This document shows positions 1 to 64,000 of a DNA stretch of 64,000 nucleotides, one piece after another. The DNA comes from a virus (lineage: Duplodnaviria > Caudoviricetes): positions 129,746 through 193,745 of the IMG/VR virus record IMGVR_UViG_3300033067_002132; one strand, written 5' to 3'. How positions within the stretch are numbered: the stretch's first letter is position 1; each line of letters begins with the position of its first letter. The notes under the pieces are model-generated. The model was given only the letters and a program-made list of their open reading frames with translations. It did no database searches and had not been told where the DNA came from. Made by a program: the position numbers and the translations under genes.

Positions 1-95
1 GCTTTAATTGTGTGTTTATGCGCTTTTAAATAAGAAATAGCTGAATTACGAAGATTTGCCTTTAATTCTTTAAGTTTTGTTAAATCTTGTTTCAT
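1..95 (-). CDS. 5' part of a hypothetical protein running off the left edge (MKQDLTKLKELKANLRNSAISYLKAHKHTIK...)
   Basis: ATG at 95-93 on the minus strand, open to the window edge, preceded by a GTGTAA motif and hairpin. Confidence 0.6.
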   Translation of the reverse strand, partial: MKQDLTKLKELKANLRNSAISYLKAHKHTIK

Positions 96-106
96 AAAAA
101 TAAAAA

Positions 107-137
107 TTCTACCAATATTTACACAATATTGGTAGAA
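107..137 (-). terminator. Perfect 13-bp hairpin (probable intrinsic terminator) with the GTGTAA motif in its loop
   Basis: ttctaccaatatt-tacac-aatattggtagaa; on the minus strand followed by TTTTATTTTT; lies just downstream of the 162-2306 gene. Confidence 0.65.
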
Positions 138-161
138 AATCGAACTTTATGTGTATTAATT

Positions 162-2306
162 TTAAATTAACTTATTAATTTGTTCTATAACCATTTCGGG
201 CGTAATTTCTTTTGTACATTCAAAATGTTTATCTGTTCCTTTATAAACCGGACACCATTCCCAATCACCACGATCAAATTCAAATCTATTATCATTAAAA
301 CATCCATGACATACATTTTTATTAATTACTCTATATGGAGTTTGAAATTCACTAAAAGTATGAGAAAAACCACTAATTAAAATAGTAGATTTATTTAAAG
401 CCCAAGATAACCACGATAAACCCGAACCTAATCCTATATTAAAATCCGCATCTTTAATATATTTAGCAATTTCTATTAATGATTCATTATGTATGTCTAT
501 AACACCATTAAATCCAGAAAGACTGTTTTCTTTAATAGCTAAAACTTTATATCCTTTATTATTTAAATAATTTATAATATTTTGCCATCCTTTATGTCTA
601 TTCCAATATTTTGCTTGTGCAGTAGATTCAGTAAAAAGACAAACATATTTATCTTTAATTTTCCTTTCATTATTAGGAATAAATATATTTGGTTTTAATT
701 CAATAAAATCTAATCCAAGAATATCTGAAGCAATTTTTTGTAATGGAATTAATCTAGGATCATTTTTATGTATATTTTTATCTAAATAATTAAAAATACC
801 TAAACGATAAGACGCATATAAATTATCAACAGTTGATCCAGGCTCAACAAATTCCATATGACTATAAGTATTCTTAAAGAAATAATTATGAAAAGTAGAA
901 ACAACACAATGACAACTATGTTTTTTTCTAAATTCTTCTACATATGGAAACCAAGCCAATGTGTCGCCTAATGCACGACTTTCAAAAGCAAAGAAAACTC
1001 TTTTATTAAAACAAGAAAAAACATGTTCAAACAAAAAATTTTCTGATTCTGCTTTTATTTTATAGTTTGTAAAATCTTGTTTAGAAGATTTGGCCCAACT
1101 ATTATTTCCTATTGTGGTTTGATATAAAATAGAATTAGAATCTTGATCAATAAAAGAAATTTTATTTAATCCCTCGTCTTTATTTTTTATTTCGATGAAA
1201 GCACCATCTATAAAATTAATAGATATTATTGGTTTAGAAGGTAATGGAGAGTTTTTTATTTCTTCTTTTTTTCTATAATCTGTATTATATATAAAATCTA
1301 ATTTTCGTTCAAAAATATGTTGGCTATTTAAATAAAATTTTGAATTTCGAAATTTATTATTAATATATTGATTATATAAATCTAAAGTTTTTTGTCCTGT
1401 TAATTTCCAATCATATTTCAAAGCGATTTCTCTTGCTTTAGATTGATACGATTGATAATTACTTAAAATGATTTTAATTCCTTCGATAATTTCATTTTCA
1501 TCTCTAGATGTTTTAATTATATCTTTTTCTCCTCCCCAATAACAACCAACAAAAGGAAGTCCGGTTGACATTGATTCGATCATTGTCAAATTAGGATGAC
1601 CGGTTTCTATATTTGAAGGATGAAGAAAAATATGATGATCTTGATATAATTTAATTAATTCTGATTCATTTTTGTCATATACAATATTTAATTTTGGATA
1701 ATCTATAATGTTAACATCAAAAAAATCTTTATTACTATTGGTCGGTCCTGCGATTGTAATAAAATAATTTAATCTTTTTGCTACATTGATAGCAGGAAGA
1801 AAACCCTTTCGATCTTCTGTTTTATTTCTAAGAGTTCCATTATTAGCAACACATAATAATTTAACATTATCGATAGGTGTTTTTCTTTCATAAAAAGAAT
1901 ATAGATTCGTATCTACTCCTAAAGGAAGAAAAACAGTATTTTCTCTAAAATCAAAATAAGATAATAAAAATTCTCCAGGAAAAGTAGTAATAATAGATTT
2001 ATCTATTGCCTCGCAATTATTTAAATAAACCTGAGATTCTTTTCCATATATACAAGCATGATGATCACACATCGAAAAGAAATATGGAATTCCTAAAGAA
2101 GCAAGTTCTCTAGCTTGATTTTCTATATAAACATGAACTATATCAAATTCTTTATTTAAAAGTCTTTGATCGTGTAAATCAACAATGAAAAATTCATGAC
2201 CTAAAGATTCGAAAAATAATTTATAATTCCAAATCATTTTTTCGATTGCTCCCCAATTTTTAGGTGGGATTTCAATATTTCCTGTTAAAATATGCGCTAT
2301 TTTCAT
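162..2306 (-). CDS. GT4-type glycosyltransferase fused to a TibC/Aah-like (autotransporter heptosyltransferase family) protein O-glycosyltransferase
   Basis: N-half GT-B motifs (IPPKNWGAIEK, FLHPSNIETGHPNLTMIESMSTGLP); C-half ESRALGDTLAWFPYVEEF, STAQAKYWN, GLGSGLSWLSWAL, ISGFS and Cys cluster CHGC...WCP...FECTKEIT. Confidence 0.85.
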   Translation of the reverse strand: MKIAHILTGNIEIPPKNWGAIEKMIWNYKLFFESLGHEFFIVDLHDQRLLNKEFDIVHVYIENQARELASLGIPYFFSMCDHHACIYGKESQVYLNNCEAIDKSIITTFPGEFLLSYFDFRENTVFLPLGVDTNLYSFYERKTPIDNVKLLCVANNGTLRNKTEDRKGFLPAINVAKRLNYFITIAGPTNSNKDFFDVNIIDYPKLNIVYDKNESELIKLYQDHHIFLHPSNIETGHPNLTMIESMSTGLPFVGCYWGGEKDIIKTSRDENEIIEGIKIILSNYQSYQSKAREIALKYDWKLTGQKTLDLYNQYINNKFRNSKFYLNSQHIFERKLDFIYNTDYRKKEEIKNSPLPSKPIISINFIDGAFIEIKNKDEGLNKISFIDQDSNSILYQTTIGNNSWAKSSKQDFTNYKIKAESENFLFEHVFSCFNKRVFFAFESRALGDTLAWFPYVEEFRKKHSCHCVVSTFHNYFFKNTYSHMEFVEPGSTVDNLYASYRLGIFNYLDKNIHKNDPRLIPLQKIASDILGLDFIELKPNIFIPNNERKIKDKYVCLFTESTAQAKYWNRHKGWQNIINYLNNKGYKVLAIKENSLSGFNGVIDIHNESLIEIAKYIKDADFNIGLGSGLSWLSWALNKSTILISGFSHTFSEFQTPYRVINKNVCHGCFNDNRFEFDRGDWEWCPVYKGTDKHFECTKEITPEMVIEQINKLI

Positions 2307-2572
2307 TGTAAATTATTTAAATATTCAGCGATAATATCTCCATGACAAATTTGAGGAGAACAAAAACAACCAAGTTTTTTATCTTTTAATTTTAATACAG
2401 CTTCTTTAAATATAGGATCTTTTTCTATTCTATGATTAAAATAACTACGATATTTTTCTATTACTTCTTTTCTTTTTCCATGCGTTCCTATTACATATGG
2501 ATTTCCAAATAAACTTGGTCTTCCTATATAAACATCATATTTATCTAAATTTTTATTTACTACGGTTGTCAT
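2303..2572 (-). CDS. DUF4326-type small protein
   Basis: YDVYIGRPSLFGNPY ... LGCFCSPQICHGDI signature. Confidence 0.8.
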   Translation of the reverse strand: MTTVVNKNLDKYDVYIGRPSLFGNPYVIGTHGKRKEVIEKYRSYFNHRIEKDPIFKEAVLKLKDKKLGCFCSPQICHGDIIAEYLNNLQ

Positions 2573-5259
2573 ACTTTTTTATGTCCTAACCAATTATTTA
2601 AACTTTCTTTTTTATCAAGTAAAGAAAATCCTTTTGCTTGCATAAATTGATAATTTTTAATTGTTCCTAATTTTTCTCCTTTTAAATAATCACTTACCCA
2701 AATATCAAAAACATCCCAAGGTGTTGTTTCTAATAATTCTTTGACTCTTTGATAATTCGATTTTGTAATTAGATATGCATGCATTTCATAAATATTAGAA
2801 CTTATATAATAAAGACCCATATCTTTAGTATCTTCATTATTATAAGCGGGACCGAAACTAAATAATCTAATTTTATATTTTTCAATATCATTATATAATC
2901 CATCTAATAATTCTATAAAAATATTTGGATCAGAAATTAAAACAGAATCACATTCAAAAATTAATAAACCATCTAATCCTTCTTCCCATTCATTTAAAAT
3001 AGCATTTTTATGCGCTAAATAACATCCGTAATGACCAGGGGTTAATTTCATATGCCCAGGATCTAAACTAATATCATTTGGTCTAGAACAATTTTCTTTT
3101 GGGGGTAATAATGTATATGGATTATTTATATTTTGTTTATATTTTATTCCATATCTTTCTAATTGTTTAATCGATAGAATAGATTTCTTTTCTCTTTCAA
3201 CTTCTGGTTGAGATAATAAATGGACACCTTTCAATTTAAATTTTGTTTTAATAGTATTATTTTTTTTATTATGACAAATTAAAATAACATTTTCACAATT
3301 TGAATTAATAACATCGGTGATAACATCGCCAGCTTGACTATAAGATTCTATTTCAAAATTTAGTCTATTTAATTTATCTAATAGAATTTTTGTTTCTTCT
3401 TTTTTACTACTTAAATGGTGCAATTCTATTATTAATTCTTCTGTATTTATTAAAACGTCATCATTTAAATATTCAATAACTTCATATTCTAATCCTTCTA
3501 TATCTATTTTAATAAGATTAATAGGATAAGAAATTTTTTGTGTTTCAATAATATTTTCTATTGTATCAACATCTACAATTTCTAAGTCATAACCATCTTT
3601 ATATTGAGGAATTTTATCTATTTGTTCTTTTAACATAGAACAAAGAGTAGTATTTTCTTTACAAAAATATAATACTTCTTGATTTGTTGTTTTCCCTATT
3701 GCTTTTTTAATAGGAATAACTCTTGAATCATTAGAAAAATTATTAACCAATGCATTATATGCTCTTAGATTTGGTTCAATAGAATATATTTTTTTAGCGC
3801 CTTTAGATAAAGCAAACCGTGTAAAAACACCGCAATTAGCCCCTATATCAATTACTGTATTATTAATTTTATCATTTAATGTAGTATATTTTTTTAAATA
3901 AAAGAATTCATAATAATTATACCATGTTGGATCTATATGATTAGAACCATTAAATATAAATGAATCATATGCTATCGCTTTATTATTAATAATTAATTCT
4001 TTTGATTCAATTAATTGATTATTTTGATCCCAAAATTCTATTAGAAAACCTTTAAAATTATTTAAATGACCAAAATTTAAATTTCCTACAGGGATAACCC
4101 AATATTCTAAATTTTCTATTATATCAGATTCATAACTATGAATAACGAGTTTAGTAAAAATATCTTTAATACTTATTCGAATATTATTTAAACTTTTTGA
4201 TATAGAAAAATATATTTTATTTTCATCTTTAGAATAATAAAGATTATTAAAAGTTTCTTTTTTATTAAAAATAGAAAGATTATTTTTTTGTCTTATTTTC
4301 CATTGATTATAAAAGAAATTGATCTGATTTATACGATCTTCTTCATTTTCTGAAAGAAAGAAAACATTATCAGTATTATCATACATTCCATTATATACAT
4401 CTAAATTATATAGTAAAATTGGTAAATTATAGCTTATTGCTTCTCTAATTACTAAAGGATTTGTTTCTTTATTATTAATATTTCCTTTTGAAGCAAAATA
4501 AAATAAATCCGCTGCATTATAAAAATTTTCTACATCTTTTCTTTCACCCCAAAGTTTACAATTTTTTGGTAAATTTTCTAATAATGGTTTCCAATAATAT
4601 TCAAAATTTGGTGCAGTATTTCCTACAAAATGAAACATTATTTCTTTATCAAGAAAGAATTTTGCTATATTAATAATTTCTTTTTGATTTTTTCTTTCTG
4701 TAAATAAACCAATATTAATTATATGAAATTTATTATCATTTAATCCAAGATTTTTTAATCCCTGATTTTTATTTTTATTAATATGAATTAATGGATATTC
4801 TACTAATTCCATAGGAATATTTAAAGATTTAAATAAATCTATTTGATATTTACTTACAAATACAAATTTATTAGGAAAGTATTTTTTATTATTTATATCA
4901 AAAGACGAATCATGAGATGTTTCATAAATTTGATATTTTCGATTTATTGTATAAATATTATCTGCTAATTCTTTAGATAAAAAATATTCGGGCATTTCTT
5001 CTAAATGAATTATATCAGGATTAAAATCTTTAATTATATTAATTAATATATTTTTATCTTGACCTAAACTAATAAATTGATCTTGATTTAATAATTCTAT
5101 AATTTGATTTTTTTGAATCGTATATTCATCAGAAACATTATCATATTCTATAACTTTAACATCAAAGTTATTTATTAAATATTTTAATTTTGTTAAAAAA
5201 TATTGAGGGCATCCACCAGTAGAAAGATGCGGAACTATACATAAAATTCGATTCGTCAT
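2569..5259 (-). CDS. Trimodular enzyme: GT4 glycosyltransferase + FkbM-type methyltransferase + C-terminal GT25-like/GT-A domain
   Basis: PHLSTGGCPQY, IGLFTERKNQ, ETNPLVIREA (GT4); VIDIGANCGVF, IKIDIEGLE (FkbM); GHYGCYLAH...LIFECD, HAYLI (GT25-like). Confidence 0.8.
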   Translation of the reverse strand: MTNRILCIVPHLSTGGCPQYFLTKLKYLINNFDVKVIEYDNVSDEYTIQKNQIIELLNQDQFISLGQDKNILINIIKDFNPDIIHLEEMPEYFLSKELADNIYTINRKYQIYETSHDSSFDINNKKYFPNKFVFVSKYQIDLFKSLNIPMELVEYPLIHINKNKNQGLKNLGLNDNKFHIINIGLFTERKNQKEIINIAKFFLDKEIMFHFVGNTAPNFEYYWKPLLENLPKNCKLWGERKDVENFYNAADLFYFASKGNINNKETNPLVIREAISYNLPILLYNLDVYNGMYDNTDNVFFLSENEEDRINQINFFYNQWKIRQKNNLSIFNKKETFNNLYYSKDENKIYFSISKSLNNIRISIKDIFTKLVIHSYESDIIENLEYWVIPVGNLNFGHLNNFKGFLIEFWDQNNQLIESKELIINNKAIAYDSFIFNGSNHIDPTWYNYYEFFYLKKYTTLNDKINNTVIDIGANCGVFTRFALSKGAKKIYSIEPNLRAYNALVNNFSNDSRVIPIKKAIGKTTNQEVLYFCKENTTLCSMLKEQIDKIPQYKDGYDLEIVDVDTIENIIETQKISYPINLIKIDIEGLEYEVIEYLNDDVLINTEELIIELHHLSSKKEETKILLDKLNRLNFEIESYSQAGDVITDVINSNCENVILICHNKKNNTIKTKFKLKGVHLLSQPEVEREKKSILSIKQLERYGIKYKQNINNPYTLLPPKENCSRPNDISLDPGHMKLTPGHYGCYLAHKNAILNEWEEGLDGLLIFECDSVLISDPNIFIELLDGLYNDIEKYKIRLFSFGPAYNNEDTKDMGLYYISSNIYEMHAYLITKSNYQRVKELLETTPWDVFDIWVSDYLKGEKLGTIKNYQFMQAKGFSLLDKKESLNNWLGHKKV

Positions 5260-5277
5260 CGTAGATATTATAATCTA

Positions 5278-8200
5278 TTATTTCTTTTCTTCTAATATTT
5301 TAATTCTTCGTTTTAATTTTTCTATTTCTGCGCTTAATTCTTTTACAGAATTAACTAATAAATAAGTAATAGGAGAATCATAAACATGATATATATCTGT
5401 TCTTTCCGTATCATTAGGATCAAGAAATACATTTTTCTTTACTATACAATAAGGAATATTTTTAAGCTGATCTTGAGCTATAATACCTATACCTTTTAAT
5501 CCTTCTTGTGTTTCTCCACGACCATTATATTCAAATTCAAAAGGATTAATTTTATTTACTATATCTAATCCTTGTTTAAAAGATTTAATATTTCTTTTTG
5601 TTCTTGCATCTGAAACAGATCCAGAAGAACCATTTGCTCCTGATGATCCTGATGTTCCTGATGTTCCAGAAGAACCCGATGTTCCGGAAGATCCTCTAGT
5701 TCCTGAAGTTCCCGAAGAACCTCTAGTTCCTGAAGTTCCCGAAGAACCTCTAGTTCCTGAAGTTCCAGAGGTTCCTGCGGTTCCTGAAGTACCAGAAGAT
5801 CCCGAAGGTCCACTTGATCCTGTAGCTCCATTTAAACCTGATGTACCGCTAGATCCACCCCCTCCTGCTCCAGAAGTTCCAGAAGACCCCGCAACGCCTG
5901 TAACACCTGATGTTCCTGCGGTTCCCGAAGAACCAACAGCACCATTAGCACCTGATGTTCCTGCGGTTCCCGAAGAACCAACAGCACCATTAGCACCTGA
6001 TGTTCCTGCGGTTCCCGAAGAACCTGATGCTCCATTTGCTCCAGAACTTCCTGAAGTACCACGAGTACCTGAAGTACCAGAAGATCCTGTTCCTCCATCT
6101 GCTCCGTTTGCTCCTGAAGAACCAGAAGAACCTGAAGAACCAGATGCTCCTGAAGTTTTTTGTTTAATAATTCCATTTTCTATAATTAGAAAATTAGAAC
6201 TAGTTCCTGTATTAACTTTTTTAAGTTCTACTTCATTTGCTATAGAAAAAATATTATCATGTGTCGTAAAAGGTCTATCTGAAATTTCAAAACCACCTAC
6301 TACCGTTATTCCTGAATAACTAGAATAATTTGTAATAATTAATGGTTTAATATATCTAGTAGAAGGTGCAAAAGAAGTATATGCGAAACCAGTATCTTGA
6401 CCCGAAATTATTCCATAATACCATTTTCCTGTTACAGTAGGGGTTGTATCAGCCGCAATAAAATATTTTAATCCACCAGAATTTGTATTAATTAAATTAA
6501 AACCACTATCAAAACATAAAGCACCAGCATAAAACCGTCCAGAAGATGTATTTGCCCCACTTAAATGAGTTCTAGCTGCCCAAATTTTTCCATAATATAA
6601 AGTATCTGGATTAACCGCGATATATTGAGGAATAGCTAACCAATTTCCCGCAAAAGTTCCCTGATGTTTAATTTGATGTAATACTCCTCCTGGTACAGAA
6701 TAACCTGTTAATTCAGGTAAAAGTTTAATTGTAGTATTACTCATGGGGACTGAAGAAATTCCTGATGTCCACATTCCTGTTGTATATCCCCATGTTTCGC
6801 TAGAAATAGGAATAAGATTGGCACCAGCTAATCCACCCATTTGTAATTTAATAAATCCTGTTACTCTTAAACTATCATTAATTAATACATCAGGTTCATT
6901 TAAAGAATTAATTCCTGAAGTAAATAAATTTTGTATATATGCTTCTTGAAATCTATAATTATCTGCTCCTAAATTATAGGATTTAGTTACAGCAGGTCCA
7001 ATATCTCCATTAACTTGTAATAAAAAGGTATTTGTTTCAGGAGTAACACCGATACCGAAAGCATTATTTTTAAAAGAATATATAAATTGATCACCAGCAA
7101 ATTTTGCTAAAATATTATTTATTCCTGATCCTGTAGGTCCATCTGTTGTAACGGTAATAATTGTATTTTGACCATGAGCACCATCTAAAGTTCTTCCACC
7201 GGCATTAATTTTAAAAATATCATCACCACTATTTAAACCACTAGGAAGATTAATACTTCCGTTCCAACGATCATAATGAATAATAAAACGATCATTAATA
7301 GCTCTATTTAATATAGAATGACCCCCACCTATTACAGTATTTGTATAAGTTCTATATCCCGCTCCATTAAAATTAATTTGATTTATACTTGTAGCATCAA
7401 GATCTCCACTTGTAGGAGTTTGAATATAATCTCCTAAAATATGTACTGTTGTTTGAGGATTGGTTGTACCAATACCAATATTAGAACTAATTTCATGAAT
7501 AGGAGTTGTTGTATTTCCTATAGCAGTAGCAGAGGTAAATTTAACTATTCTATTTGTTGTTCCTGATACAGAAATACTACTACCAGATGTTCCCGAACTT
7601 CCTGAAGTTCCCGAACTACCTGATGTTCCTCTCGTTCCTGATGTCCCACTTGATCCAGAAGAACCATCCGCACCATTTATTCCACTTGTGCCTGAAGATC
7701 CTGTTAAACCAGAACTGCCAGACGTTCCTCTAGTACCCGAAGTTCCTGATGATCCTGTTACCCCTGAAGAACCAGAACTTCCTGAAGACCCATCGTTTCC
7801 TGATATTCCACTTGTTCCAGAAGAACCTGTAACCCCCGAACTACCTGAACTACCTCTTGTACCAGATGTTCCAGATGATCCGGTTAATCCAGAGGAACCA
7901 GAACTTCCTGAAGATCCAATTGCTCCGTCAAGGCCACTAGTTCCACTCGATCCTGTAACACCAGAACTTCCACTTGTTCCTCTAGTTCCTGAGGTTCCAC
8001 TACTTCCTGAAGAACCACTAGAACCCGAACTACCTGAAGATCCGCTTGTTCCTGAAGACCCATTAATTCCACTAGAACCGGATGAACCACTAGATCCAGA
8101 ACTACCTGATGATCCTGAACTTCCTGAATCTCCTGCTCTTGCAAATGTTAACACAATAGAATCATCTGTATTAAAAAGACCAGATCCAGTTATGTATGAA

Positions 8201-11200
8201 ACGTTAGCAGCTATATATCCAGGACTAAAAGTTGTATTAGAAGTAATATTAAAAATAGAAAAAATAGAAGAATTATATTCGCCAAAAATTCTTAATGTTC
8301 CTTTTATATTATTCGTACTATAATCTAATCCGCTTAACCAATTAAAAATATTCGCACCATCAGCATTAATATGATCGATATATAATTTATTGATACTTGC
8401 GTATGTCGTATTATTAAATTTTAAATATCCATTTCCTGGATCTACATTAGATGTTCCTGTATTAAATAAATATAATTGAGAGTCACCACCAAAAAGACCA
8501 TTAGAACCAGATGTTCCTGAACTTCCTGTAAGTCCTGAAGATCCTGATGTTCCTCTTGTTCCACTAGTTCCAGAAGATCCAGAAGAACCACTAGATCCCG
8601 AACTTCCACTAGAACCATCATTTCCTGTTAACCCTGAAGTTCCACTAGATCCTGATGTCCCGCGTGTGCCTGATGTACCTGAAGTACCACTTGATCCCGT
8701 TAACCCGCTTGAACCAGAAGAACCCGATGAACCATTAGCTCCATCAATACCTGATGTTCCTGATGATCCAGATGTACCTCGTGTTCCTGATGTTCCTGAT
8801 GATCCAGTTAAACCGCTTGAACCAGAAGATCCAGAAGATCCGCTACTTCCTGAAGAACCATCATTACCATTAATTCCACTTGTTCCACTAGATCCAGACG
8901 TTCCTCTAGTTCCCGATGTTCCACTTGACCCTGTTAAACCACTAGATCCTGAAGAACCAGAACTACCCGCGACACCATCTATACCTGATGTTCCACTTGA
9001 ACCTGACGTTCCTCTAGTACCAGAAGTTCCTGAAGAACCAGTAACTCCTGATGATCCGGAACTACCAGAAGATCCAGTTAATCCACTTGTACCCGAACTT
9101 CCTACTACTCCATCTATACCAGAAGTACCTGATGTACCTCTGGTTCCTGATGTACCAGAAGATCCATTAATACCTGATGAACCCGAACTTCCTGAAGAAC
9201 CAGTAGCACCCGAAGTTCCCGATGATCCTGATATACCTGAACTACCTGAAGAACCGCTTGAACCAGATGTACCCGCTGTTCCAGAAGAACCACTAGTACC
9301 TCTAGTACCTGAAGTCCCTGAAGAACCAGAAGAACCAGAATTTCCCGCTCTACTAAAAGTTAAAATAATATTATCATTTAAAGCAAATAATCCTGTACCT
9401 AATACATATTCTACATTTATAGCGGCATAACCAGAATTATAAATATTATTTCCTGTAATATCAAATTGATGAAAAATAGAACTATTATATTCTTGAAAAA
9501 TTCTTAATGTTCCTTTTATATTATTATTACTTAAATCTAATCCGCTAATCCAGGGTAATATATTTATATTATTTTTATTTAAATTATCAATATAAATTTG
9601 ATTAGCTCCAGAATATCCTGAAAAATTAAATCCTAAATATCCCGTTCCAGGATCTATATTTAATATTCCTGTATTAAATAAAAATGGTATAGAATCGCCA
9701 CCAAAAAGACCATTAGAGCCTGAGCTTCCCGATGTGCCTCTTGTACCAGAAGTACCAGAACTACCTGTAATTCCTGAAGATCCTGAGCTTCCTGAAGATC
9801 CAGAATTACCGTCTATACCTGATGATCCTGATGTTCCTCTTGTGCCTGATGTTCCTGAACTTCCGGTTATACCAGATGAACCAGAACTACCAGCAGATCC
9901 AGCGGAACCAGGATTACCATCTAATCCTGAAGTTCCTGACGTTCCCGAAGATCCATTTATACCAGAACTACCTGAAGTTCCTCTAGTACCAGACGTACCA
10001 GAACTTCCTGAAGATCCACTATTTCCTGAAGTTCCTGAAGAACCTGATAAACCAGAAGATCCAGGTGTTCCAGGCGCCCCGTCTATTCCTGATGTACCAC
10101 TAGAACCTGTTAATCCACTTGATCCTGAAGTTCCGCGAGTACCAGAAGTACCGGATGATCCATTAATTCCGGAAGATCCAGAACTACCACTAGAACCAGA
10201 AGTCCCGCTGCTTCCTGTTAAACCGCTTGATCCTGATGAACCATCTATACCTGAAATTCCTGAAGTACCACTAGATCCTGAGGTTCCTCTTGTTCCAGAT
10301 GTCCCCGAACTACCACTACTACCAGAACTTCCTGAAGAACCAGAACTGCCAGATGTTCCGCTAGATCCTGAATTACCATCGATACCCGAAGATCCACTAG
10401 AACCTGAAGTACCTCTAGTACCCGATGTACCTGAACTTCCTGTTAATCCTGAAGATCCCGAACTACCAGAAATTCCTGAAGATCCAGGTGTTCCCGGTAT
10501 ACCATCTAAACCAGAAGTTCCAGAACTACCACTAGATCCAGAAAGACCAGAACTTCCGCTAGTTCCTCTAGTACCAGATGTTCCAGAACTTCCTGTTATT
10601 CCACTACTACCTGAAGAACCAGACGTTCCACTAGTTCCTGAACTTCCATCTATACCAGACGTTCCAGATGTTCCTCTTGTACCAGAAGTACCTGATGTAC
10701 CAGAAGAACCCGCGGGACCACTTGAACCGGTTGCACCATCTAACCCAGACGAACCAGATGAACCACTACTTCCTGAAGATCCTGAACTACCACTTGTACC
10801 AGAAGTTCCTCTAGTTCCAGAAGTTCCAGAGGAACCACTTGTTCCAGAACTTCCATTATTACCAAACATAGTAAATGAAATTACTAAATTATCATTTAAA
10901 TTAAAAAGACCACTTCCTATAATATAATTAACAAAAATTTGAGCATATCCAGAATTATAAATATTATTACCGGTTATATTAAAAGATGTAAAATTAGAAG
11001 AATTATATTCTTTAAAAATTCTTAAATTTCCTTTAGGATTACTATTAGAAATATCAAAACCAGAAATCCAAGAAACAATATTTAATAAATCTTTATTATA
11101 GTAATCTATACATATTTGATTAACACCAGAATAACCTGAATAACCCGAATAGATTCCAGAATGATTAAAAGAAAAATAACCACTACCAGGATCAACATTT

Positions 11201-12732
11201 AAAATACCTGTATTAAAAATATATAATTGAGAATTTCCACCAAATAAACCACTACTTCCTGATGTTCCACGGGTCCCAGAGGTTCCAGAAGAACCAGAAG
11301 CACCCGTATTTCCGTCTATTCCTGAAGTTCCCGAGGTTCCTCTTGTACCAGACGTTCCTGAAGATCCTGTTTGTCCTGAACTTCCACTTGAACCAGAAGA
11401 TCCTGTTTGTCCAGAGCTACCCGAAGTTCCACTTGAACCGTTATTTCCATCTATACCCGAAGTACCAGAAGTTCCTCTTGTACCAGAGGTTCCTGAACTA
11501 CCAGTTATTCCACTACTTCCCGATGATCCAGAAGTACCTGATGTTCCAGAACTTCCTGAAAATCCAGAGGTGCCTGAAGATCCAGATATTCCACTGGAAC
11601 CTGAAGAACCACTAGAACCGTTTATTCCTGATGTACCTGATGATCCTGTTATACCTGAAGATCCTGCGCTTCCACTACTTCCTGAAGATCCTGAATTACC
11701 AGATGTTCCACTACTTCCCGTAAGTCCAGAGGAACCACTACTTCCTGTAATTCCTGATGAACCACTACTACCAGAAGATCCATTAATACCAGATGAACCA
11801 GAAGTTCCACTAGATCCTGTTTGTCCAGAACTACCTGAAGACCCACTACTTCCTGTTACTCCGCTTGATCCAGAAGTTCCACTTGAACCATTTAAACCAG
11901 ATGAACCACTACTACCAGAAATTCCACTAGAACCACTAGTTCCTGAACTTCCTGTTAATCCAGAAGATCCTGCGCTACCACTAGATCCGCTTGATCCAGA
12001 GGTTCCAGATGAACCTGAACTTCCTGATGTTCCCGAAGTACCAGAAGATCCAGATGTACCTCGTGTTCCAGACGTTCCTGAAGATCCATTAGCTCCAGAA
12101 CTACCTGAAGAACCATTATTTCCTGATGTTCCACTACTTCCTGTTAATCCAGATGTTCCAGAACTTCCTATATTACCTGCACGAGCAAAAGAAATAACAA
12201 TTCTATCATTTAAATCAAAATTATTATTAGAAATTAGTCCACTAACACCTAATTTTGTATAAAGTCCAGAAGGAATGTTATTTCCTGTTATTAAATAATC
12301 TGCAAAATAAGAACTATCGTATTCTTTAAATATTCTAATAGTTCCTTTTATATCATTATTGCTATCGTCTAAACTATTTATCCAACCACTAATATTAACA
12401 AAATTAGCATTATTATGATTAATAAAAATTTTATTTACCGCGGAATATGTACTACTATTAAAAGAAAGATATCCACTTCCAGGATTTGTATCAACAATAC
12501 TTGTATTAAATTTATATAAATGAGAATCTCCACCAAATAATCCTGAACCAGAAGCATTAAATGATCCACCGCCACCCCCCGCACCTGTTATTAATACCCA
12601 AACACCACTTTCTTTAATATATTGTTTATAAGTGGTAAATTCATGATAAATTGCACCATCTAATACTCCTGATGGTTTTGTATCAGATGGTAAACCTACA
12701 AATCTATCTCCAGCATATTTTCTAAGTGCCAT
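5278..12732 (-). CDS. Giant Gly-X-Y (G-S-S/G-T-S) fibre protein with four repeated globular domains and a C-terminal peptidase S74-type intramolecular chaperone
   Basis: Five Gly-X-Y blocks; four copies of GLFGG(D/N)S...F(A/S/T)(R/M)(A/F)G domain; NIGIGTTNP fibre motif; SDARTKRNIK...GIIAQD...LLVNSVKELSAEIEKLK chaperone; next to gpJ. Confidence 0.85.
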   Translation of the reverse strand: MALRKYAGDRFVGLPSDTKPSGVLDGAIYHEFTTYKQYIKESGVWVLITGAGGGGGSFNASGSGLFGGDSHLYKFNTSIVDTNPGSGYLSFNSSTYSAVNKIFINHNNANFVNISGWINSLDDSNNDIKGTIRIFKEYDSSYFADYLITGNNIPSGLYTKLGVSGLISNNNFDLNDRIVISFARAGNIGSSGTSGLTGSSGTSGNNGSSGSSGANGSSGTSGTRGTSGSSGTSGTSGSSGSSGTSGSSGSSGSAGSSGLTGSSGTSGSSGISGSSGSSGLNGSSGTSGSSGVTGSSGSSGSSGQTGSSGTSGSSGINGSSGSSGSSGITGSSGSSGLTGSSGTSGNSGSSGSSGSAGSSGITGSSGTSGINGSSGSSGSSGISGSSGTSGFSGSSGTSGTSGSSGSSGITGSSGTSGTRGTSGTSGIDGNNGSSGTSGSSGQTGSSGSSGSSGQTGSSGTSGTRGTSGTSGIDGNTGASGSSGTSGTRGTSGSSGLFGGNSQLYIFNTGILNVDPGSGYFSFNHSGIYSGYSGYSGVNQICIDYYNKDLLNIVSWISGFDISNSNPKGNLRIFKEYNSSNFTSFNITGNNIYNSGYAQIFVNYIIGSGLFNLNDNLVISFTMFGNNGSSGTSGSSGTSGTRGTSGTSGSSGSSGSSGSSGSSGLDGATGSSGPAGSSGTSGTSGTRGTSGTSGIDGSSGTSGTSGSSGSSGITGSSGTSGTRGTSGSSGLSGSSGSSGTSGLDGIPGTPGSSGISGSSGSSGLTGSSGTSGTRGTSGSSGSSGIDGNSGSSGTSGSSGSSGSSGSSGSSGTSGTRGTSGSSGTSGISGIDGSSGSSGLTGSSGTSGSSGSSGSSGINGSSGTSGTRGTSGSSGLTGSSGTSGIDGAPGTPGSSGLSGSSGTSGNSGSSGSSGTSGTRGTSGSSGINGSSGTSGTSGLDGNPGSAGSAGSSGSSGITGSSGTSGTRGTSGSSGIDGNSGSSGSSGSSGITGSSGTSGTRGTSGSSGSNGLFGGDSIPFLFNTGILNIDPGTGYLGFNFSGYSGANQIYIDNLNKNNINILPWISGLDLSNNNIKGTLRIFQEYNSSIFHQFDITGNNIYNSGYAAINVEYVLGTGLFALNDNIILTFSRAGNSGSSGSSGTSGTRGTSGSSGTAGTSGSSGSSGSSGISGSSGTSGATGSSGSSGSSGINGSSGTSGTRGTSGTSGIDGVVGSSGTSGLTGSSGSSGSSGVTGSSGTSGTRGTSGSSGTSGIDGVAGSSGSSGSSGLTGSSGTSGTRGTSGSSGTSGINGNDGSSGSSGSSGSSGSSGLTGSSGTSGTRGTSGSSGTSGIDGANGSSGSSGSSGLTGSSGTSGTSGTRGTSGSSGTSGLTGNDGSSGSSGSSGSSGSSGTSGTRGTSGSSGLTGSSGTSGSNGLFGGDSQLYLFNTGTSNVDPGNGYLKFNNTTYASINKLYIDHINADGANIFNWLSGLDYSTNNIKGTLRIFGEYNSSIFSIFNITSNTTFSPGYIAANVSYITGSGLFNTDDSIVLTFARAGDSGSSGSSGSSGSSGSSGSSGINGSSGTSGSSGSSGSSGSSGSSGTSGTRGTSGSSGVTGSSGTSGLDGAIGSSGSSGSSGLTGSSGTSGTRGSSGSSGVTGSSGTSGISGNDGSSGSSGSSGVTGSSGTSGTRGTSGSSGLTGSSGTSGINGADGSSGSSGTSGTRGTSGSSGTSGSSGTSGSSISVSGTTNRIVKFTSATAIGNTTTPIHEISSNIGIGTTNPQTTVHILGDYIQTPTSGDLDATSINQINFNGAGYRTYTNTVIGGGHSILNRAINDRFIIHYDRWNGSINLPSGLNSGDDIFKINAGGRTLDGAHGQNTIITVTTDGPTGSGINNILAKFAGDQFIYSFKNNAFGIGVTPETNTFLLQVNGDIGPAVTKSYNLGADNYRFQEAYIQNLFTSGINSLNEPDVLINDSLRVTGFIKLQMGGLAGANLIPISSETWGYTTGMWTSGISSVPMSNTTIKLLPELTGYSVPGGVLHQIKHQGTFAGNWLAIPQYIAVNPDTLYYGKIWAARTHLSGANTSSGRFYAGALCFDSGFNLINTNSGGLKYFIAADTTPTVTGKWYYGIISGQDTGFAYTSFAPSTRYIKPLIITNYSSYSGITVVGGFEISDRPFTTHDNIFSIANEVELKKVNTGTSSNFLIIENGIIKQKTSGASGSSGSSGSSGANGADGGTGSSGTSGTRGTSGSSGANGASGSSGTAGTSGANGAVGSSGTAGTSGANGAVGSSGTAGTSGVTGVAGSSGTSGAGGGGSSGTSGLNGATGSSGPSGSSGTSGTAGTSGTSGTRGSSGTSGTRGSSGTSGTRGSSGTSGSSGTSGTSGSSGANGSSGSVSDARTKRNIKSFKQGLDIVNKINPFEFEYNGRGETQEGLKGIGIIAQDQLKNIPYCIVKKNVFLDPNDTERTDIYHVYDSPITYLLVNSVKELSAEIEKLKRRIKILEEKK
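5693..5766. repeat. Exact 27-bp tandem repeat x2.7 within the fibre gene
   Basis: cctctagttcctgaagttcccgaagaa at 5693, 5720 and partial at 5747. Confidence 0.9.
5904..6024. repeat. Exact 45-bp tandem repeat x2.7 within the fibre gene
   Basis: cacctgatgttcctgcggttcccgaagaaccaacagcaccattag at 5904, 5949 and partial at 5994. Confidence 0.9.
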
Positions 12733-12763
12733 TTCCTTTTACCTTTATAGAATAATTACACTT
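12733..12763 (-). promoter_or_regulatory. Putative late promoter GTGTAA plus AAGGTAAAAGGAA leader/RBS of the fibre gene
   Basis: Minus strand AAGTGTAATTATTCTATAAAGGTAAAAGGAAATG; near-identical layout upstream of gene M. Confidence 0.65.
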
Positions 12764-15700
12764 ATGTTTGCGAACTTATTATAACAGATTCAGAATCATC
12801 ACCGAAACTATTAGTTAAAGTTCTTCTTCCATCAATTTGTGCTGTTGATAATTTCCAAATATTATTATTATCGTTAAAATTAGTAAAAATTAATTGTTGA
12901 CCTATTTTCATAGTATTTGTGACTCCACTAAAGTTAATACTTGTTATATTACTTAATGGAAATCCAGTTCTTAACATACTATTATAATTATTAATTATCT
13001 CCATGTCAAAAGAATCTATTACAGAAAAACAAATATATCCAGTTGGAGAAAAATATCGATCTTCATAAGGAATAGGAGTTTGAAAAGATTTAGTATAAGA
13101 ATTATAATTAGAATAACCTGTATAAATATTAAATTGACTAGGAATAGGATTATTTCCTGTTATATTTTCTCCTGAAAAAAGACCTGTACTAAAATAAATA
13201 TAACCACCAATAATATCTTTTGGCATAGTTCCTGAAACATATGTAATATTAATATTTAAACCACAATCAATAAAATGTCTAGTTATATATCCACTTACTA
13301 TTTTATTAATACCTGTAGATAATGCTAATCCAGTAATTCTTTCATTATTTATATATAATAAATCATATCCATAAGGATTTGTCCAAGGTTCATGATATCC
13401 AGTAGATAAATCTAAATAATTTCCAGCAGAAGTTCTTCCAAAATTATCAACCGCTTCAACTACAACATCATATTTTCTAAATGGCCCACCACTTGCTAAT
13501 ACATTATCTTTAAAATCAAAACTTTTAGATATTTCATTAGAATAAATAGGTATTCCTGTATATTCAAAATAAATAGTTGAAGAAGGAGTATTTGTATAAG
13601 AAGGTTCTCTTATAGATAATCTAAAATTAAAATTTGTTGGCAATTGTTCTCCTGTTGAACCCATTTGCCATGTAAAAACTGGACTTAATTCATAAAATCT
13701 ATCAATATTTGTTTTAGATGCTCCAACTATACCATCATATAACCCTGTTGGATAAAATTGACCAGTATTAATGTTTAAACTACTAATAACAACATCTAAA
13801 ATAGGAAAAATTTGAGGAATATTAAAAAATCCTGTTATACTATCATTTGAATATGTATTATTTATATAATTATATCCCCATAAACTATAAATAAAATCTC
13901 CTGTATTTTCAAAAGAATAATCATAATTAGAAATCTCAGGTGATAAAAATCCAACCAAATATTTATTATCAGGTACAAAATTATGATCTATTTTATCACC
14001 CGAAGGACTAATAAAAATAGCAGTATGAGTGTTATTTACAGAATTATTATCTTTTGTCCAATTTAAAGATACCTTTTTAGAACTAATACTTACATTATCT
14101 ACTGTTGTATATCCATATGTGGGTTTAGAAGGAATTGTTTGTGGTAATAATGAATTTCTATCAAAATTAATTCCTGATTCTATTTCTATATATTTTTGTG
14201 CATTATATTGTAAACCAATAACGTTCAATTCATTTTCTTTTTCTTCTATATTAATAATTCTATATTGATCTTGATATGGATCTAGAAATTTACTTGTTGC
14301 ATCATAAGTTCTATCTCCCGAATTCATATGAATAGACCAAACAGTATTTTTTGTTATTTCATAATTTTCTATATCAAATGGATTAGGATTAAATTCAAGT
14401 TGTAAATAAGAGTCTTTATTTATACAATTAGTTGGTGTAGCATTAAAAATTCCACTTTGAATTAATCCTCTTCTTATATTAGAAATTTCACTACTATTCA
14501 TATCAGAAATAGCAGTCGCATTATAATTATATGTAGGAGTAATTAAATTTAATACATAATTAACACCCGTATTAATAATTGGTATAGAATCTAATTTAAT
14601 TATTGCTTTATTAGAAATAGATTCTAATTCAAAATCTTTAATTCTTCCCGCGTATCGATATAATTTTTTATTATTATCTATTACATTTATTACGTCTCCG
14701 GGTTTTAAATAACTTGCTTCTAATCCCGCATTAAAACTAATCGTTTCTGTTTCTAAATTTTCTGTTAATAAAACCGCTCTACCAAATCTTAATGCTTGTC
14801 CACGACTAGTACATCCAATAGCATCAATTTCTATTTCCCTTATTCCATATTTTCTAATCCCATCTACATCTTCTACATATTCAATCGCAGGTTTATAAAA
14901 ATTTCTTTTATCATTATATCTTACTATGGCTACGGTATGTCTTACTCTTCTACTACTACTAGCATAACCAAAATTACCATCTTTAATATTTGAATTTGTA
15001 AATGTTGTAATGGGATCTTTTGGAGAATCTTGTGTCGCAGAAATTACTCCATTTCCAAAATAAACTAAACCTCTAAAAATCGAAGCCATATTATTAATAA
15101 CTTTATAAGCTTCTTCTTTATTATTTAAAATAATATTACAAGCAAATCTTGGTTCCCATCCACCATATCCATCAGGAACTAAAACATCACAATATTTACT
15201 TATTTCATATAACGACCATTTATCTACATATGTACTATCAATATATTTTCCTAATCCGTAATTTTCATTAGTAATAATATCATAAAAGCACCAAGCCGGA
15301 TTATCTGTCCAATATTTGTTTTCTTTAAAAGAACCATCCCAAGGAGTAGATTCATTATATCTTTTTAAAATAGGATCATAATTAGATGGAATTTTTACTT
15401 TTATTAATCTTGTATCAAAAAATCTATTAGGAATTTGACTAAAATATTCCGAATTAAAACGAGAACGAACTATAGCAGAATTTGGATTAGTATGTATATC
15501 TTCATAAATTTCTGTAATACTATCTACATAAATAGTATTTCTTTCTAATGAAGTTAAAGAATCAGGACTTCTTCTTGCTATTTTAATTTCCCATCCTAGA
15601 AAATCTCTATTATTTACTGTAGGATCTTTGCCATAAAAAGAAATTTTATCTGTTTTAATAAATCCATATTGAATTTTACCAGTAAATTGAACCTTTTTAG

Positions 15701-17975
15701 CTAATGTAAAATTTTTTGGATTATTTAATGCATTAGAATAAATAGGGCGAAAATAAATATAATAAGTCATTAACGCATCAATTAAATCACCGTTTTCCGC
15801 CGATACTGTTTTTTGTAAAGTTTGTATTCTTATATTAATAAAAGCCGCTGTACATTCAGGATTTAATATTCTATATGTTTTTACATGATCAGCTTCTAAA
15901 ATAGGTAATCCTAATTCATTAAATTGTGTCGCTCGTAATCTTTCTCCTATAGTTCTACTAATTGTTGCTTTAGGATTTATATAATTTAAAATCGCACCAT
16001 TTGGTAATCCAGGCGTAAAAGAAACATCTATACTTTGATAATTATATTTATTATCTGAACTTACTAATGGAACTTCATTCCAATAAATAGATCTAAACCA
16101 ATTTATATTTGTTTTTGGAGCATTTTGATAAGGAATAAAGGTCGCTTTTGTATATCCAATTTCATAAGGATTTCCTTCAAAAATATATTCTCCATTTACT
16201 AATCCTTCTATTTCGCCTTCTGATAATAAATCTAATACTTCGATTGAAGTAGTAGAAAGAGCACGTTTAACTTTTTTACCGAATTGATCTTCTACATCAA
16301 CAACCCCTTCTGGAACTTCATCAAAAGTTTTTTCTGAATCTGTACTTGCAGTAGACGTTGAACCCTCTTGTATGGGTTTACTTATTGCAGCATATTTATA
16401 TTCATATTCAAAACTTTCTGTACTTTTATAAGTTCTATCATTTATTAATCGAACTAAATAATAATTATAAGAATTTTTTCCATAAGTTGTAAAAGCCCCA
16501 CCAACAAAAATTTTTGAATCTCCATCTCTCATAGTTGGTTGATTGGTTGTACCATTTGTTATTAAAAAATCAAAAATTTTAACATAATTAACAGGTCCAT
16601 TAAAACCAATCCCATCTTGAACTTTTCCAAAAGGATCTCCATATCCATTGCTTGAAAAAGATAAATCTAATGTTCCATCAGAAATTGAAACGCGACAAAA
16701 ATTATTAACGTTTGGAACTTTTTGTCCAGCATTTGTAAATTTTCCACCTAATAAAATATAATCCCATGTTGATTGATTATATTCTTCTATACAATTAACA
16801 GATGTCTCCGTATCATCATCATAAATAGGTCTATAATTTTCTACCACCTGAAATTTTCCTAAATTTATTCCTGTTTCTTGTCTAATAAATTTTACTACTT
16901 TAGTAATAGTTGTTGCACCTAAACTAGTAAATTTACCACCAACCATTAAAATTTTATTATTAAAATCATTATGATATCTTAATAATTTAATACAATTAAC
17001 TCTATCATTAAGATCAATATCTAATCCAGTAGTTAATTCCATTATTTTTAATGTTCCGGTAGCATTTTTTATACGAGTAATATAATTATTATTAGGAGAT
17101 CCTATAACAGTAAAATCCCCACCAATATAAATATCAATATTATCATCGTCTTTTACAGAAACGGTTGGATTTGTCGTCCAATCTATTTCTATTGTTCTGA
17201 CCGCGCCATTTAAAAAAGAAGGGTTAAATGAAGTAATTTCTTTTCCATCGGGTGTTATTTTTTTTAAAAAACCAGAAAAACTACCACCTATTAAAATAGA
17301 TCCATCATCTTTATCAAAAAATTTTCTATTTATTTGATCGTATCCTTTCATTACTAAAGCACCTGAATCTAAAGAAACTCCTCCATTACTCGGAGATCTA
17401 AAACTCTGTATAATAAAACCATCATAATCGACACAAAGAATATTTTCATATGAATCAGTAATATAATTATCATCATAATCAATAACTCCTAATTGATTTT
17501 GATCGGGTGGTAAATTTCCTAAAATATCATATTTAAAATCACCAGAAATATAAACTCTTTTAGATTTTTCATGAATTAAAATAGATGTAATACTATTACT
17601 TCTAGAAACAACAACAGGTTTACCATCTTTTGTAGTATTTCTAGGAATTGTTATGGTAAAATTATCTTTTCCATAAAGAGCATTTCCATAAGGATCAACA
17701 ATAATAACAGTAAAAATTCCTATATTACTTAATTCATTTTTTTTCTGTACTAATAAATGTAATAAAGTATTTGGTAATGTTTTAATAGCACAATATAAAT
17801 TTTCCATATATGGGGAAAATTTAGCAGTACCTTGTTCTAAAGTTGATCTTCTTAAATCACAAACAAAAGGTTCATACATTTGTGAAACATGTAATATATT
17901 AAATGGAAAATTTAAACTAGGAAAAACATCCCATTTAATAGTTGGTGCTTGAGATTTTGTATTATAAACGGTCAT
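12762..17975 (-). CDS. Tail tip / central fibre protein J (lambda gpJ-like) with N-terminal beta-propeller-like extension
   Basis: VLDLLSEGEIEG, KVKIPSNYDP, WDGSFK..WTDNPAWCFYD, YCDVLVPDGYGGWEPRF, GCTSRGQALRFG; position after M-L-K-I. Confidence 0.9.
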   Translation of the reverse strand: MTVYNTKSQAPTIKWDVFPSLNFPFNILHVSQMYEPFVCDLRRSTLEQGTAKFSPYMENLYCAIKTLPNTLLHLLVQKKNELSNIGIFTVIIVDPYGNALYGKDNFTITIPRNTTKDGKPVVVSRSNSITSILIHEKSKRVYISGDFKYDILGNLPPDQNQLGVIDYDDNYITDSYENILCVDYDGFIIQSFRSPSNGGVSLDSGALVMKGYDQINRKFFDKDDGSILIGGSFSGFLKKITPDGKEITSFNPSFLNGAVRTIEIDWTTNPTVSVKDDDNIDIYIGGDFTVIGSPNNNYITRIKNATGTLKIMELTTGLDIDLNDRVNCIKLLRYHNDFNNKILMVGGKFTSLGATTITKVVKFIRQETGINLGKFQVVENYRPIYDDDTETSVNCIEEYNQSTWDYILLGGKFTNAGQKVPNVNNFCRVSISDGTLDLSFSSNGYGDPFGKVQDGIGFNGPVNYVKIFDFLITNGTTNQPTMRDGDSKIFVGGAFTTYGKNSYNYYLVRLINDRTYKSTESFEYEYKYAAISKPIQEGSTSTASTDSEKTFDEVPEGVVDVEDQFGKKVKRALSTTSIEVLDLLSEGEIEGLVNGEYIFEGNPYEIGYTKATFIPYQNAPKTNINWFRSIYWNEVPLVSSDNKYNYQSIDVSFTPGLPNGAILNYINPKATISRTIGERLRATQFNELGLPILEADHVKTYRILNPECTAAFINIRIQTLQKTVSAENGDLIDALMTYYIYFRPIYSNALNNPKNFTLAKKVQFTGKIQYGFIKTDKISFYGKDPTVNNRDFLGWEIKIARRSPDSLTSLERNTIYVDSITEIYEDIHTNPNSAIVRSRFNSEYFSQIPNRFFDTRLIKVKIPSNYDPILKRYNESTPWDGSFKENKYWTDNPAWCFYDIITNENYGLGKYIDSTYVDKWSLYEISKYCDVLVPDGYGGWEPRFACNIILNNKEEAYKVINNMASIFRGLVYFGNGVISATQDSPKDPITTFTNSNIKDGNFGYASSSRRVRHTVAIVRYNDKRNFYKPAIEYVEDVDGIRKYGIREIEIDAIGCTSRGQALRFGRAVLLTENLETETISFNAGLEASYLKPGDVINVIDNNKKLYRYAGRIKDFELESISNKAIIKLDSIPIINTGVNYVLNLITPTYNYNATAISDMNSSEISNIRRGLIQSGIFNATPTNCINKDSYLQLEFNPNPFDIENYEITKNTVWSIHMNSGDRTYDATSKFLDPYQDQYRIINIEEKENELNVIGLQYNAQKYIEIESGINFDRNSLLPQTIPSKPTYGYTTVDNVSISSKKVSLNWTKDNNSVNNTHTAIFISPSGDKIDHNFVPDNKYLVGFLSPEISNYDYSFENTGDFIYSLWGYNYINNTYSNDSITGFFNIPQIFPILDVVISSLNINTGQFYPTGLYDGIVGASKTNIDRFYELSPVFTWQMGSTGEQLPTNFNFRLSIREPSYTNTPSSTIYFEYTGIPIYSNEISKSFDFKDNVLASGGPFRKYDVVVEAVDNFGRTSAGNYLDLSTGYHEPWTNPYGYDLLYINNERITGLALSTGINKIVSGYITRHFIDCGLNINITYVSGTMPKDIIGGYIYFSTGLFSGENITGNNPIPSQFNIYTGYSNYNSYTKSFQTPIPYEDRYFSPTGYICFSVIDSFDMEIINNYNSMLRTGFPLSNITSINFSGVTNTMKIGQQLIFTNFNDNNNIWKLSTAQIDGRRTLTNSFGDDSESVIISSQT

Positions 17976-17976
17976 A

Positions 17977-18741
17977 TTAAATTAATGTTGCTGTATTAGC
18001 GGTAGAATTTTCACTATTTGATTTAACAATATATGTATAAGAAAGAATAGTAATCGATCCTGATCCGAATTCTACATCTAAATCTCCTCCTGTATATCTA
18101 TAAAGTAAACTATTTTCAGAAGATTGAGTATAATAAATATCATATGTAGAAGAAATTGTTTGACTTCCGACAATTAAACGACCATATCCAACCGGAACAG
18201 GCCCACCTTCTTCTGTTGTATTATATGGACCATTAAATAAATAAGAAGCTTTAGATTTTTGTATATCTTTATAATTATCAAATTTTGGTGGACTTGTTAA
18301 AAGAGAAATCACACCTCCAGCTAACAAAGCTATACCTGCTACGATTAAATATGGTTGACCAAATAATCCTATAACAATTAAAATAACTCCTAAAATAATA
18401 CCTAAAATTCCTAAAAAATTACTTCCTGATCCTTCTAATATAGGTATAATATCAATAGTTTTTAATGAATCTTCTTTAAATGTAATCATTAATTCAGAAT
18501 TTTTTATAGTATCAATTTCTTCTATATTTACTGGTTTTTCTGAAATAAAATCTCTTCCATTGATTAAAACTCTATATTTAATTCCTTGTTTATCTTTTTC
18601 TAAAAGATATTTATAAAGTTTTCTTTTACTTAAAACTTCTATAGCACGCATAGCTTCCCCAACAGAATTAACACATAAACTCCATTGTTTACCTATATTT
18701 TCTCCTAAATCTCCATGTAAAGTTATATTTGTTTTATGCAT
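17977..18741 (-). CDS. Tail assembly protein I (lambda gpI-like)
   Basis: ITLHGDLG, IDIIPILEGSG, hydrophobic segment, SYLFNGPYNTTEEGGPVPVGYGRLIVGS. Confidence 0.9.
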   Translation of the reverse strand: MHKTNITLHGDLGENIGKQWSLCVNSVGEAMRAIEVLSKRKLYKYLLEKDKQGIKYRVLINGRDFISEKPVNIEEIDTIKNSELMITFKEDSLKTIDIIPILEGSGSNFLGILGIILGVILIVIGLFGQPYLIVAGIALLAGGVISLLTSPPKFDNYKDIQKSKASYLFNGPYNTTEEGGPVPVGYGRLIVGSQTISSTYDIYYTQSSENSLLYRYTGGDLDVEFGSGSITILSYTYIVKSNSENSTANTATLI

Positions 18742-19468
18742 ATGGTGTCAAAAATAAAAAGGTTCTTTTAGTATAAAAATCATTAAATAATTCTATAGTA
18801 GAATTTTTATCTTGTGGATGATGTAAAAATTCTTTATTATTTAAATAAATTCCAAAATGATTTGGTTCATAATTTTCTATATATTTAAAAATAATAATAT
18901 CTCCATATTTTGGTAATTCTGTTTGTTTTAATATTTTATTTAAAATTCTATTAATTTGTGTTTGTATTATATATGGATCTTCTTTATACCAATTTTTATT
19001 AATTTTAAAATTTGGAAGATTTATATTAAATTGATCTTTATAAAATTTTTGAATTAATGTATAACAATTTTGATTTTCTATGTTAAAATTTTTTCCTATA
19101 AAATCAATTAATTCATAAGAACCAATTTTTGGATCGAATTCATCAAAAATATCATGATTAATATTATAACTTATATAATTAATATTATGATTAATAGCGT
19201 TTAATCTATCAAAATTTGTTAATTTTTTTTCATCATTTATATGAGAGTGATAACAACCAACAATTTTTCCATTATCCGAAGCTTCTAAATAATCAAAACA
19301 ATCTATAGTAAAATTTTTATTTTTTTCTTGACTTATATTTCTACATTTTAAAGCAATAAAATTATTATCTTTATTTATTATTAATCCACACACCTCTTCA
19401 ATAGGATTAGATAAAGCATGTTTTTTAATATGTTCAATAATATTTTTATTCTTAATTAAAAAATTCAT
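18734..19468 (-). CDS. Tail assembly protein K (JAB/MPN + NlpC/P60)
   Basis: EEVCGLI, YHSH (JAB); NCYTLI, NHFGIYL..FLHH (NlpC); start moved to ATG 19468, which overlaps the stop of L (TAATG). Confidence 0.88.
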   Translation of the reverse strand: MNFLIKNKNIIEHIKKHALSNPIEEVCGLIINKDNNFIALKCRNISQEKNKNFTIDCFDYLEASDNGKIVGCYHSHINDEKKLTNFDRLNAINHNINYISYNINHDIFDEFDPKIGSYELIDFIGKNFNIENQNCYTLIQKFYKDQFNINLPNFKINKNWYKEDPYIIQTQINRILNKILKQTELPKYGDIIIFKYIENYEPNHFGIYLNNKEFLHHPQDKNSTIELFNDFYTKRTFLFLTPYA

Positions 19469-20583
19469 TATCTTGCCTTTCCTACTGTTGGAAAACCCAT
19501 AAATGGAAGTGTATTTAAACCTATTCCGTTCCATCTGCATTTACATCCGATTACATCTTTTGCGCATTGATCTGCAATCCAATATTTTAAATTAGGTGGA
19601 GGAAATAATGGATTATTTTCTTTACAAACAAAATAATATTTAATTCCATTTTTTTCTACAAAAACATAATCCCCTTTATTATAAATAATATTCGTAGACC
19701 ATCTTCCACGATCTATTAAATCTATATTTGGTAATAATACAGATATTTTTTCATTTTTATTATTAGCAACTGGCGGTGCTATTGTTGGCAAAACAGATTT
19801 TTTTCCATGAACAGCTTCTACTCTTCTACTATTAAATTCATATAAACATCCCCATCCTCGATATTGTACAGGACATCTATTTGTCACAACAGGTCTTAAT
19901 GGTAAAGAAACTCCTTCCACATCTAATAAAGAACCTAATTCTAGCTCTATTCCAAATTTATTTTCTCCAGATTTTCTATCAACCCAAAAAATATCTCTTG
20001 GAAATTCTTGAAATGGGTCAGGGTTAAAGTCTTTTGGTTTTTGTTTTCCATAAAAATTTATTTCATCTAAATTTTTAACAAATGTTCTTATTCTAGTAAC
20101 TTTTGCACCAACTAAACCCCCTAATAAAGCGATTTGTTGTTTTAATAATGATATAACTCCTAAATCTTGAGTATTTTCTGAATCTATACTTATACTTATT
20201 TTAGGCGTAGGTAAAACACCTTTTGTACTTAATTCGTATCCTTCTGCATTAATTGGAGCAGCGACGTATTTTTTACCTTGCCAAAAGATATGAGATCTTG
20301 TTAAATTTATAGAATTATGAAATCTAAAAATAGTTGTATCTTCATTTGTTTGTTCTAAAGTATTTTCTTCAATTTTTACTATTACACTTTGTCCACTTTC
20401 ACCACGACTCCCGGCATCATTAATAATTTCTTCTCTAGTTTTTTGAGTATAACTTATTAGTCCATGTTCAAAAGCGATATCAGTAATATCTATTTCAAAC
20501 ATAGTAATAATAGCAGAAGGATTTAATGAAAATAATTCACTATTAAAATTTTGACTTGAAACTTTTGCTTCAGATAAATTCAT
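19468..20583 (-). CDS. Minor tail protein L (lambda gpL-like, Cys cluster)
   Basis: IFWQGKKYVAAPINAEG, GAKVTRIRTFVKNLD, FWVDRKS, CPVQYRGWGC...CAK..GCKCRW, LPFMGFP. Confidence 0.9.
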   Translation of the reverse strand: MNLSEAKVSSQNFNSELFSLNPSAIITMFEIDITDIAFEHGLISYTQKTREEIINDAGSRGESGQSVIVKIEENTLEQTNEDTTIFRFHNSINLTRSHIFWQGKKYVAAPINAEGYELSTKGVLPTPKISISIDSENTQDLGVISLLKQQIALLGGLVGAKVTRIRTFVKNLDEINFYGKQKPKDFNPDPFQEFPRDIFWVDRKSGENKFGIELELGSLLDVEGVSLPLRPVVTNRCPVQYRGWGCLYEFNSRRVEAVHGKKSVLPTIAPPVANNKNEKISVLLPNIDLIDRGRWSTNIIYNKGDYVFVEKNGIKYYFVCKENNPLFPPPNLKYWIADQCAKDVIGCKCRWNGIGLNTLPFMGFPTVGKAR

Positions 20584-20587
20584 AATT

Positions 20588-21112
20588 TTAAATTGAAACT
20601 TCTTCTATTTTTATAGAAATTGTTTGTCTATTATAAGTAATATAATTTGTTTCCCAACTTCTACATAAAAATCTTTTAAGAACATCAAAAGGTTTAGATG
20701 GAATATATAAAAATGATTCAACGCCTGCTCTTGTTTTTAAAAAATGATTTATTGCTAAACATTCTAAATCATCTCTATTTTCAAAATTTAAAGTTGTTTC
20801 TATTAAAATATTATTAATACCATCTGGTCTTCTTTGTTCATATCCATCTCCATATTTAGAAGATATAATTCTAGGCGTAGTAGTAACATTAGTTCCATAA
20901 GAAGGACGCCAAAAGAAAAAAGGTACTGAATCTCCATTTACATCAATTTTAATTCCATCCCATAATCCTTTTAATATATCCGATTGTAAATTTGCACTAG
21001 AAGTATGATCTGACGTAGCATAATAAAAATCTCCATTATTATATACAAAATTATTTTTTTTATAATCTGTACTAATTTGCCATATATCTTGACTATTAAT
21101 ATTTTGGTCCAT
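20588..21112 (-). CDS. Minor tail protein M (distal-tail-like) with N-terminal CBM-like motif
   Basis: PRIISSKYGDGYEQRRPDGINN, FLKTRAGVESF. Confidence 0.85.
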   Translation of the reverse strand: MDQNINSQDIWQISTDYKKNNFVYNNGDFYYATSDHTSSANLQSDILKGLWDGIKIDVNGDSVPFFFWRPSYGTNVTTTPRIISSKYGDGYEQRRPDGINNILIETTLNFENRDDLECLAINHFLKTRAGVESFLYIPSKPFDVLKRFLCRSWETNYITYNRQTISIKIEEVSI

Positions 21113-21172
21113 TCCTTTTACCTTATATTAATTATATTACACTTTTATTCAAAAAAATTGTGTAATTTTAAT
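21113..21172. promoter_or_regulatory. Divergent pair of GTGTAA motifs (minus 21137-21142, plus 21160-21165)
   Basis: Minus AAGTGTAATAATATTAATATAAGGTAAAAGGAATG; plus TTGTGTAATTTTAATATG. Confidence 0.65.
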
Positions 21173-22069
21173 ATGATGGGAACATTTGTTCCATTTTTAT
21201 CAAAGACAAGGGAAACGGAAAGGTTTTTATTGGACGGAAAGGAAATTCCGGGAGTTCAAAACGTTCAATTAGGATATAGCCTTAACGCTTCTCCGCTTCT
21301 ATATTTAGGTAATCAAAATATCAATTTTATACCTAGAGGAACACAAAATGGTCGGGTTTCTATTAATAATTGGATTATTAGTAACGATTATTTTATTCCA
21401 TTTACGGGAAATTCTGGTTGTAATGGATATTTAATTAATTCTAGACCACCTACAGGAACTATAAGAAAAGAAGTAAGAAAATTTTATGATTTAAATATCG
21501 TAGGATTTATATCAGGATATTTAAGTTCTTATAATCAAAGTTGTGTTATAGGTGAGGTTCCTAGAACTCAAGTAGATTTTACTGTTTTTGGAGATATTGG
21601 AGAATTAGATAGTATAAATCATCCAATAGTAGAAACTGATTGGAGAACGAAAGTTATGACTGATCAATTAAATAGTAGATATACTATTTCAAATGGTTAT
21701 AATATTGATTTAAATATAGATGAAATTAATGCTAGTCGAATTATTTCTTATGATTTTACAATTAACGTTAATAGAGATCCTAAATATATTCCGGGATTAA
21801 AAATGCCTGTTTATATTCAAACAAAATCTCCAAAAGAAGTTACATTTAATTTTCAAATAGAAATAGATTCGTATAAAATGGATTATTTAACTAGTTATCC
21901 AAATATACAAAATAAACAAAATATTTCATTAACATTAAAAGATTTTGAAACGGATACTACTATTATTAATTATTCTTTTGATAATATGTTATTAATTTCT
22001 ACAGAAAGAATATCTAATGTGGATAATCTTGTGACAGCAAATCTTACATATAAAGGATATTATATTTAA
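21173..22069 (+). CDS. Structural protein, probable tandem tail-tube (Hcp-like) folds
   Basis: Beta-rich, two internally similar halves; start moved to ATG 21173 (the TTG at 21077 overlaps gene M). Confidence 0.5.
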   Translation: MMGTFVPFLSKTRETERFLLDGKEIPGVQNVQLGYSLNASPLLYLGNQNINFIPRGTQNGRVSINNWIISNDYFIPFTGNSGCNGYLINSRPPTGTIRKEVRKFYDLNIVGFISGYLSSYNQSCVIGEVPRTQVDFTVFGDIGELDSINHPIVETDWRTKVMTDQLNSRYTISNGYNIDLNIDEINASRIISYDFTINVNRDPKYIPGLKMPVYIQTKSPKEVTFNFQIEIDSYKMDYLTSYPNIQNKQNISLTLKDFETDTTIINYSFDNMLLISTERISNVDNLVTANLTYKGYYI

Positions 22070-22902
22070 TGTTAATTAATTTTAAAGATATTCAAGTTTC
22101 TGTAAGTGGTATTCCTATAATGGTAGAAAATGCCTCTTTTAGTTATGATTCTAATTTATTACCTGTTCATTCTATAGGTTATAAAAATTGTGTTGGATAT
22201 GTAAATTCAGGACCAAATAACTATAAATTATCATTATCTTATATAATGGAAGTAAATAAAGATCCAAATTTTACAGGATTTTTTAATTATATTCAAAATA
22301 GAAATATATTTGGAGAAACAGCTATTCCTATTGTTATAGGAAATATAAGTGGTATGTATTATCCCGTATCTTTTAATATAGAAACAAATACTCCTTCTGA
22401 TATTATCATAGGCAAAATAGAATATGTTTCTTTTTCACCTGTTTCTGGAAATTTATCAGAATCTAATCCTTTAAATTATAATGTTTCTAATAATAATGAT
22501 ATAGCACATTTATGGAATACTAAAATGCTTTTAGATAATAATCATGCATATGGAAAATCTATTTTAGATTTTAGTTATTCAGCTAATATTAACTGGGAAC
22601 CACAATACACTATTGGTAGTATTTATCCAACAAAAGTATTATTATTAGATGGAAATGAAAATATAAATCTTTCCACAACTATTTATAATAGTATTCCATA
22701 TTCAGGACAATTATTTTCTGATTATTTTAATTGTAATGAAGCATTAATAAGTATTTGATCTATGTCTTCTTTAAATAATATTAATGATATATCTAGATTA
22801 ATTATAAGTGGTATAGAAAAATTCTATATTTCTTCTTCTAATATAGATTTTAATTCAGAGGGATTATCTAAACCTACAATAACAATAAGTAGAACTTTTT
22901 AA
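22069..22902 (+). CDS. Paralogous structural protein interrupted by an in-frame TGA at 22756-22758 (readthrough, pseudogene or sequence error)
   Basis: Same frame stays open for 47 more codons to TAA 22900-22902, 1 nt before the next ATG; the extension matches the C-terminal strand pattern of both neighbours. Confidence 0.55.
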
Positions 22903-22903
22903 T

Positions 22904-25006
22904 ATGAGATATTCTTATAAAGATCTTAAAATAAGATTAAATAATATAGATATATTAGTAAACAATGCTAATTTAAATATTGTTTATCCTACTGAATATT
23001 ATAAAGAAATAGGTGATAAATATTCAAATAAAACTTTTAATAATACCCCAAATATAGCATCAACATTAAGTTTATCATATTATTTACAAAGAAATGATTT
23101 TTTAAAATATTATATATCTAATGATAATCTGATTAATTGTTATTTCGCAGGTATTAATTTATATAGTGGTTATTTAAAATCTTATAATTTATCTTTAGAA
23201 GAAAATTCTCCTATATTAATAGATGCAACACTTTTATTTTGGTCTAAACCAGAAGGATTTATTACGGGAATTGAATCTTCTATTTTAAATAATTTATCTT
23301 TTTTACAATCTTCAGATATAGTTATTAATTCAATATCGGAAGAATGGTTGCCTTATAATGTAGATATAAAAAAATTATCTTATAATTATGAGGCGGATAT
23401 AATACCACAAAATTTAATTAAATCATTCGATAATATAAATAATGGTGGGCAAAATCCAGATGAAATTATTTTTAGAGATAAAAATGTTAATATAGAAATA
23501 GAAGGATCTTTTTGGGCAACAACAGGTTCTTTTAATCTTTTAGGGAATAAAATTATAGGTAAAATTAATTTTGTTGATACTCAATCTCCAATTTTTACAG
23601 ATAGTTTATTAATTAATGGAAATATTATTAATTTTTCAAATGAAATACAATCAAAAAATTCAGCAAGCTCTAAAATTTCTGTACAACAAAATATTTTTCA
23701 AAATCCTCCTATAATTTATGGATCTAGTTCACAGCCATTTAATACTAATAATTTAGTATATGTACAATGTACAAATTTAACAAAAGTATTAGAAGTAAAA
23801 TTAAATAATAAAAATATAGAATATTCTATTTTAGGCGACAATTTATTTTTTGAAACTCCTGCTGATTCAGTTTCAGGAAAATTATTTATTAAAACGGAAG
23901 GTGGAGAAATATCTTCTGGTGTTAATATCTTACCTAAAAATATGACAATAGAAAGAATAATTCCATATACAGGATATTCTGGACAAAATATTTTAATTAC
24001 AGGATCAAATTTTTATGATATTTCTAATATTTATTTTGGAAGTAAAGACTGTAATAAATTTGAAGTAGTATCAAATAATTTAATATATGCAGAAGTACCA
24101 TTTAATGCTTCTTATAATTATATACAGATATCATCTATTTTTAGAGGAAAAACTGCTTCTTCACCAGAAAAATTTGTATCTTTACCTATTATTACGAATT
24201 TTAATCCTCAATATGTAGATAACGGAGATCTTATTACTATTTCTGGAAGAAATTTTAATTCAGTAACAGGTGTATATATTAATAAAATTAATTCTGCTTT
24301 TACTTTAGTGAATGATTATAAAATTACTGCAACCGTACCTAATGGTTTAATTTATGGAGGAATTTCTTTATATGCTCAAAGTGGATTAGTATCAAATAGT
24401 TCTTTTTTCTTAAAACCAAATGTAAAAATTACTGGATTTTCGCCAAATATTGTACAAGAAGGTGATACATTAATAATTTCAGGAAAAAATTTCGATGTTA
24501 GTTATATGTATGAATATTCTGAAGAAAATAAATATGCTGTATTATTTCAAAAAAATAAATTAGGAAAATTCTCTATTATAAATTCTACAACACTTCAAGG
24601 ATTTGTTCCTACAGATATGATCGCAGGAGGAGTATATATTTTAGATCAAGATGGAGCTTCTATATATCCAAGTGGTAAAAATATTAGTAAAAAAATTACT
24701 GTTCCGGTGATAGAAAGTTTAAATAATACTATAGCTTATAGTGGTTTACCATTCTATACAACAATAGTAGGAGAAAATTTAGAATTTGTAAGTGGAATTT
24801 GGTTAAATTCAGTTAATTTAGCTACTCCCGTTAAATTTATAATAAGTGGAACTAATTTCTATAAAGATTTAGATGGATTTAAAATTGATTTAGTTAATTA
24901 TATTCCACTAGGATTAAATATTACAGGAGCATATGATTTATCTGTTGTCTCTACGGGAAATATTTATGGTGTTGCTCCTGTAAATTATAGAATTAAATTA
25001 AAATAA
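22904..25006 (+). CDS. Structural protein: tube-like N-terminal region plus about five IPT/TIG Ig-like domains
   Basis: N-terminus (YKDLKIRLNNIDILVNNA) parallels the previous gene (FKDIQVSVSGIPIMVENA); repeats P.I..F.P....G..I.ISG.NF. Confidence 0.7.
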   Translation: MRYSYKDLKIRLNNIDILVNNANLNIVYPTEYYKEIGDKYSNKTFNNTPNIASTLSLSYYLQRNDFLKYYISNDNLINCYFAGINLYSGYLKSYNLSLEENSPILIDATLLFWSKPEGFITGIESSILNNLSFLQSSDIVINSISEEWLPYNVDIKKLSYNYEADIIPQNLIKSFDNINNGGQNPDEIIFRDKNVNIEIEGSFWATTGSFNLLGNKIIGKINFVDTQSPIFTDSLLINGNIINFSNEIQSKNSASSKISVQQNIFQNPPIIYGSSSQPFNTNNLVYVQCTNLTKVLEVKLNNKNIEYSILGDNLFFETPADSVSGKLFIKTEGGEISSGVNILPKNMTIERIIPYTGYSGQNILITGSNFYDISNIYFGSKDCNKFEVVSNNLIYAEVPFNASYNYIQISSIFRGKTASSPEKFVSLPIITNFNPQYVDNGDLITISGRNFNSVTGVYINKINSAFTLVNDYKITATVPNGLIYGGISLYAQSGLVSNSSFFLKPNVKITGFSPNIVQEGDTLIISGKNFDVSYMYEYSEENKYAVLFQKNKLGKFSIINSTTLQGFVPTDMIAGGVYILDQDGASIYPSGKNISKKITVPVIESLNNTIAYSGLPFYTTIVGENLEFVSGIWLNSVNLATPVKFIISGTNFYKDLDGFKIDLVNYIPLGLNITGAYDLSVVSTGNIYGVAPVNYRIKLK

Positions 25007-25747
25007 TTATTTTTTTTCTTTCTTTTTTAATCTTAAAATTAAATCTAATAGAACAGAAGTAGGAATATCATTTACTGTTAAAAAGGCATCGGCCCCTTGA
25101 ACTGCTTCTAAAACTAATTTATTTTTAATATCATCAAAAACTAATTTTCTATTTCTCATCAATTTTTCTAGAGAAATAATTGCTTGTGATCTTGTATCTG
25201 TTATTTTTTCCTCTACTGTAGTAGAATCAGTAGGGCTTTGATCTATTTCTCCTAATTCTTTATCTGAAACAATATTAATTTTTAAGAAATTTCTAACCGC
25301 TCTCGCAAAAGCACGATTTTCTGCCATTTCAATAAGATATCTTCTGGCAAAATCTCTTACATTATTAAGACTAGCTCCTGCTAAAGATTCAAAAATAATT
25401 GTTTCTCCTAAAGTTTCATAATTAGGTATCCAAGTAATACGACATCTTGTAGAAGCATATTCTTCACTTGCATTAATAACTTCATAAGAAACGTTAGAAA
25501 ACCCTCTTAATTGAGCTAAATATTTAATTCCACCTAGTAATATTATTAATTCGTCTTCGTTTAATTTTGTTATATCTGTTTCTTTTGTTTTAGATTTATT
25601 AGGAATTAAAAATTCCTTAGGAATCATTTTTCTCCAATCAATAGTACCATCTTCTTCTTTAAAGAAATAATCAATATGTGTATATAACCCCCATTGATTT
25701 CTTTGTAAAAGAGTCGGAGGTACGCATGTTATAATTTTATTTTCCAT
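25007..25747 (-). CDS. Hypothetical, possible Rad52/RecT-like single-strand annealing protein
   Basis: GIKYLAQLRG ... EMAENRAFARAVR helix reminiscent of annealases. Confidence 0.4.
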   Translation of the reverse strand: MENKIITCVPPTLLQRNQWGLYTHIDYFFKEEDGTIDWRKMIPKEFLIPNKSKTKETDITKLNEDELIILLGGIKYLAQLRGFSNVSYEVINASEEYASTRCRITWIPNYETLGETIIFESLAGASLNNVRDFARRYLIEMAENRAFARAVRNFLKINIVSDKELGEIDQSPTDSTTVEEKITDTRSQAIISLEKLMRNRKLVFDDIKNKLVLEAVQGADAFLTVNDIPTSVLLDLILRLKKKEKK

Positions 25748-25748
25748 A

Positions 25749-26930
25749 TTATTTTTTAACTAAAATATTAAAATATTCTAGATCTTTCCAAAATAAATTA
25801 TCTTTAATATAATCTTTCATTGGAATAGGATCATATGAAAATCCAGATACTATATCTTTATTATTTTTATAGCTACAATGACTTGGGAACATTTTTCCTT
25901 GACTTAAAGTATATTTACTTGATTTAAAATATAATAAACTTGGATCTATATTATTAATAATTTCTGGTATTATTGTAGTCTTTTCAAAAATTAAACCATA
26001 ATCCATATAATTAATTTTATATTTAGATAATATATCTTTATTTAAATATGATATTAAAACATATTTTATATTAGATTTTTGTAAATATTTAATAAATTTT
26101 GGATCATTATCTTCTTCAATAATATAAATTATTTCTTGTATATTTTGTTTAAAAGATTCTATTATTCTTGAATTTATAGATTTATTTGTAATAATAATAC
26201 ATTTATTTAAATTTAATTGTTCTTGAAGATTTATTTCATTAAATTCTAAATCCATTCTAACAATAATATTATCTATACCAAAATCTTTTACATTTATTAC
26301 TTGATTTGGTATCGTTTCTAAAATTTGATTTTTATAAGAATCTCCAAGAAGAAGTGTTTTAAATTTATAAGAAAAATCAATATTTAATAAAGTACAAACA
26401 GAAGATGCGATTAATTCTGGACTTATAGTATTAATTGTTTTAGGATTTTCATTATTAGAAAATGATGGTTTTATACCATATCCTCTTTTTGGTTCTAATA
26501 AAATTTGATTATCTTTATTACCCCAATAAGGACCACAACTTTCAATAAAATTTGTAGAATATAATGCAACAATTGGTTTATCAAAAAAACTTGCTACATG
26601 TACAGGAAAAGAATCAACTCCTAAATGAAGTAAACTATTTTTAATTATATATGCGACATTATTTATATTTGTTTGACCCAAAGTAATATAACAACCATTT
26701 AATTTCTGATCATTAGCTGTTCCTATTTGAACTAAACTAATATTTAATTTAGATAAATATGGATGTAAAATATTTACCACCTCTTGAGCATGATCATAAC
26801 TTTTAGCATCTTTACTATTAAAATGAACAGTTATATACTTATCAACGCTCATTGGAAAATATTTGGGTAAAATAAATGGTTTATTTATTTTTGATCCCAT
26901 TGATAACGCATATGTTTCTAATAAGTGCAT
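25749..26930 (-). CDS. GT9 (heptosyltransferase-like) C-terminal half plus unknown domain
   Basis: KYITVH...KSY, VQIG, HLGVDSFPVHVAS..KPIVALY; lacks the GT9 N-terminal domain. Confidence 0.7.
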   Translation of the reverse strand: MHLLETYALSMGSKINKPFILPKYFPMSVDKYITVHFNSKDAKSYDHAQEVVNILHPYLSKLNISLVQIGTANDQKLNGCYITLGQTNINNVAYIIKNSLLHLGVDSFPVHVASFFDKPIVALYSTNFIESCGPYWGNKDNQILLEPKRGYGIKPSFSNNENPKTINTISPELIASSVCTLLNIDFSYKFKTLLLGDSYKNQILETIPNQVINVKDFGIDNIIVRMDLEFNEINLQEQLNLNKCIIITNKSINSRIIESFKQNIQEIIYIIEEDNDPKFIKYLQKSNIKYVLISYLNKDILSKYKINYMDYGLIFEKTTIIPEIINNIDPSLLYFKSSKYTLSQGKMFPSHCSYKNNKDIVSGFSYDPIPMKDYIKDNLFWKDLEYFNILVKK

Positions 26931-26932
26931 AA

Positions 26933-28861
26933 TTAATCTTGTAATTTAAGAGCTAAATTTGTCTTACCATTATTTAAATAATTTAAATTTCTTTGAGTAT
27001 TAAAATAAGGATGAAAAGATAATTCAAAAAAACCTTTATGACTTCCAATACCTTCAAGCCATACTTGACTATCCATTTGTGGAATATATTGAATTAATTT
27101 ATGTATATGTGGATTACCTATTAATACATCAAAAAATTCAGGTTTTGTCGCAACATATAAATTTGCCCAAGGATATTGTTTTTTTAAACTTTCAAAAGTT
27201 GCAGTAATTATAAAAATATCCCCAATAGCTTCAGGCATTACTAAAATAATTCTTTTGCCTTCATCATCTTTATCTAAAGTATCACTAAATTGTATTTGAG
27301 TGTTTTTATTATTTTCTTGATTAGCTGTTTGTCTAAAAAAATCTTCTATTTGTTTTCTCGGCATTTGTTTAGAAATTTGAGCTATCCAATGTTGATATCC
27401 CGAATCTTTTTCATCAACATTCATATTTAAAATATTTTTATATAAAGATTTTATCCATTCTCCATTATCTTTTATTTCTTCTATTTTGGCGTTTGGATTT
27501 TTTATATCTAATTTTGGTATATAATCATATTGAACAGGAGATAAATTATCAAGAAAATCTTCTATTTGTTTACCAACAGATTCTATAGCGTAATTTTTAA
27601 TCGTCCAATCTCTACCAGTTTTTCCTATTTTTTCTCTTTGTGGTAAATCCATTTCATATATTTTTTGCAACTGTTTTGCAATAGAACTAGGATAAGTAGA
27701 AGCTTTTCTAAATTCAGTTCCTTGTTCTCTATATTCTGCCCATTCTAATGGGAATGATCCTGATCCAGATTCACATAATTCTTCACCACAACTATAATTT
27801 GTAACCAATGTTATTAATTGTACTAATTTAGCTTCTTGTATAGGAATTTCTTGTCCACCTGAAGTAAAAGGATGAACATATACATCCATTAAATTATAAA
27901 TTTCATTTAATTGATTTTCATCTACACCACAAGCGACATTAGTAGTTATACAAGATTTTTCAGTTTTACAATCGGGACAATTTTGATCCTGACCTACAAA
28001 AGATTTAACATGATAATGTTTACATGCGCGACATACGTATGTAGTAAGAATTTCATTTTTATCCAAATTATATTCATCGGCTAATTTATGAATATTCCAT
28101 CCTTCACTAAAATTTGTATGTAATAATAAGTTTGATTTAATTTTAGGATTATGTTTTTTAAATATTTTATATCCTTCTAATAAATTAGGAACTGATTTCC
28201 TTAATTGATTTCTAAAAACAAAACCTATTACAAAAGAATTATCATCTATATTAAATTTGCGTCTTAAATCTAATCTTTTATGATTATCTATTTTATAAAA
28301 ATTTTTAGAATCTACTGCTCCATGTATTGTTTTAACATGTTTATTATTTAATCGATGCATTTCTTTAGTAGCAAAATCACTCCAAATCCAATAATTATTA
28401 ATTTTAGGTGCTTTTTCTACTGCGCTAGGAAGTAAAGGTAAAGAATCTAACGTCGTCCAAATAACAGAATGAATATTAGGAAACCAAAATCTATCAATAG
28501 CATAATCTACTCCCCAAATATCTTGTACTCCTATATAAACATCTGGTTTTTCTTGCATTATAATTTGATCTAAATAATATGCACCATAACTAATCCCTCT
28601 TGCTTGAAATTCTCTTTGTTCTGCGGGAAATTGATTTAAAATATTATTAAATTCAAATTGATTATCAGGCATTGTACCATAAGATTTCCAAGGTGTTCTT
28701 TTTAAATCAGGAGCATTTAATGGAAGACCACAACTATAAGATACAATTTCATACTTATTCGTATTAAATAAGTACGAAAGAATATTTTTAGTATTTTTAC
28801 CGAATCCAGTATTTGCTAATGCAAAATCTGAATGAAATAATATTTTTAGTTTTTTAGACAT
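26933..28861 (-). CDS. GT4 glycosyltransferase with inserted Zn ribbon and C-terminal GT9 N-terminal half
   Basis: NTGFGKN, FVFRNQLRK, CRAC..CPDC, PFTSGGQEIPIQEA; C-terminal ILVMPEAIGDIF...LKKQYP...GNPHIHKLI; start at ATG 28861 (MSKK). Confidence 0.8.
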   Translation of the reverse strand: MSKKLKILFHSDFALANTGFGKNTKNILSYLFNTNKYEIVSYSCGLPLNAPDLKRTPWKSYGTMPDNQFEFNNILNQFPAEQREFQARGISYGAYYLDQIIMQEKPDVYIGVQDIWGVDYAIDRFWFPNIHSVIWTTLDSLPLLPSAVEKAPKINNYWIWSDFATKEMHRLNNKHVKTIHGAVDSKNFYKIDNHKRLDLRRKFNIDDNSFVIGFVFRNQLRKSVPNLLEGYKIFKKHNPKIKSNLLLHTNFSEGWNIHKLADEYNLDKNEILTTYVCRACKHYHVKSFVGQDQNCPDCKTEKSCITTNVACGVDENQLNEIYNLMDVYVHPFTSGGQEIPIQEAKLVQLITLVTNYSCGEELCESGSGSFPLEWAEYREQGTEFRKASTYPSSIAKQLQKIYEMDLPQREKIGKTGRDWTIKNYAIESVGKQIEDFLDNLSPVQYDYIPKLDIKNPNAKIEEIKDNGEWIKSLYKNILNMNVDEKDSGYQHWIAQISKQMPRKQIEDFFRQTANQENNKNTQIQFSDTLDKDDEGKRIILVMPEAIGDIFIITATFESLKKQYPWANLYVATKPEFFDVLIGNPHIHKLIQYIPQMDSQVWLEGIGSHKGFFELSFHPYFNTQRNLNYLNNGKTNLALKLQD

Positions 28862-28862
28862 A

Positions 28863-29363
28863 TCAAAATGGCGCCGATTCAATAGGATTTACATTTTCCG
28901 ATTGTTCTTTATGTTTAGATTCGAATTCTTTTTTATCCGCCGCATAAATAGCATTAAACATTCTATCAAAACAAAATTCTAAATATAATTTTATTGTTAA
29001 ATGTTCTCCTGAGGGTAATAATGCTTTATAGATATTATTATCCTTTTCTAAAATAAATCCTCTTTTTTCTCCTTGTGATTTATCAATTAGAAATCTTAAT
29101 CTTGATTTATTATTATCAAAAATATGGGTTTTGTCTAAAATTCCTTGATCTATATTCAAAATATTATATAATTCTGCCATTTCTGATCTATTTAAAAAGA
29201 AACCCGTTGATAAACCTCCTTTAAATATTCCCATTTGATCTTGATCATTCCAATCTGTTTGTTTAGTAAAACCAACAAATAATTTGGCGTCTTTACTATT
29301 AAATGTTAATCTTAATATTGATCCCTCTTTTTTAGCATTCGGACAAAAAAATGTTAATGGCAT
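28863..29363 (-). CDS. Hypothetical protein (possible ssDNA-binding fold)
   Basis: Intact ORF in operon next to dnaE; function guessed only. Confidence 0.55.
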   Translation of the reverse strand: MPLTFFCPNAKKEGSILRLTFNSKDAKLFVGFTKQTDWNDQDQMGIFKGGLSTGFFLNRSEMAELYNILNIDQGILDKTHIFDNNKSRLRFLIDKSQGEKRGFILEKDNNIYKALLPSGEHLTIKLYLEFCFDRMFNAIYAADKKEFESKHKEQSENVNPIESAPF

Positions 29364-29366
29364 ACT

Positions 29367-31943
29367 TTATTCCTCTTGTTCGTCTTTTAAATCACTTAAT
29401 TTCATATAAATTTGCCAATCTTGAATAATGGCATTTTTTACAAAAATAGTATTCGTATCCTTCTTTTTACCACCTATGATTACTATATTACCTTCTTTTG
29501 GTTCGTTTCCTCTATTTTTTTCTATACATTCTTGAATATTATCATTAAAAATATAGTTATGAAGAGTATTACCTACTTCATCAGAAATAACCATTTTAAT
29601 ATAATCATTATTATTTTTAGATTTTTGTTTAACAACCTTTTCAATAATACCAACAAAAGTTACCGTCGATCTTTCTGGTTTATCTACCACTTCTGCTAAA
29701 GTATTTAATCCATAAATACCATTATCTCCAGGATTTTTTGCACAAAAGATTTCATGAAGAGTATATTTATATGAATATCCTAAAAGAGTTCTTTCATAAA
29801 ACCAATTCGCAAAGATTTCGTTTGTACTATTTTTATCATAGATCTCTTTATACGGAGTATATTTAGAACGCAATGTTTCTAATCTAGTTTCTTTAATTAT
29901 AGGTTTTCCTTTTTCATCCATCGTTTTAGATAAATGTTTAATAATATTAAATAAATCATATTCAAATTGTTCACCAATTTTTAAAGCATATTCTTTTTCT
30001 TTTTTAGTTAAACATCTCCAAATTTGTACTTCTAATACTAATTTACTTCTAGAATTTTTATAACCTTCTAGTGCTCCTGATTGAATTAAGGCGGATAATG
30101 TACCAACAGATAATCCGGCTTGTTCCGCCGCAACAAAGACTTGAAATTTATTAGCAAATTCATTACTAAAATTTCTAACTTTAATAATCGTTTTATCAGA
30201 AACCCCTTTAATAGAAGATAAACCAAACCTGATATTGTTTCCCTCAATCTTAAAATCAACATCAGATTTGGTCAGGTGTGGTGGCAAAAGTTCTATACCA
30301 AAAAATGGTAATTCTCTTGCAATGTTTCTTATTTCTTCTATCGGTTTGGGAAATTTATCTACTCGTTTTAAACAGGCAGTATAAAATTGTAGCGGATATT
30401 TATATTTAAGATAAACAGTTAATGCGGTTATATAACTCGTAGATAATGAATGACTTGCATTAAACGAATATTTTGAAGAATCATCTAAAATTTTCCATAA
30501 AATATCACCAATAGAACTATCAAAATTATTGTTCTTGCATTTTTCGTAGATTTTTTCTTTCCATTCTTTTACTTCATCTACTTTCTTTTTTCCAACAATA
30601 CGCCTTAATAATTCAGATTCTTCTGGGGTAAATCCAATTATCATAGCCATTTGCATCATTTGTTCCTGATACAAACATAAATTCCTAGTAGGTAATAAAA
30701 CCTTTTCAAAGGCTGCATGTGGACATATAGCTGTATTATCTACATAATCATCAATATATGCTGAGGCACCCGGACGCGCTAAAGCATTGACATCAGAAAG
30801 TTCATAAATATTTTTAGGTTTTACCTGATTTGTTACTCTTAAAGCAAAATCTGCGCTTATTTGATATAATCCATAAGGCAATAACAGTCCATTTTGAAAC
30901 TGATTATATACAATAGGATTATTATCTAATTCTATATCTTCAACCTTTTCAGGAATATTATGAATAATATCATTAATAATTTCGTCTGAAGTTAAACCTA
31001 ATAAATCTAATTTAATAGCAAAATTTGCCGCATCGTCTTTAGAAAATCCTACCATTAATTCTTTTTCTTTGTTTAATTCTAAGGGTATTTCTCCCTCTAA
31101 TGGATTAAATGAAATAAGATATCCAGAAGCATGACATGATTTTTGTTTAATGATATCTCTTAATTTTAAAGCTATATTAAATGTTTTAGGATTATCTTCT
31201 GACCATTTTTTAAAATCATTGTTTTTTTCCGGCATCTCTCCTATGTCTTCAACAATACCTGCATTTTTTTCAACTAGATTTGCGAGGTCTTTTGCGTCAT
31301 CTTCACTGATACCATCTACTATTTTTGCGACATCTTTAACTAAAAGTTTGCCCGTAAACGTAGAAAGATTTAAAATTTTACAAATTTTACCTTTATAAAT
31401 TTCATTTAACCAATTAATAATTTCTTGACGGACACCACCAATATTAATATCTACATCAGGTGCTAAATCCCCTTTAATATAAATAATATTGTCTACTACT
31501 TTCTTTTTTGCTCTAACTTTTGATATAAACCTTGAAAAAATTAGTCTTTTATCTATTGGATCTACACCTGTGACACCTAATAAAAAGAAGATTAAAGATG
31601 CGCCACAACTACCTCTGCCTGCATCAATAAAAGCGTCTAAATTACGCATTTTATTAATAACCATCCAAACTAATAAAAAATAATCCACGAAATCTAATTC
31701 ATGAATTAAATCTAATTCTAGTTTAATTCTATCTTCATATTCTTTTAATCTAGATTTATTAAATTTATCTTTTTTCTCTTTCCATCCTTGACGGCATAAA
31801 GCCTTTAAGAAATCAAAATTACTAATATTTTTATCTACATGAAGATTTTCTTTATCTTTATCAGTAATAATAACTTCTGGTAATCTAACATAACCAAAAT
31901 TAGGAAAATTATATTTTTCAAATTTTATATCTGTAAATTGCAT
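29367..31943 (-). CDS. dnaE: DNA polymerase III alpha catalytic subunit lacking the PHP domain
   Basis: FVDYFL, GRGS, PDVDI, CHASG, KLDLLGL, LYQEQMM, YSFNASHS, IRFGLSSIKG, C-terminal OB fold; start at ATG 31943. Confidence 0.93.
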   Translation of the reverse strand: MQFTDIKFEKYNFPNFGYVRLPEVIITDKDKENLHVDKNISNFDFLKALCRQGWKEKKDKFNKSRLKEYEDRIKLELDLIHELDFVDYFLLVWMVINKMRNLDAFIDAGRGSCGASLIFFLLGVTGVDPIDKRLIFSRFISKVRAKKKVVDNIIYIKGDLAPDVDINIGGVRQEIINWLNEIYKGKICKILNLSTFTGKLLVKDVAKIVDGISEDDAKDLANLVEKNAGIVEDIGEMPEKNNDFKKWSEDNPKTFNIALKLRDIIKQKSCHASGYLISFNPLEGEIPLELNKEKELMVGFSKDDAANFAIKLDLLGLTSDEIINDIIHNIPEKVEDIELDNNPIVYNQFQNGLLLPYGLYQISADFALRVTNQVKPKNIYELSDVNALARPGASAYIDDYVDNTAICPHAAFEKVLLPTRNLCLYQEQMMQMAMIIGFTPEESELLRRIVGKKKVDEVKEWKEKIYEKCKNNNFDSSIGDILWKILDDSSKYSFNASHSLSTSYITALTVYLKYKYPLQFYTACLKRVDKFPKPIEEIRNIARELPFFGIELLPPHLTKSDVDFKIEGNNIRFGLSSIKGVSDKTIIKVRNFSNEFANKFQVFVAAEQAGLSVGTLSALIQSGALEGYKNSRSKLVLEVQIWRCLTKKEKEYALKIGEQFEYDLFNIIKHLSKTMDEKGKPIIKETRLETLRSKYTPYKEIYDKNSTNEIFANWFYERTLLGYSYKYTLHEIFCAKNPGDNGIYGLNTLAEVVDKPERSTVTFVGIIEKVVKQKSKNNNDYIKMVISDEVGNTLHNYIFNDNIQECIEKNRGNEPKEGNIVIIGGKKKDTNTIFVKNAIIQDWQIYMKLSDLKDEQEE

Positions 31944-31945
31944 AA

Positions 31946-32587
31946 TTAAATATCTATTTCCCAAACCATTTGATTCCAAATTTGCCAATTTAATTTTACG
32001 TCTTCTTCTGCGTTGTGAAGTTTCTCAGGATCAAAATCGATTTTATATTTATTTCCTAATACGGTTAAATTCGTTTTTAAACCTTTTTGTTTATGATTAA
32101 GCATAGAATATTGAAAAGCTAATTCATCTTCTCCTTCTCTTGGTTTTACTCCTAATTCAATAGCTTTAGCAATAGCATTAGTATCAATACATCTATGTAT
32201 AAAAGAATAATCTGATTTTAATCCTAATAATTTTCGATAAATTTCTAATAGATAAACATCAAATCCTAAAATATTGTGACCCAAAATAATATATTCTTGA
32301 TTATATAAATATTTGGCTAATATATCATATATAAGTTTTGGATCTTCAGCTTTTTCTTCATATATTTTTTTATCAAAATGAGTAACTCTTGCTGCTCCTT
32401 CGGTTATATTTAAAGGAGACCATTTAATCATATGAGATTTTACTTCTAATATATGTTTACCTTCTCCTACTATATATCCTACTTGCCAAGGTTTATTATC
32501 TGTAGAAGCAAGATTTAAATGACAAGTTTCTAAATCAAAGAGAAAATATTTTTGCTTATCTTGAAAACGAAGTAAATTTTTTTGCAT
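31946..32587 (-). CDS. DEDDh 3'-5' exonuclease (DnaQ-like)
   Basis: FDLET, GHNILGFD, IDT, LHNAEED. Confidence 0.88.
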   Translation of the reverse strand: MQKNLLRFQDKQKYFLFDLETCHLNLASTDNKPWQVGYIVGEGKHILEVKSHMIKWSPLNITEGAARVTHFDKKIYEEKAEDPKLIYDILAKYLYNQEYIILGHNILGFDVYLLEIYRKLLGLKSDYSFIHRCIDTNAIAKAIELGVKPREGEDELAFQYSMLNHKQKGLKTNLTVLGNKYKIDFDPEKLHNAEEDVKLNWQIWNQMVWEIDI

Positions 32588-32590
32588 ATT

Positions 32591-33349
32591 TTATAATTTT
32601 AAATAGGATTCGAAAGAAAATTTATTGCTTCCAAAATGTTCTAAATTTGGTTCAGTTAACAATGTTCTTCGTTCAGGATTCGTTGCACATCTAAATGTCA
32701 TATAAGCTTCTAAATCATCTTCAGAATAATAATATATTGAATGACTATTAATAATATTTTTAGAAAAATTTTGAACTTGATTAGTAATTAATTGAGTAAA
32801 TGGAAGTTCATGATTTTCTATATGAAAGAAAATATTAGAAAAATCTATAGAAGGAAGACAAGTATGACGTTTTAAATTATTATTAAATAGAAATGAATCA
32901 TAGAATGGAATCGTTAATACGATATTTTCTGTTAACATCTTTTCTAAAGTTTTCCAATCTAATCTTGGTTCATAATAAAACCCATTAGTTGCCGCTAAAC
33001 TATATATTTTAATTAAATCTGAATATCCTTTATTATTTTTAATCCATAGATTAACTTTACATTCGGTTTTTAAAGATTCATTACTTTTATCATTAATATC
33101 ATTGCATATCAATAATTTAATACCAAATCTAAAAGGTATATTAGAAGTGTTAGAATTATTATAAGCTTCTACGAAACCAGAAAAAGAAGTTTCTAACAAG
33201 AAGATTTCTGAAAGATTATTTATTTTTGCTATAGAAAAAATAGAAATAGAAGAATCATTTCTTATTTCTTTTTCTGGAGATCCTAAAGTTAAGATACTTT
33301 TTCCTATACTATAATGACTAGTAAAAATTGGAATATTTATTTTATTCAT
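32591..33349 (-). CDS. Stand-alone PHP domain of Pol III alpha
   Basis: FTSHYSIGKSIL, FGIKL, KNNKGYSDLIKIYS, FYYEPRLD. Confidence 0.8.
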   Translation of the reverse strand: MNKINIPIFTSHYSIGKSILTLGSPEKEIRNDSSISIFSIAKINNLSEIFLLETSFSGFVEAYNNSNTSNIPFRFGIKLLICNDINDKSNESLKTECKVNLWIKNNKGYSDLIKIYSLAATNGFYYEPRLDWKTLEKMLTENIVLTIPFYDSFLFNNNLKRHTCLPSIDFSNIFFHIENHELPFTQLITNQVQNFSKNIINSHSIYYYSEDDLEAYMTFRCATNPERRTLLTEPNLEHFGSNKFSFESYLKL

Positions 33350-33803
33350 TATTTTCGTCTGTTTCTTCTTCGTTTAGTCCATCTTCTTGAGAGGTTTTTA
33401 ATAAATAAATTGGTAATGTATTTAAAACATTTACCGTATATGTTAAACTATCTACTGTTTTAATATTATAACAAACTTCTAATTTTTCATCTTGTATTAA
33501 CATTAACACATATTGAAAACCTTGAATTTTAATTTTTTCTAAATTTTTATTAATAAACTCGTTTGCAGATCCAGAACTACCTATTTTTAAATTAGAAATT
33601 GTATATTTAATAAGTTTAGGTATAATATCAGAAAGTGTATTTTCATCAAATTCACTATTCGTTACTTGCACCTTATTAATATTTTTAGAAGTAGACTGTA
33701 AAAAATAATTTATATAATCAATACCATTTTCGTTTAAATAATCTAAAATATCATAACAAAAATCCATCGATTCGAATTTATCTATCTGTGTTGATTGTGC
33801 CAT
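33342..33803 (-). CDS. Hypothetical protein
   Basis: Intact ORF, coupled to neighbours. Confidence 0.6.
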   Translation of the reverse strand: MAQSTQIDKFESMDFCYDILDYLNENGIDYINYFLQSTSKNINKVQVTNSEFDENTLSDIIPKLIKYTISNLKIGSSGSANEFINKNLEKIKIQGFQYVLMLIQDEKLEVCYNIKTVDSLTYTVNVLNTLPIYLLKTSQEDGLNEEETDENNE

Positions 33804-33811
33804 ATTTTTAT

Positions 33812-34537
33812 TTAAAAGTCAAAAGCATTATTAATTCTATATTTATCTAACATTTTTTTAACATCTTTTATTAGATAATTAACATTATGAACTTCTAAAA
33901 TATTACTTCTTGGATTTATATAAAATATTGCTAATTTATTTATCCAAAATCCATATTGTTCTAACATGTAAGCATACAGACTTAATTGTATGGAGTAATG
34001 ATTAAAATTACAATGTTCCAAAGCATGAAGAGGTGCTTTCATATACTGCCTCCAATTAGATTTTTTTTCTAACTTCTTATTAGTTTTAAAATCATAGATA
34101 TTTATTTTTTTATTAGGAAATAATTCTATTAAATCAGTTGTTCCTGCTATTTTATGAGTTTTATTAATTAATACGCATTCGGAATATAATTTTCCTTTTA
34201 AATGTAAATCTTGAAATTGCTTTATAAAAACTTTATTAACACCATCGGCAACCACACCAGTATTAATATAATTTTCCATATCTGAATGGAATTTATGACC
34301 TTTGTAATTAGCGTCATCTCTTATTTGATCCCATTCTTTTCTTAATTCTTCTACAGTAATTCCTTTTTTTTCCGCACATTTAGTTATAATAGATCCATTC
34401 GGATCAAAAGGAGGTTTAAATAAAGTAATTAAACTACTTACTGATAAAAATGGTTGATTATCTAATGATTTATATGTATGAGACTCTTCATCAAAAAGAA
34501 TTCTCTCATTAATTAATTTACATTCTTTTTCAACCAT
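33812..34537 (-). CDS. PD-(D/E)XK exonuclease
   Basis: SVSSLI, GHKFH, IAGTTDL, IYDFKTNK, YSIQLSLY. Confidence 0.85.
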   Translation of the reverse strand: MVEKECKLINERILFDEESHTYKSLDNQPFLSVSSLITLFKPPFDPNGSIITKCAEKKGITVEELRKEWDQIRDDANYKGHKFHSDMENYINTGVVADGVNKVFIKQFQDLHLKGKLYSECVLINKTHKIAGTTDLIELFPNKKINIYDFKTNKKLEKKSNWRQYMKAPLHALEHCNFNHYSIQLSLYAYMLEQYGFWINKLAIFYINPRSNILEVHNVNYLIKDVKKMLDKYRINNAFDF

Positions 34538-34538
34538 A

Positions 34539-35417
34539 TTATTTAAAAGTTACCATTTCTTTAATCATTTCTTCTATAGAAAGAATGTTATTAGCCCATA
34601 ATAATCTATTAACTTCTGGATAATTAGTTGTTAATGTTCTATTAATAGTATCTAATGTTCCACTACAAAAAATATTTGCTTTAGTCTGATAATACTGATT
34701 TAAATAAGATAATAATCCATATTTAGTAATAGAAGCTTTTGGTACAATATGAAAAGTTCCAGATCTTGGAGATAAATTATTTTCTATAAGATTCTTACAT
34801 ATTTTACCAAATTGTAATGCGGTAATTCCATTCCAAAAATGATTATTATAACCAGTAATTAATTCTTTTTGTTTTGCTTGATTTAAAAACCATTCTACTA
34901 ATGAATTTTTAGTTTCTAATTCTCTCCCAATAATAGAACATCTTAAATTATAAAAATTATTATTACAAACTTCTCCTAATGATTTAGTTTTACCATAAAC
35001 ATCATCCGCATTATGTATACAATGTTCATGATAATATTCTGTATAAGTACCAATTCCTTTTCCAGAGAAAACACCATCAGTTGCTATATTAATAATTTTA
35101 ATACCGAATTCTGCAAAACTTTTAGATAAAGCATAAGGTAAAAGTGAATTAATTTGAATAGCTTCAAGATTATTATTCGTTTCTTTTAAATTTTGTGAAG
35201 TTATTCCGACCGCATTAATAATAAATTCGGTTTCATAAATATCATCTACCCAAATTTTATTAAATTCTCTATATTCTATATTAGATCTATCAATATAATG
35301 TCTCTTTAATTTATCGATATTACGACAATATGCAATTACTTTCCATCCAATAGAAGAAAAATAATTAACCAAATTATGACCTAATAAACCTGTTGCTCCT
35401 AAAATTTTAATTTTCAT
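34539..35417 (-). CDS. RmlD-like NDP-4-keto-sugar reductase
   Basis: ILGATGLLG, IATDGVFSG, YGKTKSLGE, RCSIIG; start at ATG 35417. Confidence 0.82.
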   Translation of the reverse strand: MKIKILGATGLLGHNLVNYFSSIGWKVIAYCRNIDKLKRHYIDRSNIEYREFNKIWVDDIYETEFIINAVGITSQNLKETNNNLEAIQINSLLPYALSKSFAEFGIKIINIATDGVFSGKGIGTYTEYYHEHCIHNADDVYGKTKSLGEVCNNNFYNLRCSIIGRELETKNSLVEWFLNQAKQKELITGYNNHFWNGITALQFGKICKNLIENNLSPRSGTFHIVPKASITKYGLLSYLNQYYQTKANIFCSGTLDTINRTLTTNYPEVNRLLWANNILSIEEMIKEMVTFK

Positions 35418-36372
35418 AAAGTTTTTCTTGTAATTCTTTATACCATTGTTTATTTTCTTCTGTTGTTTGTTCTCCAAAATCTTTTTTAAATGGTAAAAAT
35501 ATTTCTAATTGATTCGGATCAAAATATTTTGATAGTTTTTTATAAACTTTTTCGGAAGCTATATTTCCTATTGATTTATTATTTAATTCATTATTTAAAC
35601 TAATAATAATTTTATTAGGATCTAATTTTAAAATCTCATTTATTAATTCAAAAGAAATATCTGTTCCGAAAATACATAAAGTATTTTTTATACCATCATC
35701 CCATAATTTCATTACACAATGAGAACTTTCTACTAATATAATTTCTTTTTTATTAATTAAGATACTTTTATTTAAAAATAACGGCCATTTAAAATTATTT
35801 TTACTTCCAAGGGTTTTATATTTAGGACGTTCGGTTTTTTTAAAGTTTAATGTATCTCTTCCAATAAAACCTACAATTAAAGAAGCATTTTCATTAAAGA
35901 TAGGTAAAACATATCTTCCTTGCATTTTACCTTTTTCTGCTATTCCACCACGAAATTCTTTAAGTGTTTCTTCGCTAATACCCCTATCTATCCAATAATT
36001 ATGAATAGGAAAAAGTTCATTTAAAATTGATATAGGATATGTTTCTGGCATATGAATTAATGTTTTAGTATATACAGGATTTTCATAACCTAAAATTTCA
36101 TTATTTTCTGATAAAACTTTTGAAACTTTATTTATCGGTATATTTAAAGTAAGACTTACTAATTTTTGTAATGTTCCTTTTTCTCCTGTTACATAATCTA
36201 CAAATTTATTTTGTTTAGGATAAATAACTAAACTTCTAGGGCTTTCTCCATCTCTATATATTGCTTTAGAAAGATAATAATTTGAACGTTTCGTGAATTC
36301 ATAACCAAGTTTCTCTAATATTTCTATTAAAGATCCTCCATTTTTACAAATCTCTATTGTCTTCTGGTTCAT
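35407..36372 (-). CDS. dnaG: DnaG-like primase (divergent)
   Basis: YWIDRGIS, RYVLPIF..IVGFIGR, PKY, TOPRIM IILVES; adjacent to dnaB. Confidence 0.75.
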   Translation of the reverse strand: MNQKTIEICKNGGSLIEILEKLGYEFTKRSNYYLSKAIYRDGESPRSLVIYPKQNKFVDYVTGEKGTLQKLVSLTLNIPINKVSKVLSENNEILGYENPVYTKTLIHMPETYPISILNELFPIHNYWIDRGISEETLKEFRGGIAEKGKMQGRYVLPIFNENASLIVGFIGRDTLNFKKTERPKYKTLGSKNNFKWPLFLNKSILINKKEIILVESSHCVMKLWDDGIKNTLCIFGTDISFELINEILKLDPNKIIISLNNELNNKSIGNIASEKVYKKLSKYFDPNQLEIFLPFKKDFGEQTTEENKQWYKELQEKLYEN

Positions 36373-37828
36373 TTCCTTGAATAACTCTTAATTCTTGATT
36401 TCGTAAAATTAATTTCAAATCACCATGTTCTGTTACTTTAAAATTTTCTACTGTATAATTTAAAAAATTTCTAACATACTTTGGATTACCATTATGATCT
36501 TGTGTTCGAATTAAATCATGATGTCCAAAAGCTTCTCTTCCTTGAAATCTATATTTTAATGGAATTAAAGCATGCGTACCAAATTGTTGTCCATGTTCTT
36601 GTATTTCTTCTAATCGTTTTCTTCTAAAAATACCAACAAAAGTTGCAAACCATAATAAACGATCAGAAAGAGCAATAGCACTACTATCGTCTGTACCTGT
36701 TTCTGCTGTTCTATTTAATTGACAAGCTGTTAATAATGGCACATTTAACTCTAATGATAATTCTTTTAAACTATTAACTTTTTCACCAATTAATTGATAT
36801 TCTTTTAATTGATTATCTTTTTCGCCAGTTATTTTAATATAATCATAAACTATAATACAAGATTCGCCCTTTTCTTTATTAATATGTTTATAATACCAAC
36901 GTCTAATTAATGAACATAATTCTTGAATTGGTTTACCTGCTACATTTAAATGATAAACAGGATTGTTTTCTTTAATAATTTTTTTCGCTTTATTCCAAGA
37001 TTCTACATATTCTTTTTTATTAATCCAATTACCTGTTTCAAGCCACCATTGAGGAATATTAGAAATCGCAGATGCGACGCGAAATTTAATATCTTCCGTT
37101 TGCATTTCTGTATCTAATATTAAAGCCTTGCAACCAGGATTTAATTGAGTGGCTTGAATAGCTAAATCATCTAAATACGTAGTTTTTCCTTCTCCACTAC
37201 GACTTACGAAAGCATAAATATTTCCTGTTCTTAATCCACCGAATTTCAAATTAAAATCTTTATGAGGAGTAATTAAACCCATTTCACTTACAGGATTTTT
37301 TGCTAAACTTTCAATTAGATCAATTGTATTTGCTAATAATAATTTAGGAGAATCTTTAACAGAAGAAAGTTTAACTGTTTCATGATACATTTTATCAATA
37401 TTATCAATAATTTCTTCTATAGGCTTATTAATATTATTCTTGACTTCTTTAATTATATTTTCACCGGTTTTAAAAATATCACGACATAATCTTAATTTTT
37501 CCAAGTCTTTCGCAGTTTCTAAACATCCATTTTTACTAATAGTAATAAAAGTAAAAGTATTTAAATAATCAAAGATGTTTATATTATCGTCAAATTTAAT
37601 ACCTAAATCATTAATTTTATTTGCTATTAATACAATATCTAATGATTCACCTCTTCTTTCACCTTTACATATTAAATTACCAATAACATTATAAATTGCT
37701 TTATGTACGTTATTAAAGAATAATTCATCCGTATATATTTGATTAATTTCAAAATAAAGATCTGGATATTTAATTAATCCAGATAATACGTGTCTTTCTG
37801 ATTGAAGTGAATTTAATTTATCTTGCAT
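36344..37828 (-). CDS. dnaB: Replicative helicase
   Basis: SRSGEGKT, LDTEM, VYDYIK, ACQLNR, SDRLLW; start at ATG 37828. Confidence 0.9.
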   Translation of the reverse strand: MQDKLNSLQSERHVLSGLIKYPDLYFEINQIYTDELFFNNVHKAIYNVIGNLICKGERRGESLDIVLIANKINDLGIKFDDNINIFDYLNTFTFITISKNGCLETAKDLEKLRLCRDIFKTGENIIKEVKNNINKPIEEIIDNIDKMYHETVKLSSVKDSPKLLLANTIDLIESLAKNPVSEMGLITPHKDFNLKFGGLRTGNIYAFVSRSGEGKTTYLDDLAIQATQLNPGCKALILDTEMQTEDIKFRVASAISNIPQWWLETGNWINKKEYVESWNKAKKIIKENNPVYHLNVAGKPIQELCSLIRRWYYKHINKEKGESCIIVYDYIKITGEKDNQLKEYQLIGEKVNSLKELSLELNVPLLTACQLNRTAETGTDDSSAIALSDRLLWFATFVGIFRRKRLEEIQEHGQQFGTHALIPLKYRFQGREAFGHHDLIRTQDHNGNPKYVRNFLNYTVENFKVTEHGDLKLILRNQELRVIQGNEPEDNRDL

Positions 37829-37829
37829 A

Positions 37830-38249
37830 TTAAGGAATAAAAATTCCAAATCTTTCTTTTATATAATCGACCGATAATTTATCTACATCTTCTGTAATTA
37901 ATTCAATAACTTTAAAACTATTTGTTTCTAACCAATTATATTTAATCATATCCCTTTTAATAGACGATACATAACCCGATCTAGATCCATGAAAAAATTT
38001 ATTATAAGCAAAATGCTGATCTCCTTGAACTTCAATAGCTATTTTTTTATTTAAATTAATAATATCACATTTTAATCTAGTTTGTGGAATTTTAAATTCT
38101 TCTAATACTATATGGGATTTCCAATAAGTATGTAAAAATATTTTAACCCTAGTTTGTAAAATAGACCGGGAAGGTGAAAACCAGTCTATTCTATAATTAT
38201 TTATATTTACATTTAATTCTTTTTGACCATTTAAAGATAAAAATTTCAT
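37830..38249 (-). CDS. DUF559/Vsr-like endonuclease
   Basis: CDI...IAIEVQGDQH...RDMIKYNW. Confidence 0.7.
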   Translation of the reverse strand: MKFLSLNGQKELNVNINNYRIDWFSPSRSILQTRVKIFLHTYWKSHIVLEEFKIPQTRLKCDIINLNKKIAIEVQGDQHFAYNKFFHGSRSGYVSSIKRDMIKYNWLETNSFKVIELITEDVDKLSVDYIKERFGIFIP

Positions 38250-39407
38250 TTAATATTCGGATAATAAAGCAGATGAAATTTCTAAAACGTGTTGATATAA
38301 AATATTTGTTGCCTCTTCGTTTTCTTGAAGAAACTCAATAAAACTATCTTCACCTTGATATTTTGGTTGTATAACTATATTTTTATCAGCTAATAATTTA
38401 ATAATACTTTCATCTATTGTATACCAAGAACCTCCCTTTGATACTTTAGCATAGGCTAATAACATATCAAAGACTTCTCTTTCACGCCAAATATATTTTC
38501 CAATTGGTGCATTTCTTCGAATAGGATATTCAATTAGATCTCCACTTGTATCATTTTGGGTTTTTCTTAAATAGATTTTACATTTATGACCAAGAATTTT
38601 ATCTTCGCCATTAACGGTTTCAATAATAAGATTAGTTTTAGCATTATGTTGTTGAAATTCAAATACCCAATCAGAACCATGAACTAAAGCGTGGGCACCA
38701 GAAGCATTAGTCATAGCATTTGGATCGGGTTTTTGATACATCTGCACGATTTTAGATCTGACTTGACTAATAAAAAATCCTATATGACCACATTTTCTCA
38801 TGGCCATACTAAATCTCTCAAGAAATCTCGTAGTTAATGCAGCTTTATGTAATCCAGAAATTTGATTAACTTCTTCTGCATTCGTATTGGCTACATCATC
38901 TGGAATTAATGAATCTAAAGAATCCACCACAAAGAAAAATCTTTTAGTAGATCCAATATTTGTTTTAACTAACTGTCTCATTAAATCAATAGACATTTCA
39001 TAAGAATTTGTAGTTAATACGAAACATGTCCCTGGAGTAAAATCTTCTATTTTATTTACAAATTTTATAGGATATCTCGATTTTATAATAGGATTTAATC
39101 TAGATTCTGCATCGATATACACTCCATAACTATCTGGTACGGTTTTAAGAAAATTTGTCATAAATGAAAGAGTACAAGACGTTTTACCACTTTCACTAGG
39201 ACCTGTTAATCTAACTAAAGAAGGGGAAACTCCACCTCCTATTTTTGTATCAAAATTTAAACTACCACTTGATACTTTATATTTTGGTGTTTCTACATCA
39301 TTAAAATGTTGACCGTCAAATTTTTTTAATACATCTCCAACCGTATCTTGAACATTTACTGATTTATCTTCTGTTTTTTCTGTTTTTTCTTTTGGTAGTC
39401 TTCCCAT
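38250..39407 (-). CDS. recA: RecA/UvsX-like recombinase
   Basis: SSGSLNFD..IGGG, GPSESGKT, YIDAE, VVDSLDSL, ISQVR, GGSWY. Confidence 0.88.
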   Translation of the reverse strand: MGRLPKEKTEKTEDKSVNVQDTVGDVLKKFDGQHFNDVETPKYKVSSGSLNFDTKIGGGVSPSLVRLTGPSESGKTSCTLSFMTNFLKTVPDSYGVYIDAESRLNPIIKSRYPIKFVNKIEDFTPGTCFVLTTNSYEMSIDLMRQLVKTNIGSTKRFFFVVDSLDSLIPDDVANTNAEEVNQISGLHKAALTTRFLERFSMAMRKCGHIGFFISQVRSKIVQMYQKPDPNAMTNASGAHALVHGSDWVFEFQQHNAKTNLIIETVNGEDKILGHKCKIYLRKTQNDTSGDLIEYPIRRNAPIGKYIWREREVFDMLLAYAKVSKGGSWYTIDESIIKLLADKNIVIQPKYQGEDSFIEFLQENEEATNILYQHVLEISSALLSEY

Positions 39408-39420
39408 AGTCTTTATACTC

Positions 39421-40491
39421 CTACTTTGAATTATATTCTCTAAAAATTAATTTAACATCATTATCTAACATACGTTCTACTAAATTTTCAAAATCAATTT
39501 TTTGTTTCCATTCTAATTCATTTTTTATTTTTGTAGAATCTCCTATTAATAAATCTACTTCTGCTGGACGATAAAATTTTGGATCTATTTCGATTAAAAC
39601 TTTACCATCACAAATAAATTTTTCTTCTAATCCTTCACCTTGCCATTCGCCTAAAATATTTAAATATTTTAATGATATATTAATAAAATCTTTTATAGAA
39701 TGAGTTTTACCACTAGATAATACATATTCTTTTTGTTTATTATCCCAAATTTTACTATAAATATCCTGATTTAACATTCTCCAATTTCCATCAACAAAAT
39801 CTAATACATGGCTCCAATCTCTTTTACTATAAATATTTCCTAATTTAATAGGTTCGATTTTATCAAATTTTCCAGAATATATATGTAAAAAGATTAATGC
39901 TAAATTAGAGGTAATTTTTCTTGTTACAAACTCTTTTCCTCTTCGTTCCGATTCATGATTAAAAGACCAAGGCTGTATAGCGTACATGCCGTAACTTTCT
40001 CTATAAACCTTTACCAACTGGCGGGCCGCTATTTTAGACGCGCCATAAGGGCTTCTAGCGCGTAAGGGATGGCTTTCTGTTTGTGGACTAAACTGTACAT
40101 CGCCGAATTCTTCTGAAGATCCTGCATTTAAGTATCTAGTATTAGGAGAATATTTTCTTATTGCTTCTAATTGTCTTAATACTCCTAAACAATTATAATT
40201 CATATGTTGTTCAGGTAAATTCCAACTACCTCCAACAAAAGAATTCGCGGCAAAATTAAGAAAATAATCAGGTTTATATTTATCAATTAATGTATTAATT
40301 GAATTAGCATCACCTAAATCCATTGTTTCTAATATAAAATTAGGATTAGATTTAATTTCTTCTATATTTAAATGATTCGGCACACTTAATCTTCTTATAG
40401 TTCCTATTACTCTATGACCCTCTTTTAATAGAAACTCCGCAAAATAAGATCCCATTTGACCCGTAACGCCTGTAACAATACTCGTTTTCAT
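39421..40491 (-). CDS. gmd: GDP-mannose 4,6-dehydratase
   Basis: TGVTGQMGSY, AANSFV, SPYGASK, FNHESERRG.EFVTRKI, RDWSH, YRPAEVDLLIGD. Confidence 0.93.
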   Translation of the reverse strand: MKTSIVTGVTGQMGSYFAEFLLKEGHRVIGTIRRLSVPNHLNIEEIKSNPNFILETMDLGDANSINTLIDKYKPDYFLNFAANSFVGGSWNLPEQHMNYNCLGVLRQLEAIRKYSPNTRYLNAGSSEEFGDVQFSPQTESHPLRARSPYGASKIAARQLVKVYRESYGMYAIQPWSFNHESERRGKEFVTRKITSNLALIFLHIYSGKFDKIEPIKLGNIYSKRDWSHVLDFVDGNWRMLNQDIYSKIWDNKQKEYVLSSGKTHSIKDFINISLKYLNILGEWQGEGLEEKFICDGKVLIEIDPKFYRPAEVDLLIGDSTKIKNELEWKQKIDFENLVERMLDNDVKLIFREYNSK

Positions 40492-40493
40492 AT

Positions 40494-41120
40494 TTATATT
40501 TTAATTGCGCCCCAAATACCTGAATAATATCCAAAATCTTTAAATCTTTTATCATCTCTAACAAATTGATTTACCGCATCTCTTAAACCTTCAAAACCTC
40601 CATTTGGATCATCGGGATTAGGATAATCATGACCAATCATTAATCCGCCATGTTTTAATTTATCATACCATTTATTAATATCTTCTTTTACATTTTCATA
40701 ATCATGAGCACCATCTATATAGATTAAATCAGCGGTTTCATTTTCATGATCGTTAACTCTAACTAAAGAGGGTCCTTTTTGGATATTAATTCTATCTAAG
40801 AAACCAAATTTTATTAAATTCATTTTAAAATCTTCTAAAAAATGGTCTTCATCCCAAACGAAAGGATCTATACAATAAATTTCAGTATTATCCTTATCTG
40901 TTGTTAAAGCCCAAAGACAAGCAGATTTTCCACGAAAACTACCTATTTCTACTATTTTTCCTTGACTGCATAAACCAATAGTATATAAAAGAACAAATTG
41001 ATTGGGAAGTAACCAACCTTTTATTGTATCTAATGCTTGTAAATTTTGTACTAAAGTTTTTTGATCTAATTGTGTCGCTATTTTTAGATATTTATTAAAT
41101 AAGCCTAATTGAGAAATCAT
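40494..41120 (-). CDS. Class I SAM O-methyltransferase (Methyltransf_24-like)
   Basis: VEIGSFRGKS, IYIDGAHDYE, GGLMIGHDY. Confidence 0.85.
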   Translation of the reverse strand: MISQLGLFNKYLKIATQLDQKTLVQNLQALDTIKGWLLPNQFVLLYTIGLCSQGKIVEIGSFRGKSACLWALTTDKDNTEIYCIDPFVWDEDHFLEDFKMNLIKFGFLDRINIQKGPSLVRVNDHENETADLIYIDGAHDYENVKEDINKWYDKLKHGGLMIGHDYPNPDDPNGGFEGLRDAVNQFVRDDKRFKDFGYYSGIWGAIKI

Positions 41121-41908
41121 AATGTATGTAATATTGGAATATTTTGCCCTGTTTTTCTAAAAAAGTTTTCATTCCATTCTAATCCGTTTTGACCCCATCG
41201 AAAACTACAACCAGCACCATTTGCAAAATGTTTTTCTTGATATTCAATTTTCTTTTTACTAATATTATTATTTAACCACGTATAATGTAAAGGGTTACAA
41301 ATAGTTTTTGGAACGGTTAAAGTCGTTAATTGTTTATAATCAACTCTATAATTAGATAAAGGGACACAATATTCTATATCGTTATCCCAATAAAAATGAT
41401 TTAATTTCAATCCGTTTATATTTGTTCTAAATATTCTTGGGGGTTTAAATCCATTAATATAAGTTTTTTCATTAAAAACTAGATTTTTGAATTCTATACT
41501 AAACCAATGAATAAAAGCCTCATTTTCTATATAACTAACAGTCCTTTTAATTTCATCTAAACTATAGACTTCATCTAAATCTAAAAGCCAGATAAAATCA
41601 CAATCTTGTGATATAAGATAATTTAATCCTTTATTTCTAATTTCTGATTCAGTTTGAAAAATATTTATTCTATTTAAATCTTCATAATCATTTTGTAAAT
41701 AAATAAAATCTAAAGAAGATTGTTCTTTTATTAATTTTTGTGTTTCTTGATCGTTATCTTTATATCCATTTAAATGGTGTTCTAAAAACTGACCATGAAC
41801 AACAGCAATTTTTAATGAATTTAAATTTTTATATTCTAACCAAGGATCTAAAACTGTATTAAAATATTCAGGTGTTCCATAAGCGCAGACTAATAATCCT
41901 ATTTTCAT
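41117..41908 (-). CDS. GT2/GT-A glycosyltransferase
   Basis: IRNKGL...WLLDLDE, PRIF, HYTW. Confidence 0.7.
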   Translation of the reverse strand: MKIGLLVCAYGTPEYFNTVLDPWLEYKNLNSLKIAVVHGQFLEHHLNGYKDNDQETQKLIKEQSSLDFIYLQNDYEDLNRINIFQTESEIRNKGLNYLISQDCDFIWLLDLDEVYSLDEIKRTVSYIENEAFIHWFSIEFKNLVFNEKTYINGFKPPRIFRTNINGLKLNHFYWDNDIEYCVPLSNYRVDYKQLTTLTVPKTICNPLHYTWLNNNISKKKIEYQEKHFANGAGCSFRWGQNGLEWNENFFRKTGQNIPILHTL

Positions 41909-41909
41909 A

Positions 41910-43079
41910 TTAATAATAAGCTAACCATTGACCTTTAAATTCAGGATTTGATTTAATAATATTTTTTTTATAGGTCCAAGCTGAAATTAAACATGTTGTT
42001 AAATCGTTTTCTTCTTTTAATAAAGTTCCTTTAGGATAAATAGGAACCGCAACCTGTGGTATAAATTTATTTTGTCTTATAGGTGAATCATCTATCACGT
42101 ATTCAAAATTAATATCTTTAAAATGATTTAAAAATGTATTACATTCTCCACTAGCACCAAAAGCTATATTTCTTTTAGATTTAATTAATTTTCTAATAAT
42201 AGGATTATTATATCTATCATCATATATAAATTGTAATTTTTTAAAATCTTTTATCCATAATTTAATATTATTTAAATCTTGTTTAGGTTCTTCTTTTTTA
42301 AATTTTATTCTTAGTAATCCACCATGAAACGGTAATACTTCTGATGAAATATAATTAAAACCTATTTTTCCTAAACATATTTTTAATGATTCTTCTGAAT
42401 GAGAAACTAAATGTTCTATATAAAAATCTGTATATCTATTTATTTTTAAAGCGGGTTCTATTGATTTTACTTCTAACCAAAATTCACCATTATCTTTTAA
42501 AGCTAAAAAAACTGCCTCAAAAGCATCTTTTAAAGATTCAAAATGAGAAAAACAATTAGATCCAGAAAATACATCAAATTTTCCTATAAGATTATTTTTT
42601 ACAATACATTCTTTATTTAGTGGTTGGTTTAATAAAGCCCAATTTGTTTTATTATTATTTAATTTTGCATTTCGTGCGACATCAGACGGATCAATTCCTA
42701 TAAGTGTCCAGTTTAAAGGTAGTTGATTTAATAAAACCCCATCATTCGAACCACATTCACCAAATACTATATTTTTTTCTTTATCGTATTGAGAGATATA
42801 TAATTTAGATAAAGATTCAAAATGTTTTACTAATCCACCAATAGTAGAAGAAGAATAATTATATTTACTATATAAATCATCTATAGATAGACTTTCTCTG
42901 CAAAATACCGTACCACAATCTAAACATTGTAAAAAATGAAATGGATATAAAATAGCTTTTTTTGCGTCTTCTTTTGTATTAGAAAATTCTCCTGCTAATG
43001 GCATATTATCCATATGAAAAACTTCTTCTATATTAGAAGATTCACAACAAACGCATCTTTTTAAATTATTATATTTCAT
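41910..43079 (-). CDS. NDP-sugar C-methyltransferase (Zn-binding)
   Basis: CVCC...MPLA...CLDCG, ECGSNDG, GIDPS, FYIEH, HGG, AFGAS, VIDDSPIRQNKFIP. Confidence 0.8.
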   Translation of the reverse strand: MKYNNLKRCVCCESSNIEEVFHMDNMPLAGEFSNTKEDAKKAILYPFHFLQCLDCGTVFCRESLSIDDLYSKYNYSSSTIGGLVKHFESLSKLYISQYDKEKNIVFGECGSNDGVLLNQLPLNWTLIGIDPSDVARNAKLNNNKTNWALLNQPLNKECIVKNNLIGKFDVFSGSNCFSHFESLKDAFEAVFLALKDNGEFWLEVKSIEPALKINRYTDFYIEHLVSHSEESLKICLGKIGFNYISSEVLPFHGGLLRIKFKKEEPKQDLNNIKLWIKDFKKLQFIYDDRYNNPIIRKLIKSKRNIAFGASGECNTFLNHFKDINFEYVIDDSPIRQNKFIPQVAVPIYPKGTLLKEENDLTTCLISAWTYKKNIIKSNPEFKGQWLAYY

Positions 43080-43080
43080 A

Positions 43081-43542
43081 TTATCTATAATTATCCGCCC
43101 AAGCTAATTTAAAATCATCATTTTGACCCGCCCAATGAAATCTATAATCATCACCTAAAGATTCCTTAATAGATAGATTAGAATAAAATTGAAGAACAGT
43201 ATTATCATCTAAACTTTTAAATCCATTTGCATATCCTTCAGGAATATATAAAATACTTGGAGAATATTCAGATAACGTAAATTTATAAATATTTTGACTA
43301 TCTGCTCCTCCAGATTTCCAATTTTCTACTTTATAACAAATAATATAAGCAGAACCAACTAATACTTCTACCCATTTTTTTTCATGTTTATGAGCATGAA
43401 AACCTCTTATATAATCTTTTTTATGATTTCTAACTGTATATTTTCTTTTTATATTATCTAAAGAAAAATCATTTACAAAAGAAACAATACCTCTATCATC
43501 ACAAGAAAGGCCACCCTTAATTAAAATTGGTTTTTCTTCCAT
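43081..43542 (-). CDS. Cupin NDP-sugar epimerase/isomerase (RmlC-like)
   Basis: DDRG, RGFHAH, LYIPEGYANGF. Confidence 0.8.
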   Translation of the reverse strand: MEEKPILIKGGLSCDDRGIVSFVNDFSLDNIKRKYTVRNHKKDYIRGFHAHKHEKKWVEVLVGSAYIICYKVENWKSGGADSQNIYKFTLSEYSPSILYIPEGYANGFKSLDDNTVLQFYSNLSIKESLGDDYRFHWAGQNDDFKLAWADNYR

Positions 43543-43543
43543 A

Positions 43544-44578
43544 CTATATAATAGATGTTAGTTTTTTATTTTCTAATTCTTTTATAATTTCTTGTTTTGC
43601 AGGAAAATTATTGTTAATATATGGTTTATGTAAATCAAAATAATAATGATTATTATAAAATGGATTTTTCCAATCTATTATTCTATTGTCATTTAATATT
43701 TTTAACCATTCTTTAATACAATCATCATAATTTAAATAATTACAAAAATTTAATTCTTTTTTTGCTTTACTACTATCTACTCTATAATTTCTTTGATCTT
43801 CTGTAGGAATATCTGTTTCAATAATTTTTGCATCGGGAATATATTTATTTATTCTTTTCGCCATATCTAATATTGTAAGATTTTCTCCACCTAAATTATA
43901 TATTCCAGTTTTATCAACGCTATCAATAATACTTTTCATAATTTGAAAAGCAACATCATTAACATCAAGAATTGGTCTATATTGATTTCCTCCAAAAACA
44001 GTTAATTTCTTTTCATAAAAAGCTTTAAATACTAATAAATTACCAACTAAATCCATTCTAGGTCTTGTAAAATTATCTCCTTGACCATATAAAGTACCTA
44101 ATCTAAAAATTAATGCATTTTTATTTATTAAATATTTTTCTGCTTCGACTTTAGATTCTGCATATAAACTTAATGGATTAACAGGACTTTCTTCAGTAAT
44201 TATACTATCATTTTTACCATAAACAGAACATGAAGAAGTGAAAATTATTTTTCCATTGTAATTTTCTGATAGAAATTTAACCGTATCACGATTTATTTCT
44301 AAAGATATTTCTGGATGAATAGTACATGCCCCATCTCCAACATGCGCTGCCAACCAAACAATAGTATCATAATTATTTATATGTTTACTTAATAATTTAT
44401 AATCTCTAACATCACCATAAATAAATGATAATCCCTTTTTAAAATAAAAATTATTAAAACATAATGAATCGTATACTGTTACATTTTCTATATTATGATT
44501 CATTACAGGATCTAATAAATCGGTTAATAATCCGCCAATATATCCTGCGCCACCTACGATTAAGACTTTATGTTTCAT
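43544..44578 (-). CDS. NAD-dependent sugar epimerase/dehydratase (extended SDR)
   Basis: GGAGYIG, SSCSVYG, YAESK, FRLGTLYG. Confidence 0.85.
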   Translation of the reverse strand: MKHKVLIVGGAGYIGGLLTDLLDPVMNHNIENVTVYDSLCFNNFYFKKGLSFIYGDVRDYKLLSKHINNYDTIVWLAAHVGDGACTIHPEISLEINRDTVKFLSENYNGKIIFTSSCSVYGKNDSIITEESPVNPLSLYAESKVEAEKYLINKNALIFRLGTLYGQGDNFTRPRMDLVGNLLVFKAFYEKKLTVFGGNQYRPILDVNDVAFQIMKSIIDSVDKTGIYNLGGENLTILDMAKRINKYIPDAKIIETDIPTEDQRNYRVDSSKAKKELNFCNYLNYDDCIKEWLKILNDNRIIDWKNPFYNNHYYFDLHKPYINNNFPAKQEIIKELENKKLTSII

Positions 44579-45363
44579 ACTTTTGAAAAAATATTAATTT
44601 TATCTCTAAATTCTTCTATTGTCAAACCAGTTTTATGAGTAAAATATTCTCTACCGCTTCTTCTTTTTGATATATAATCTAATTTTTTATTTGTTTGTGA
44701 AATTCCATGATAAACATATGATTTATTTGAAATAATAAATTTAAATTTTTCTTTATGTTTTTTCCATAATCTATATGCAAAATAATCATCTAATCCATAT
44801 CCAGGATACCATCCCATATCTATATTATCTGAATAACCATTAACATTTAAATAATCTTCTCTCGTAACCATTATAGGATGTGAATATCCTATAATTTTAT
44901 CTTCTTTTAAATATTTATTATTTTTTACATTCTCAATAAATTTTTTATATGTATTTAATTCGGAAACTTCTCCTAAATTATCTACGGTTACTATAGGATT
45001 ATTTGTACCATATGGTTCTACTAATGCGCAGCTAGCACTACAAGGATAATTATTTTTAATTATATTAATTAAATCTTTATCCCATCCTTTATGAAATAAC
45101 ATATCATCGTTTGTATTTAATACATATTGATGATTATGCGCAAAAGGAAGAGAACAATCTACAGCAGGAACACCATAATTATGATATAAAACAATAAATG
45201 ATGTTTTATTTTCATATAAAAAATCTATAGATTCTTTATCTGCTTCGTTTAAAGTAACAACAATAGAAAAATCTGAATCTGTATTGTCTTCTATAGATTT
45301 AATACAAGATTTAAGTAGATTAGGACTTTTCCAAGAACATAATTGTATTAATATATCGTTCAT
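44575..45363 (-). CDS. GT2 glycosyltransferase
   Basis: LKSCIKSI, NTNDDM, GLDD, VYHG. Confidence 0.72.
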   Translation of the reverse strand: MNDILIQLCSWKSPNLLKSCIKSIEDNTDSDFSIVVTLNEADKESIDFLYENKTSFIVLYHNYGVPAVDCSLPFAHNHQYVLNTNDDMLFHKGWDKDLINIIKNNYPCSASCALVEPYGTNNPIVTVDNLGEVSELNTYKKFIENVKNNKYLKEDKIIGYSHPIMVTREDYLNVNGYSDNIDMGWYPGYGLDDYFAYRLWKKHKEKFKFIISNKSYVYHGISQTNKKLDYISKRRSGREYFTHKTGLTIEEFRDKINIFSKV

Positions 45364-46232
45364 ATTTTTATCATTTTAAAATCACTAACCCAAACTTCTA
45401 AATCCATAATATCTTTTCTTATTTCAGATGGATCTATATTTAATACAACCATTTTATAAAAATTATTTAATAATCTATTGTTATTTATTCCTAATTTAAT
45501 TATATGATGTAAATTATTATAATTTTCTTTTAAATATTTTTCTAAAGAATTTATAGTAAAATCAAGATTTAATACTTTTTTACATACAATTCTTAATGTT
45601 TTTCTTAAGGTTTCTTGATTAAAAAAAGACTCTCTATCTTTATAATATAGAAGAACATGATTAGATCTATCATATACATAATAATATTTAATATCATGTA
45701 ATATCCATTCTTTATCTGTGCGATATCTATTAGAATATAGATTTTTATTTAAAATATCTTTAAAAGGAAAATCAGTATTTCCTAAAATATCTACATAATT
45801 ATTTTGAGCATTATGTAATCCCCAATGTGGAGTTCCCAAAAAAAACATATCTTCATTATATTCAGCAAGACAAATTTTACTTGCTTGAACTACTGTTTTG
45901 ATATTTTGTGAAGAAAAAGTATTACAAATATTATGAATTTGATTAGATAATTCTAAACCAATTCTTTCAGATGAATCTCTTAAAATAAACCAATCTCCAG
46001 GTTCCATTATTCCACAACGAAGAAATTCATTCATTTGAAAATCATGATCATTTGTCCATTTTCTATAAATAACAGAACCATTTTTTTTACGTTGATTTAA
46101 AATATCACAAGTTTTATCTTTACTTCCGCCATCTACAAAAATAAGACCATCTAAATTTTGCCAAATATCTTTTGTTAACTCGTCTATTTGTATTTCTTCG
46201 TTTTGTGTGATTCCGCAAAGGTAAATTTTCAT
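45360..46232 (-). CDS. GT2/GT-A glycosyltransferase
   Basis: FVDGGSKDKT, WFILRDSSE, PHWG. Confidence 0.65.
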   Translation of the reverse strand: MKIYLCGITQNEEIQIDELTKDIWQNLDGLIFVDGGSKDKTCDILNQRKKNGSVIYRKWTNDHDFQMNEFLRCGIMEPGDWFILRDSSERIGLELSNQIHNICNTFSSQNIKTVVQASKICLAEYNEDMFFLGTPHWGLHNAQNNYVDILGNTDFPFKDILNKNLYSNRYRTDKEWILHDIKYYYVYDRSNHVLLYYKDRESFFNQETLRKTLRIVCKKVLNLDFTINSLEKYLKENYNNLHHIIKLGINNNRLLNNFYKMVVLNIDPSEIRKDIMDLEVWVSDFKMIKI

Positions 46233-46233
46233 A

Positions 46234-47025
46234 TTAAATAATCGGTTTTAATAACAGATCTAATTTTTTATAATTTATATCAACTTCTAATTCTTGATTA
46301 TCTATATCATAAGCTTTATATTTATTTTCTAAAGCCCAAGTTAAAATATTTTGATGTCTAGGACCAAACCATTCTATTTGAATAAAAGGCTTATCTCTTT
46401 TGATTAAATTTAAAATAGTATTTAAAACTTCTAAATCGTATCCTTCACAATCTATTTTAATAAAAGAAATTACATTATCAGAAACGTATTCACTATAATG
46501 ATTATTAAAATTTAATCCGGGAAGATAATGTTTTTCTGCATATCCAGAACCATCTGTTTTAATAGAAAATAAAGAAGTATATTTAGAAGGACCACCATTT
46601 GTCATTCCTACTTCATATTGAAATTCAAAAAAACCATCTTGTTCCATTAAAGCAATATTAAATGGTAAAACATTAGTACATTTATTTATTTGAAGATTCG
46701 GTATTAAAACTTGATTAAATGCTTGACTAGGTTCAAAACATAAAACCTTTCCATTTTTATTTAAAATGGACATTGGAATAGTAGTATTTCCATTTCCTGC
46801 GCCTATATCTAAACATACTGATCCATTTTTTATAAGATTTTTCCATCTATTTATAAAAAGATAATAATCATTTATATAATATTGATGTTCTAATAATTCT
46901 TTATCTTCTTCATACCGTCTATTCCAATGAAAAAATTCTATAGTTTTTAAAGTATTTTCATCAAAAAATTTTTCTAAATGAGTAAAAAATCTATTATTAT
47001 GAATTTTTATTAATTCTGTCTTCAT
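46234..47025 (-). CDS. FkbM family methyltransferase
   Basis: LDIGAGNG, FEP, IKIDCEGYD. Confidence 0.88.
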   Translation of the reverse strand: MKTELIKIHNNRFFTHLEKFFDENTLKTIEFFHWNRRYEEDKELLEHQYYINDYYLFINRWKNLIKNGSVCLDIGAGNGNTTIPMSILNKNGKVLCFEPSQAFNQVLIPNLQINKCTNVLPFNIALMEQDGFFEFQYEVGMTNGGPSKYTSLFSIKTDGSGYAEKHYLPGLNFNNHYSEYVSDNVISFIKIDCEGYDLEVLNTILNLIKRDKPFIQIEWFGPRHQNILTWALENKYKAYDIDNQELEVDINYKKLDLLLKPII

Positions 47026-47825
47026 TATATTTTTAATCTATGTAAAAAGCTTTTTTCATTAAAATGTGTATCTTCTAATGGAACAAAAACATTTTTTCCA
47101 CATTCAATTTTCCAGTGATCCGCCCAAAACTCTTTATTTCTTTTGATTCTATTTTGTATATCTAAATATCCTGTATGTACAACAAAAGGATAATTGTCAT
47201 TTTTAATTAAAAATAATTTTTCATTTATAGATAAAAATGGATCTATTAATGGATAATAATTTACTAAATTACCATTTGAATCTATTAATTCACAAGTATC
47301 ACTTTGATTTATATCTACATTCTGACCATTATTAATTTTAGCATAATTAACAGGGCCACGAAATAATCCTTCTTTATGAAGATACCATTTTTGATTTATA
47401 GCGCGACAATGTTCTTTATCTTTATATAAATCTATAACAGGAATTAGAAAAGATTTTATATTTTCTTTATTAATTAATTCATTAGCTAAATTTTTCCATA
47501 TATTTTTTTGATAAAATGGAATATATTCATCTAAATCTAATTGTATTTTAATAGGATTTGTGGTAGCTTGTAATGCAATATTTTTTAATTTTCCATCAAG
47601 AAAAGGATCAGAATATGATACATCTGATTCTATTATTCTTATATTTATTAATTGTTTTTCTGATATATAATTTTTAATCTGATTTAAAGTATCATCTTTT
47701 GATTTATTAATACATAATATGACTTCTTCACTAAATAAACATGCATTATCTATAAAAGATTTATAATCAAAATTACAATTAATAACATTAAAAGCGGAAG
47801 TATAAATAGAAAAATTTAATGACAT
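47025..47825 (-). CDS. GT2 glycosyltransferase
   Basis: SKDDT, KNIALQA, QLDLDE, HTGY. Confidence 0.72.
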   Translation of the reverse strand: MSLNFSIYTSAFNVINCNFDYKSFIDNACLFSEEVILCINKSKDDTLNQIKNYISEKQLINIRIIESDVSYSDPFLDGKLKNIALQATTNPIKIQLDLDEYIPFYQKNIWKNLANELINKENIKSFLIPVIDLYKDKEHCRAINQKWYLHKEGLFRGPVNYAKINNGQNVDINQSDTCELIDSNGNLVNYYPLIDPFLSINEKLFLIKNDNYPFVVHTGYLDIQNRIKRNKEFWADHWKIECGKNVFVPLEDTHFNEKSFLHRLKI

Positions 47826-47971
47826 AAAATAAAAACTCCACCGAATAATTAAAATAATAAAATAGTTTTAGCAGGTGGAGTTTGACTGATCACAATTAAT
47901 ATGTAGTCTATAATTTTGCTAACTTCATTTTATTATTATCTAGAATTATCTAGGTATATTATATTACACTT
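47826..47971 (-). promoter_or_regulatory. GTGTAA motif (47964-47969) and structured leader of the sugar operon
   Basis: AAGTGTAATAT; 10-bp inverted repeat 47833-47842 / 47874-47883 whose 3' arm carries GGAG 10 nt before the ATG. Confidence 0.5.
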
Positions 47972-47985
47972 CTCTTATAAAAAAT

Positions 47986-48486
47986 CTATATTTTTTGAGC
48001 AAGAAAAATTTCTTTTCTTATTTTTCTTAGTTCTTCTATCCAGAATATAGCTTTTTCTCTAGAGAATCCTGCTTTTTTTAATCCGTTTTGAATAGTTACT
48101 AAATGTTGCGTTGTATATTCTTTATTAAAGAATCCACAAAGAACAAGATTAAATTTCGCAGCTTTTTCATTAAAGGCATAATTAGTTATTAATTCACCAT
48201 TCTTTAATGTAGGTATTTTATTTAGAAGATCACTTATAGAAGTAGAAATATAAAGTTTTTCTTTTAGAGAAATGTCGGTATTTTTTACATTTTTAATAAT
48301 TAATAAAATAGGATATAATTCATTGGAAAATCGTAAAATTTCTTTAATAGTAAATTTATCTATAATATTATGAATTAAATTATAAAAATCTTCATTTTCT
48401 TCACAAAGACTTTTTAATTTATTAATATCTAAAGATAATTTTTCAGATAATAATTGATAATCTTTATCTGTTATCAGATTGTTCAT
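47986..48486 (-). CDS. Hypothetical protein
   Basis: Intact ORF; start likely ATG 48486. Confidence 0.55.
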   Translation of the reverse strand: MNNLITDKDYQLLSEKLSLDINKLKSLCEENEDFYNLIHNIIDKFTIKEILRFSNELYPILLIIKNVKNTDISLKEKLYISTSISDLLNKIPTLKNGELITNYAFNEKAAKFNLVLCGFFNKEYTTQHLVTIQNGLKKAGFSREKAIFWIEELRKIRKEIFLAQKI

Positions 48487-48820
48487 TGTTAGATGGTACT
48501 TTCTTTGGTAAAGTATTTCCACTTAAATAAGCTTTTATCCAAGAAATATCAGTTCTTAATGTACTTACTTCTGCTATTACTTGCTCTAATTTAGTAATTC
48601 TTAAATCAAAATTTGCATATCTAATATTATTATCTTTTAAATCAGACATATTTGATAAAACAGATTCTATTTGTCTTTCACTACTAGAAATTCTCTTATC
48701 AAGAACATCTATGGTAAATGTCCATTTAGAAGTAAACCATACACCACTAATTAACCAACTTAGCAATATAACTATATGCCAAATATTAATTTTAAAAAAA
48801 TCGTTAATTGTATTTTTCAT
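48464..48820 (-). CDS. Small protein with one transmembrane helix and a coiled coil (holin/spanin-like candidate)
   Basis: IWHIVILLSWLISGVWF then heptad-rich region; GTGTAA motif at 48838-48843. Confidence 0.5.
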   Translation of the reverse strand: MKNTINDFFKINIWHIVILLSWLISGVWFTSKWTFTIDVLDKRISSSERQIESVLSNMSDLKDNNIRYANFDLRITKLEQVIAEVSTLRTDISWIKAYLSGNTLPKKVPSNNEQSDNR

Positions 48821-48913
48821 ATCCTATGTACATTAGTTTACACTTTATATAAAAAATATACATTTAATGATTGGTTGCATGTTTTTTATTTATTAAATAA
48901 TAAGTTAAGTGTA

Positions 48914-51900
48914 TTAAAATAACTCACATTTACCACCAGCACAAGCGGCGGTTTCTTGTAATTTAGTAGTATCTTCTTCTTCTGTTAATTCTTTATAATT
49001 AACAGGTTTATAATTATTTATAATATTATTCCATTTTTCTTCATCTTCTTTAGTCGTTATTGATTCTAATGGAGCCTGTACATATAGTTTATCACCGGTT
49101 TTTGGTAATAATGAAACGGCGCAAAAATATTCTCTATTTTGATATAAATAATTAATTACTTCATCCCATTCTTCTTCTCCAACGAGAACTGTACAAGAAA
49201 CATTATGTTTAATTCCTTTTTTATTAACATCTGTTGTGCCATTTTCTACCCAATTTTCTTGAGTTAACTTAATTACTTCTAAATGTTGAAGGGCGGATAA
49301 ATGTTCTTTAATAATAGCATTCTCATTAATTTTTAATGGAAAACAAATAATATCATCTGTTTTATTAGCAGACCAAACAGATTCCTCACACATATGAGGA
49401 TTATGTTTTTTAAAGAATTTATAAACAGGATCAATTTTATTACATTGAACACGTCTAAAATAACGCCTTGCGTGATGCGGATGTATTCCTGATGCACTTT
49501 CTAAAACTAAACTTGATGTACCTTCCGGTTTAATACAAGTAATTCTTGCGGCAGGATTAATACTTATTTTGGCTGACCATTCTTTATTTATTTCTATTGC
49601 ATATTTAGCAGCACGTCTTTGATTCGCGGGATTTAATAAAATATCTGGATTATCCATCATTCCTGTAATAGATACTCCTAATAAAGCTTCTTCATCTGTT
49701 AATTCTTTTGATGTATTAGTTAAATAATTTAACTTATCTGTATATGAAGCTTGTAATGTTCCTAAAATAGTCGCGGCTTTTACTGCATCCAAAAATTTTT
49801 CTAATGAAGTAACTTTCGCACCATTAACACTAGTAAGATTACAAAACTGAACACCTGTAAGTCCTTGATTATTAATAGGTTCGAATGAAATCTCAAAACA
49901 TCTACGAGCCGTAATACCATTAGCAATAAGAGTTCTTCTATTATTTTCTTCTAAACAATAAACATCTTCTTTTCCTATATAATTTATAGAAATAACCCGA
50001 CTCTCAAATTTTATATTAGTAATTTTTGTTGCTTCTATTAATATTTTATTTAATTTATTATATTTTTCTGTAGATAGATACAATAATTTTAAACAAACAT
50101 TTCCTTGTTTAATTCCAGGAATTACTAATCTAAAAGATTCTTTAAAATGATATTCTTTTTCTTCTCTATTAGAATCCAAAAACATCCTATTTCCCTCAGG
50201 AAGAAGATTATATACCTTAGAAAAAATTCCAAGTTCTTGAAGTATCAACATAATATCTATTAATACTTGTTTATTTGATTGTGTTATTCTTACACTAACA
50301 GATCTAGAATTTTCATTATAATCTATATGTCCATCGGTAAAGATCATTCCTGAAACAAATCCTGCTTTGAAATTTTTAGATTTATTATGAATAAGTGATA
50401 TATCATCTTTATTTATTATATCAAAACTAGCTAACGCTTGTTTTAATCCTTTACAAATTAAAGAATACTTAATTTTTCTTCCTACTTGTGATTGTAATTT
50501 AAATTTCGGTATTAGTGTTAATGGTTTACTTCCATCGGATTTCAAAATTCCATTAGAATTTGCTATTCTTAATATATTAGAAACATGTGTTTCTATGGTT
50601 TTCATTAATATTTCTGATTCTTCTGAATCTTCATCTATCCAAATTGAAATCGCAGCATTTTTAGAATCTATATATCCATCTCCTAAAACTAATCCAGATA
50701 TAAATCCATTTATAAAATCTTGATTTTTCTCAAACGAAGAATCATCAATAATAGGTGTTCCAATTAAAACTTTATCTGTTCCTACTACAAGATCTTTAAT
50801 TTGAACCATTCCTCTAGTGGTCGCTAGATGATGATCTCCTGTTGCTTTCACATTTCGTCCACAAGATAATAAAACTTCAAAAACTTCTTTGTTATCTCCA
50901 GTTTTTGCTATTTTAGTCGCTATATTTTTAGATGTCCCAAAAGCATTCAAATCTAAATCCCAATATTCATTATTATTTAATAAATGACCTGTGACCCTAT
51001 TATCTTGATGAATATAAATATCTTCTTTACTATTTAATAATTCAGAAAATGTTTTCCATCCAGAAGATGTTAAAATTTTAGTATCTATAGTAAAACAAGG
51101 ATTAAACAAAGCCATTTCATTATCGGCAAAAACGAATCCTGGTTCGCCAAATTGCTTAGTTTTATTAATAATTAATTCAAATTGTTCTTTTGTACATTTA
51201 TTTCTTATTAATAGAACACTATTATTACTTCTAGCTCTTTGTGGTGCGATATGAAACCAGCTAATCTTTTTATCATTAATTACTTGATTATATTCATATT
51301 CAGAAATAGAAACTTCGTATTGCTTTTTATCTACTGTTATTTTTCCACTATATAATTTCGTTTCTTCGTCTAATGAAAATTTATTATGTTTACTTACTAT
51401 AAAGTAAGTTTTTGATTCCATCATATCGATATCATCAAAATTAAAGACAACAGAACAAGCTGATCTACGGATTCCACCTGATAAAACGGCATCTGCAATA
51501 TGCATTAAAATATCATATGCATTAATTGTTTTAATTCTTGTTTGATGTAAATCTTCTATAATATGATCAAGTAATTCTTTAACCTTTTTATGGCAATTTT
51601 TTAATCCTTTATATCCTGGTGCTTTTCCGCCTCCAGTTTTTAATGGGGCACCTTCGGGACGAATTTTACTATAATCAAAGACAATTTTTCTTCCTGTATA
51701 AGCAGTATTTTTAAAATAACAATTTAATAAAGCCTCAATAGAATCTGACCACCCTTCTATAGAATCTTCTACAACATAAGTAACTACAATACCAGTTTTA
51801 TTAGAAGCGTTAACTAAATCAGGAAGTCTATTTAAAAAATAATTAGTTAAACCAAATCCTACACCGCAACCACAAAGTAAAAGATAGAAACTTTCTGCAA

Positions 51901-52213
51901 AAGATCTAATAGAATCAATATGTCTGACGCTACAATTGAAAATTCTTGAATTATGAGCCTCAATTGCTTTACCACCAAATTGCATTGATCTCATTGAAGG
52001 TACTACATTCTTTTGTTTTACCTGATCAAAAGCCCATTTTATTTCACTTAAATCTTCTTTAGATAATTTCTTTTTAAATTTAGATAAATGCATAGACATT
52101 ACACGGTCTATACATTCTTCCCACGTTTCTCGTCTTCCTAAAAATTCATTAAACCTCGCATATTTATTAGTAAATATAAAATTAGATATTTCACTTAAAA
52201 AATTAACATTCAT
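48914..52213 (-). CDS. nrdJ: Class II (B12-type) ribonucleotide reductase containing an intein
   Basis: RRETWEE, PSMRSMQFGG, FNCS, GCGVGF, RRSA, GEPG, NP/CFEI, QFCNL, TCIKPEGT, C-terminal CAGGKC. Confidence 0.88.
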   Translation of the reverse strand: MNVNFLSEISNFIFTNKYARFNEFLGRRETWEECIDRVMSMHLSKFKKKLSKEDLSEIKWAFDQVKQKNVVPSMRSMQFGGKAIEAHNSRIFNCSVRHIDSIRSFAESFYLLLCGCGVGFGLTNYFLNRLPDLVNASNKTGIVVTYVVEDSIEGWSDSIEALLNCYFKNTAYTGRKIVFDYSKIRPEGAPLKTGGGKAPGYKGLKNCHKKVKELLDHIIEDLHQTRIKTINAYDILMHIADAVLSGGIRRSACSVVFNFDDIDMMESKTYFIVSKHNKFSLDEETKLYSGKITVDKKQYEVSISEYEYNQVINDKKISWFHIAPQRARSNNSVLLIRNKCTKEQFELIINKTKQFGEPGFVFADNEMALFNPCFTIDTKILTSSGWKTFSELLNSKEDIYIHQDNRVTGHLLNNNEYWDLDLNAFGTSKNIATKIAKTGDNKEVFEVLLSCGRNVKATGDHHLATTRGMVQIKDLVVGTDKVLIGTPIIDDSSFEKNQDFINGFISGLVLGDGYIDSKNAAISIWIDEDSEESEILMKTIETHVSNILRIANSNGILKSDGSKPLTLIPKFKLQSQVGRKIKYSLICKGLKQALASFDIINKDDISLIHNKSKNFKAGFVSGMIFTDGHIDYNENSRSVSVRITQSNKQVLIDIMLILQELGIFSKVYNLLPEGNRMFLDSNREEKEYHFKESFRLVIPGIKQGNVCLKLLYLSTEKYNKLNKILIEATKITNIKFESRVISINYIGKEDVYCLEENNRRTLIANGITARRCFEISFEPINNQGLTGVQFCNLTSVNGAKVTSLEKFLDAVKAATILGTLQASYTDKLNYLTNTSKELTDEEALLGVSITGMMDNPDILLNPANQRRAAKYAIEINKEWSAKISINPAARITCIKPEGTSSLVLESASGIHPHHARRYFRRVQCNKIDPVYKFFKKHNPHMCEESVWSANKTDDIICFPLKINENAIIKEHLSALQHLEVIKLTQENWVENGTTDVNKKGIKHNVSCTVLVGEEEWDEVINYLYQNREYFCAVSLLPKTGDKLYVQAPLESITTKEDEEKWNNIINNYKPVNYKELTEEEDTTKLQETAACAGGKCELF
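49901..51097 (-). mobile_element. 399-aa intein with LAGLIDADG homing endonuclease at the NPC active site; non-canonical C-terminus ...GITARR/C
   Basis: Block A CFTIDTKILT, block B ATGDH, GLVLGDG and GMIFTDG, block F DVYCL; removal restores LFNPCFEIS. Confidence 0.88.
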
Positions 52214-52258
52214 AGATGTATATAAATTACAACCGAATAAAAAGAAAAAGAAGAATAA

Positions 52259-52624
52259 TTATGAATAATCAAAACCTAAAGCATTTAAATCTTTTTTAAG
52301 ATCTTTTTGTGCTTTTTCAGGATGAATTTTATTTTTCCTAGATTTAGACCAGACATCATATTTTTTATCTGGTTCTCCTCTTTTTTCTGCGCATTCTGCG
52401 CTAGTATTCCATAGGTCTCCTATAGTACCCTTTTTACGTCCTGTTTTCTCAACAAAGTCTCTTGCGGATCTAGGATCTATATTTGTATCTATTGATGCTT
52501 GAGGAATAGTAAAAAGACGTTCAAATTTTATACCATTTTCTATATATTCATGAACGTCATTCATTTTTTGAATAACAGAAATAATTTCTTCGGTCTCTGG
52601 ATTTTTAAAAAAATATTCAGGCAT
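52259..52624 (-). CDS. Hypothetical protein (FmdB-like N-terminus without Cys)
   Basis: MPEYFFKNPETEE... Confidence 0.55.
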   Translation of the reverse strand: MPEYFFKNPETEEIISVIQKMNDVHEYIENGIKFERLFTIPQASIDTNIDPRSARDFVEKTGRKKGTIGDLWNTSAECAEKRGEPDKKYDVWSKSRKNKIHPEKAQKDLKKDLNALGFDYS

Positions 52625-52625
52625 T

Positions 52626-53705
52626 TTATTCTAACGTTTCTAAAATTTTAGTAACTGTATTTTGTACAGTAAAATTTTCTTGTAATTTTAATCCTTCGAC
52701 ATTAATCTTATTTTGTTTGAATCTATTTACCGCCAAATCAATTGCTTTATAAAAATCATCATCAGAAAAAGAAAATATATTTCCTTGATTAAATGGTTGA
52801 CCTTTATGAAAAAACATGCCATCGTAAACTTCTTGTTTACTATTAGGATTAATTAATATACTATTTTTATCGTTTGCCCATTCTTTATAACCCGCACAAT
52901 TTAAAACAATCGCATGTTTTCCTAATGCTACAGAATGAAATTCTGGTAATCCCCAACCTTCTGTACCTAAAGCAAACACAATATCACCAGAATTAAGAAA
53001 ATCATTATACATTTCATTCTTAGGCATTAATCCTAAGAAATCGACATTAAAATATTTAATTCCACCGCAAATATGATGCCAGATTTTTTGATTATCTTCT
53101 GGGCTTATAAAAGGATTATAAATAGCACAATTAAGAAAATATTTAGGATTATTACCATATTTTTTAATCCATAATTTAATTAGTTTTTCATGATTTTTTC
53201 TTTTTTCAAATTTACCGACAACATTAAAAGTAATTCTTCCGTCATTAAAGAAATTTTTATTTTTTACATAGAAATTATACTTATCGAAATAAAGAGGTAC
53301 AACCTTTACATTATCACAACCGCATAGTGAAAAAATATTTTGTGCATATTTATTTGTAACTAATACAGAATTTTGATTTTTAATTATATTAATCTCTTCT
53401 TCTGTAGGAGAATCAAGTTCGTAAAAAGTAAGAAGATTCTGTTTTTTACTAAAAGATTCTAAACCTCCATTTAAATGCCAAAGTTTTAAAATTTGAGTAT
53501 CTCTTTTATGTGTTTTTATGGCTTTATTTATATTTGATTGCAACCAAGAACCAAAATTCTGATCTATATTTTGAGAAGATACGTCAGGATTTCCTATTGT
53601 AAAAATAGAAGGTTGATGATTAATTTCATGTAAGTATCTTAATATACCAAAAGAAACTTGGCCAAAAGAAACACTATTTAAAGGGAGGTTTAGAGCGTAT
53701 TCCAT
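52626..53705 (-). CDS. GT4 glycosyltransferase
   Basis: NSVSFGQV, VGKFEKRK, EGWGLPEF. Confidence 0.8.
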   Translation of the reverse strand: MEYALNLPLNSVSFGQVSFGILRYLHEINHQPSIFTIGNPDVSSQNIDQNFGSWLQSNINKAIKTHKRDTQILKLWHLNGGLESFSKKQNLLTFYELDSPTEEEINIIKNQNSVLVTNKYAQNIFSLCGCDNVKVVPLYFDKYNFYVKNKNFFNDGRITFNVVGKFEKRKNHEKLIKLWIKKYGNNPKYFLNCAIYNPFISPEDNQKIWHHICGGIKYFNVDFLGLMPKNEMYNDFLNSGDIVFALGTEGWGLPEFHSVALGKHAIVLNCAGYKEWANDKNSILINPNSKQEVYDGMFFHKGQPFNQGNIFSFSDDDFYKAIDLAVNRFKQNKINVEGLKLQENFTVQNTVTKILETLE

Positions 53706-53717
53706 GTTAATTAAATA

Positions 53718-54059
53718 TTATAGGAATTGTTCGGTACTTTGTACTACCGGCGCGGCTGGTCTTTGTTGTTGACGAGGAGGATATGAGGTTCTTCGTTGGG
53801 CGCTTTGTACCGGAGCAGCCTGAACTTCTTGATTTCCACCACTATTTTGTGGAACTGAATCATCTAAATAAATAACAAAATCTGGAGAATTTTCATTACG
53901 TTTTTCTTTAGTAGGAAAAACCATAACATTAATTTCCCCGGTTTCTAATTTAAGTTTACCTCTTAAATATTTAGCGCCGGTTTTTTTTGCTACTTTTGTC
54001 CAAAGAGCACCTAGTTCTCTTTTTTTCCAATCTGATTGTGGTTGTTGATTATTAGCCAT
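53718..54059 (-). CDS. DUF736-like small OB-fold protein with Q/P-rich tail (SSB candidate)
   Basis: LGALW...YLRG...F....K....SPDF; low-complexity tail. Confidence 0.5.
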   Translation of the reverse strand: MANNQQPQSDWKKRELGALWTKVAKKTGAKYLRGKLKLETGEINVMVFPTKEKRNENSPDFVIYLDDSVPQNSGGNQEVQAAPVQSAQRRTSYPPRQQQRPAAPVVQSTEQFL

Positions 54060-54074
54060 ATAAAAATGATATTA

Positions 54075-54683
54075 TTAAATTTCGATTTCGTCTAAAATTT
54101 CTTTCTTATTTTTTTCTTTATTTAGAATTTTCTTTCCTCTTTCAAATAAATTAATTGCTGTTTGTGTACTAACGCCGATTTGTTCACTAATTGCTTTCCA
54201 GCTCCGATCTTGTTTAATTTTATCACAAAATCTAAGTTTAAAAATTTCTAAAATTCTTCGATCTTCGTTTTGTTCTAATATTTTATAAATCTTATCATTA
54301 ATTAAATGATTATTATTAGGTTTTGGATCTTCCGATGGTAAATCATGAAATTTTTCATCGTCTATATTAATCGAAAGAATATCTGGTTTTTTATTAATTA
54401 ATTTTAAACATTTATATTTAACAGAATTACCTACCCATGTAGAAAATTTAATATTTTTAGTTTTATCAAAACTATTAATTATTTCATAAAAATTATATAT
54501 TTTATCATCTACTATTGAAGTTCCATCTATGTTCTTTTTCAATAGAATATTAACATAAAAATTATATACATTATGATATAATTTTTCATGTCTAGTTACA
54601 AGTTCTTTTAATGCTTCACTATCCTGTTTTTCTTTTACTAATTCTATTAATTCTATATCGGATAATTTATTGTATTCTGTCAT
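54075..54683 (-). CDS. Phage sigma-70-family factor
   Basis: ALKELVTRH, FDKTKNIKFSTW (region 2), HTH SWKAISEQIGVSTQTAINL (region 4). Confidence 0.8.
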   Translation of the reverse strand: MTEYNKLSDIELIELVKEKQDSEALKELVTRHEKLYHNVYNFYVNILLKKNIDGTSIVDDKIYNFYEIINSFDKTKNIKFSTWVGNSVKYKCLKLINKKPDILSINIDDEKFHDLPSEDPKPNNNHLINDKIYKILEQNEDRRILEIFKLRFCDKIKQDRSWKAISEQIGVSTQTAINLFERGKKILNKEKNKKEILDEIEI

Positions 54684-54684
54684 C

Positions 54685-55281
54685 TTATTCCTTAATCCAT
54701 TTATTTATTTGATCAATTAACGGGTCTATATAAGGTTTTATTAATTTATCATTAATAATACCATTTGAATCTAAAATGGTCGGCCAAACAAGTTTATAAT
54801 CTGCGTTTTGATTTAAAGACGGATCGTTTTTTTCTTCATCTTTGTTAGCGGGTGAAACAAAACTTCCATCTTGATTGACTCTTGCTACATGAATTAGTTT
54901 TCCTTTATTTTTATTTTTTAACCAAAATAATTCATCTTCCTTATATTCGTTGTATCTTATATCAGTTACAACAGGAATTTCATTTGGTGAAATTATTTTT
55001 AATTGATTAGAAACGATTGATGTCCAGTATGTTCCATCGGATTGAATCCGCTTTACTTTACCATAAGCAACAAGAAAATCTCTAATCATTGATTTTTCTA
55101 CCTTATTTTTTGTAAAGGCAGAAATACTAAAATTCTTTATAAAAAAATCATCTAATTCTGATTTAAGAGAATCAGCCAATGCAAATCTCTTTAGAGAAAA
55201 TGACTTTATATTTTTTTGTAATAAATCAAAAAGAGTATCTTTACCAGAAGTTGCTACTCCAGAAATTCCTAATATTAGCAT
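54685..55281 (-). CDS. Deoxynucleoside monophosphate kinase
   Basis: GISGVATSGKDT, FALADSLK, VTDIRY. Confidence 0.8.
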   Translation of the reverse strand: MLILGISGVATSGKDTLFDLLQKNIKSFSLKRFALADSLKSELDDFFIKNFSISAFTKNKVEKSMIRDFLVAYGKVKRIQSDGTYWTSIVSNQLKIISPNEIPVVTDIRYNEYKEDELFWLKNKNKGKLIHVARVNQDGSFVSPANKDEEKNDPSLNQNADYKLVWPTILDSNGIINDKLIKPYIDPLIDQINKWIKE

Positions 55282-55286
55282 AATTG

Positions 55287-55315
55287 ATTGTAGAATAGTT
55301 TGTTATTGTTGTCAA
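55287..55315 (-). promoter_or_regulatory. Sigma70-type promoter TTGACA-17-TACAAT (near-leaderless)
   Basis: ttgaca acaataacaaactattc tacaat caatt ATG. Confidence 0.75.
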
Positions 55316-55759
55316 TTAGTTTTCTTCTTCTGTAGGAATACTACTAGTATTTTGACTTATAATATTAATTATATTAATTACATTTTGTATATCTTCGTTC
55401 TTAATATTTAATACATTACATTCTAACTCTTTATTACCTGTTGTTTGTGAAAAAGCATTTAAACATTGAGCAATTAACATTGCGGTTTCTGGTTTAATAG
55501 TTAATGACTGTTCTTTTTGATTAAGGGGCGATTTTAAAACCCAGAAAAAATCATCTTTTTCTTCATTTTCTTTAAAATATTTAATTTTTTCTATGATTTC
55601 TAATCTTTGTAATTCTTCTAGAGATTTAAGAATTAATGCTTTATCTATATCTAATTGATCGGAATTTTGAAAAATATCTTGAAAGTTTTTTTCTAGATCA
55701 AAAATATCATTTTCTAAAAAATATGTATACAATTTATTTATTACATGTAAAATAGTCAT
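55316..55759 (-). CDS. Hypothetical protein
   Basis: Intact ORF, first gene of the long minus-strand run. Confidence 0.6.
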   Translation of the reverse strand: MTILHVINKLYTYFLENDIFDLEKNFQDIFQNSDQLDIDKALILKSLEELQRLEIIEKIKYFKENEEKDDFFWVLKSPLNQKEQSLTIKPETAMLIAQCLNAFSQTTGNKELECNVLNIKNEDIQNVINIINIISQNTSSIPTEEEN

Positions 55760-55799
55760 ACAGTATAATACTCTAGGTATTAGATTTTTTAAATAAAAG

Positions 55800-55828
55800 T
55801 TGAAATTTCTGCTTTCGATGAATACTAT
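55800..55828 (+). promoter_or_regulatory. Sigma70-type promoter TTGAAA-17-TACTAT
   Basis: ttgaaa tttctgctttcgatgaa tactat, 7 nt before ATG 55836. Confidence 0.55.
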
Positions 55829-55835
55829 AGATGTA

Positions 55836-55925
55836 ATGTTAATGATTTTTTTATGCTCATTATCTATGATTTTATTTAGATTATTTGTAAAAAAAGATAA
55901 TAAAACATATTGGGAATTATGGTAA
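55836..55925 (+). CDS. Putative 29-aa membrane peptide MLMIFLCSLSMILFRLFVKKDNKTYWELW
   Basis: Fills the gap between promoter and dut; hydrophobic N-terminus then basic residues; overlaps the dut start. Confidence 0.4.
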   Translation: MLMIFLCSLSMILFRLFVKKDNKTYWELW

Positions 55926-56437
55926 TAGATATATTCTATAAAAAATTAACCGAAAATGCAATCGTGCCTAACAAAGCGCATGATACAGATGTCGGTTATG
56001 ATCTATTTGCTATAGAAGATGTTAAAATAAAACCGTTCGAAATTAAAAAAGTTAGAACAGGAATATCTTTAGAAATTCCAAATACTCATTGGGTTGATAT
56101 AAACCCTAGAAGCGGTTTAGCGGTAAATAGTGGAATTCATGTTTTAGCAGGAATTATAGATCCTTCTTATAGAAATGAATTAATTGTAGTTTTAGTTAAT
56201 TTAAAAGGTGCGGAATTTTTATCTGATGAATTAGATAAATTATATACAAGATTAACACCTAATAGACAATTTAATTCTTTTTATAAAGATAGTCAAGATT
56301 TTGTTATTAAATCTGGAATGAAAATAGCCCAGATGATAATAAAAGAAAAAATAGATGCAAGATTTTTGGAAAAAGAAACCCTTTCAGAATCCGATAGAGG
56401 TATGAAAGGTTTTGGTAGTTCAGATAAAAAAGAGTAG
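55919..56437 (+). CDS. dut: Trimeric dUTPase
   Basis: GYDL, PRSGLA, GIIDPSYR, KIAQM, RGMKGFGSS. Confidence 0.93.
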   Translation: MVIDIFYKKLTENAIVPNKAHDTDVGYDLFAIEDVKIKPFEIKKVRTGISLEIPNTHWVDINPRSGLAVNSGIHVLAGIIDPSYRNELIVVLVNLKGAEFLSDELDKLYTRLTPNRQFNSFYKDSQDFVIKSGMKIAQMIIKEKIDARFLEKETLSESDRGMKGFGSSDKKE

Positions 56438-56467
56438 TATAAACTAGTTAGTAAGCGCGCAAAATTT

Positions 56468-56713
56468 CAACATTGTAATACCCTGTTAACTCATGGGTAT
56501 AGATGTTGTTTATTTATTTATATACTTTTCTGAATGTTACCTAGGGTATACCCTACCTAGGGTTAACCCTACCAAGGTATACCCAAAGTATAAGTATACC
56601 TTGAGGTTAAATACCTCGTTACCTTAAATATATATTTTAAATACATAAAAAAGGGAACCCCCGGGAGGGTTAACCCTGGGAGGGTATACCTACAGAGGGT
56701 ATACCCTGGGTAC
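56468..56713. repeat. Array of GGGT(AT/TA)ACCC palindromes flanking an AT-rich core; candidate replication origin
   Basis: Palindromes at about 56544, 56560, 56575, 56592 and 56667, 56682, 56697 (15-17 bp period); AT-rich 56624-56652; hairpin 56468-56508. Confidence 0.6.
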
Positions 56714-56838
56714 AGAAAAACTAAAAAAACCTTTAGATATAAATTTTATTGTTGATATAATATCTTCGAAGACGAGAAAGAATTTTTCTTGTTTATTTTC
56801 TTCGTTCAAAGAACAGACAGTTGCGCTTTTTTTATTTT

Positions 56839-57954
56839 ATGAATAATGTCGATAAAGAATATTTTCGTTTAATTAATACGGTTTTAGAAAAAGGTAAAAT
56901 TAAACATAATCGTACCGGAATTAATACTATTGGTGTTTTTGGAGAACAGGCTAAATTTGATATTTCTTTAGATGCTTTTCCTATTTTAACAACTAAAAAG
57001 GTTTGGTTTAAAGGTATTTTGCATGAATTGCTTTGGTTTATTAAAGGAGATACTAATATTAAATATTTGGTGGACAATGATGTTCATATCTGGGACGAAT
57101 GGGCATATAAGAAATATAAAGATACATTTGGAATTCATCATACCAAATTATTAAAAGGTGGAGCAACTGGACCTTGTGAGCCAGCAACTCAATCTGAGTT
57201 TATTCAAAAAATAAAGGATGATGTTGAATTCGCTAAGGAATGGGGCGAACTTGGCGAAGGCACTTACGGCGGAATGTGGCGGGAATTTCCTACTCATTTA
57301 GATCATCATGCAAAAAATGATATAGATCCTTCTCTTGGAGAAGACGAACCATATAGAGTAGATCAGCTTCAAAAAGTAATAAATAAACTTAAATCTAATC
57401 CAGATGATCGCCGGATGATTGTTTCTGCTTGGCATCCTTATTGGGTTGACCATTGTACCCTTCCCCCATGTCACTGTTTATTTCATTTTAATACAGAAGA
57501 ATTAACACTAGAAGAACGATTTTTAATTTTTTCAAAAGGATGGGATTTGGAAAAAGCGAAATTAGAATGGGAAAAAGAAGGATTCACAGATTATCATCAT
57601 TTATTGGATGAACATTGTATTCCAAAACGAAGATTGAATTGTTTATTATACCAAAGATCGCTCGATTTACCACTTGGTGGGCCGTTTAATATAACAAGTT
57701 ATTGTTTATTGACAGCAATGATAGCACACGTAACCAATATGATTCCCGGAGTATTTACGTGGAGCACCGGTGACACGCATATTTATGTTAATCAAGTAGA
57801 CGGTATTCGGGAACAACTAACTCGGGAACCAATGAAACTTCCTAAATTGTGGTTAAATCCAGAAGTTAAATCCTTATTTGACTTTAAATTTGAAGATATT
57901 AAATTGATTGATTATGTTTCACACCCCGCGATAAAAATGGATGTAGCTGTTTAA
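56839..57954 (+). CDS. thyA: Thymidylate synthase
   Basis: NRTG, FPILTTKK, ELLWF, RRMIVSAW, LPPCH, LYQRS.D, GDTHIY; start at ATG 56839. Confidence 0.95.
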   Translation: MNNVDKEYFRLINTVLEKGKIKHNRTGINTIGVFGEQAKFDISLDAFPILTTKKVWFKGILHELLWFIKGDTNIKYLVDNDVHIWDEWAYKKYKDTFGIHHTKLLKGGATGPCEPATQSEFIQKIKDDVEFAKEWGELGEGTYGGMWREFPTHLDHHAKNDIDPSLGEDEPYRVDQLQKVINKLKSNPDDRRMIVSAWHPYWVDHCTLPPCHCLFHFNTEELTLEERFLIFSKGWDLEKAKLEWEKEGFTDYHHLLDEHCIPKRRLNCLLYQRSLDLPLGGPFNITSYCLLTAMIAHVTNMIPGVFTWSTGDTHIYVNQVDGIREQLTREPMKLPKLWLNPEVKSLFDFKFEDIKLIDYVSHPAIKMDVAV

Positions 57955-57958
57955 GCAT

Positions 57959-58552
57959 ATGATACAATCTGAATTAAATCTAAATATGAACGTCGTTGAG
58001 CCAAATAATGCAAAAACATTCGATAATTATTTACCACCGTCTTGGGATGAATGGTTTATGCGAATGGTTTATTTAGTTGCAAAAAAAAGTAAAGATACAA
58101 GAACAAAAATAGGTTCTGTTGTTGTTAATGATGATCACAGAATTATTAGTGTTGGATATAATGGTTTTCCTGTTGGTGTTAATGATAATATTAAAGTAAG
58201 ATATGAAAGACCTATTAAATATCATTATTTTGCTCATTCAGAAGCCAATTCTATTTTCTCCGCAGCACGCATTGGTATTTCTTTAAATAAATCTTTTCTA
58301 TACACACAAGGTATACCCTGCACTGAATGTACAAAAGCGATTATACAAGCAGGAATAACTAAAGTAATCGTTCATGAACAATGGATTGAAAATGAAAGAA
58401 AAATAAGAAACTATAATGATTCATCTTCTAAATGGAAAAATCATAACGAAATTTCAATAGAAATGTTTAGAGAATCAGAAATAACATTATTATCATATAA
58501 CAAGATCCTAAATGAAATAGGATATTTAGATGGACAAATAATTAACGTATAG
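57959..58552 (+). CDS. dCMP deaminase
   Basis: SKD..TKIG, GYNGFP, HSEAN, PCTEC. Confidence 0.9.
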   Translation: MIQSELNLNMNVVEPNNAKTFDNYLPPSWDEWFMRMVYLVAKKSKDTRTKIGSVVVNDDHRIISVGYNGFPVGVNDNIKVRYERPIKYHYFAHSEANSIFSAARIGISLNKSFLYTQGIPCTECTKAIIQAGITKVIVHEQWIENERKIRNYNDSSSKWKNHNEISIEMFRESEITLLSYNKILNEIGYLDGQIINV

Positions 58553-58557
58553 ATAAA

Positions 58558-58749
58558 ATGAACAATCAAGATCAAATAGATTATAATAAAAAAGCCATTG
58601 GGCATATCGTTTTTGTTCTAGAAAAAAGAGATTCTTGGGAAGGTAAAATTATTGATGTAAAAAACCACGAAATCTTTATTGTTGAAAGATTATCAGATAG
58701 TAAAAGATTTGATGTTAATATTTTCGATATAAGATATAAAAATGATTAA
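58558..58749 (+). CDS. Hypothetical protein
   Basis: Small ORF in operon. Confidence 0.55.
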   Translation: MNNQDQIDYNKKAIGHIVFVLEKRDSWEGKIIDVKNHEIFIVERLSDSKRFDVNIFDIRYKND

Positions 58750-58972
58750 TACTGAAAAACTTAAATCATTGAATGAAGACGAGGAAGTTCTTCTTTTATA
58801 TAGTTTAAATAATTTTTGTAATCCATTAATTTCCGGCGAAGTAGATTATCAAACTATTGCTTCTTATAATTATGGTTATTTACATCATATATTAAAGAAT
58901 GAGATTACTCCAAAATTAAATCCAACTGGAGAAATATTAATGTCTGGAATCATCAATAAACTTTTTAATTGA
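58742..58972 (+). CDS. Hypothetical protein
   Basis: Small ORF in operon. Confidence 0.55.
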   Translation: MINTEKLKSLNEDEEVLLLYSLNNFCNPLISGEVDYQTIASYNYGYLHHILKNEITPKLNPTGEILMSGIINKLFN

Positions 58973-58997
58973 CGCCAGATAAGATAAGTGATACATT
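58969..58997 (+). promoter_or_regulatory. Sigma70-type promoter TTGACG-17-TACATT with extended TG
   Basis: ttgacg ccagataagataagtga tacatt, 6 nt before GTG 59004. Confidence 0.6.
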
Positions 58998-59003
58998 CAT
59001 TAT

Positions 59004-59555
59004 GTGAATATATTTAAGACTAATCCTTCTCCTGTTATTTCTGCGATAGAGATAAGTAATCGGCTCGTAATAAAAATGCCAACAGAGTGTTCGCAATTAC
59101 TTGCAACAGCATTTTCATTAGAAGAATTGAAATCCGCGCCAAAATGTAAAGATGGTACAGATAGACTTCATTTTAATCCTAAACATCCATGCGCGATTTA
59201 TACAAGAAATACATTACAAAATTTTAATTGGGTGTTAATTCATGCTTTTTGTTTATGTCAAGAATATTTTTGTAGATATAAAAGAGAACATTTTCAAATA
59301 GATTTTATATTATGGTGTGGAAATAACGCTAATAAAATTAATTTTCCAAAATCTGGTTTAGAAAATGTACCGTTAGCAATGCCTGATAAATATAAAACAG
59401 AAAAAGAAGATTATAAGTGTTATCAAAATTATATTAATGGCGAAAAAGAATATTCTCGTTGGCCTTCTGTAGAACTAATACCCTTTTGGTTTAAAGATCG
59501 TTCAGAAAAATATGTAGATAAAAATTTTGTGAATGGAAGTTATATTAAAAGATAA
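59004..59555 (+). CDS. Pyrimidine-dimer DNA glycosylase-like protein
   Basis: MNIF, KMPTECSQLL, HPC, EY..RY.REH, LAMPD. Confidence 0.75.
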   Translation: MNIFKTNPSPVISAIEISNRLVIKMPTECSQLLATAFSLEELKSAPKCKDGTDRLHFNPKHPCAIYTRNTLQNFNWVLIHAFCLCQEYFCRYKREHFQIDFILWCGNNANKINFPKSGLENVPLAMPDKYKTEKEDYKCYQNYINGEKEYSRWPSVELIPFWFKDRSEKYVDKNFVNGSYIKR

Positions 59556-59558
59556 ATT

Positions 59559-59786
59559 ATGAAAGAAACAGAAATCTCAGATTTTGCGCCCGAACCAGAA
59601 AAAATGTTAGAGTTAACTAATTTTGATCTTGAAAAATTAAAAGCTTTAGAAATTGGTCAAAAAATGACAACGGAAAATAGTCTATTTAAAATAGTAAGAA
59701 GTAAAGATAATTATATTATTACTCATGGAAATACTCAGGTTTCTATGCCTGGAATATTCGATAGTATAGGATATATGACCCATTAA
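59559..59786 (+). CDS. Hypothetical protein
   Basis: Small ORF in operon. Confidence 0.5.
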   Translation: MKETEISDFAPEPEKMLELTNFDLEKLKALEIGQKMTTENSLFKIVRSKDNYIITHGNTQVSMPGIFDSIGYMTH

Positions 59787-59790
59787 TTTT

Positions 59791-60249
59791 ATGGTTAAAA
59801 TAATTAATTGTGATATTTTTAAAGCACCGATTGATGTATTAATACACGGTTGTAATTGTTTTAATACAATGGGTGGTGGAATTGCATTCTTTATAAAGAA
59901 TTTATTTCCTGAAGCTTACGAAGCAGATTTAAGAACAAAAAAGGGTGACAGAAAGAAATTAGGAACGTTTAGTTTCGCAACCATTGATAGAAAAGATACT
60001 AATATTAAATATATTTTTAATTTATATCAACAATATGAATTTGGTGGCTATAGACCTTTAAACTATGAGGCTTTTTATAATGGATTAGAATTAATTCGTG
60101 GATCAATAACTAATACTAATTTAGTAATTGGAATCCCATATGGCATAGGTTGTGGCTTAGCAAAAGGAGCTTGGCTAATAGTTTATGAAATGATAAAAGA
60201 GGTTTTTAAAGATTCTACGTTGGAAGTTTTAATTTGTAAGAAAGATTAA
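59791..60249 (+). CDS. Macro domain (ADP-ribose binding/hydrolase)
   Basis: HGCNCFNTMGGGIA, NLYQQ, PYGIGCGLAKGAW. Confidence 0.88.
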   Translation: MVKIINCDIFKAPIDVLIHGCNCFNTMGGGIAFFIKNLFPEAYEADLRTKKGDRKKLGTFSFATIDRKDTNIKYIFNLYQQYEFGGYRPLNYEAFYNGLELIRGSITNTNLVIGIPYGIGCGLAKGAWLIVYEMIKEVFKDSTLEVLICKKD

Positions 60250-60251
60250 AA

Positions 60252-60530
60252 ATGAATAGAGAAAAAATATATTTAACTCAAGAAGAAGCTCAAGATTTAG
60301 CTGGCGATGGTTTAAAAGGTTTTGAGGTTATTCAAAAGGAAATAGTTGGAAAATCTCGTTGGTGCGATGAATATGAAATTGTTGTGAAACGATTATCAGA
60401 TGGTAAATTTTTTCGAGATGGATATAGAAGAGGATCAACCGAAAGTCAAGAGGAATTTCCTTATGAATATACCGAACCGAATTTTACAGAAGTTTTTCCT
60501 AAAGAAAAAGTTATTATAGAATATATTTAA
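60252..60530 (+). CDS. Small conserved phage protein with RW and GSTESQE motifs (possible signal-sequestering anti-defence protein)
   Basis: SRW...GSTESQE...EVFPKEKVIIEY; family assignment from memory only. Confidence 0.45.
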   Translation: MNREKIYLTQEEAQDLAGDGLKGFEVIQKEIVGKSRWCDEYEIVVKRLSDGKFFRDGYRRGSTESQEEFPYEYTEPNFTEVFPKEKVIIEYI

Positions 60531-60531
60531 T

Positions 60532-61083
60532 ATGAATTTATTAAAAGGCGCAAAAACTTATCTAATAGGAAATCTTCAAGATGAAAATGAATCTTTCGCT
60601 TTAAACTGGAGAGATAAATTTACTAATGATGTAAAAGACATGGGGATTATTACTATGTCTCCTTTAGATAAAGTTTATATTAATTTTCCATATGAATGCA
60701 AAGGTTTTAGAGAAGAATTATTCGATAAGATTAATAATGGAAAAATAGATGAAGTTCATAAAATATTTAAGGATATTCGTCGGCGCGATTTATCAATGGT
60801 AGATTCTTCTCAGTTTATTGTTTGTATATTAAACACTAAAATACCTAGTTATGGAACAATAGAAGAATTAGCGGTTGCCTGCCGATCTAATAAACCTGTT
60901 TTTATTCATTTAGTTCCAGAAAATAGTAGAATTCCATTATGGTTATTAGGTATGTTTCGTCCTAGTTGTTTTTATAAATCTGTAGAAGATATTATTTCTG
61001 AATTAAGAAAATATGATTCTGGCGAAAAAGAACTAGATACTAAGTATTGGAAGATTTTTGAACCACAATATTTAAAATATTAA
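60532..61083 (+). CDS. Nucleoside 2-deoxyribosyltransferase-like / nucleotide N-glycosidase
   Basis: YLIG, WR, RRDLSMVD, SYGTIEE, KPV. Confidence 0.75.
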   Translation: MNLLKGAKTYLIGNLQDENESFALNWRDKFTNDVKDMGIITMSPLDKVYINFPYECKGFREELFDKINNGKIDEVHKIFKDIRRRDLSMVDSSQFIVCILNTKIPSYGTIEELAVACRSNKPVFIHLVPENSRIPLWLLGMFRPSCFYKSVEDIISELRKYDSGEKELDTKYWKIFEPQYLKY

Positions 61084-61086
61084 TTT

Positions 61087-61368
61087 ATGCCTTATATCAA
61101 ACAAGAAGAAAGAGAAAAATTAGATTCATTAATTAATCCATTAATTGACGAATTATTTAAGAATAGAAATCCTGGAAATCTTAATTATATAATTTCTAGA
61201 CTTAGTTGGTCTTTATTTGAAACCGATGTTTCGTATAAAAGTGGAAATGAAATAGTCGGTGTTTTAGAATGCGCGAAATTAGAATTTTATAGAAGATTAT
61301 TGAGCGTATATGAAGATCAAAAAAGAAAAGAAAATGGAGATCTTTATGATACCGAACAATACCTCTAA
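61087..61368 (+). CDS. Conserved small phage protein (MPYI...GNLNY...ECAKLEFYRR...NGD; DUF6899-like)
   Basis: Recognisable motif string. Confidence 0.6.
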   Translation: MPYIKQEEREKLDSLINPLIDELFKNRNPGNLNYIISRLSWSLFETDVSYKSGNEIVGVLECAKLEFYRRLLSVYEDQKRKENGDLYDTEQYL

Positions 61369-61531
61369 AGAAACTTTAGATCTTTTAGCAGAAGAAATAT
61401 TAAAAGATCTTTGTGATAGACGATCATTTAAACGTTGGTATAATAGTTTGCACGAAGATATTCAGCCAGAAATCGTAAAAGATATCGTCGAATCTTTAAA
61501 GAAAAATTTGCAATTATGCCAACTATCTTAA
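61346..61531 (+). CDS. Hypothetical protein
   Basis: Small ORF; start uncertain (61310/61334/61346). Confidence 0.45.
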   Translation: MIPNNTSKETLDLLAEEILKDLCDRRSFKRWYNSLHEDIQPEIVKDIVESLKKNLQLCQLS

Positions 61532-62475
61532 ATACTAAATCTCTTTATTATAAAGATGTTAATTTAATCGGACAAAAATGTAAAGTAAAAAGTCGTTCTG
61601 AAATTTTAAGAGAATATAATCGAATTTTTATTTCTCCTATGTCTTGGTTAGTAGGAGAAAAATTTGCAAAAGCCGCTTCTGATTTAGGATTAACAGTTTG
61701 TTTACATAGATTTAATGGTCTTGACGAGCAGATTCGTATTTTTAGATCTTTAGATGTTAATAGAAATACCTTTATATCATTAGGTTTAGATGATCCAATC
61801 GATAAGATTCTTGAACAAACAAATTGCGAAAAAATATTGATAGATGTTGCAAATGGATATATGGTTGATGAAATATCTAAAGTAATCACTAATATCAATT
61901 TTGCTTTTTTACATAAAAAACGATTTTTGCCTGAGATAATTGTAGGAAATATTCATTCTAATTCTGTTATTCCAGATTATCGTTATTTTCAAAATAAAAT
62001 AATTTTTAGAGTAGGAATAGCGAATGGTCAATTATGTGATACAGAAGATTCTACAGGATATAATCGTGGACAAATTACTGAAATAATAGAATGTAGTAAC
62101 TCTATCGATAAAGTAAGTAGATTAATGATCGCGGACGGAGGAATTAAATCCCCCGCTGATTGTGCAAAAGCTTTTGGTGCAGGCGCGGATTATGTAATGT
62201 TAGGTTCTTATTTTAAATATGCAGAAGAAGCTGAAGTTAACGTTAAAGGAGAATCTTTAGTTTATGGTATGGCTTCTGAACATCAATTAAAATTAAGTGG
62301 TAAAAAAAGAGATCATAGTGAAGGAAAAGTTTATTGTTTAGATAAACAAGTGAGTAGAAGACCATTAAAAGATATTATTACCGAATTAACTTCTGCTATA
62401 AACTCGGCGGTTTCTTATTCTGGTCATAAAAGTTGGACCGATTTTATAGGAAAAGGAGTTTTTGAAATAAGATGA
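61516..62475 (+). CDS. GMP reductase / IMPDH-family protein
   Basis: LYYKDV, SPM, LHRF, IDVANGY, VGIANGQLCDT, IADGGIK, AFGAGADYVMLG, YGMAS, SEG. Confidence 0.82.
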   Translation: MPTILNTKSLYYKDVNLIGQKCKVKSRSEILREYNRIFISPMSWLVGEKFAKAASDLGLTVCLHRFNGLDEQIRIFRSLDVNRNTFISLGLDDPIDKILEQTNCEKILIDVANGYMVDEISKVITNINFAFLHKKRFLPEIIVGNIHSNSVIPDYRYFQNKIIFRVGIANGQLCDTEDSTGYNRGQITEIIECSNSIDKVSRLMIADGGIKSPADCAKAFGAGADYVMLGSYFKYAEEAEVNVKGESLVYGMASEHQLKLSGKKRDHSEGKVYCLDKQVSRRPLKDIITELTSAINSAVSYSGHKSWTDFIGKGVFEIR

Positions 62476-62939
62476 ACCAAATAGAAGAAAAAATAATGCA
62501 GGGGAAACTAGATACATTAAATCATATAGATAAAGTTAGAAATAATATTTTAATTTTTGTTCTTGATTTAATGAAAAGAGCGTCCGAACATGATGCCTCT
62601 AAATTACAAAGTCCTGAAGCTGAAGTTTTTGGTGAATTTAGCGGCGAATTAAGTAAAGTAGAATATGGTTCAAAAGAATATTCAGAACTACTTGAAAAAG
62701 TTAAACCAGCCATAGAACATCATTATGCTAATAATCGTCATCATACCGAATACCATAAAAATGGTATAGATGATATGACGTTAATAGATTTAATTGAAAT
62801 GTTATCAGATTGGAAAGCCGCCACTGAACGAAATAAAAATGGTAACATTCGTAAATCTATCGAACATAATAAAGTTAAATATAAAATGTCCGATCAATTA
62901 GCGCGAATATTTGAAAATACAGTAAAAGAATACTTTTAA
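62472..62939 (+). CDS. HD-like protein (DUF5662-like)
   Basis: HDASK, HHYANNRHHTEY, IEMLSDW. Confidence 0.7.
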   Translation: MNQIEEKIMQGKLDTLNHIDKVRNNILIFVLDLMKRASEHDASKLQSPEAEVFGEFSGELSKVEYGSKEYSELLEKVKPAIEHHYANNRHHTEYHKNGIDDMTLIDLIEMLSDWKAATERNKNGNIRKSIEHNKVKYKMSDQLARIFENTVKEYF

Positions 62940-62943
62940 TTAA

Positions 62944-63462
62944 ATGAATAAAACAAAAATAATTTCTTTATTTGGCGGACCCGGAACAGGTAAAAGTACC
63001 ACAGCGGCTACTATCTTTAGTTTTTTAAAAAATCGAGATATTAATTGTGAATTAGTAACAGAATTTGCCAAAGATTTAGTTTGGGCGAATAGATTAGAAG
63101 AATTAAATAATCAAATTTATATATTTGGTAAGCAGCATCATAGAATATTTAGATTATTAAATAAAGTTGATGTAATAGTAACAGACGCTCCATTTTTATT
63201 AGGTTGTGTTTATAACGATAATAAAGTATTACATGAATTAATACTACAAGAATATAGAAAATTAAATACTTATAATATTTTCTTAAACAGAACAAAACAA
63301 TATAATGAATCAGGAAGAACTCAAACATTCGAAAAAGCTAAAAAATTAGATAAAAAAATATTTAAATGTTTAACAAAACATAATTTTAGATTTGATTGTT
63401 TTCCATGTTCTAAAGATTTTGAGCCCGTACTTCTTGAAAACGTTTTAAAATATGTAAAATAA
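62944..63462 (+). CDS. P-loop NTPase/kinase (NadR/AAA_28-like)
   Basis: GGPGTGKST, EFAKDLVW, TDAP, GRTQ. Confidence 0.75.
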   Translation: MNKTKIISLFGGPGTGKSTTAATIFSFLKNRDINCELVTEFAKDLVWANRLEELNNQIYIFGKQHHRIFRLLNKVDVIVTDAPFLLGCVYNDNKVLHELILQEYRKLNTYNIFLNRTKQYNESGRTQTFEKAKKLDKKIFKCLTKHNFRFDCFPCSKDFEPVLLENVLKYVK

Positions 63463-63512
63463 TTATTTTTCATTAGACAAAAGTCAAAAACATTGTAGGA
63501 TAGATATTCGGT

Positions 63513-63546
63513 TAGATCCTAACAACAAAACTTCAAAAAGGATCTA
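63513..63546 (+). promoter_or_regulatory. Leader hairpin (8-bp stem, A/C-rich 18-nt loop) upstream of the DUF2828 gene
   Basis: tagatcct-aacaacaaaacttcaaaa-aggatcta; possible promoter tagaca...taggat at 63474-63501. Confidence 0.45.
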
Positions 63547-63557
63547 GGAAAGGTAAA

Positions 63558-64000
63558 ATGAAATTATCAGAAGCAATTGAAAGACAAACTGTAAAGACGG
63601 TAGCCCCTGGAACCCTAACCATAACTCAAAACGGCGCTATAACGAACGCTACGACCGGGAATGAGGTATTAAACTTCTTCTCACAAATGGGCGCATTACG
63701 TAATCAAAGCGAATCCGTAGTATTAGATCTTTTTAAGAAAGCCTATTTTCAAGATAAGCTTTTAGCATTAAAAGCATTATTTCATGCGCGAGATATTCGT
63801 GGTGGAATGGGAGAACGACGATTATTTAGAACTATTCTTGGTTGGTTAGCAACTAATGATATAGATTCAGTAAAAGCGAATTTAGAAAATATTCCTTTTT
63901 ATGGTCGCTGGGATGATATTTTATCATTATTTGGAACAAATGCAGAAAACCTAGCTCTTGAATTAATTAAGAATCAATTAAAAGCTGATCTTGCGGGTGC
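63558..64000 (+). CDS. DUF2828-family (TROVE/Ro-like) protein, truncated by the window end
   Basis: Not in ORF track; TQNGA..TTG..LNFF, ARDIRGGMGERRLFR, IPFYGRWDD. Confidence 0.82.
   Translation, partial: MKLSEAIERQTVKTVAPGTLTITQNGAITNATTGNEVLNFFSQMGALRNQSESVVLDLFKKAYFQDKLLALKALFHARDIRGGMGERRLFRTILGWLATNDIDSVKANLENIPFYGRWDDILSLFGTNAENLALELIKNQLKADLAG

Follow-up and report, generated by a model that had tools for sequence, protein, structure and literature searches.

A collagen-like tail fibre gene and two glycosyltransferase fusions form one unit

The window examined here is the last 64 kb of a 193,745-bp contig from an uncultured water phage (~194 kb), for which a megablast of 25 kb against GenBank phages gave no match. 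All features mapped below to a coordinate range lie on the minus strand. Directly downstream of a set of lambda-like tail-tip genes (M, L, K, a 254-aa gene and J; 12762 to 21112), the window encodes a 2484-aa protein (5278 to 12732) with Pfam matches to Collagen (E 6e-179) and Peptidase_S74 (E 4e-8). In this protein, a ~130-aa globular domain present four times alternates with Gly-Ser/Thr-Ser collagen blocks, followed by a ~476-aa distal domain, two further collagen blocks and a C-terminal S74 chaperone. The six blocks comprise 452 Gly-X-Y triplets (1356 residues), among them GSS 191 times, GTS 108 times and GTR 28 times; Ser or Thr fills 77% of the X/Y positions, Pro only 7 of them, such that we term the repeats proline-free, and Lys none in the 452 triplets. 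Given the position of the gene directly after the J-like tip gene and the combination of Gly-X-Y repeats with a C-terminal S74 domain, we classify the product as a collagen-like tail fibre, and it is our proposed glycan acceptor. An earlier sequence-only reading of this DNA had spoken of acceptor proteins in the plural, which the genome does not bear out, as it holds only this one collagen-like protein. That reading also had not named the repeats as collagen-type Gly-X-Y, which matters for the comparison with BclA and the GT25 collagen enzymes below.

The fibre gene is the first of one tight unit in which it is followed, after a gap of 18 nt, by a gene for a GT4-FkbM-GT25-like fusion (2569-5259), a DUF4326 gene (89 aa; 2303 to 2572) that overlaps both fusion genes by 4 nt, and a gene for a GT4-TibC fusion (162-2306). 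A terminator-like hairpin with a 13-bp stem and a subsequent T run (107 to 137) closes the unit. Thus, as had been noted from the sequence, the two largest glycosyltransferase (GT) fusions lie directly downstream of a fibre with ~1300 repeat residues in the same operon. DUF4326 was rejected as a conserved member of the cassette, as it is absent from other TibC loci. The cassette is embedded in the structural module, with the fibre gene on one side and the other structural genes on the other; in a PHROGs scan of ten proteins from the structural region downstream of it, a single one had a match, to homing endonucleases, and the other nine none.

Several structural genes, among them the fibre gene (motif at 12756 to 12761, 29 nt), tail gene M and the tape-measure gene, have the promoter-like motif GTGTAA at 23-30 nt upstream of their ATG. 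The motif also is found between genes within GTGTAATATAAT (GTGTAA at 47964 to 47969), 144 nt upstream of a sugar island described below, and this 12-mer is identical to one before tail gene M; a second GTGTAA near the sugar operon, at 48843, precedes a small ORF. The suggestion that both operons start with the motif is confirmed in part, with a spacing in the 23-30 nt range at the fibre operon and of 144 nt at the sugar operon.

The GT4-TibC fusion carries a genuine TibC-family domain

The C-terminal 362 aa of the 162-2306 product (162 to 1241) match TibC in the PDB (4rb4/4rap) at E 2e-61 over chain residues 26-386 of 406 (phmmer), and score 319.6 bits against TIGR04414, with a cut-off of 200. 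Since homology spans both the beta-barrel and the GT-B domains and exceeds the curated family threshold, this part of the protein is, as judged from its sequence, a genuine member of the BAHT family of protein O-glycosyltransferases and the proposed initiator of glycosylation. Residue roles established for TibC (catalytic Asp110, the iron-finger Cys, and donor contacts Thr226, Lys230 and Trp305; PMC4358343) were followed in an alignment of 47 sequences, comprising the window protein and one representative for each of 46 phage lineages. All 47 keep the catalytic Asp, found opposite position 110 when aligned to the D110A crystal sequence, as well as the four Cys of the iron finger (339, 342, 358 and 370; CHGC...WCP...FEC in the alignment); the iron finger, required for dodecameric ring assembly, thus is present in the window protein. 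All three donor contacts are conserved in the window protein and nearly so throughout (T/S in 47/47, K in 45/47 and W in 47/47). TibC Arg286, which contacts adenine N1 and sets ADP-sugar specificity (PMC4358343), is Ile in the window protein and Arg in only 19 of the 47 sequences. Because of this substitution, the donor probably is not ADP-heptose. No nucleotidyltransferase of the CTP_transf_like or NTP_transferase type was found in the genome. We considered whether residue 286 tracks the type of neighbouring protein and rejected this, as loci with collagen neighbours hold both Arg and non-Arg; in the class with giant non-collagen neighbours the position is always Val, probably reflecting one lineage.

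The remaining fusion domains were assigned at varying strength. The N-terminal domain of the GT4-TibC fusion (1242 to 2306) is GT4-like at 23 Pfam bits, below threshold. In the other fusion, residues 1-440 (3940 to 5259) form a GT4 domain above threshold (Glycos_transf_1, 44 bits), residues 441-650 (3310 to 3939) an FkbM-type methyltransferase (PF05050, E 4e-11; TIGR01444, 79.9 bits), and residues 651-896 (2569 to 3309) a GT25-like GT-A domain. The latter falls below the gathering score of PF01755 (17.3 bits against 24) and matches GT25 chains by profile at E 0.025; its AlphaFold2 model (pLDDT 87) has the human collagen galactosyltransferase COLGALT1 (9evk/9evj) as the top Foldseek matches (E 1e-8, TM 0.59, 15-17% identity). 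By this predicted structure, the fold is GT-A and closest to GT25 members, with a moderate match.

Further glycosyltransferases and a sugar island lie elsewhere in the window

Nine genes carry the 11 GT domains previously counted (four GT4, four GT2, one each of GT9, GT25-like and TibC/Aah-like), several of them below family thresholds. Outside the cassette, a stand-alone GT4 gene (52626 to 53705) is at threshold (26.4 bits). Beside DnaE are a GT9-like gene (393 aa, 25749-26930; 31 bits over only ~65 residues) and a GT4+DUF4214 gene (649 aa, 26933-28882; GT4 25 bits, below threshold), and this pair (25749 to 28882) is conserved in the nearest relative. The product of 25749-26930 was rejected as a TibC paralogue (BLASTP E 0.099; PDB E 0.59); its AlphaFold2 model, from two sequences, has a pLDDT of 39. 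The GT2-like genes 41117-41908 (Pfam E 0.009) and 44575-45363 (E 0.0017) are below threshold, and the pair 45360-46232 and 47025-47825 was recognized by ESM Atlas only (feature score 0.98; TM 0.61 and 0.84).

The GT2-like genes belong to a sugar island (39421 to 47825) that encodes, in order, Gmd, Methyltransf_24, a GT2-like protein, a C-methyltransferase and an RmlC/FdtA-like cupin, and then an SDR, two GT2-like proteins, FkbM and a last GT2-like protein. The four methyltransferase domains (two FkbM, Methyltransf_24 and a Methyltransf_13/14 C-methyltransferase) and the sugar enzymes reported earlier, Gmd (PF16363, E 1e-97), the RmlC/FdtA-like cupin, an RmlD-like reductase (34539 to 35477) and the 344-aa SDR, were all recovered with Pfam and NCBIfam. 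The island is 27-42 kb from the cassette, among replication genes, and its gene content is replaced in the nearest relative, as in O-antigen islands. A single-protein query found no loci related to Gmd, and Gmd-type genes are present at a raw frequency of only about one half among the fragmentary TibC contigs.

TibC cassettes recur with Ser/Thr-rich collagen-like fibres

The proposal that the TibC-like enzyme and G-S-S fibres co-occur was examined from both sides. In the forward survey of 81 TibC loci from viral contigs (46 lineages), a Ser/Thr-rich, Pro-free Gly-X-Y ORF is present in 22 lineages and directly adjoins the cassette in 17 of these 22, against 5.6 expected (p <= 5e-5); seven more lineages have, just upstream of the cassette, a fibre-like protein without collagen repeats that is 1000 aa or longer. 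In the other direction, TibC was found in 29 of 95 contigs that contain the GTSGTRGTSGSSG motif and in 1 of 48 that contain Gly-Pro-X repeats (Fisher p 2e-5), or 12/15 versus 1/20 among contigs at least 50% complete (Fisher p 6e-6), a comparison confounded by phage type, as the Gly-Pro-X controls generally are smaller phages. The expected co-occurrence thus proved strongly positive in both directions and relative to the control. The pairing is not universal: three of the 15 well-covered GTSGTRGTSGSSG-motif contigs have no TibC, and several cassettes, for example L021 and L002, have no fibre nearby.

The partner domains travel with TibC as well. Homologues of the GT4 domain of the GT4-FkbM-GT25-like fusion are found in 57 of the 81 loci, and homologues of the GT4-like domain of the GT4-TibC fusion adjoin or are fused with TibC in 46 of the 81. 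Of the best 50 environmental relatives, 19 have a GT4 domain and 14 an FkbM domain fused to TibC. The cassette is located inside the structural modules of both sipho- and myovirus-type genomes (in L021, just before the sheath gene). In the nearest relative of the window (L003/G001), the fibre gene and both fusions are together at another site and in another order, with syntenic flanking genes. TibC and a collagen-like fibre are likewise paired in a phage that is in culture, Microcystis phage Mel-JY01. The TibC-like family comprises 779 clusters at E <= 1e-30. The bacterial genomes scanned had only nine loci with a TibC domain, none with a collagen ORF; those of low GC resemble phage sequence within MAGs, and at those of high GC the large neighbouring genes are ordinary. 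We found no description of the pairing in the literature. Since it recurs across many phages, the fibre probably is sugar-coated. The claim that the phage glycosylates its own particle is supported in part, by the co-occurrence and by the joint relocation with the fibre, for one acceptor in place of several; that the glycan is complex and methyl-capped, or acts as a shield, mimic or stabiliser, would be further conjecture.

A proposed model for fibre glycosylation and its alternatives

From the sequence, we consider it more probable than not that the fibre/GT4-FkbM-GT25-like/DUF4326/GT4-TibC unit is a late-expressed fibre-glycosylation module that acts by cytoplasmic O-glycosylation. In the model that we infer, with respect to acceptor, sugars, order of steps and biological role alike, the TibC-type domain would O-link a first sugar to Ser/Thr of the fibre in the cytoplasm of the infected cell, most likely in the Gly-Ser/Thr-Ser collagen blocks. 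The fused GT4 domains and the GT25-like domain would then extend the glycan and the FkbM domain O-methylate it, and the fibre, trimerized by its S74 domain, would attach behind the J tip protein. The known acceptors of TibC are beta-helical passenger domains, so the true sites could instead be globular or beta-helical parts of the fibre. The cassette contains no sugar-nucleotide enzyme and needs donors from elsewhere. These may come from the sugar island, where Gmd would have to start from host GDP-mannose, given the lack of a nucleotidyltransferase in the genome, and produce modified 6-deoxyhexoses, possibly C-methyl-branched and O-methylated; the island also could supply further GT2 enzymes for the same glycan. 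Because the island is distant and variable, we put this contribution at slightly below an even chance, and the model as a whole, which is our best explanation, at slightly above one.

A division of labour between the two regions would account for part of these observations differently: the cassette would glycosylate the fibre, while the island and the scattered GT genes (25749-28882, 39421-47825 and 52626-53705) would modify a glycan of the host envelope on its cytoplasmic side, for instance to block superinfection or to stop progeny from binding to debris. The location of the island in the replication module, far from the cassette, and the replacement of its content in the relative fit this alternative, as do the GTs of pelagimyophage host-recognition clusters, published as host O-chain modifiers (PMC7029224). 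We nevertheless regard it as unlikely, since the cassette by itself would have no more than three or four transferase domains and would lack a sugar-nucleotide enzyme, the GTGTAATATAAT element upstream of the island matches the one before tail gene M, and a hydropathy scan of the 263 ORFs of the genome found none with more than two hydrophobic segments, indicating that it has no flippase, polymerase, ligase or polytopic GT. The same dearth of export machinery weakens a broader view in which all of these genes are auxiliary and serve to remodel the surface of the host, be it LPS, S-layer or an adhesin, and adjacency to the fibre reflects a hypervariable host-recognition region. Aquatic myophage GTs that cluster with tail fibres in hypervariable regions have been read in this way (PMC7029224), and the known substrates of TibC are bacterial surface adhesins (PMC4358343). 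Host remodelling, however, leaves unexplained the tie to Ser/Thr-type rather than Gly-Pro-type collagen repeats, the above-chance adjacency and the joint relocation with the fibre, and we consider it quite improbable.

Glycosylation of phage DNA against restriction is the classical role of phage GTs, and two of the GT genes here adjoin DnaE. We give this possibility very little credence for some or all of the GTs, given that TibC-family enzymes act on proteins and that the genome has a single PF00303 (ThyA family) gene, of which every top PDB match is a genuine thymidylate synthase (E 5e-76). Together with the dCMP deaminase and dUTPase genes also present, it makes the route to dTMP look canonical; the PF00303 search found no second, hydroxymethylase-type ThyA paralogue in the genome.

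Comparison with known glycosylation systems

The closest known systems are TibC-TibA and Aah-AIDA-I of E. coli (BAHT; TIGR04414; 4RAP/4RB4; PMC4358343), to which the phage enzyme is homologous and with which it shares the catalytic Asp, the residues that contact phosphate and sugar, and the iron finger with its four Cys, as well as a gene position beside that of a long, repetitive, Ser-rich protein, presumed to be modified in the cytoplasm. The phage neighbour is a collagen-like tail fibre with S74 rather than an autotransporter, and Pfam scans of the window found no autotransporter domain. The phage genome also has no heptose pathway, and its TibC is fused to GT4 and accompanied by the GT4-FkbM-GT25-like enzyme, implying an oligosaccharide in place of single heptoses.

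Mycobacteriophages provide a precedent for tailed phages glycosylating their own particles. As summarized in PMC12619734, GTs encoded in or next to the structural genes modify virion proteins (Freeman et al., 2023); in actinobacteriophages, it is the C-terminus of the capsid and tail-tube subunits that carries the glycans. GT genes in the structural module thus are common to both, whereas the acceptor proposed here is a collagen-like fibre; the summary in PMC12619734 mentions no TibC-family enzyme in mycobacteriophages. BclA of the Bacillus anthracis exosporium, according to references in PMC9614988 and PMC6222408, carries rhamnose-anthrose oligosaccharides on its collagen-like region and is similar as a trimeric collagen-like filament with O-linked 6-deoxyhexose oligosaccharides ending in a methylated sugar. 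Compared by description, it differs as a protein of bacterial spores whose repeats contain Pro, and in its use of a dTDP-rhamnose pathway and unrelated transferases. Its repeat is Gly-Pro-Thr. Mimivirus likewise glycosylates its own collagen-like protein, with L230 acting on L71 (PMC9614988). COLGALT1 is the best structural neighbour of the modelled C-terminal domain of 2569-5259 (TM about 0.6), but COLGALT1 and L230 act on hydroxylysine, whereas Lys is absent from the phage repeats, and the 64-kb window showed no lysyl hydroxylase; GT25 also includes LPS galactosyltransferases. Pelagimyophage clusters (PMC7029224), in hypervariable regions of these aquatic phages, similarly have GT and sugar-nucleotide genes interspersed among those for tail fibres, and were interpreted as modifying the host O-chain. 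In view of the TibC-fibre linkage, some of the genes in such clusters may have the fibres themselves as their targets.

Implications

To our knowledge, virion glycosylation by phage enzymes has so far been documented mainly for mycobacteriophages, and GT genes located close to tail fibre genes in aquatic phages usually are read as modifiers of host LPS. If our model is correct, a conserved, widespread protein O-glycosyltransferase cassette tied specifically to Ser/Thr collagen-like fibres would reassign many of these GT genes to virion maturation, and the BAHT family would no longer be confined to autotransporters, nor probably to ADP-heptose. Bacterial viruses also would have their own counterpart to glycosylated collagen-like filaments, of which BclA and the Mimivirus fibrils are examples. 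The idea can be tested directly, because Mel-JY01, with the same pairing, is in culture. A further and rather doubtful extension is that Ser/Thr O-glycans replace hydroxyproline, with a widespread phage branch of the ring-forming TibC family coating proline-free Gly-Ser/Thr-Ser triple helices whose sugars would be needed for folding or rigidity and would give each phage a variable surface "serotype"; many genes of aquatic phages now annotated as LPS-type auxiliary genes would then be virion-maturation genes. More generally, fibre glycosylation would bear on how a proline-free collagen helix is stabilized and on surface variation of phage fibres.

A Ser/Thr-rich collagen-like fibre adjoins two glycosyltransferase fusions

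The phage is represented by a single contig of 193,745 bp (~29% G+C), rated complete by CheckV, of which the window is the final 64 kb; no near relatives were found among GenBank phages. On the minus strand, lambda-like tail-tip genes encoding M, L, a K-like NlpC/P60-JAB protein, a 254-aa protein and a 1737-aa J-like protein (21112 to 12762) are followed by a fibre gene (5278-12732) and then by two glycosyltransferase (GT) fusions. Past the window edge there are more minus-strand ORFs and then a 3457-aa gene; PHROGs gave no name to the ORFs between the cassette of GT fusions and this gene. A GTGTAA motif is located 29 nt upstream of the fibre ATG and recurs upstream of other structural genes, among them gene M and the 3457-aa gene. 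Downstream of the second fusion (162-2306) is a hairpin whose 13-bp stem is followed by a T run. Given this motif and this hairpin, the fibre gene, the first fusion (2569-5259), a small DUF4326 gene and 162-2306 look like one transcription unit.

Other features of the window were also noted. The terminator-like hairpin that follows the cassette (107-137, minus) carries GTGTA in its loop; the full GTGTAA, with its 5´ end at 124, continues into the descending stem. Since it directly precedes the start of the next gene, this single element may both close one unit and open the next. A class II (B12-type) ribonucleotide reductase (48914-52213, minus) contains an intein with a LAGLIDADG homing endonuclease.

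The fibre gene (minus strand) encodes 2484 aa, matching Pfam Collagen in 16 stretches (E 6e-179), with a Peptidase_S74 chaperone domain at the C-terminus; the genome encodes no other collagen-like protein. The Gly-X-Y triplets number 452 and are divided among six blocks (105, 130, 96, 62, 33 and 26). Ser or Thr occupies X in 341 of the 452 triplets and Y in 352, while Pro occurs at only seven X/Y positions and Lys at none. The triplets include GSS (191 times), GTS (108) and GTR (28), and the 13-mer GTSGTRGTSGSSG is present in 19 copies. Both glycosylated threonine and Arg at the Y position can stabilise the collagen helix, as known from Riftia cuticle collagen and host-guest peptide studies. 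The collagen blocks are separated, like beads on a string, by four paralogous copies of a ~130-aa globular domain (residues 57-185, 497-625, 1008-1130 and 1412-1533; 47-59% identical), which has no Pfam match and whose sole homologue found is in the closest relative (L003). Plus-strand ORFs of 117-397 aa at 7688-12262 were rejected as genes, being shadow frames within the locally G+C-rich fibre repeats.

The cassette encodes a TibC-like enzyme and a GT25-like domain

The first fusion (2569-5259, minus), separated from the fibre gene by 18 nt, combines GT4, an FkbM methyltransferase and a C-terminal domain. The last falls below the Pfam GT25 threshold, but has a confident predicted fold (pLDDT 87) whose best solved neighbour is human COLGALT1 (E 1e-8, TM 0.59), followed by bacterial GT25 enzymes. 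The model thus supports a GT25-type fold, though the COLGALT1 likeness does not establish a collagen-specific function, because the fibre repeats are without lysine. Next is an 89-aa DUF4326 gene (2303-2572, minus; E 4.5e-26), which overlaps each fusion by 4 nt and is missing from the cassettes of the 81 other loci described below.

In the second fusion (162-2306, minus), a GT4-like domain is joined to a domain related to TibC, a protein O-glycosyltransferase of bacterial autotransporters. This domain matches E. coli TibC across residues 26-386 of 406 (E 2e-61) and scores 319.6 bits against TIGR04414 (cut-off 200). With residue roles mapped from Yao et al. 2014 (PMC4358343), it keeps the catalytic base Asp110, Thr226, Lys230, Trp305 and the four iron-finger cysteines, while Arg286 is replaced by Ile and Pro300 by Gly. 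TibC Arg286 hydrogen-bonds adenine N1 and has been described as guanine-incompatible (PMC4358343). In an alignment of 47 phage sequences (the window protein plus one representative from each of 46 lineages), Asp110, Trp305 and the cysteines are invariant, and Arg286 is present in only 19.

TibC and Ser/Thr collagen co-occur across phages

An IMG/VR scan with the TibC domain gave 142 confirmed relatives (41-52% identity); 80 loci were retained and, with one GenBank phage locus (Microcystis phage Mel-JY01), make up a set of 81. By BLAST with the window proteins, homologues of the GT4 domain of 2569-5259 were detected in 57 of the 81 loci, of the GT4-like N-terminus of 162-2306 in 46, and of the GT25-like domain in 27. 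Typically, a large fibre-like gene comes first, followed by GT4 (alone or with FkbM, MT24, GT25 or GT2), another GT4 and TibC. Dereplication at 80% TibC identity left 46 lineages, among which 22 carry a Pro-free Gly-X-Y ORF nearly saturated with Ser/Thr. This ORF touches the cassette in 17 of the 22, against 5.6 expected under random placement among the ORFs of the loci (p <= 5e-5). In seven further lineages, the gene immediately upstream encodes a Ser-, Thr- and Gly-rich protein that is not collagen-like and has 1000 aa or more (1700-2500 aa where loci were inspected); some TibC lineages have neither type of neighbour.

We also searched in the reverse direction, with a DNA pattern encoding GTSGTRGTSGSSG, which matched at least 120 contigs, and with a control pattern for five Gly-Pro-X triplets, which matched 118. 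TibC was found in 29 of 95 GTSGTRGTSGSSG contigs searched (12/15 among those at least 50% complete) and in one of 48 control contigs searched (1/20 at least 50% complete), a contrast (Fisher p 2e-5 for all contigs, 6e-6 for those at least 50% complete) that is confounded by the tendency of the control contigs toward smaller phages but is still telling. The association of TibC-like GTs with G-S-S fibres proposed in the sequence-only reading is thus borne out in both directions.

Among 50,697 GenBank phage records, the TibC domain was found only in Mel-JY01 and three huge-phage records. In Mel-JY01, it forms the C-terminus of a 1226-aa protein annotated as "methyltransferase FkbM", one annotated gene downstream of a "structural protein" and ~7 kb before the terminase. 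The same record (PP395634) encodes, at 2-2518 on the plus strand, a long GSS/GTS/GTR collagen-like protein with GSSGTSGTRGTSGSSGTDG-type repeats, open at the record start. GenBank annotates opposite-strand hypothetical proteins there (1-651 and 739-2298, the latter translating to a proline-rich PVPE-repeat ORF), probably a mis-annotation. L021 is a complete genome of 183 kb and myovirus type, in which the cassette directly precedes the tail sheath gene and the partner protein is a GT4-FkbM-GT2-CmcI fusion, the last domain being a CmcI-type rhamnosyl O-methyltransferase. Two 2OG-Fe(II) oxygenase genes (PF13759) occur a few genes upstream of this cassette (60-1365, plus).

More broadly, at E <= 1e-30 the TibC domain detected 779 clusters in a set of 1.84 billion representatives. 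Every one of the top 150, most of them 600-2000 aa long, exceeds 300 bits against the window domain; E. coli TibC reaches ~210 bits. Of the best 50 relatives, 19 have a fused GT4 and 14 a fused FkbM, and CmcI-type rhamnosyl O-methyltransferase, GT2 and further methyltransferases are seen as well. Four environmental relatives (P0001, P0003, P0011 and P0028) have three to four matched TibC stretches per protein and may carry tandem TibC domains.

The cassette relocates with the fibre, and the sugar island varies

A sugar island at 39421-47825 (minus) encodes, in order, Gmd, Methyltransf_24, a GT2-like protein, a zinc-ribbon C-methyltransferase (Methyltransf_13/14), an RmlC/FdtA-like cupin, an SDR, two GT2-like proteins, FkbM and a further GT2-like protein; two of the GT2 calls are based on ESM Atlas neighbours only. 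Gmd matches PF16363 (E 1e-97) and scores 313 bits against TIGR01472, under the equivalog cut-off yet far above other dehydratase models. Elsewhere on the minus strand are an RmlD-like gene (34539-35477), a GT9-like gene with a GT4+DUF4214 gene (25749-28882) and a stand-alone GT4 gene (52626-53705). The domain inventory bears out the earlier tally, with 11 GT domains spread over nine genes plus four methyltransferase domains, several GT calls being sub-threshold. The genome encodes no sugar nucleotidyltransferase, and the only visible entry to a donor would be host GDP-mannose via Gmd. Gmd-family genes were present in 10 of 20 other TibC contigs, a figure that stands without a background rate.

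The closest relative, a 124-kb contig (L003/G001), shares L, M, three plus-strand genes, p246, the GT9-like gene, the GT4+DUF4214 gene, DnaE and the remaining replication module. Its two fusions and fibre instead follow a TIG-domain gene, in the order 2569-5259 homologue, 162-2306 homologue, fibre; given this different site, the three genes have relocated as a block. In the relative's fibre, large globular domains are still linked by short stretches of Ser/Thr collagen. Its sugar island occupies the same site beside Gmd and RecA with different genes (GT4, a GFO/IDH/MocA oxidoreductase, another SDR and DUF5672); a transaldolase-like gene and a cREC_REC (cyclic-phosphate processing receiver) domain gene also lie beside Gmd (L091, 4863-14173). 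For the DnaE-type polymerase (29367-33349, minus), the PHP domain is a separate 252-aa gene two genes upstream, an arrangement shared with this relative.

Alternative acceptors

GTs near fibres are usually read, in aquatic phages, as modifying the host surface (PMC7029224). That reading leaves unexplained both the tie to one repeat chemistry and the joint relocation of cassette and fibre. A hydropathy scan of 263 ORFs gave at most two hydrophobic segments per protein, so the genome lacks a flippase, a polymerase and a ligase. The enzymes, above all those of the sugar island, could still act at the inner face on lipid-linked intermediates of the host. DNA as the acceptor is unlikely, as the one ThyA-family gene has canonical best matches and occurs alongside dCMP deaminase and dUTPase.

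A full-text literature search found no TibC-type enzymes linked to phage fibres. There are precedents in phage virion glycosylation, described for mycobacteriophages (Freeman et al. 2023, as summarised in PMC12619734), in giant-virus fibril glycosylation, including the Mimivirus L230 collagen enzyme (PMC9614988), and in the BclA glycoprotein (PMC9614988, PMC6222408). We infer the acceptor sites, the donor, the order of transfer, the feeding of the cassette by the island and the role of the glycan as steps of the explanation, and the wider proposal of a sugar factory for the virion, with its functional roles, likewise stays interpretive. The island variation would fit selection on an exposed glycan, whatever its carrier. 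The core of the proposal, glycosylation of an acceptor fibre by the cassette enzymes encoded beside it, is well supported by the comparative evidence.

What the first reader, a model, noticed from the sequence alone, without database searches (positions are those of the whole stretch)
5278..12732. Proline-poor, serine-saturated collagen-like giant fibre
Seen: five Gly-X-Y blocks (approx 12175-11253, 10860-9712, 9343-8500, 8130-7582, 6150-5620), roughly 440 triplets by coordinate arithmetic. They are dominated by GSS/GTS with a recurring higher-order unit containing GLT/GIT, GTR and GID/GIN. The S74-type chaperone implies a trimer. Established: Ser-rich, Pro-poor triplets are poor triple-helix formers, and Thr glycosylation stabilises some invertebrate collagens. 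Inference: either a glycan-stabilised triple helix up to ~380 nm long (0.29 nm per residue), or a polyglycine-II bundle.
Basis: partly seen in the sequence, partly recalled or inferred. Interest (0 to 1): 0.8.

Follow-up and report, generated by a model that had tools for sequence, protein, structure and literature searches.

The report
Serine-rich collagen-like phage tail fibre
A 194-kb uncultured phage encodes a 2484-residue tail fibre made of about 450 nearly proline-free Gly-Ser/Thr-Ser collagen-type triplets strung with small bead domains, and the gene sits next to enzymes related to the bacterial TibC protein-heptosylating enzyme, so the fibre is probably sugar-coated, though no experiment has tested this.

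Summary
ORF 5278-12732 (-) encodes 2484 aa. It has 452 Gly-X-Y triplets in five blocks (one split by a GG), and 66% of them are GSS or GTS. Pro fills 7 of 904 X/Y positions, and there is no Lys or Glu. Four homologous bead domains of about 116 aa interrupt the shaft. A 475-aa globular domain and a C-terminal S74 self-cleaving chaperone follow. The gene lies just after a gpJ-like tail-tip gene, so I read it as a trimeric side tail fibre.

The glycan idea gains real comparative support. Two genes downstream is a GT4 fused to a true TibC/Aah-type protein O-heptosyltransferase. It scores 319.6 bits on TIGR04414 against a cut-off of 200, and the catalytic Asp and four iron-finger Cys are kept. I fetched 80 viral loci with such an enzyme, which fall into 47 clusters. 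Of these, 23 carry a collagen-like ORF within 10 kb, and 19 of those are Ser/Thr-saturated. None of 22 Gln-type collagen-fibre loci has the enzyme.

A polyglycine-II bundle is disfavoured. Glycosylation, triple-helix folding and virion location all remain untested.

Earlier notes of this scan describe the same fibre/TibC module in at least 30 other genomes. I found no paper that describes it.

The parts
5278..12732 (-). Whole fibre gene, 2484 aa
   Evidence: ORF list and translation. Pfam Collagen plus Peptidase_S74.
12541..12732 (-). N-terminal ~64 aa, the likely virion-attachment part, ending in a Gly run
   Evidence: 47% identical over 49 aa to the N-terminus of the bead-bearing fibre in the related locus L009. 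Its function is inferred.
12178..12525 (-). Bead domain 1 (aa 70-185)
   Evidence: Profile match E 2e-58. Alignments A1 and A2.
11233..12177 (-). Gly-X-Y block 1, 105 triplets
10864..11232 (-). Bead domain 2 (aa 501-623)
9694..10863 (-). Gly-X-Y block 2, 130 triplets
   Evidence: The super-repeat is mapped.
9346..9693 (-). Bead domain 3 (aa 1014-1129)
   Evidence: AF2 model of this copy: pLDDT 92.9, all-beta.
8482..9345 (-). Gly-X-Y block 3, 96 triplets
8134..8481 (-). Bead domain 4 (aa 1418-1533)
7576..8133 (-). Gly-X-Y block 4, 62 triplets
6151..7575 (-). Globular region of 475 aa (aa 1720-2194), candidate receptor-binding part
   Evidence: No Pfam or PDB sequence match. Residues 231-448 of this region are 43% identical to part of a 1265-aa phage-type protein, P0160. 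The fold attempt failed with pLDDT 34.
5614..6150 (-). Gly-X-Y block 5, 33 + 26 triplets split by a GG, richer in Ala. It holds an exact 45-nt x 2.7 repeat at 5904-6024.
5281..5613 (-). S74 intramolecular chaperone / self-cleavage domain (aa 2374-2484). Predicted cut before Ser2374, dyad partner Lys2379.
   Evidence: Pfam PF13884. 28 tail-fibre PHROGs. Dyad spacing as in endoNF S911/K916 (PMC8326128).
2569..5259 (-). Downstream gene 1: GT4 glycosyltransferase + FkbM-type methyltransferase + an unassigned C-terminal part (896 aa)
   Evidence: Pfam and NCBIfam. Homologues hold the same position in related cassettes.
162..2306 (-). Downstream gene 2: GT4-like N-half fused to a TibC/Aah-type protein O-heptosyltransferase (aa 362-713, about window 165-1223)
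   Evidence: PDB 4RB4/4RAP TibC at E 5e-61. TIGR04414 at 319.6 bits against a cut-off of 200.
12762..17975 (-). Upstream gene: gpJ-like tail-tip protein (1737 aa), which places the fibre in the tail module
   Evidence: Pfam Phage-tail_3 and FNIII-A_GpJ. Matches to 'host specificity protein J' in phages. The tail assembly genes K, L, M and I-like lie upstream.

Best explanation
The gene encodes a very long homotrimeric side tail fibre of a lambda-like siphovirus with a 194-kb genome. Five collagen-type Gly-X-Y shaft segments (about 90, 112, 82, 53 and 51 nm if fully triple-helical) are joined like beads on a string by four copies of a small all-beta domain and one larger globular domain. The C-terminal S74 domain trimerises the three chains, sets their register and nucleates folding from the C-terminal end, then cuts itself off before Ser2374. 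The shaft lacks the usual stabilisers of collagen (Pro/Hyp and Lys-Asp/Glu pairs). Instead it presents hundreds of Ser/Thr hydroxyls. These are most likely O-glycosylated in the infected cell by the two multi-enzyme proteins encoded directly downstream: a TibC/Aah-type heptosyltransferase fused to a GT4, and a GT4-FkbM methyltransferase fusion. The result would be a sugar-clad fibre. Shown here: the sequence anatomy, the family memberships, the gene order and the cross-phage association. Inferred: trimer and triple-helix formation, glycan attachment, the donor sugar, and any role of the glycan in stability or in host or immune interactions.
For: Anatomy of the fibre:
- There are 452 strict Gly-X-Y triplets, and Pfam Collagen gives E 6e-179.
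- The S74 domain is present with the Ser2374/Lys2379 dyad.
- The gene lies directly after a gpJ-like tail-tip gene and the tail assembly genes.
- The bead domain matches 8466 cluster representatives in a 1.84-billion-protein library and often occurs in several copies per protein. In relatives it is flanked by ordinary GPQ/GAT/GPT collagen repeats. So the Ser-rich blocks sit where canonical collagen-like shafts sit in relatives.

The downstream enzyme:
- It passes the curated TIGR04414 cut-off.
- It aligns to TibC over residues 28-386 and keeps Asp110, Thr226, Lys230, Trp305 and Cys339/342/358/370.

Association across phages:
- The gene order fibre -> GT4/FkbM -> GT4-TibC recurs in phages whose TibC-like domains are only 41-52% identical to this one.
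- After de-duplication, 23 of 34 informative enzyme clusters have a collagen-like ORF within 10 kb, and 19 of those have Ser+Thr in at least 60% of X/Y positions.
- 0 of 22 Gln-type collagen-fibre loci have the enzyme.
- The only complete genome checked in the GTS-collagen set has a TibC-like gene elsewhere on the record.

Precedent: published work notes that Thr-rich triplets are over-represented in prokaryotic and viral collagens, and that (Gly-Pro-Thr)10 folds only when galactosylated (PMC11923368).
Against: - No experiment or structure shows a triple helix, a glycan or virion incorporation.
- Known BAHT enzymes act on Ser in strand-loop-strand motifs of beta-helical autotransporters, not on collagen-like rods. 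Arg286 of TibC is not aligned, and the beta-hairpin thumb region is gapped.
- The phage carries no ADP-heptose pathway gene, and the host is unknown, so the donor sugar is unknown.
- Only 6 of 28 GTS-type collagen loci show a cassette gene within 10 kb, although most of those records are fragments.
- Where the cassette has no collagen-like ORF next to it, it often follows another giant ORF with 21-22% Ser+Thr, and in Microcystis phage Mel-JY01 a Ser-rich non-collagen structural protein. So its target may be fibres in general and not the Gly-X-Y shaft as such.
- GYS/GFS-type Ser-containing shafts in relatives have no such enzymes nearby.
Confidence: 0.6

Rival explanations
1. The fibre is a collagen-like trimer that needs no modification. 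The downstream glycosyltransferases act on something else, such as other virion proteins, host envelope glycans or host adhesins.
For: Proline-poor collagen-like shafts are common in the bead family: 15 of 47 proteins have Pro in at most 3% of X/Y positions. GYS/GFS shafts have no glycosyltransferase nearby. Many GTS-collagen loci show no cassette within 10 kb. Phage glycosyltransferases often modify host O-antigen or DNA (general knowledge).
Against: The fixed gene order fibre-GT-GT across diverged phages and the near-exclusive pairing with Ser/Thr-saturated shafts (against the control) are hard to explain if the fibre is not the target. TIGR04414 enzymes are protein, not lipid or DNA, glycosyltransferases.
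Confidence: 0.2
2. The Gly-X-Y blocks do not form a triple helix. They act as flexible, heavily glycosylated mucin-like tethers between folded beads.
For: The shaft lacks Pro, Hyp and salt-bridge triplets. From memory of host-guest peptide data (Persikov et al. 2000), Ser in Y and Thr in X rank low in helix propensity. Dense O-glycosylation is known to stiffen unfolded chains (general knowledge).
Against: A disordered tether has no need for Gly at exactly every third residue over 130 consecutive triplets. Yet that constraint is kept while the codons and the X/Y residues have drifted. A C-terminal trimerising chaperone directly abuts the last block. Homologous fibres carry canonical collagen repeats at the same places.
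Confidence: 0.12
3. The blocks fold back on themselves into polyglycine-II bundles, as in snow-flea antifreeze protein or the phage S16 gp38 adhesin.
For: Those folds also use Gly-rich tripeptide repeats, and phage adhesins with such folds exist (from memory, not tested here).
Against: Gly fills only 7 of 904 X/Y positions. There is no regular short period or turn motif. The only super-period is 11-18 triplets and it varies. The blocks are far longer than known PGII elements.
Confidence: 0.04
4. The protein is not a tail fibre but a capsid or other surface decoration, or a product released into the cell or the medium.
For: Virion location was not tested. Collagen-like proteins also occur as spore or cell-surface filaments (BclA, Scl).
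Against: The gene sits directly after gpJ in the tail module. Its S74 domain matches 28 PHROG families, 24 of the 25 listed being tail fibre, spike, baseplate or other virion families.
Confidence: 0.04

Closest known systems
Phage collagen-like tail fibres and prophage collagen-like proteins (for example EPclA of E. coli O157 prophages, PMC3368898)
   Same: Gly-X-Y shaft in a phage fibre protein, trimeric, with flanking non-collagen folding domains and a position in the tail module.
   Different: Characterised examples are short (tens of triplets) and rely on Pro in X and about 20% charged residues (PMC11923368). This one has 452 triplets, 0.8% Pro, no Lys or Glu, 77% Ser+Thr, and four intercalated bead domains.
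BclA of the Bacillus anthracis exosporium and Riftia cuticle collagen (glycosylated-Thr collagens)
   Same: The collagen-like helix has a hydroxy amino acid in place of Hyp, and O-glycans are thought to stabilise the helix (cited in PMC11923368).
   Different: In those proteins the glycosylated residue is Thr in the Y position of GPT, with Pro still abundant. Here Y is mostly Ser, X is Ser or Thr, and Pro is absent. The candidate enzyme belongs to a different family (BAHT). No glycan has been shown here.
TibC/TibA and Aah/AIDA-I: bacterial autotransporter heptosyltransferases (TIGR04414; PDB 4RAP, 4RB4; PMC4358343)
   Same: The neighbouring enzyme passes the family's curated cut-off and keeps the catalytic Asp, three of the four sugar-binding residues and the iron-finger cysteines. 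Like TibC, it is encoded beside a long, repetitive, Ser-rich rod-shaped substrate candidate.
   Different: The substrate candidate is a collagen-like phage fibre, not a beta-helical autotransporter. The enzyme is fused to a GT4 domain and partnered with a GT4-FkbM fusion. Its thumb region is shortened.
Endosialidase, T5 L-shaped tail fibre and GA-1 gp12 type C-terminal intramolecular chaperone (Peptidase_S74)
   Same: C-terminal domain with the Ser-Lys dyad, which trimerises and then self-cleaves (PMC8326128).
   Different: In studied cases it folds a triple beta-helix or beta-spiral. Here it directly follows a Gly-X-Y block, so it would act like a procollagen C-propeptide. That analogy is an inference.
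Glycosylated mycobacteriophage virions (Freeman et al. 2023, from memory; mentioned in PMC11256854)
   Same: Phage-encoded glycosyltransferases modify the phage's own structural proteins.
   Different: Those enzymes modify capsid and tail-tube C-termini in actinophages and belong to other enzyme families. No collagen-like acceptor is involved.

Membership tests
Collagen triple-helix repeat proteins (PF01391), prokaryotic/viral collagen-like class | Uninterrupted Gly-X-Y repeats | tested here: met
   452 triplets, with runs of up to 130.
Collagen triple-helix repeat proteins (PF01391), prokaryotic/viral collagen-like class | Profile score above the curated cut-off | tested here: met
   580.4 bits against a cut-off of 27.2.
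Collagen triple-helix repeat proteins (PF01391), prokaryotic/viral collagen-like class | Adjacent trimerisation/registration domain | tested here: met
   The S74 domain begins directly after the last triplet.
Collagen triple-helix repeat proteins (PF01391), prokaryotic/viral collagen-like class | Known stabilisers: Pro/Hyp or Lys-Gly-Asp/Glu salt-bridge triplets. These are typical of characterised members, not strictly defining. | tested here: not met
   Pro fills 7 of 904 X/Y positions. There is no Lys or Glu. Arg is always followed by Gly-Thr/Ser.
Collagen triple-helix repeat proteins (PF01391), prokaryotic/viral collagen-like class | Triple-helical conformation | not testable with these tools
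This needs CD, EM or a multimer model.
Peptidase_S74 intramolecular chaperone autocleavage domain | Profile score above the cut-off, at the C-terminus | tested here: met
   33.8 bits against 22, aa 2374-2421 of 2484. 28 PHROG families matched; of the 25 listed, 22 are tail families and two more are virion structural or DNA-ejection families.
Peptidase_S74 intramolecular chaperone autocleavage domain | Ser-Lys catalytic dyad, with Lys five residues after the cleavage-site Ser | tested here: met
   The sequence reads S-D-A-R-T-K at 2374-2379. The spacing is as in endoNF S911/K916.
Peptidase_S74 intramolecular chaperone autocleavage domain | Autoproteolytic release after trimer folding | not testable with these tools
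   Needs protein expression.
BAHT protein O-heptosyltransferases (TIGR04414), for the neighbouring gene 162-2306 | Equivalog model score above the curated cut-off | tested here: met
   319.6 bits against 200. TibC PDB chains at E 5e-61.
BAHT protein O-heptosyltransferases (TIGR04414), for the neighbouring gene 162-2306 | Catalytic base Asp110 and sugar-binding Thr226, Lys230, Trp305, Arg286 | tested here: inconclusive
   Asp110, Thr226, Lys230 and Trp305 align to identical residues. Arg286 aligns to Ile beside a gapped stretch.
BAHT protein O-heptosyltransferases (TIGR04414), for the neighbouring gene 162-2306 | Four iron-finger cysteines (339, 342, 358, 370) | tested here: met
   All four align to Cys.
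BAHT protein O-heptosyltransferases (TIGR04414), for the neighbouring gene 162-2306 | Autotransporter substrate encoded alongside | tested here: not met
   No autotransporter was seen among the genes around the cassette. The neighbour is the collagen-like fibre.
Polyglycine-II bundle folds (snow-flea antifreeze protein, phage S16 gp38 type) | Short PGII segments joined by regular turns, with extra Gly facing the core | tested here: not met
   Gly fills only 7 of 904 X/Y positions. There is no short regular period. The super-period varies from 11 to 18 triplets. The features of the family are recalled from memory.
Lambda-type side tail fibre (by position) | Encoded just downstream of the J tail-tip gene in the tail module | tested here: met
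   gpJ-like gene at 12762-17975, preceded by I, K, L and M-like genes. There is no sequence similarity to lambda Stf.

The most novel reading that the evidence does not exclude
Large uncultured phages carry a conserved three-gene system that builds a proline-free collagen. Its triple helix would be stabilised or protected by dense O-heptose-based, methyl-capped glycans laid down by a ring-shaped TibC-type enzyme acting along the rod. That would be a third route to collagen stability besides hydroxyproline and salt bridges, and the first non-autotransporter substrate class for the BAHT family.
Probability: 0.35. Interest if true: 0.85.

Novelty: new variant of a known kind. Interest (0 to 1): 0.65.

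Why it matters
How long collagen-like helices fold and stay folded without hydroxyproline or chaperones is an open question, stated as such in PMC11923368. This fibre removes both known stabilisers and puts a candidate substitute next door: a protein O-glycosylation cassette. That makes the question directly testable with a few recombinant constructs.

It would also extend the TibC/Aah enzyme family from bacterial adhesins to phage virions. It would add a widespread case of self-glycosylating phage particles, with consequences for host recognition, protease resistance and phage-derived biomaterials. In addition, the bead domain is a large family that Pfam did not match and for which no solved structure was found.

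Tried and rejected
- The fold library 'atlas' was not installed. The first protein-atlas call failed, and the second gave only weak leads of 0.87 or less.
- The bead model has no convincing solved relative: Foldseek best E 0.04 and VIA-align wide best Z 5.9. I do not name a fold.
- The central 475-aa region gave no Pfam or PDB sequence hits. It has two homologues only, and its AF2 model is unusable at pLDDT 34.
- A viral-contig scan with the GT4-FkbM protein found nothing because its peptide patterns were too specific. Its homologues were instead found by phmmer inside the TibC loci.
- tblastn of a collagen block against GenBank phages found nothing, most likely because of the low-complexity filter.
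- The control query L002:5560-6377 was out of frame by one base (my slip). It still retrieved the homologous Gln-type collagen genes, which I then re-read in the right frame.
- NCBIfam hits of the fibre to the Scl2/Lcl/Scl1 adhesin models reflect repeat composition, not orthology, and I rejected them.
- AT-bias as the sole cause of the Ser/Thr richness is rejected. Ser/Thr-type shafts occur in loci of up to 47% GC, and Gln-type shafts occur at 38-39% GC. Neighbouring proteins have 2-4.5% Pro against 0.8% in the shaft.
- No cultured close relative or host could be named.
Full report
**What is there**

The window is the last 64 kb of a 193,745-bp IMG/VR virus record that CheckV rates as complete. 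The record has 29% G+C, and most of the window about 25%. The finding is one minus-strand ORF, 5278-12732, of 2484 aa.

A script found six runs with Gly at every third residue and no break:
- 105 triplets at aa 186-500
- 130 triplets at aa 624-1013
- 96 triplets at aa 1130-1417
- 62 triplets at aa 1534-1719
- 33 + 26 triplets at aa 2195-2373, split by one GG

GSS (191) and GTS (108) make up 66% of them. Ser+Thr fill 77% of X/Y positions and Pro fills 7 of 904. The only charged residues are 28 Arg and 22 Asp. There is no Lys, Glu or His.

The claimed higher-order unit exists. GTR recurs every 11-18 triplets. It is typically followed by GTS, GSS or GTS, then G(I/L)(D/N), then a GSS run, then G(L/I/V)T. 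The period is not fixed.

At the DNA level the repeats are mostly 60-85% alike. Ser uses TCT, TCA and AGT, and Gly uses GGA and GGT. So the repeat is old and held by selection on the protein. It is not a recent slippage product or an artefact. One exact 45-nt x 2.7 repeat lies at 5904-6024.

Pfam gives Collagen at E 6e-179 and Peptidase_S74 at 33.8 bits against a cut-off of 22. This is the only collagen-like ORF in the genome.

**Other parts of the protein**

Four homologous domains of about 116 aa (49-64% identical to each other) separate the blocks. Each starts right after G-L-F-G-G-D/N-S and ends in F-A/S-R-A, followed at once by Gly-X-Y. An AF2 model built on 13 family sequences is confident (pLDDT 92.9) and all-beta. 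It has no convincing solved relative: Foldseek best E 0.04 and VIA-align best Z 5.9.

A profile of the domain finds 8466 cluster representatives at E <= 1e-3 in a library of 1.84 billion proteins. There are up to eight copies per protein, and Pfam gave no match to the domain. In relatives the beads are flanked by Gly-X-Y repeats of many compositions: GPQ/GAQ/GAT, GPT/GVT, GIQ/GVQ, GYS/GFS, or only short linkers. So 'beads on a collagen string' is a widespread phage fibre design.

Proline-poor shafts are common in this family: 15 of 47 proteins have Pro in at most 3% of X/Y positions. Within that sample the window's protein is the extreme for size (452 triplets, next 273) and for Ser+Thr content (0.77, next 0.51).

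A 475-aa globular region (aa 1720-2194) has no Pfam or PDB match. Residues 231-448 of this region are 43% identical to part of a 1265-aa fibre-like protein. Its fold prediction failed. I take it as the candidate receptor-binding part, by position only.

The last 111 aa match 28 PHROG families, nearly all of them tail-fibre, tail-spike or baseplate families. They begin S-D-A-R-T-K. This has the Ser-Lys spacing of the endoNF S911/K916 dyad, which cuts before the Ser once the trimer has formed (PMC8326128).

**Context**

The gene upstream (12762-17975) is a gpJ-like tail-tip protein. It is preceded by tail assembly genes like lambda I, K, L and M. The fibre therefore sits where lambda keeps its side tail fibre.

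Directly downstream, after an 18-bp gap on the same strand, lies an 896-aa GT4 + FkbM-methyltransferase fusion. After that comes a 714-aa protein.

I tested this:
- phmmer against PDB sequences returns only TibC (4RB4, 4RAP) at E 5e-61, over TibC residues 25-386.
- NCBI's equivalog model TIGR04414 scores 319.6 bits against a cut-off of 200.
- In the alignment, read against the residue list of the TibC structure paper (PMC4358343), the catalytic base Asp110, Thr226, Lys230, Trp305 and all four iron-finger cysteines are kept.
- Arg286 is not aligned, and the beta-hairpin thumb region is gapped.

TibC and Aah are protein O-heptosyltransferases. They load many Ser residues of repetitive rod-shaped adhesins in the cytoplasm. 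The phage has no SIS_2 or cytidylyltransferase genes for ADP-heptose synthesis, so any donor sugar would come from the host.

**Is the pairing more than a coincidence of neighbours?**

Forward test. A scan of IMG/VR with the TibC-like domain gave 142 matches, of which 80 loci were kept (41-52% identity).
- 35 of these loci hold a collagen-like ORF of at least 10 triplets within 10 kb. In 33 of the 35 the top triplets are GTS or GSS.
- Some of these ORFs are larger than the one here: 881, 733 and 599 triplets.
- The order fibre -> GT4/FkbM protein -> GT4-TibC is the same in most of them. Several of those fibres also end in S74.
- After clustering the enzymes at 90% identity there are 47 clusters, of which 34 are informative. 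Of these, 23 have a collagen-like ORF, and 19 of those have Ser+Thr in at least 60% of X/Y positions.
- Where no collagen-like ORF is present, the cassette often follows another giant ORF with 21-22% Ser+Thr.
- In the one cultured phage that has the enzyme, Microcystis phage Mel-JY01, the cassette follows a Ser-rich 'structural protein'.

Reverse test. Of 28 loci found with a GTS-type collagen block, 6 show a cassette gene within 10 kb. Whole-record searches add 3 of 9 records. The only complete genome among them has the enzyme about 40 kb away from the fibre.

Control. 22 loci with Gln-type collagen fibres, many of them bead-bearing, contain no TibC-like gene.

Caveats. The sets are small and contain related phages, and the fragments are incomplete. 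So I give counts and not a probability. The direction of the result is clear all the same.

**Mechanism I consider most likely**

1. Three chains are brought into register by the C-terminal S74 domain.
2. The Gly-X-Y blocks zip up from the C-terminal end, and the beads fold as in-line domains.
3. The chaperone cuts itself off before Ser2374.

The shaft lacks the stabilisers that published surveys find in collagens from all domains of life and viruses, namely Pro/Hyp and Lys-Gly-Asp/Glu (PMC11923368). That same paper notes that Thr-rich triplets are over-represented in prokaryotic and viral collagens. It also notes that (Gly-Pro-Thr)10 folds only when galactosylated.

Here the hydroxyl-rich shaft is paired with a protein O-glycosylation cassette: a heptosyltransferase, two GT4 domains and a methyltransferase. 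I therefore think the fibre is sugar-coated.

I cannot say whether the sugar stabilises the helix, protects it from proteases, or serves in adhesion or masking. Fully extended, the five segments would measure about 90, 112, 82, 53 and 51 nm (0.286 nm per residue, textbook value). The 388-nm sum is a contour length of a jointed fibre, not one rigid rod.

**Rivals**

- An unmodified helix, with the enzymes acting elsewhere, remains possible (0.2).
- A non-helical glycosylated tether (0.12) fails to explain the strict Gly periodicity and the abutting trimerising chaperone.
- A polyglycine-II bundle (0.04) is unlikely given almost no Gly in X/Y and no regular turn period.
- Non-virion roles (0.04) conflict with the tail-module position.

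**Comparison with what is known**

Known precedents:
- Collagen-like phage fibres (PMC3368898)
- S74 chaperones (PMC8326128)
- Glycosylated-Thr collagens such as BclA and Riftia cuticle collagen (cited in PMC11923368)
- BAHT enzymes (PMC4358343)
- Self-glycosylating mycobacteriophages (from memory; mentioned in PMC11256854)

What I could not find in the searchable literature is any link between BAHT-type enzymes and phage collagen-like fibres, or any description of GSS/GTS-saturated phage collagens. In GenBank phages the enzyme occurs in four records. The one annotated record labels it only 'methyltransferase FkbM', and the other three have no annotation.

Earlier AI notes of this scan report the same module in at least 30 other genomes. 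They agree with my result but are not independent evidence. I repeated the key tests myself.

I rate the fibre as a new variant of a known kind. It is interesting mainly because it makes the question of proline-free collagen stability directly testable.

Noticed in passing
window 8134-8481, 9346-9693, 10864-11232, 12178-12525 (-): The bead is a large family that Pfam did not match: 8466 cluster representatives, up to 8 copies per protein. It is a confident all-beta model with no solved relative found, and it always opens with G-[LF]-F-G-G-[DN]-S.
   Followed up: yes
L003 (contig of P0005), about 16100-19700: In a ~190-kb phage with a tubulin gene, a 1750-aa bead/collagen fibre is followed some 6.5 kb downstream by a radical-SAM/SPASM enzyme and two sulfotransferases. 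This may be another fibre-modification set.
   Followed up: no
L002:8646-10388 (+): A 580-aa extremely His-rich protein (long runs of H, N, G, P) is encoded about 1.2 kb downstream of a GPQ-type bead/collagen fibre. Its function is unknown.
   Followed up: no
window 25749-26930 and 26933-28882 (-): A second glycosyltransferase pair lies 13 kb from the fibre: a GT9-like 393-aa protein and a 649-aa protein with a weak, below-cut-off Glycos_transf_1 match plus DUF4214. The GT9-like protein has a 1e-100 homologue in the related locus L009.
   Followed up: partly
window 22904-25006 (+): A 700-aa protein with IPT/TIG domains is encoded on the opposite strand, between the tail genes and the replication genes.
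   Followed up: no
L088 (Microcystis phage Mel-JY01, PP395634.1) 3065-8430: In this cultured cyanophage the TibC-like domain is the C-terminal part of a 1226-aa protein annotated only as 'methyltransferase FkbM'. It follows a Ser-rich 509-aa 'structural protein'.
   Followed up: partly
window 5904-6024 (-): An exact 45-nt repeat, 2.7 copies at 100% identity, lies in the last collagen block. This contrasts with the 60-85% identity elsewhere and looks like a recent local duplication.
   Followed up: no
L097:3-9713, L089:8132-16129, L015:11813-21070: Other viral contigs carry even larger Ser/Thr-saturated collagen-like ORFs (938, 797 and 881 triplets; two of the three ORFs are cut by a contig or locus end). 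So this fibre class is widespread and this window is not its extreme.
   Followed up: partly
window 29367-31988 (-): The phage replicative polymerase is DnaE-like (Pol III alpha type). Its nearest cultured relatives are only about 30% identical (Streptomyces phages). No cultured close relative or host could be named.
   Followed up: partly

Follow-up and report, generated by a model that had tools for sequence, protein, structure and literature searches.

Genes and modules of the locus

The window, that is, the whole 64,000-nucleotide stretch analysed here, belongs to a 194-kb phage and encodes a collagen-like fibre, the tail protein gpJ, a protein with TIG repeats and several glycosyltransferases (Table 1). 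In the outer tail proteins of this phage, serine or threonine stands immediately before glycine (hereafter [ST]G) at about twice the chance rate. The fibre is built of six collagen-like blocks interleaved with repeated globular modules of ~120 residues; after these come a unique region (aa 1720-2194) and, at the C-terminus, an endosialidase-type chaperone. In its AF2 model, the gpJ C-terminus is similar to tandem FN3 arrays and to the lambda tail tip (8IYK_F). The 700-residue protein carries IPT/TIG domains (PF01833, 62.6 bits against a gathering score of 20.9, with three matches in the genome search). Its TIG half has no match in the PDB by phmmer, and tblastn of GenBank phages returned no relatives of this protein or of the gpJ C-terminus. 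For a further protein of 886 residues (p886), encoded outside the window, Foldseek yields only Ig-like matches, at low TM-score.

Table 1. Features bearing on the [ST]G excess, with their coordinates in the window unless another contig is given
Feature	Coordinates	Strand	Basis or remark
714-aa fusion, GT1-like domain plus Aah/TibC-type protein O-heptosyltransferase domain (aa 362-713)	162..2306	-	Candidate "reader" enzyme
896-aa protein with GT1 and FkbM methyltransferase domains	2569..5259	-	Pfam, NCBIfam; between the fibre and the TibC-like gene
2484-aa fibre	5278..12732	-	Pfam Collagen, E=6e-179 in 16 stretches; Peptidase_S74 at aa 2374-2421
gpJ, C-terminal 427 aa (aa 1311-1737), FN3/Ig-like array	12762..14045	-	AF2 model, [ST]G counts
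gpJ, N-terminal part and core (aa 1-1310)	14046..17975	-	PHROG 31, central tail fiber J, at aa 628-1310
229-aa protein of a divergent "trio" adjoining gpM	22069..22758	+	6/14 Gly after S/T
700-aa TIG protein, N-terminal 300 aa	22904..23803	+	[ST]G 3 against 2.0 expected, not enriched
700-aa TIG protein, TIG/IPT half (aa 301-700)	23804..25006	+	Pfam TIG, E=3.5e-17
Genes for GT9-like (393 aa) and GT1-like (649 aa) proteins, immediately following the TIG-protein gene	25749..28882	-	Pfam; weak NCBIfam matches
886-aa protein (p886), outside the window	L002:11770-14430	-	Ig plus beta-helix modules

Size and distribution of the excess

A preliminary description of this DNA had counted 20 of 35 glycines preceded by S/T in the gpJ C-terminus and 19 of 48 in the TIG protein, and both counts are exact. 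The expected numbers are 6.9 for gpJ aa 1311-1737 (z 6.0) and 7.6 for the TIG protein (z 4.6). In DnaE, for which about 4 of 45 had been given, 4 of 47 glycines follow S/T against 4.2 expected, and in the fibre the figure is 405 of 579 against 208. Correction for composition leaves the enrichment in place: in three proteins it persists (z 4.6-6) whether whole proteins or local stretches of 20 residues are shuffled. There is no enrichment of the reverse dipeptide G[ST], and the excess is therefore directional. The residues preceding glycine are encoded by ACA, AGT, TCA, TCT and ACT, which include both Ser codon families and Thr; with five different codons in use, the signal lies at the peptide level.

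These controls bear on whether the excess could stem from an over-used oligonucleotide or from low-complexity patches rich in S, T and G. In favour of such an artefact, the coding-strand tetranucleotide CAGG (read as CCTG on the + strand) is over-represented 2.45-fold across the genome, but this excess may largely come from the fibre repeats. The codon diversity rules out a DNA motif, and local low complexity is ruled out by the G[ST] control and by local shuffles, which give the same expectation as global ones. An origin of this kind is thus very improbable.

The excess is unevenly distributed. Among the 88 ORFs of 200 aa or more, the top five z-scores all belong to fibre and tail-tip genes. 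Pooled, five tail-tip proteins reach an observed-to-expected ratio (O/E) of 1.97, whereas 15 other structural-block proteins, including the tape measure, the portal region and gpL/K/I, stand at 1.07, below the remaining ORFs (1.30). The bias thus does not extend across the structural proteins, as had been proposed, nor is it spread evenly along those that show it. The whole excess of gpJ falls in its C-terminal 427 residues, aa 1-1310 being at expectation (6 against 7.4 and 5 against 5.7), and that of the TIG protein falls in aa 301-700, where 16 of 35 glycines follow S/T against 5.7 expected. Four of these 16 sites belong to a signature, hydrophobic-x-hydrophobic-[ST]-G-x-N-F, found once per domain. 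The 229-aa protein of the trio has 2.2 expected sites (p about 0.015), and its orthologues in three relatives (L006, L007, L094) are likewise enriched.

About 80% of the [ST]G dipeptides in positions 5278-25006 reflect the G-S-S / G-T-S collagen periodicity of the fibre. The non-collagen remainder sits in Ig-like arrays, namely the FN3-like array of gpJ, the TIG repeats, and the Ig and beta-helix modules of p886. The claim that unrelated folds share the bias is accordingly doubtful, the enriched non-collagen segments being mostly Ig-like beta-sandwich arrays. A hydrophobic residue occupies position -2 at 57% of [ST]G sites, against 37% in the background. Ser and Thr are roughly equally enriched before Gly, with 14 T-G and 6 S-G within gpJ.

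The collagen-like fibre

A census of the fibre gives 452 triplets, dominated by GSS (191) and GTS (108). Position X is occupied by Ser (44%) or Thr (32%) and position Y by Ser (70%). The long uninterrupted G-X-Y periodicity of PF01391 is present. The Pro-rich X and Y positions or charge pairs that stabilise a collagen helix are not seen among the 452 triplets: Pro amounts to ~0-1% at X and Y, Asp to ~5% at Y, and the main charged triplet is GTR (28/452). Because the triplets carry Ser at Y, a Ser precedes each next Gly, and a proline-free G-X-Y repeat of this type yields [ST]G directly. The non-repeat portion had also been described as biased, and it is: the non-collagen parts hold 52 [ST]G against 21 expected, and the unique region 20 against 11.1.

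Glycosylated collagen-like proteins offer a parallel. BclA of Bacillus anthracis is a glycosylated collagen-like protein with GXT repeats, and annelid cuticle collagen bears galactose on Thr at Y. Like these, the fibre has a hydroxyl residue at Y just before the next Gly, the residue that bears the sugar in the known systems, and sugar or transferase genes lie close by. The fibre differs in having Ser at Y, Ser/Thr at X and no Pro, its neighbouring transferases belong to other families, and its sugar is only a candidate.

Conservation within families and comparison with other phages

Some 12 columns of the gpJ C-terminal family have [ST]G in 8-19 of 21 representatives, each of which stands for a separate 50%-identity cluster. 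One such column has S/T in some members and N/D/E in others, the pattern of ordinary Asx/ST turns. Three IMG/VR relatives, all fragments of genomes (11-31% complete), retain the excess: 17 against 7.4 in L013, 13 against 5.7 in L014 and 12 against 5.2 in L016. TIG-repeat proteins of two relatives go further, with 82/130 (L007) and 87/145 (L094) glycines after S/T. Lambda gpJ has no excess (13 against 14.5 expected), and 149 gpJ representatives pooled give an O/E of 1.10, which rules out a generic effect of the fold. High values in the p886 family (O/E 1.6-2.5) are confined to the nearest subclade, and the others are near 1; at conserved-Gly columns p886 has S/T where homologues carry N, D, E, P, Q or A.

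Base composition has to be weighed here. AT pressure could turn Ala, Gly or Pro before a required Gly into Ser or Thr through single GC-to-AT changes, while the deamidation-prone Asn-Gly and Asp-Gly would be avoided in long-lived, exposed tail proteins. Across 43 p886 homologues, [ST]G O/E climbs with a proxy for AT-richness (rho 0.41, p=0.006), [AGP]-G falls (rho -0.69), and the fractions of S/T, A/G/P and N/D before Gly add up to about 0.6 at either extreme, as such a replacement would have it. N-G is also depleted in four tail proteins (O/E 0.57 against 0.93 in the rest of the genome), but D-G is not (1.25), and a change from Asn to Ser opposes AT pressure. The other proteins of the genome, including the 15 from the structural block, lack any rise, and S/T occupies the gpJ family columns in representatives that vary in composition. 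The tail proteins of four phages of 31-36% GC show no rise either: O/E is 0.7-1.5, with two non-significant outliers of 2.0 and 2.5 (counts of 6 and 2), and none is significant. Generic AT-richness is weakened as an explanation by these four phages and by the genome's own other proteins, and neutral or stability-driven replacement as the source of the excess is improbable.

A TibC-type O-heptosyltransferase and neighbouring transferases

By its sequence, the 714-aa fusion marks this phage as encoding a true Aah/TibC-class (BAHT) protein O-heptosyltransferase. It matches TibC (4RB4) with E=5e-61 and scores 319.6 bits with TIGR04414, against a curated equivalog cut-off of 200, over profile positions 13-374 of 374. 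In TibC, the catalytic base is Asp-110 and the iron finger is formed by Cys 339, 342, 358 and 370 (PMC4358343). In the alignment to 4RB4, the equivalent of D110 (Ala in that chain) is kept, and so are those of C339/342/358/370 (C-x-x-C, W-C-P, E-C-T). More than 1285 homologues of the fusion exist in metagenomes. Enzymes of this class transfer heptose from ADP-heptose to Ser. As indirect evidence on the sugar donor, another part of the genome encodes a heptose-7-phosphate-kinase-like protein, which scores 265 bits, below the cut-off of 345; neither GmhA nor RfaE domain II was found.

The arrangement recalls the TibC-TibA and Aah-AIDA-I pairs of E. coli (TIGR04414; 4RAP/4RB4): the equivalog score, the catalytic Asp and the four Cys are shared, and in both settings beta-rich surface proteins are encoded next to the enzyme, in E. 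coli as its acceptors. The phage differs in that its enzyme is fused to a GT1-like domain and its sugar transfer is a prediction; no beta-helical autotransporter, the partner expected for this class, is seen beside the fusion, whose neighbours are the collagen-like fibre, gpJ and the transferase-methyltransferase. The [ST]G-enriched genes flank transferase genes here and in relatives (L006/L093, L094, L096), and a TibC-type gene is close by in every clade member with enough context. One relative of the TIG trio, L007, was set aside as a transferase-free comparator: 3 kb further on it encodes an 1851-aa fusion ending in a TibC-type domain, together with a G-T-S fibre. A tblastn search of 80 gpJ loci with the transferases of the window found no TibC-type gene within 10 kb of gpJ, and GT9-like or GT1-like homologues adjoin gpJ in four of them only (L019, L022, L035, L081). 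The recurrent partner of the TibC-type enzyme is the collagen-like fibre and not the Ig-like arrays.

Are the sites glycosylation acceptors?

The S/T before a strand-boundary Gly could be O-glycosylation sites of the TibC-type enzyme, of other phage transferases, or of both. Selection for many sites would then have produced the excess, the Gly providing a flexible loop that the enzyme pulls out, and no linear sequon of the N-X-S/T kind would be involved. This is plausible, if on the doubtful side, because enzymes of the Aah/TibC type are reported to use the residue at the start of a strand-loop-strand loop. The presence of a true BAHT-class enzyme with conserved catalytic and iron-finger residues argues for it, as do the position of enriched genes beside transferase genes and the heptose-7-phosphate-kinase-like gene. 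One mapped TibA site is N-S313-G-G (PMC4358343), and the E. coli heptosyltransferases are described as promiscuous (PMC5000012). The family is nevertheless poorly matched to a linear signal: Aah is reported to read a structural motif without a consensus sequence (PMC3835316), a motif search in ETEC found Asn and Thr at +1 and not Gly (PMC5000012), and these descriptions contain no +1 requirement that would make [ST]-G a sequon. Moreover, TibC is reported to modify Ser and not Thr (PMC4358343), whereas Thr-Gly is as enriched as Ser-Gly in the phage.

Comparators in which the enzymes were not detected, among them lambda gpJ and the four AT-rich phages, lack the bias, which may fit an acceptor role. 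The p886 homologues are at baseline in records where searches for GT1 and TibC-type genes gave nothing, although CheckV rates all of these records as incomplete and weak GT2 matches occur in one; the same holds for a homologue in the complete genome of a Synechococcus phage, in the first 50 kb of which no transferase is annotated. The association is, however, confounded by phylogeny and GC content, high values occurring only in contigs of <=38% GC and low ones only at >=46%. Between sister phages, the S/T of [ST]G are kept somewhat more often than other S/T (62% against 47%, p=0.054), but the TIG protein retains 8 of 19 sites and loses 11 in a sister phage with the same transferases, no better than its other S/T. 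Structurally, S/T is the first loop residue following a strand at about one third of the gpJ sites in the AF2 model, and in the p886 model the after-strand-end and tight-turn classes account for 5 of 33 sites. In both models, [ST]G and other Gly alike lie mainly at strand edges and in loops, and secondary-structure mapping does not tell the two apart. In addition, most of the count is collagen periodicity, and the gpJ sites are largely family-conserved columns. The first proposal, a short modification motif, thus stands in part: the bias is real, composition-corrected and clade-specific, and a TibC-type enzyme is encoded, but the enzyme family is described as reading structure and not a linear sequon.

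Ser-Gly xylosylation of animal proteoglycans is the one familiar case of O-glycosylation in which Gly at +1 is known to define the site; it is Ser-only, needs acidic flanks and is carried out by a eukaryotic Golgi enzyme. The phage shares the Gly at +1, but a related enzyme is not seen in it. In mycobacteriophages, virion proteins are modified by transferases that the phage encodes beside its structural genes, the reported targets being capsid and tail-tube C-terminal extensions. The present phage is similar in that its own transferases adjoin structural genes, and different in that the mycobacteriophage systems are not known to involve an [ST]G rule or a TibC-type enzyme. Mycobacteriophage virion glycosylation is cited in PMC11256854.

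A proposed inherited architecture

The excess is real and has mixed origins, and we consider it best read, with somewhat less than even confidence, as protein architecture inherited within families and not as a demonstrated sequon. In gpJ, the TIG protein, the 229-aa protein and p886, S/T would precede Gly mostly at or near beta-strand boundaries, in a local hydrophobic-[ST]-G pattern carried by Ig-like beta-sandwich arrays and a beta-helix. The positions appear largely common by descent within each family or subfamily, and the hydroxyl residue and Gly would together form a strand end or turn; we infer that the role of the motif is structural. The analysis itself shows the statistics and their concentration in these modules, together with the conserved columns and the lack of bias in generic comparators. 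The retention of the excess in the IMG/VR relatives, the hydrophobic preference at -2, the near-equal enrichment of Ser and Thr, the placement of [ST]G on the two AF2 models, the single TIG signature per domain, the confinement of the excess to TIG repeats, the fibre as explained by its triplet census and the lack of excess in the 15 other structural-block proteins also count towards this architectural reading.

Strand ends and turns containing Gly are familiar as ST-turns, Asx-turns and type I turns. The phage sites resemble ordinary ST/Asx turns and the IPT/TIG signature in their hydrophobic-[ST]-G pattern at strand boundaries and in the alternation of S/T with N/D/E at one column. They are unlike them in a frequency far above that of lambda gpJ, other gpJ and other phage tail proteins, and in spanning several module types. 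That the [ST]G habit extends over several kinds of module within one phage clade counts against inherited architecture, as do an idiom dictated by neither fold nor base composition (lambda gpJ, the 149 gpJ representatives, the four AT-rich phages) and the restriction of high values to one subclade of the p886 family. A purely structural reading gives no reason for the clade-wide coincidence with a TibC-type gene.

Implications for the tail tip

If the sites are structural only, they represent a lineage habit of building turns, and serve mainly to warn that a dipeptide bias should not be taken for a sequon. It is also conceivable, though unlikely, that the tail tip bears a glycan coat in which TibC-type and other transferases sugar S/T at the start of Gly-containing loops. 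The targets, again only tentatively, would be the FN3-like, TIG and beta-helix modules of gpJ, the TIG protein and p886, plus the collagen-like fibre. Were such a coat present, selection for loops would have doubled the [ST]G frequency, and the phage would be the first whose virion carries a strand-loop-strand glycosylation code. If the sites do act as acceptors, an enzyme widespread in phages would be decorating the receptor-binding tail proteins with sugars, with a bearing on host range, on resistance to proteases and antibodies, and on substrate choice by TibC-type enzymes.

Organisation of the tail-tip region

The window forms the terminal 64 kb of one phage contig (193,745 bp; 100% complete according to CheckV), with a GC content of 24-30% outside the fibre region. 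Its minus strand carries a lambda-type tail-tip module comprising gpM, gpL, gpK, gpI, gpJ, a collagen-like fibre, and two transferase genes. Three plus-strand genes (the "TIG trio") diverge from gpM, the final one encoding a TIG/IPT-repeat protein (the "TIG protein"). Further transferase-like genes, DnaE, a sugar-nucleotide cassette, and a ribonucleotide reductase follow. DnaE is apparently split, with its PHP domain in a separate protein, and the reductase gene contains an intein that carries a LAGLIDADG endonuclease domain. An additional protein of 886 residues (p886), encoded outside the window, combines Ig-like domains with a β-helix; its homologues lie close to gpJ in two other loci (L003 and L004).

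Features discussed in the text (window coordinates unless a genome or locus is named)
Feature	Position	Strand	Remarks
714-aa GT1/GT9 protein	162-2306	-	GT1-like + Aah/TibC-type O-heptosyltransferase fusion
GT1 + FkbM-methyltransferase protein	2569-5259	-	
Fibre, 2484 aa	5278-12732	-	
gpJ, 1737 aa	12762-17975	-	
TIG/IPT protein, 700 aa	22904-25006	+	
DnaE polymerase core, finger, HhH domains	29367-31988	-	
PHP-domain protein	32591-33349	-	
Sugar-nucleotide cassette	34539-47025	-	RmlD-like reductase, GDP-mannose 4,6-dehydratase, 3,5-epimerase-like protein, C-methyltransferase, O-methyltransferase, FkbM and other methyltransferases
Ribonucleotide reductase	48914-52213	-	
p886	genome 121770-124430 = L002:11770-14430	-	5.3 kb before window
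RfaE-domain-I-like heptose-7-phosphate kinase	genome 33893-34876 = L104:5893-6876	+	outside window; 265 bits, below 345 cut-off
Recurrent-module loci	L094:408-21756; L096:8303-23552; L093:529-12151; L095:3129-12166		

Size and location of the Ser/Thr-Gly excess

Ser or Thr directly precedes Gly ([ST]G) at 20 of the 35 glycines of the gpJ C-terminus (residues 1311-1737; 6.9 expected, z-score 6.0) and at 19 of 48 in the TIG protein (7.6 expected, z-score 4.6), exactly as counted by hand in the preliminary description. The low count given there for DnaE also stands (4 sites, 4.2 expected), with a glycine total of 47 rather than about 45. The strongest non-collagen excess is that of p886, where 38 of 82 glycines follow Ser or Thr (z-score 5.9). 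Expectations were obtained from whole-protein shuffles and from shuffles inside 20-residue blocks; both give the same values, so that neither composition nor local patches rich in Ser, Thr, and Gly explain the excess, and the bias outlasts composition correction. The reversed order, G[ST], shows no such enrichment and in gpJ is depleted (11 vs 19.7 expected). Since the codons preceding Gly are mixed (ACA, AGT, TCA, TCT, and ACT), the signal lies at the peptide level, and a single DNA word is ruled out as its cause.

The bias had been described as common to virion proteins of unrelated folds; the first part of this description fails, and the second is doubtful. The five tip proteins pooled reach an observed over expected ratio (O/E) of 1.97, but fifteen other structural-block proteins, including the 3457-residue tape measure, a 904-residue Gly-rich protein, the portal region, and gpL/K/I, show no excess (1.07, vs 1.30 for the remaining ORFs, or 1.23 in another pooling of the rest of the genome). 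As to folds, the gpJ C-terminus is FN3-like, its model resembling both tandem FN3 arrays and the tail tip of lambda, the 700-residue protein carries TIG repeats, and the front part of p886 matches tandem Ig-like domains. The N-terminal 570 residues of gpJ (6 vs 7.4), its conserved core (5 vs 5.7), and the first 300 residues of the TIG protein (3 vs 2.0) are flat, while 16 of 35 glycines follow Ser or Thr in the TIG half.

The collagen-like fibre

In the fibre, 405 of 579 glycines are preceded by Ser or Thr. It contains 452 G-X-Y triplets in six blocks, mainly GSS (191), GTS (108), and GTR (28), with Ser (44%) or Thr (32%) at X, Ser (70%) at Y, and practically no Pro. Ser-Gly thus arises automatically from Ser at Y, bearing out the earlier remark that the repeat blocks place Ser or Thr before most glycines, and this periodicity is the source of ~80% of the [ST]G sites within the span under study (5278-25006). 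The non-collagen parts are enriched as well (52 vs 21), although this set includes four copies of one repeated module; in the unique region of residues 1720-2194, the count is 20 vs 11.1 (p=0.002).

The repeated module is globular, ~120 residues long, starts with L-F-G-G-D/N-S, and lies between collagen-like blocks (residues 40-185, 501-623, 1014-1129, and 1418-1533); the fibre of another locus, L094, shows the same arrangement, with modules starting with G-L-Q-Y-T-F. Across the whole genome, the plus strand has a 2.45-fold excess of the tetranucleotide CCTG (CAGG in the coding sense of the minus strand), much of which is suspected to come from the fibre repeats.

Conservation within families and control phages

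Inherited architecture is the explanation that we favour, tentatively and at somewhat less than an even chance. Its best direct support comes from the conservation of the gpJ sites as columns of the family and from the way in which the TIG sites follow the domain repeats. Among 149 gpJ representatives (pooled O/E 1.10), ~21 possess this C-terminal domain, each standing for a separate 50%-identity cluster, with O/E of 1.6-2.9. In twelve columns, [ST]G is present in 8-19 of these 21; at J1474, J1549, J1555, J1646, and J1671, Gly almost always has Ser or Thr before it where it occurs, and at J1359 Ser/Thr interchanges with Asn, Asp, or Glu. Three IMG/VR relatives of gpJ (L013, L014, and L016) retain the excess. 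For the TIG trio, 82 of 130 glycines follow Ser or Thr in the TIG-repeat protein of L007 and 87 of 145 in that of L094, and a sister phage with the same transferases, L006, has 11 sites vs 6.3 expected.

The 42 homologues of p886 range from 0.8 to 2.5 (pooled 1.29), only the nearest subclade being high. At conserved-Gly columns, p886 has Ser or Thr where homologues have Asn, Asp, Glu, Pro, Gln, or Ala. Within this family, a higher AT proxy goes with a higher O/E (rho 0.41) and with less [AGP]-G. Replacement of small residues under AT pressure, combined with avoidance of Asn-Gly, may be a contributor to the excess, although we consider this improbable.

Lambda gpJ has no excess (13 vs 14.5; C-terminal 402 residues, 5 vs 4.4). 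Tail and baseplate proteins of phages TP901-1, 11b (Flavobacterium), 80α, and PSA (31-36% GC) mostly lie at 0.7-1.5, none of them significant, including two small-count outliers (2.0 and 2.5). Homologues of p886 in IMG/VR records of 46-57% GC reach 1.2-1.4; these records lack GT1 or TibC-type matches, one having weak GT2 matches. The homologue in a complete Synechococcus phage genome is at 1.19, with no annotated transferase in the first 50 of 54 kb, and P0022 and P0007 (1.2 and 0.95) have no transferase within 10 kb. Neither fold nor AT-richness alone therefore yields the bias. High O/E occurs only in contigs of at most 38% GC and in one phage clade, so that transferase content, GC, and phylogeny are confounded in this comparison.

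A candidate reader enzyme and its putative acceptors

Residues 362-713 of the 714-residue fusion match TibC (4RB4, E=5e-61); the protein scores 319.6 bits against TIGR04414 (cut-off 200) and keeps the catalytic Asp and four iron-finger Cys. The same fusion has >1285 homologues in metagenomes, many on 120-200 kb contigs. In L006/L093, L094, L096 (the L007 phage), and L095, its neighbours include repeat proteins of the proline-free G-[ST]-S type, and in L006, L094, and L096 also the TIG trio; the TibC-type domain of L096 forms the C-terminal end of a fusion of 1851 residues (43% identity). Other large phages thereby carry a conserved module that combines the TIG trio beside gpM, multi-domain transferases with a TibC-type domain at their end, and collagen-like fibres of proline-free G-[ST]-S repeats. 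The heptose-7-phosphate-kinase-like gene adjoins a ribose-phosphate diphosphokinase, with a nicotinate phosphoribosyltransferase close by; neither GmhA nor RfaE domain II was found in the genome. The content of the sugar-nucleotide cassette suggests a methylated deoxy-sugar donor alongside heptose.

Ser or Thr before Gly might alternatively mark putative acceptor loops glycosylated by the TibC-type enzyme, a possibility that we hold to be real but doubtful. It would explain why several module types of one clade share the habit beside a TibC-type gene, and it agrees with the published recognition rule, by which enzymes of this type are reported to use the residue that opens the loop of a strand-loop-strand element. 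TibC modifies Ser-313 (N-S-G-G) and Ser-322 (T-S-A-A) of TibA, and does not modify Thr (PMC4358343). However, Thr-Gly outnumbers Ser-Gly in gpJ (14 to 6), a Gly preference is not known for the TibC family, and a published motif search of ETEC O-glycosites gave Asn and Thr at +1 rather than Gly (PMC5000012). Of the 19 TIG-protein sites, 11 have been lost in the sister phage, whose overall Ser/Thr retention is 62% at [ST]G sites vs 47% at other Ser/Thr (p=0.054).

Only a minority of sites, moreover, stand at a loop start. In the gpJ model (pLDDT 77, strand list read off), Ser/Thr opens the loop that follows a strand in ~7 of 20 sites and directly precedes a strand in ~5, other glycines being similarly placed. 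For p886 (AF2 model, pLDDT 79, good over residues 1-740), loops, tight turns, and strand edges all carry sites, in a distribution close to that of other glycines. Among the 83 non-collagen sites, K-G, P-G, and N-G being depleted in these proteins, hydrophobic residues occupy position -2 in 57% (background 37%), Ile being enriched 2.5-fold and Val 2.1-fold, which gives a local hydrophobic-[ST]-G pattern.

Follow-up and report, generated by a model that had tools for sequence, protein, structure and literature searches.

Terminal arginine in a mobile lineage of ribonucleotide reductase inteins suggests an undescribed last step of protein splicing

How might an intein finish splicing if it does not end in Asn or anything like it? 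The described intein classes all do so by cyclising Asn or a close analogue (PMC4031507, 2014; PMC7765530, 2020). The original prediction for the 64,000-nt stretch of phage DNA considered here (the window) placed an intein at the catalytic cysteine of a ribonucleotide reductase (RNR) and noted that it ends in Arg-Arg. It took Asn, or rarely Gln or Asp, to be required for resolving the branched intermediate, in agreement with PMC4031507 except that Glu is also included there, and it left a choice between new chemistry, an intein that is conditional or assisted in trans, and a dead one. The analysis favors a functional intein with a non-canonical last step, the probability that it splices being put at roughly 0.85 on the sequence evidence, and strongly disfavors a degenerate copy.

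The gene is an ORF of 1099 aa on the minus strand (48914–52213) encoding an RTPR-like (monomeric class II, B12-dependent) RNR. Its N-extein (aa 1–372, 51098–52213) ends in ALFNP, the last two residues being the Asn-Pro of the NPC.E finger-loop motif. The intein (aa 373–771, 399 aa, 49901–51097) comprises a Hint splicing domain with a LAGLIDADG homing endonuclease nested inside it, and lies between this NP and the catalytic Cys. The C-extein (aa 772–1099, 48914–49900) begins with that residue, Cys772, which has a double role as +1 splicing nucleophile and RNR thiyl-radical cysteine. The predicted span of 49898–51097 was thus correctly located but one codon too long, as 49898–49900 encodes the +1 Cys. 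Read along the minus strand, with slashes at the splice junctions, the sequence runs ...NEMALFNP/CFTIDTKILT...KATGDHHLAT...LVLGDGY...MIFTDGH...EDVYCLEENNRRTLIANGITARR/CFEISFEP. The DNA at the C-terminal junction (GITARR/CFEI) is GGT ATT ACG GCT CGT AGA / TGT TTT GAG, and the Arg-Arg ending is confirmed. The boundaries are fixed by alleles without the intein (in loci L004, L005, L006, L008, L096, and L097), which read NPCFEIGF at the site; the exteins of intein-less alleles are 66–70% identical to those in the window (67–70% for the loci just named, measured for all except L006). Shifted boundaries, which the DNA would allow since there is Cys-Phe on both sides of the element, were considered and rejected because the intein would then have Phe or Thr as its first residue and Cys or Phe as its last. 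An alternative terminal Asn within the sequence LIANG was also rejected; relatives have Glu, Asp, Gln, or Gly there, and further downstream no Asn is conserved.

Block A of the intein (CFTIDTKILT, 51068–51097) carries Cys1 (C373), present in all 175 inteins compared at this site, and block B (T458-G-D-H461, 50831–50842) carries the TxxH motif, with Thr in 99% and His in 100% of the Arg-ended lineage described below. Between them, E416-Y-W418 (50960–50968) is part of a hairpin insert restricted to that lineage. The two LAGLIDADG motifs (GLVLGDG with D512, 50675–50695; GMIFTDG with D627, 50330–50350) have acidic residues in place and predict a homing endonuclease. All of the elements originally listed as intact (Cys1, TxxH, the +1 Cys, and both endonuclease motifs) are therefore present. 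Block F (DVYCLEENNRRTLIANG, 49916–49966) contains Cys753 (F:4), Glu756, Arg760, and Thr761; alignment with same-site relatives of the HN type puts Arg760 at the block-F His position, as had been suspected. In block G (I-T-A-R770-R771, 49901–49915), Arg occupies both the penultimate (G:6) place of His and the terminal place of Asn. The terminal residue, Arg771, is thus none of the Asn, Gln, Asp, or Glu of canonical class 1 inteins, and both canonical His residues are replaced, by Arg770 and Arg760, although penultimate and block-F His are common rather than obligatory in known inteins.

Profile searches matched the intein to PF14528 (3e-14), PF14890 (9e-11), and the NCBIfam N-terminal model intein_Nterm (TIGR01445); among NCBIfam matches at an E value of 0.1, there was none to a C-terminal splicing model. 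A PDB sequence search returned no intein match. The AlphaFold2 model of the intein (pLDDT 87.5) predicts the Hint and endonuclease folds confidently, and the top PDB folds found with Foldseek are all endonuclease-bearing inteins: the TliVMA intein (7QSU), PI-PfuI (the Pyrococcus furiosus RNR intein, 1DQ3), and PI-SceI (1EF0). These share the two-domain Hint and LAGLIDADG fold (probability 1.0, TM 0.51–0.57), but their sequence identity to the phage intein is just 10–17%. All three are textbook canonical inteins. With its in-frame insertion, intein-less alleles, Cys1, TxxH, Cys+1, and Hint fold, the element has the hallmarks of an intein.

A sequencing artifact had been considered unlikely at the outset, and this holds. 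The codons CGT AGA are at least three bases away from any His-Asn pair, and a read error, frameshift, or recoded codon is excluded because relatives from independent assemblies encode the same terminal Arg as AGA, CGG, or CGA, so that both families of Arg codons are represented. The proposed search for other inteins ending in R/C was positive: 90 of 175 same-site inteins have a terminal Arg, with identities of 25–54%, GC contents of 28–64%, and sources in NCBI, JGI, ENA, and Logan assemblies. A private degenerate copy was likewise rejected, as the window's intein agrees with the lineage consensus at almost all conserved positions. Terminal Arg was found in none of six cultured-phage and metagenomic phage records examined, and the same-site inteins found in cultured phages are all N- or Q-ended. 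Among cellular genomes, the 80 retained loci are nearly all intein-less RTPR genes (from Verrucomicrobiota, Kiritimatiellia, and Gemmatimonadota), plus a few with HN-type inteins, and are uninformative on cellular Arg-ended ones.

In a tree of the inteins built with the last six residues removed, the Arg-ended sequences make up one side (93 leaves, support 99), consisting of 90 with Arg and three exceptions with Asn or Gln. The Arg label requires three changes on this tree, compared to 58 when labels are shuffled; on the opposite side, there are about 20 switches between Asn and Gln. Similarity between inteins does not track that between their exteins, which argues for homing between hosts: the two nearest inteins are 54 and 51% identical to the window's, but their exteins merely 44 and 41%, and the RNR genes between which the element has apparently moved are 41–75% identical. 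Judging from these patterns, the terminal Arg is not a private defect but the mark of a lineage, both old and mobile, to which about 90 related inteins belong.

Several other residues follow the terminal one. The block-F His position is Arg or Lys in all 90 Arg-ended inteins, and Arg in just one of 85 others. Glu756 is present in 90 of 90 (Glu occupies this position in 31% of Asn-, Gln-, or Asp-enders), as is Cys F:4, which is found in 45% elsewhere. The E.W insert occurs in 87 of the 90, with E416 in 87% and W418 in 97%; the column is a gap in 88% of Asn- and Gln-enders. The penultimate position is looser, with R770 in 86% of the lineage and A, K, E, T, Q, V, or S in the remainder. In the three exceptions the terminal and block-F residues have changed jointly (N with H twice, Q with N once), as would be expected if the terminal residue were the chemical actor and the block-F residue its partner. 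Few evolutionary events that are independent of each other underlie this covariation, as the tree has only about three changes.

The RNR itself appears to be under selection as well. It matches NCBIfam TIGR02505 at 2e-58 (198 bits, where the model cut-off is 340 bits) and the Pfam models RNR-II_ins_dom and Ribonuc_red_lgC, and is 34–41% identical to RTPR genes of cultured phages. The 193.7-kb phage genome, rated 100% complete, has no other RNR: the Ribonuc_red_lgC barrel model, which covers class I and II large subunits, has this gene as its sole match there (a weak one, below cut-off), and the NrdD and NrdB models have none. Once the intein is removed, the NPC.E finger loop, the redox Cys pair, and the C-terminal Cys pair are present and conserved, the C-extein contributing E774, C791-N-L, and the C-terminal pair. 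Among 50 intein-bearing relatives, N371, P372, C772, E774, C791, N792, and L793 are invariant, C94 is invariant or nearly so, and C1091 and C1096 are conserved in at least 90%. Of the splicing and endonuclease residues, D512, D627, Cys1, T458, H461, and Cys+1 are invariant or nearly so in these genes.

Set against this background, it is very unlikely that the element does not splice at all. In that case it would be either a selfish homing element, the phage RNR it killed being dispensable, or one that only cleaves, leaving fragments that act as a split enzyme. Such an outcome would fit the lack of a cyclisable terminal residue and of a match to the C-terminal splicing model, and a phage RNR can be dispensable if the host supplies dNTPs. 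It would also remove selection on Cys1, TxxH, the block F and G residues, and the terminal Arg, as a functionless RNR would on the catalytic residues, yet these are invariant or nearly so across 50–90 diverged genes with intact ORFs of more than 1000 aa, and the element has moved between well-separated RNR genes. A 399-aa domain directly in front of the finger-loop thiyl-radical Cys is, moreover, hard to square with an active barrel. The dead intein of the original prediction is thus improbable because the terminal Arg is lineage-wide and covaries with its surroundings, splicing and RNR residues are conserved, the element is mobile, and the phage has no other RNR.

Class 1 inteins without Asn are known from the Chilo iridescent virus RNR and the Pyrococcus abyssi and Methanoculleus marisnigri Pol II (all Gln), and Asp- and Glu-ended ones have also been described (PMC4031507). 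The phage intein resembles them in its Cys1, TxxH, +1 nucleophile, and non-Asn terminus, and in that their penultimate His is often missing, but differs in also having Arg for both the block-F and the penultimate His. A further difference is chemical: Gln, Asp, and Glu have a side-chain carbonyl and go to a cyclic imide or anhydride, whereas Arg has a guanidinium and no carbonyl. Closer in position are RNR inteins at the same site (NP/C.E or NL/C.E) that end in Gly-Asn, Gly-Gln, or His-Asn, in SPbeta bnrdE (AF020713, annotated as a putative intein), Brochothrix phage A9, Vibrio phage VnaP, and Bacteroides phage SJC03. Like the phage intein, to which they are 22–26% identical (E values down to 1e-21), these consist of Hint and LAGLIDADG domains inserted just ahead of the catalytic Cys, and many also have Cys F:4; however, their block-F His position is occupied by H, N, or S, and the E.W insert is missing. 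Class 3 (WCT) inteins such as that of mycobacteriophage Bethlehem DnaB also have an invariant Cys F:4, but with no N-terminal nucleophile, Trp at B:12, Thr at G:5, and a terminal Asn, where the phage intein has Cys1, Leu463, Ala769, and Arg, and so falls outside that class.

Most likely, the Arg-ended inteins splice without cyclisation of Asn, Gln, or Asp. With Cys1, TxxH, and Cys+1 intact, the first two steps are expected from their conservation to proceed as in class 1 inteins, by an N-to-S shift at Cys1 and transfer of the N-extein to Cys+1. It would then be the apparatus of the third step that was exchanged wholesale in an old lineage of mobile, working inteins: terminal Asn for Arg, penultimate His mostly for Arg, and block-F His for Arg, with Glu756 and Cys F:4 fixed and the E.W hairpin newly added. 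One hypothesis, tentative and given somewhat less than even odds, is that the terminal Arg cyclises. The N-epsilon of Arg771 would attack its own carbonyl to form a six-membered delta-lactam and free the amino group of Cys+1, either directly on the amide or after an N-to-S shift had made the Arg-Cys+1 bond a thioester. Arg760 and Arg770 could lower the guanidinium pKa and stabilise the oxyanion, and Glu756 (or Glu416) could accept the proton.

Arg N-epsilon occupies the ring position of Gln N-epsilon-2, which forms the glutarimide in Gln-ended inteins, and carboxyl-activated Arg is familiar in peptide synthesis for its side reaction to the delta-lactam. Like Gln, which needs a six-membered ring, Arg would give the same ring size and nitrogen position. 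Gln-ended relatives occur at the same site, with CAR to CGR a single base change. In the Chilo iridescent virus RNR intein, the native Gln supports splicing better than Asn does (PMC4031507). Against an Arg-lactam, a guanidinium is poorly nucleophilic, its pKa being near 13.8, and we know of no case in which Arg cyclisation cleaves a protein peptide bond.

The invariant cysteines allow a different route, here judged unlikely, in which thiols alone would carry out the reaction. An N-to-S shift at the C-terminal junction, with Cys+1 attacking the carbonyl of Arg771, would produce a thioester that is then passed to Cys F:4 as a thiolactone or hydrolysed. The freed Cys+1 would react with the N-extein thioester in the manner of native chemical ligation, with the three Args serving solely as oxyanion hole and electrostatic catalysts. 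Inteins at this site always have Cys at +1, thioesters are easily hydrolysed, and Cys F:4, enriched as it is in the lineage, already serves as an acyl carrier in class 3 inteins (PMC4031507). The fixed Cys F:4 fits a thiol-based route as well as it fits the Arg-lactam. Such a route leaves unexplained why the terminal Arg is invariable beside a variable penultimate residue and why the terminal and block-F residues switch jointly in the three exceptions, and it requires C-terminal cleavage to precede ligation, an order that leads to dead-end products in the inteins studied. Decidedly improbable is hydrolysis of the Arg-Cys+1 bond of the branched intermediate by water activated by Glu756 or Glu416, with the Arg cluster polarising the carbonyl. 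The whole lineage has Glu756, and its specific insert contains Glu416, but the presence of Glu at position 756 in nearly a third of Asn-, Gln-, and Asp-enders is not lineage-specific, no intein is known to hydrolyse a bond of this type, and the invariance of the terminal Arg is again not accounted for.

Whichever route applies, the Arg-ended inteins probably finish splicing by an undescribed chemistry. A search of the literature on terminal Arg, lactam, or atypical inteins found nothing relevant, though papers beyond its reach may exist. The most far-reaching version, that these RNR inteins form a fourth mechanistic class in which the terminal Arg expels the C-extein as a delta-lactam in a dedicated Arg/Arg/Glu/Cys active site, the first 'arginine lyase' chemistry in a protein, is more doubtful than Arg cyclisation as such. 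A large, conserved, mobile lineage without an Asn-type residue does suggest that an alternative last step of protein splicing is possible. If so, surveys and annotation rules that demand a terminal His-Asn or Asn may miss such inteins, protein engineers might gain a new chemistry for C-terminal cleavage that makes other demands on sequence and pH, and the short list of protein self-processing reactions would grow by one.

The junction, x-Arg/Cys and often Arg-Arg, also looks like a basic protease site, and a phage or host protease cutting after Arg could in principle open the Arg-Cys+1 bond of the branched intermediate. This is highly improbable: a protease common to hosts spanning 28–64% GC is unlikely, known inteins keep this junction buried within the Hint active site, and visual inspection of the RNR neighborhoods, here and in related loci, revealed no conserved helper gene. 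In the window the neighbors encode a glycosyltransferase, the only one with a PHROG match, or are of unknown function; in related loci they include dUTPase, CTP synthase, ThyA, or SbcCD.

The RNR gene of the window is a single ORF of 1099 aa (48914–52213, minus strand). At both ends the ORF matches models of adenosylcobalamin-dependent ribonucleoside-triphosphate reductases (TIGR02505, 2e-58; from Pfam, Ribonuc_red_lgC and RNR-II_ins_dom). The stretch between them gives matches to PF14890 (Intein_splicing), PF14528 (LAGLIDADG_3), and TIGR01445, a model of intein N termini; at E 0.1, the ORF had no match to an intein C-terminal splicing model. The intein (aa 373–771; 49901–51097, minus strand) is bounded by ...ALFNP/CFTIDTKILT... 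at its N junction and ...DVYCLEENNRRTLIANGITARR/CFEISFEP... at its C junction (slashes mark splice points), which bears out the original prediction of an Arg-Arg/Cys ending at the RNR catalytic Cys. The position predicted for the intein also stands, but its extent had included the codon of the +1 Cys, Cys772 (49898–49900, minus strand), which is outside the intein proper. Block B (T458-G-D-H461) and two LAGLIDADG motifs (GLVLGDG and GMIFTDG) are present. An AlphaFold2 run on nine lineage members gave a confident two-domain model (pLDDT 87.5, pTM 0.88), which in the PDB most resembles inteins with an endonuclease (TliVMA, 7qsu; PI-PfuI, 1dq3; PI-SceI, 1ef0).

Intein-less alleles of the site, from viral contigs and from ~200-kb contigs filed as MAGs, read ...NPCFEIGFIPVT... 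(related RNR loci L004, L005, L006, L008, L096, and L097), with exteins 66–70% identical to the window's RNR. Related RTPR genes have canonical inteins at this site, with VHN/C or IHN/C ends (L012, L070, L099, L110), and a same-site intein at L017 has a VSN/C end. On these sequences, the boundaries of the window's intein are not in doubt. Two other placements were rejected: shifted splice boundaries, with which the intein would begin with Phe or Thr, and an end at the Asn of LIANG, a position that is not conserved. The closest intein-less alleles, L096 (RXKB01000001.1, 226 kb; extein identity 70%) and L097 (CAYMQQ010000001.1, 211 kb; 69%), are on single contigs of ~210–230 kb, filed under Dependentiae and Sediminibacterium as MAGs; the size and the RNR of these contigs suggest that phage genomes were binned as bacteria. 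At L016 and L098, where the RTPR motif is NPCCEI, an HN-ended canonical intein is found one residue downstream (NPC/CVS...VHN/CEI), so that the catalytic loop has two or more insertion points side by side.

Searches by word index and by full HMMER found ~200 related inteins at the same NP/C.E site. In the 175 for which both junctions could be placed, the last residue is Arg in 90, Asn in 44, Gln in 39, and Asp in two, so that the further inteins ending in Arg before Cys whose search had been proposed with the original prediction do exist. Rather than in His-Asn or another xN pair, the inteins of the 50 closest genes end in Arg in every case (50/50; 35–54% identical to the window's), and Arg-ended inteins extend to ~25% intein identity, in RNRs with F, V, A, G, H, Y, or S at +2. 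The terminal codon is AGA in the window, L001, L002, L007, L092, and L094, CGG in L003, and CGA in L093 and L095, in genes of 28–64% GC; this variety indicates that the residue is genuinely Arg and is preserved in the protein. By sequence comparison, the terminal Arg is a trait of the lineage.

In a FastTree phylogeny of the 175 inteins, made without extein residues or the two final residues of each intein, all 90 Arg-ended inteins are on one side (93 leaves, local support 99), and the other (82 leaves) has only Asn, Gln, and Asp ends. The window's intein is within an all-Arg clade of 70 leaves (support 100). The Arg label requires three changes on the tree (58 on average when labels are shuffled), and Asn and Gln replace one another ~20 times. 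The three exceptions on the Arg side are the RNR proteins P0134 (Arg-Asn end), P0169 (Lys-Asn), and P0093 (Arg-Gln), and all three have switched the terminal and block-F His positions jointly, to Asn with His twice and to Gln with Asn once.

Cys1, T458, H461, G507/G513, D627, and the +1 Cys do not vary among the 50 closest genes, nor do RNR residues C94, N371, P372, E774, and C791-N792-L793; D512 and the C-terminal Cys pair of the RNR are kept in at least 90%. The viral record (193,745 bp, completeness rated at 100%) has one intein and a single gene matching Ribonuc_red_lgC, weakly, which is the window's RNR; NrdD and NrdB models have no matches in the whole genome. The closest inteins, P0003 (54%) and P0004 (51%), have exteins with 44% and 41% identity to the window's, the closest extein, P0021 (75%), holds an intein of 44% identity, and intein-less alleles fall between these in extein identity. 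Intein similarity is decoupled from extein similarity, the pattern of a homing element moving between genes. An insert that did not splice would, just before the thiyl-radical Cys, be expected to abolish enzyme function, and neither splicing nor RNR residues would then remain conserved; from this conservation the Arg-ended inteins probably do splice, at roughly 85%. That they do not, as in the dead intein offered in the original prediction, is unlikely given the conserved residues and the mobility.

According to reviews from 2014 and 2020, in step 3 of splicing Asn, or else Gln, Asp, or Glu, cyclises with the aid of the block-F and penultimate His (PMC4031507; PMC7765530). In the window's intein, the terminal, penultimate, and block-F His positions are all Arg. 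At the block-F His position, Arg-ended inteins have Arg (88/90) or Lys (2/90); in the others Arg occurs once in 85, the common residues being Asn and His. Also conserved specifically in the lineage are W386, F389, I401, Q403, E416, A464, M469, T761, and R770, and Trp418 is present in 87/90, in an insert where 88% of the others have a gap; the window's copy has the lineage residue at nearly all. Our favoured hypothesis, a tentative one drawn from established chemistry plus inference, is that the terminal Arg closes a delta-lactam. The N-epsilon of Arg771 would attack its own carbonyl, giving a six-membered ring; an N-to-S shift at Arg-Cys+1 could provide the carboxyl activation, a lowered pKa could come from Arg760 and Arg770, and the base could be Glu756 (90/90, vs 31% of others) or Glu416. 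In peptide synthesis, carboxyl-activated Arg is known to close this lactam, and the ring position of the Arg N-epsilon is that of N-epsilon-2 in Gln. Gln-ended inteins are the sister types here, and Gln to Arg takes one base change. Cys at F:4 is present in 90/90 Arg-ended inteins vs 45% of others. The main rival, rather less probable, is a thiol-only route by an N-to-S shift at Cys+1 and this Cys, or by thioester hydrolysis. Hydrolysis by a Glu-activated water seems improbable, and a trans-acting protease, akin to the trans-assisted intein suggested originally beside a conditional one or a new chemistry, very improbable. The last step lends itself to direct testing.

Among described inteins, the nearest are those that end in a residue other than Asn, such as the CIV RNR intein, in which the native Gln gives better splicing than Asn (PMC4031507). 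Same-site inteins of the cultured phages SPbeta (bnrdE), Brochothrix A9, Vibrio VnaP, and Bacteroides SJC03 end in GN, SQ, or SN, and Cys F:4 is all that class 3 inteins have in common with the Arg-ended lineage. No mention of an Arg-ended intein was found in the literature searched, beyond which other papers may exist.

Some related proteins have additional inteins. P0036 (1374 aa, NCBI source) bears one at NP/C, ending Lys-Arg, and another ahead of the redox Cys in the CNL motif, ending Lys-Gln/CNL, again with Cys at F:4. P0027, P0034, P0064, P0131, and P0137 have an extra upstream intein at another RNR site, ending Thr-Gly-Asn/C (e.g., ...GIVTGN/CSVIYLDK), with block F WCLEV. Just downstream of the window's RNR gene are two small minus-strand ORFs overlapping by 59 bases, of 118 aa (48464–48820) and 178 aa (47986–48522, GTG start), neither with a PHROG match. 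Just upstream, with one small ORF between, is a glycosyltransferase gene (52626–53705, minus strand; phrog_2170, 8e-13).
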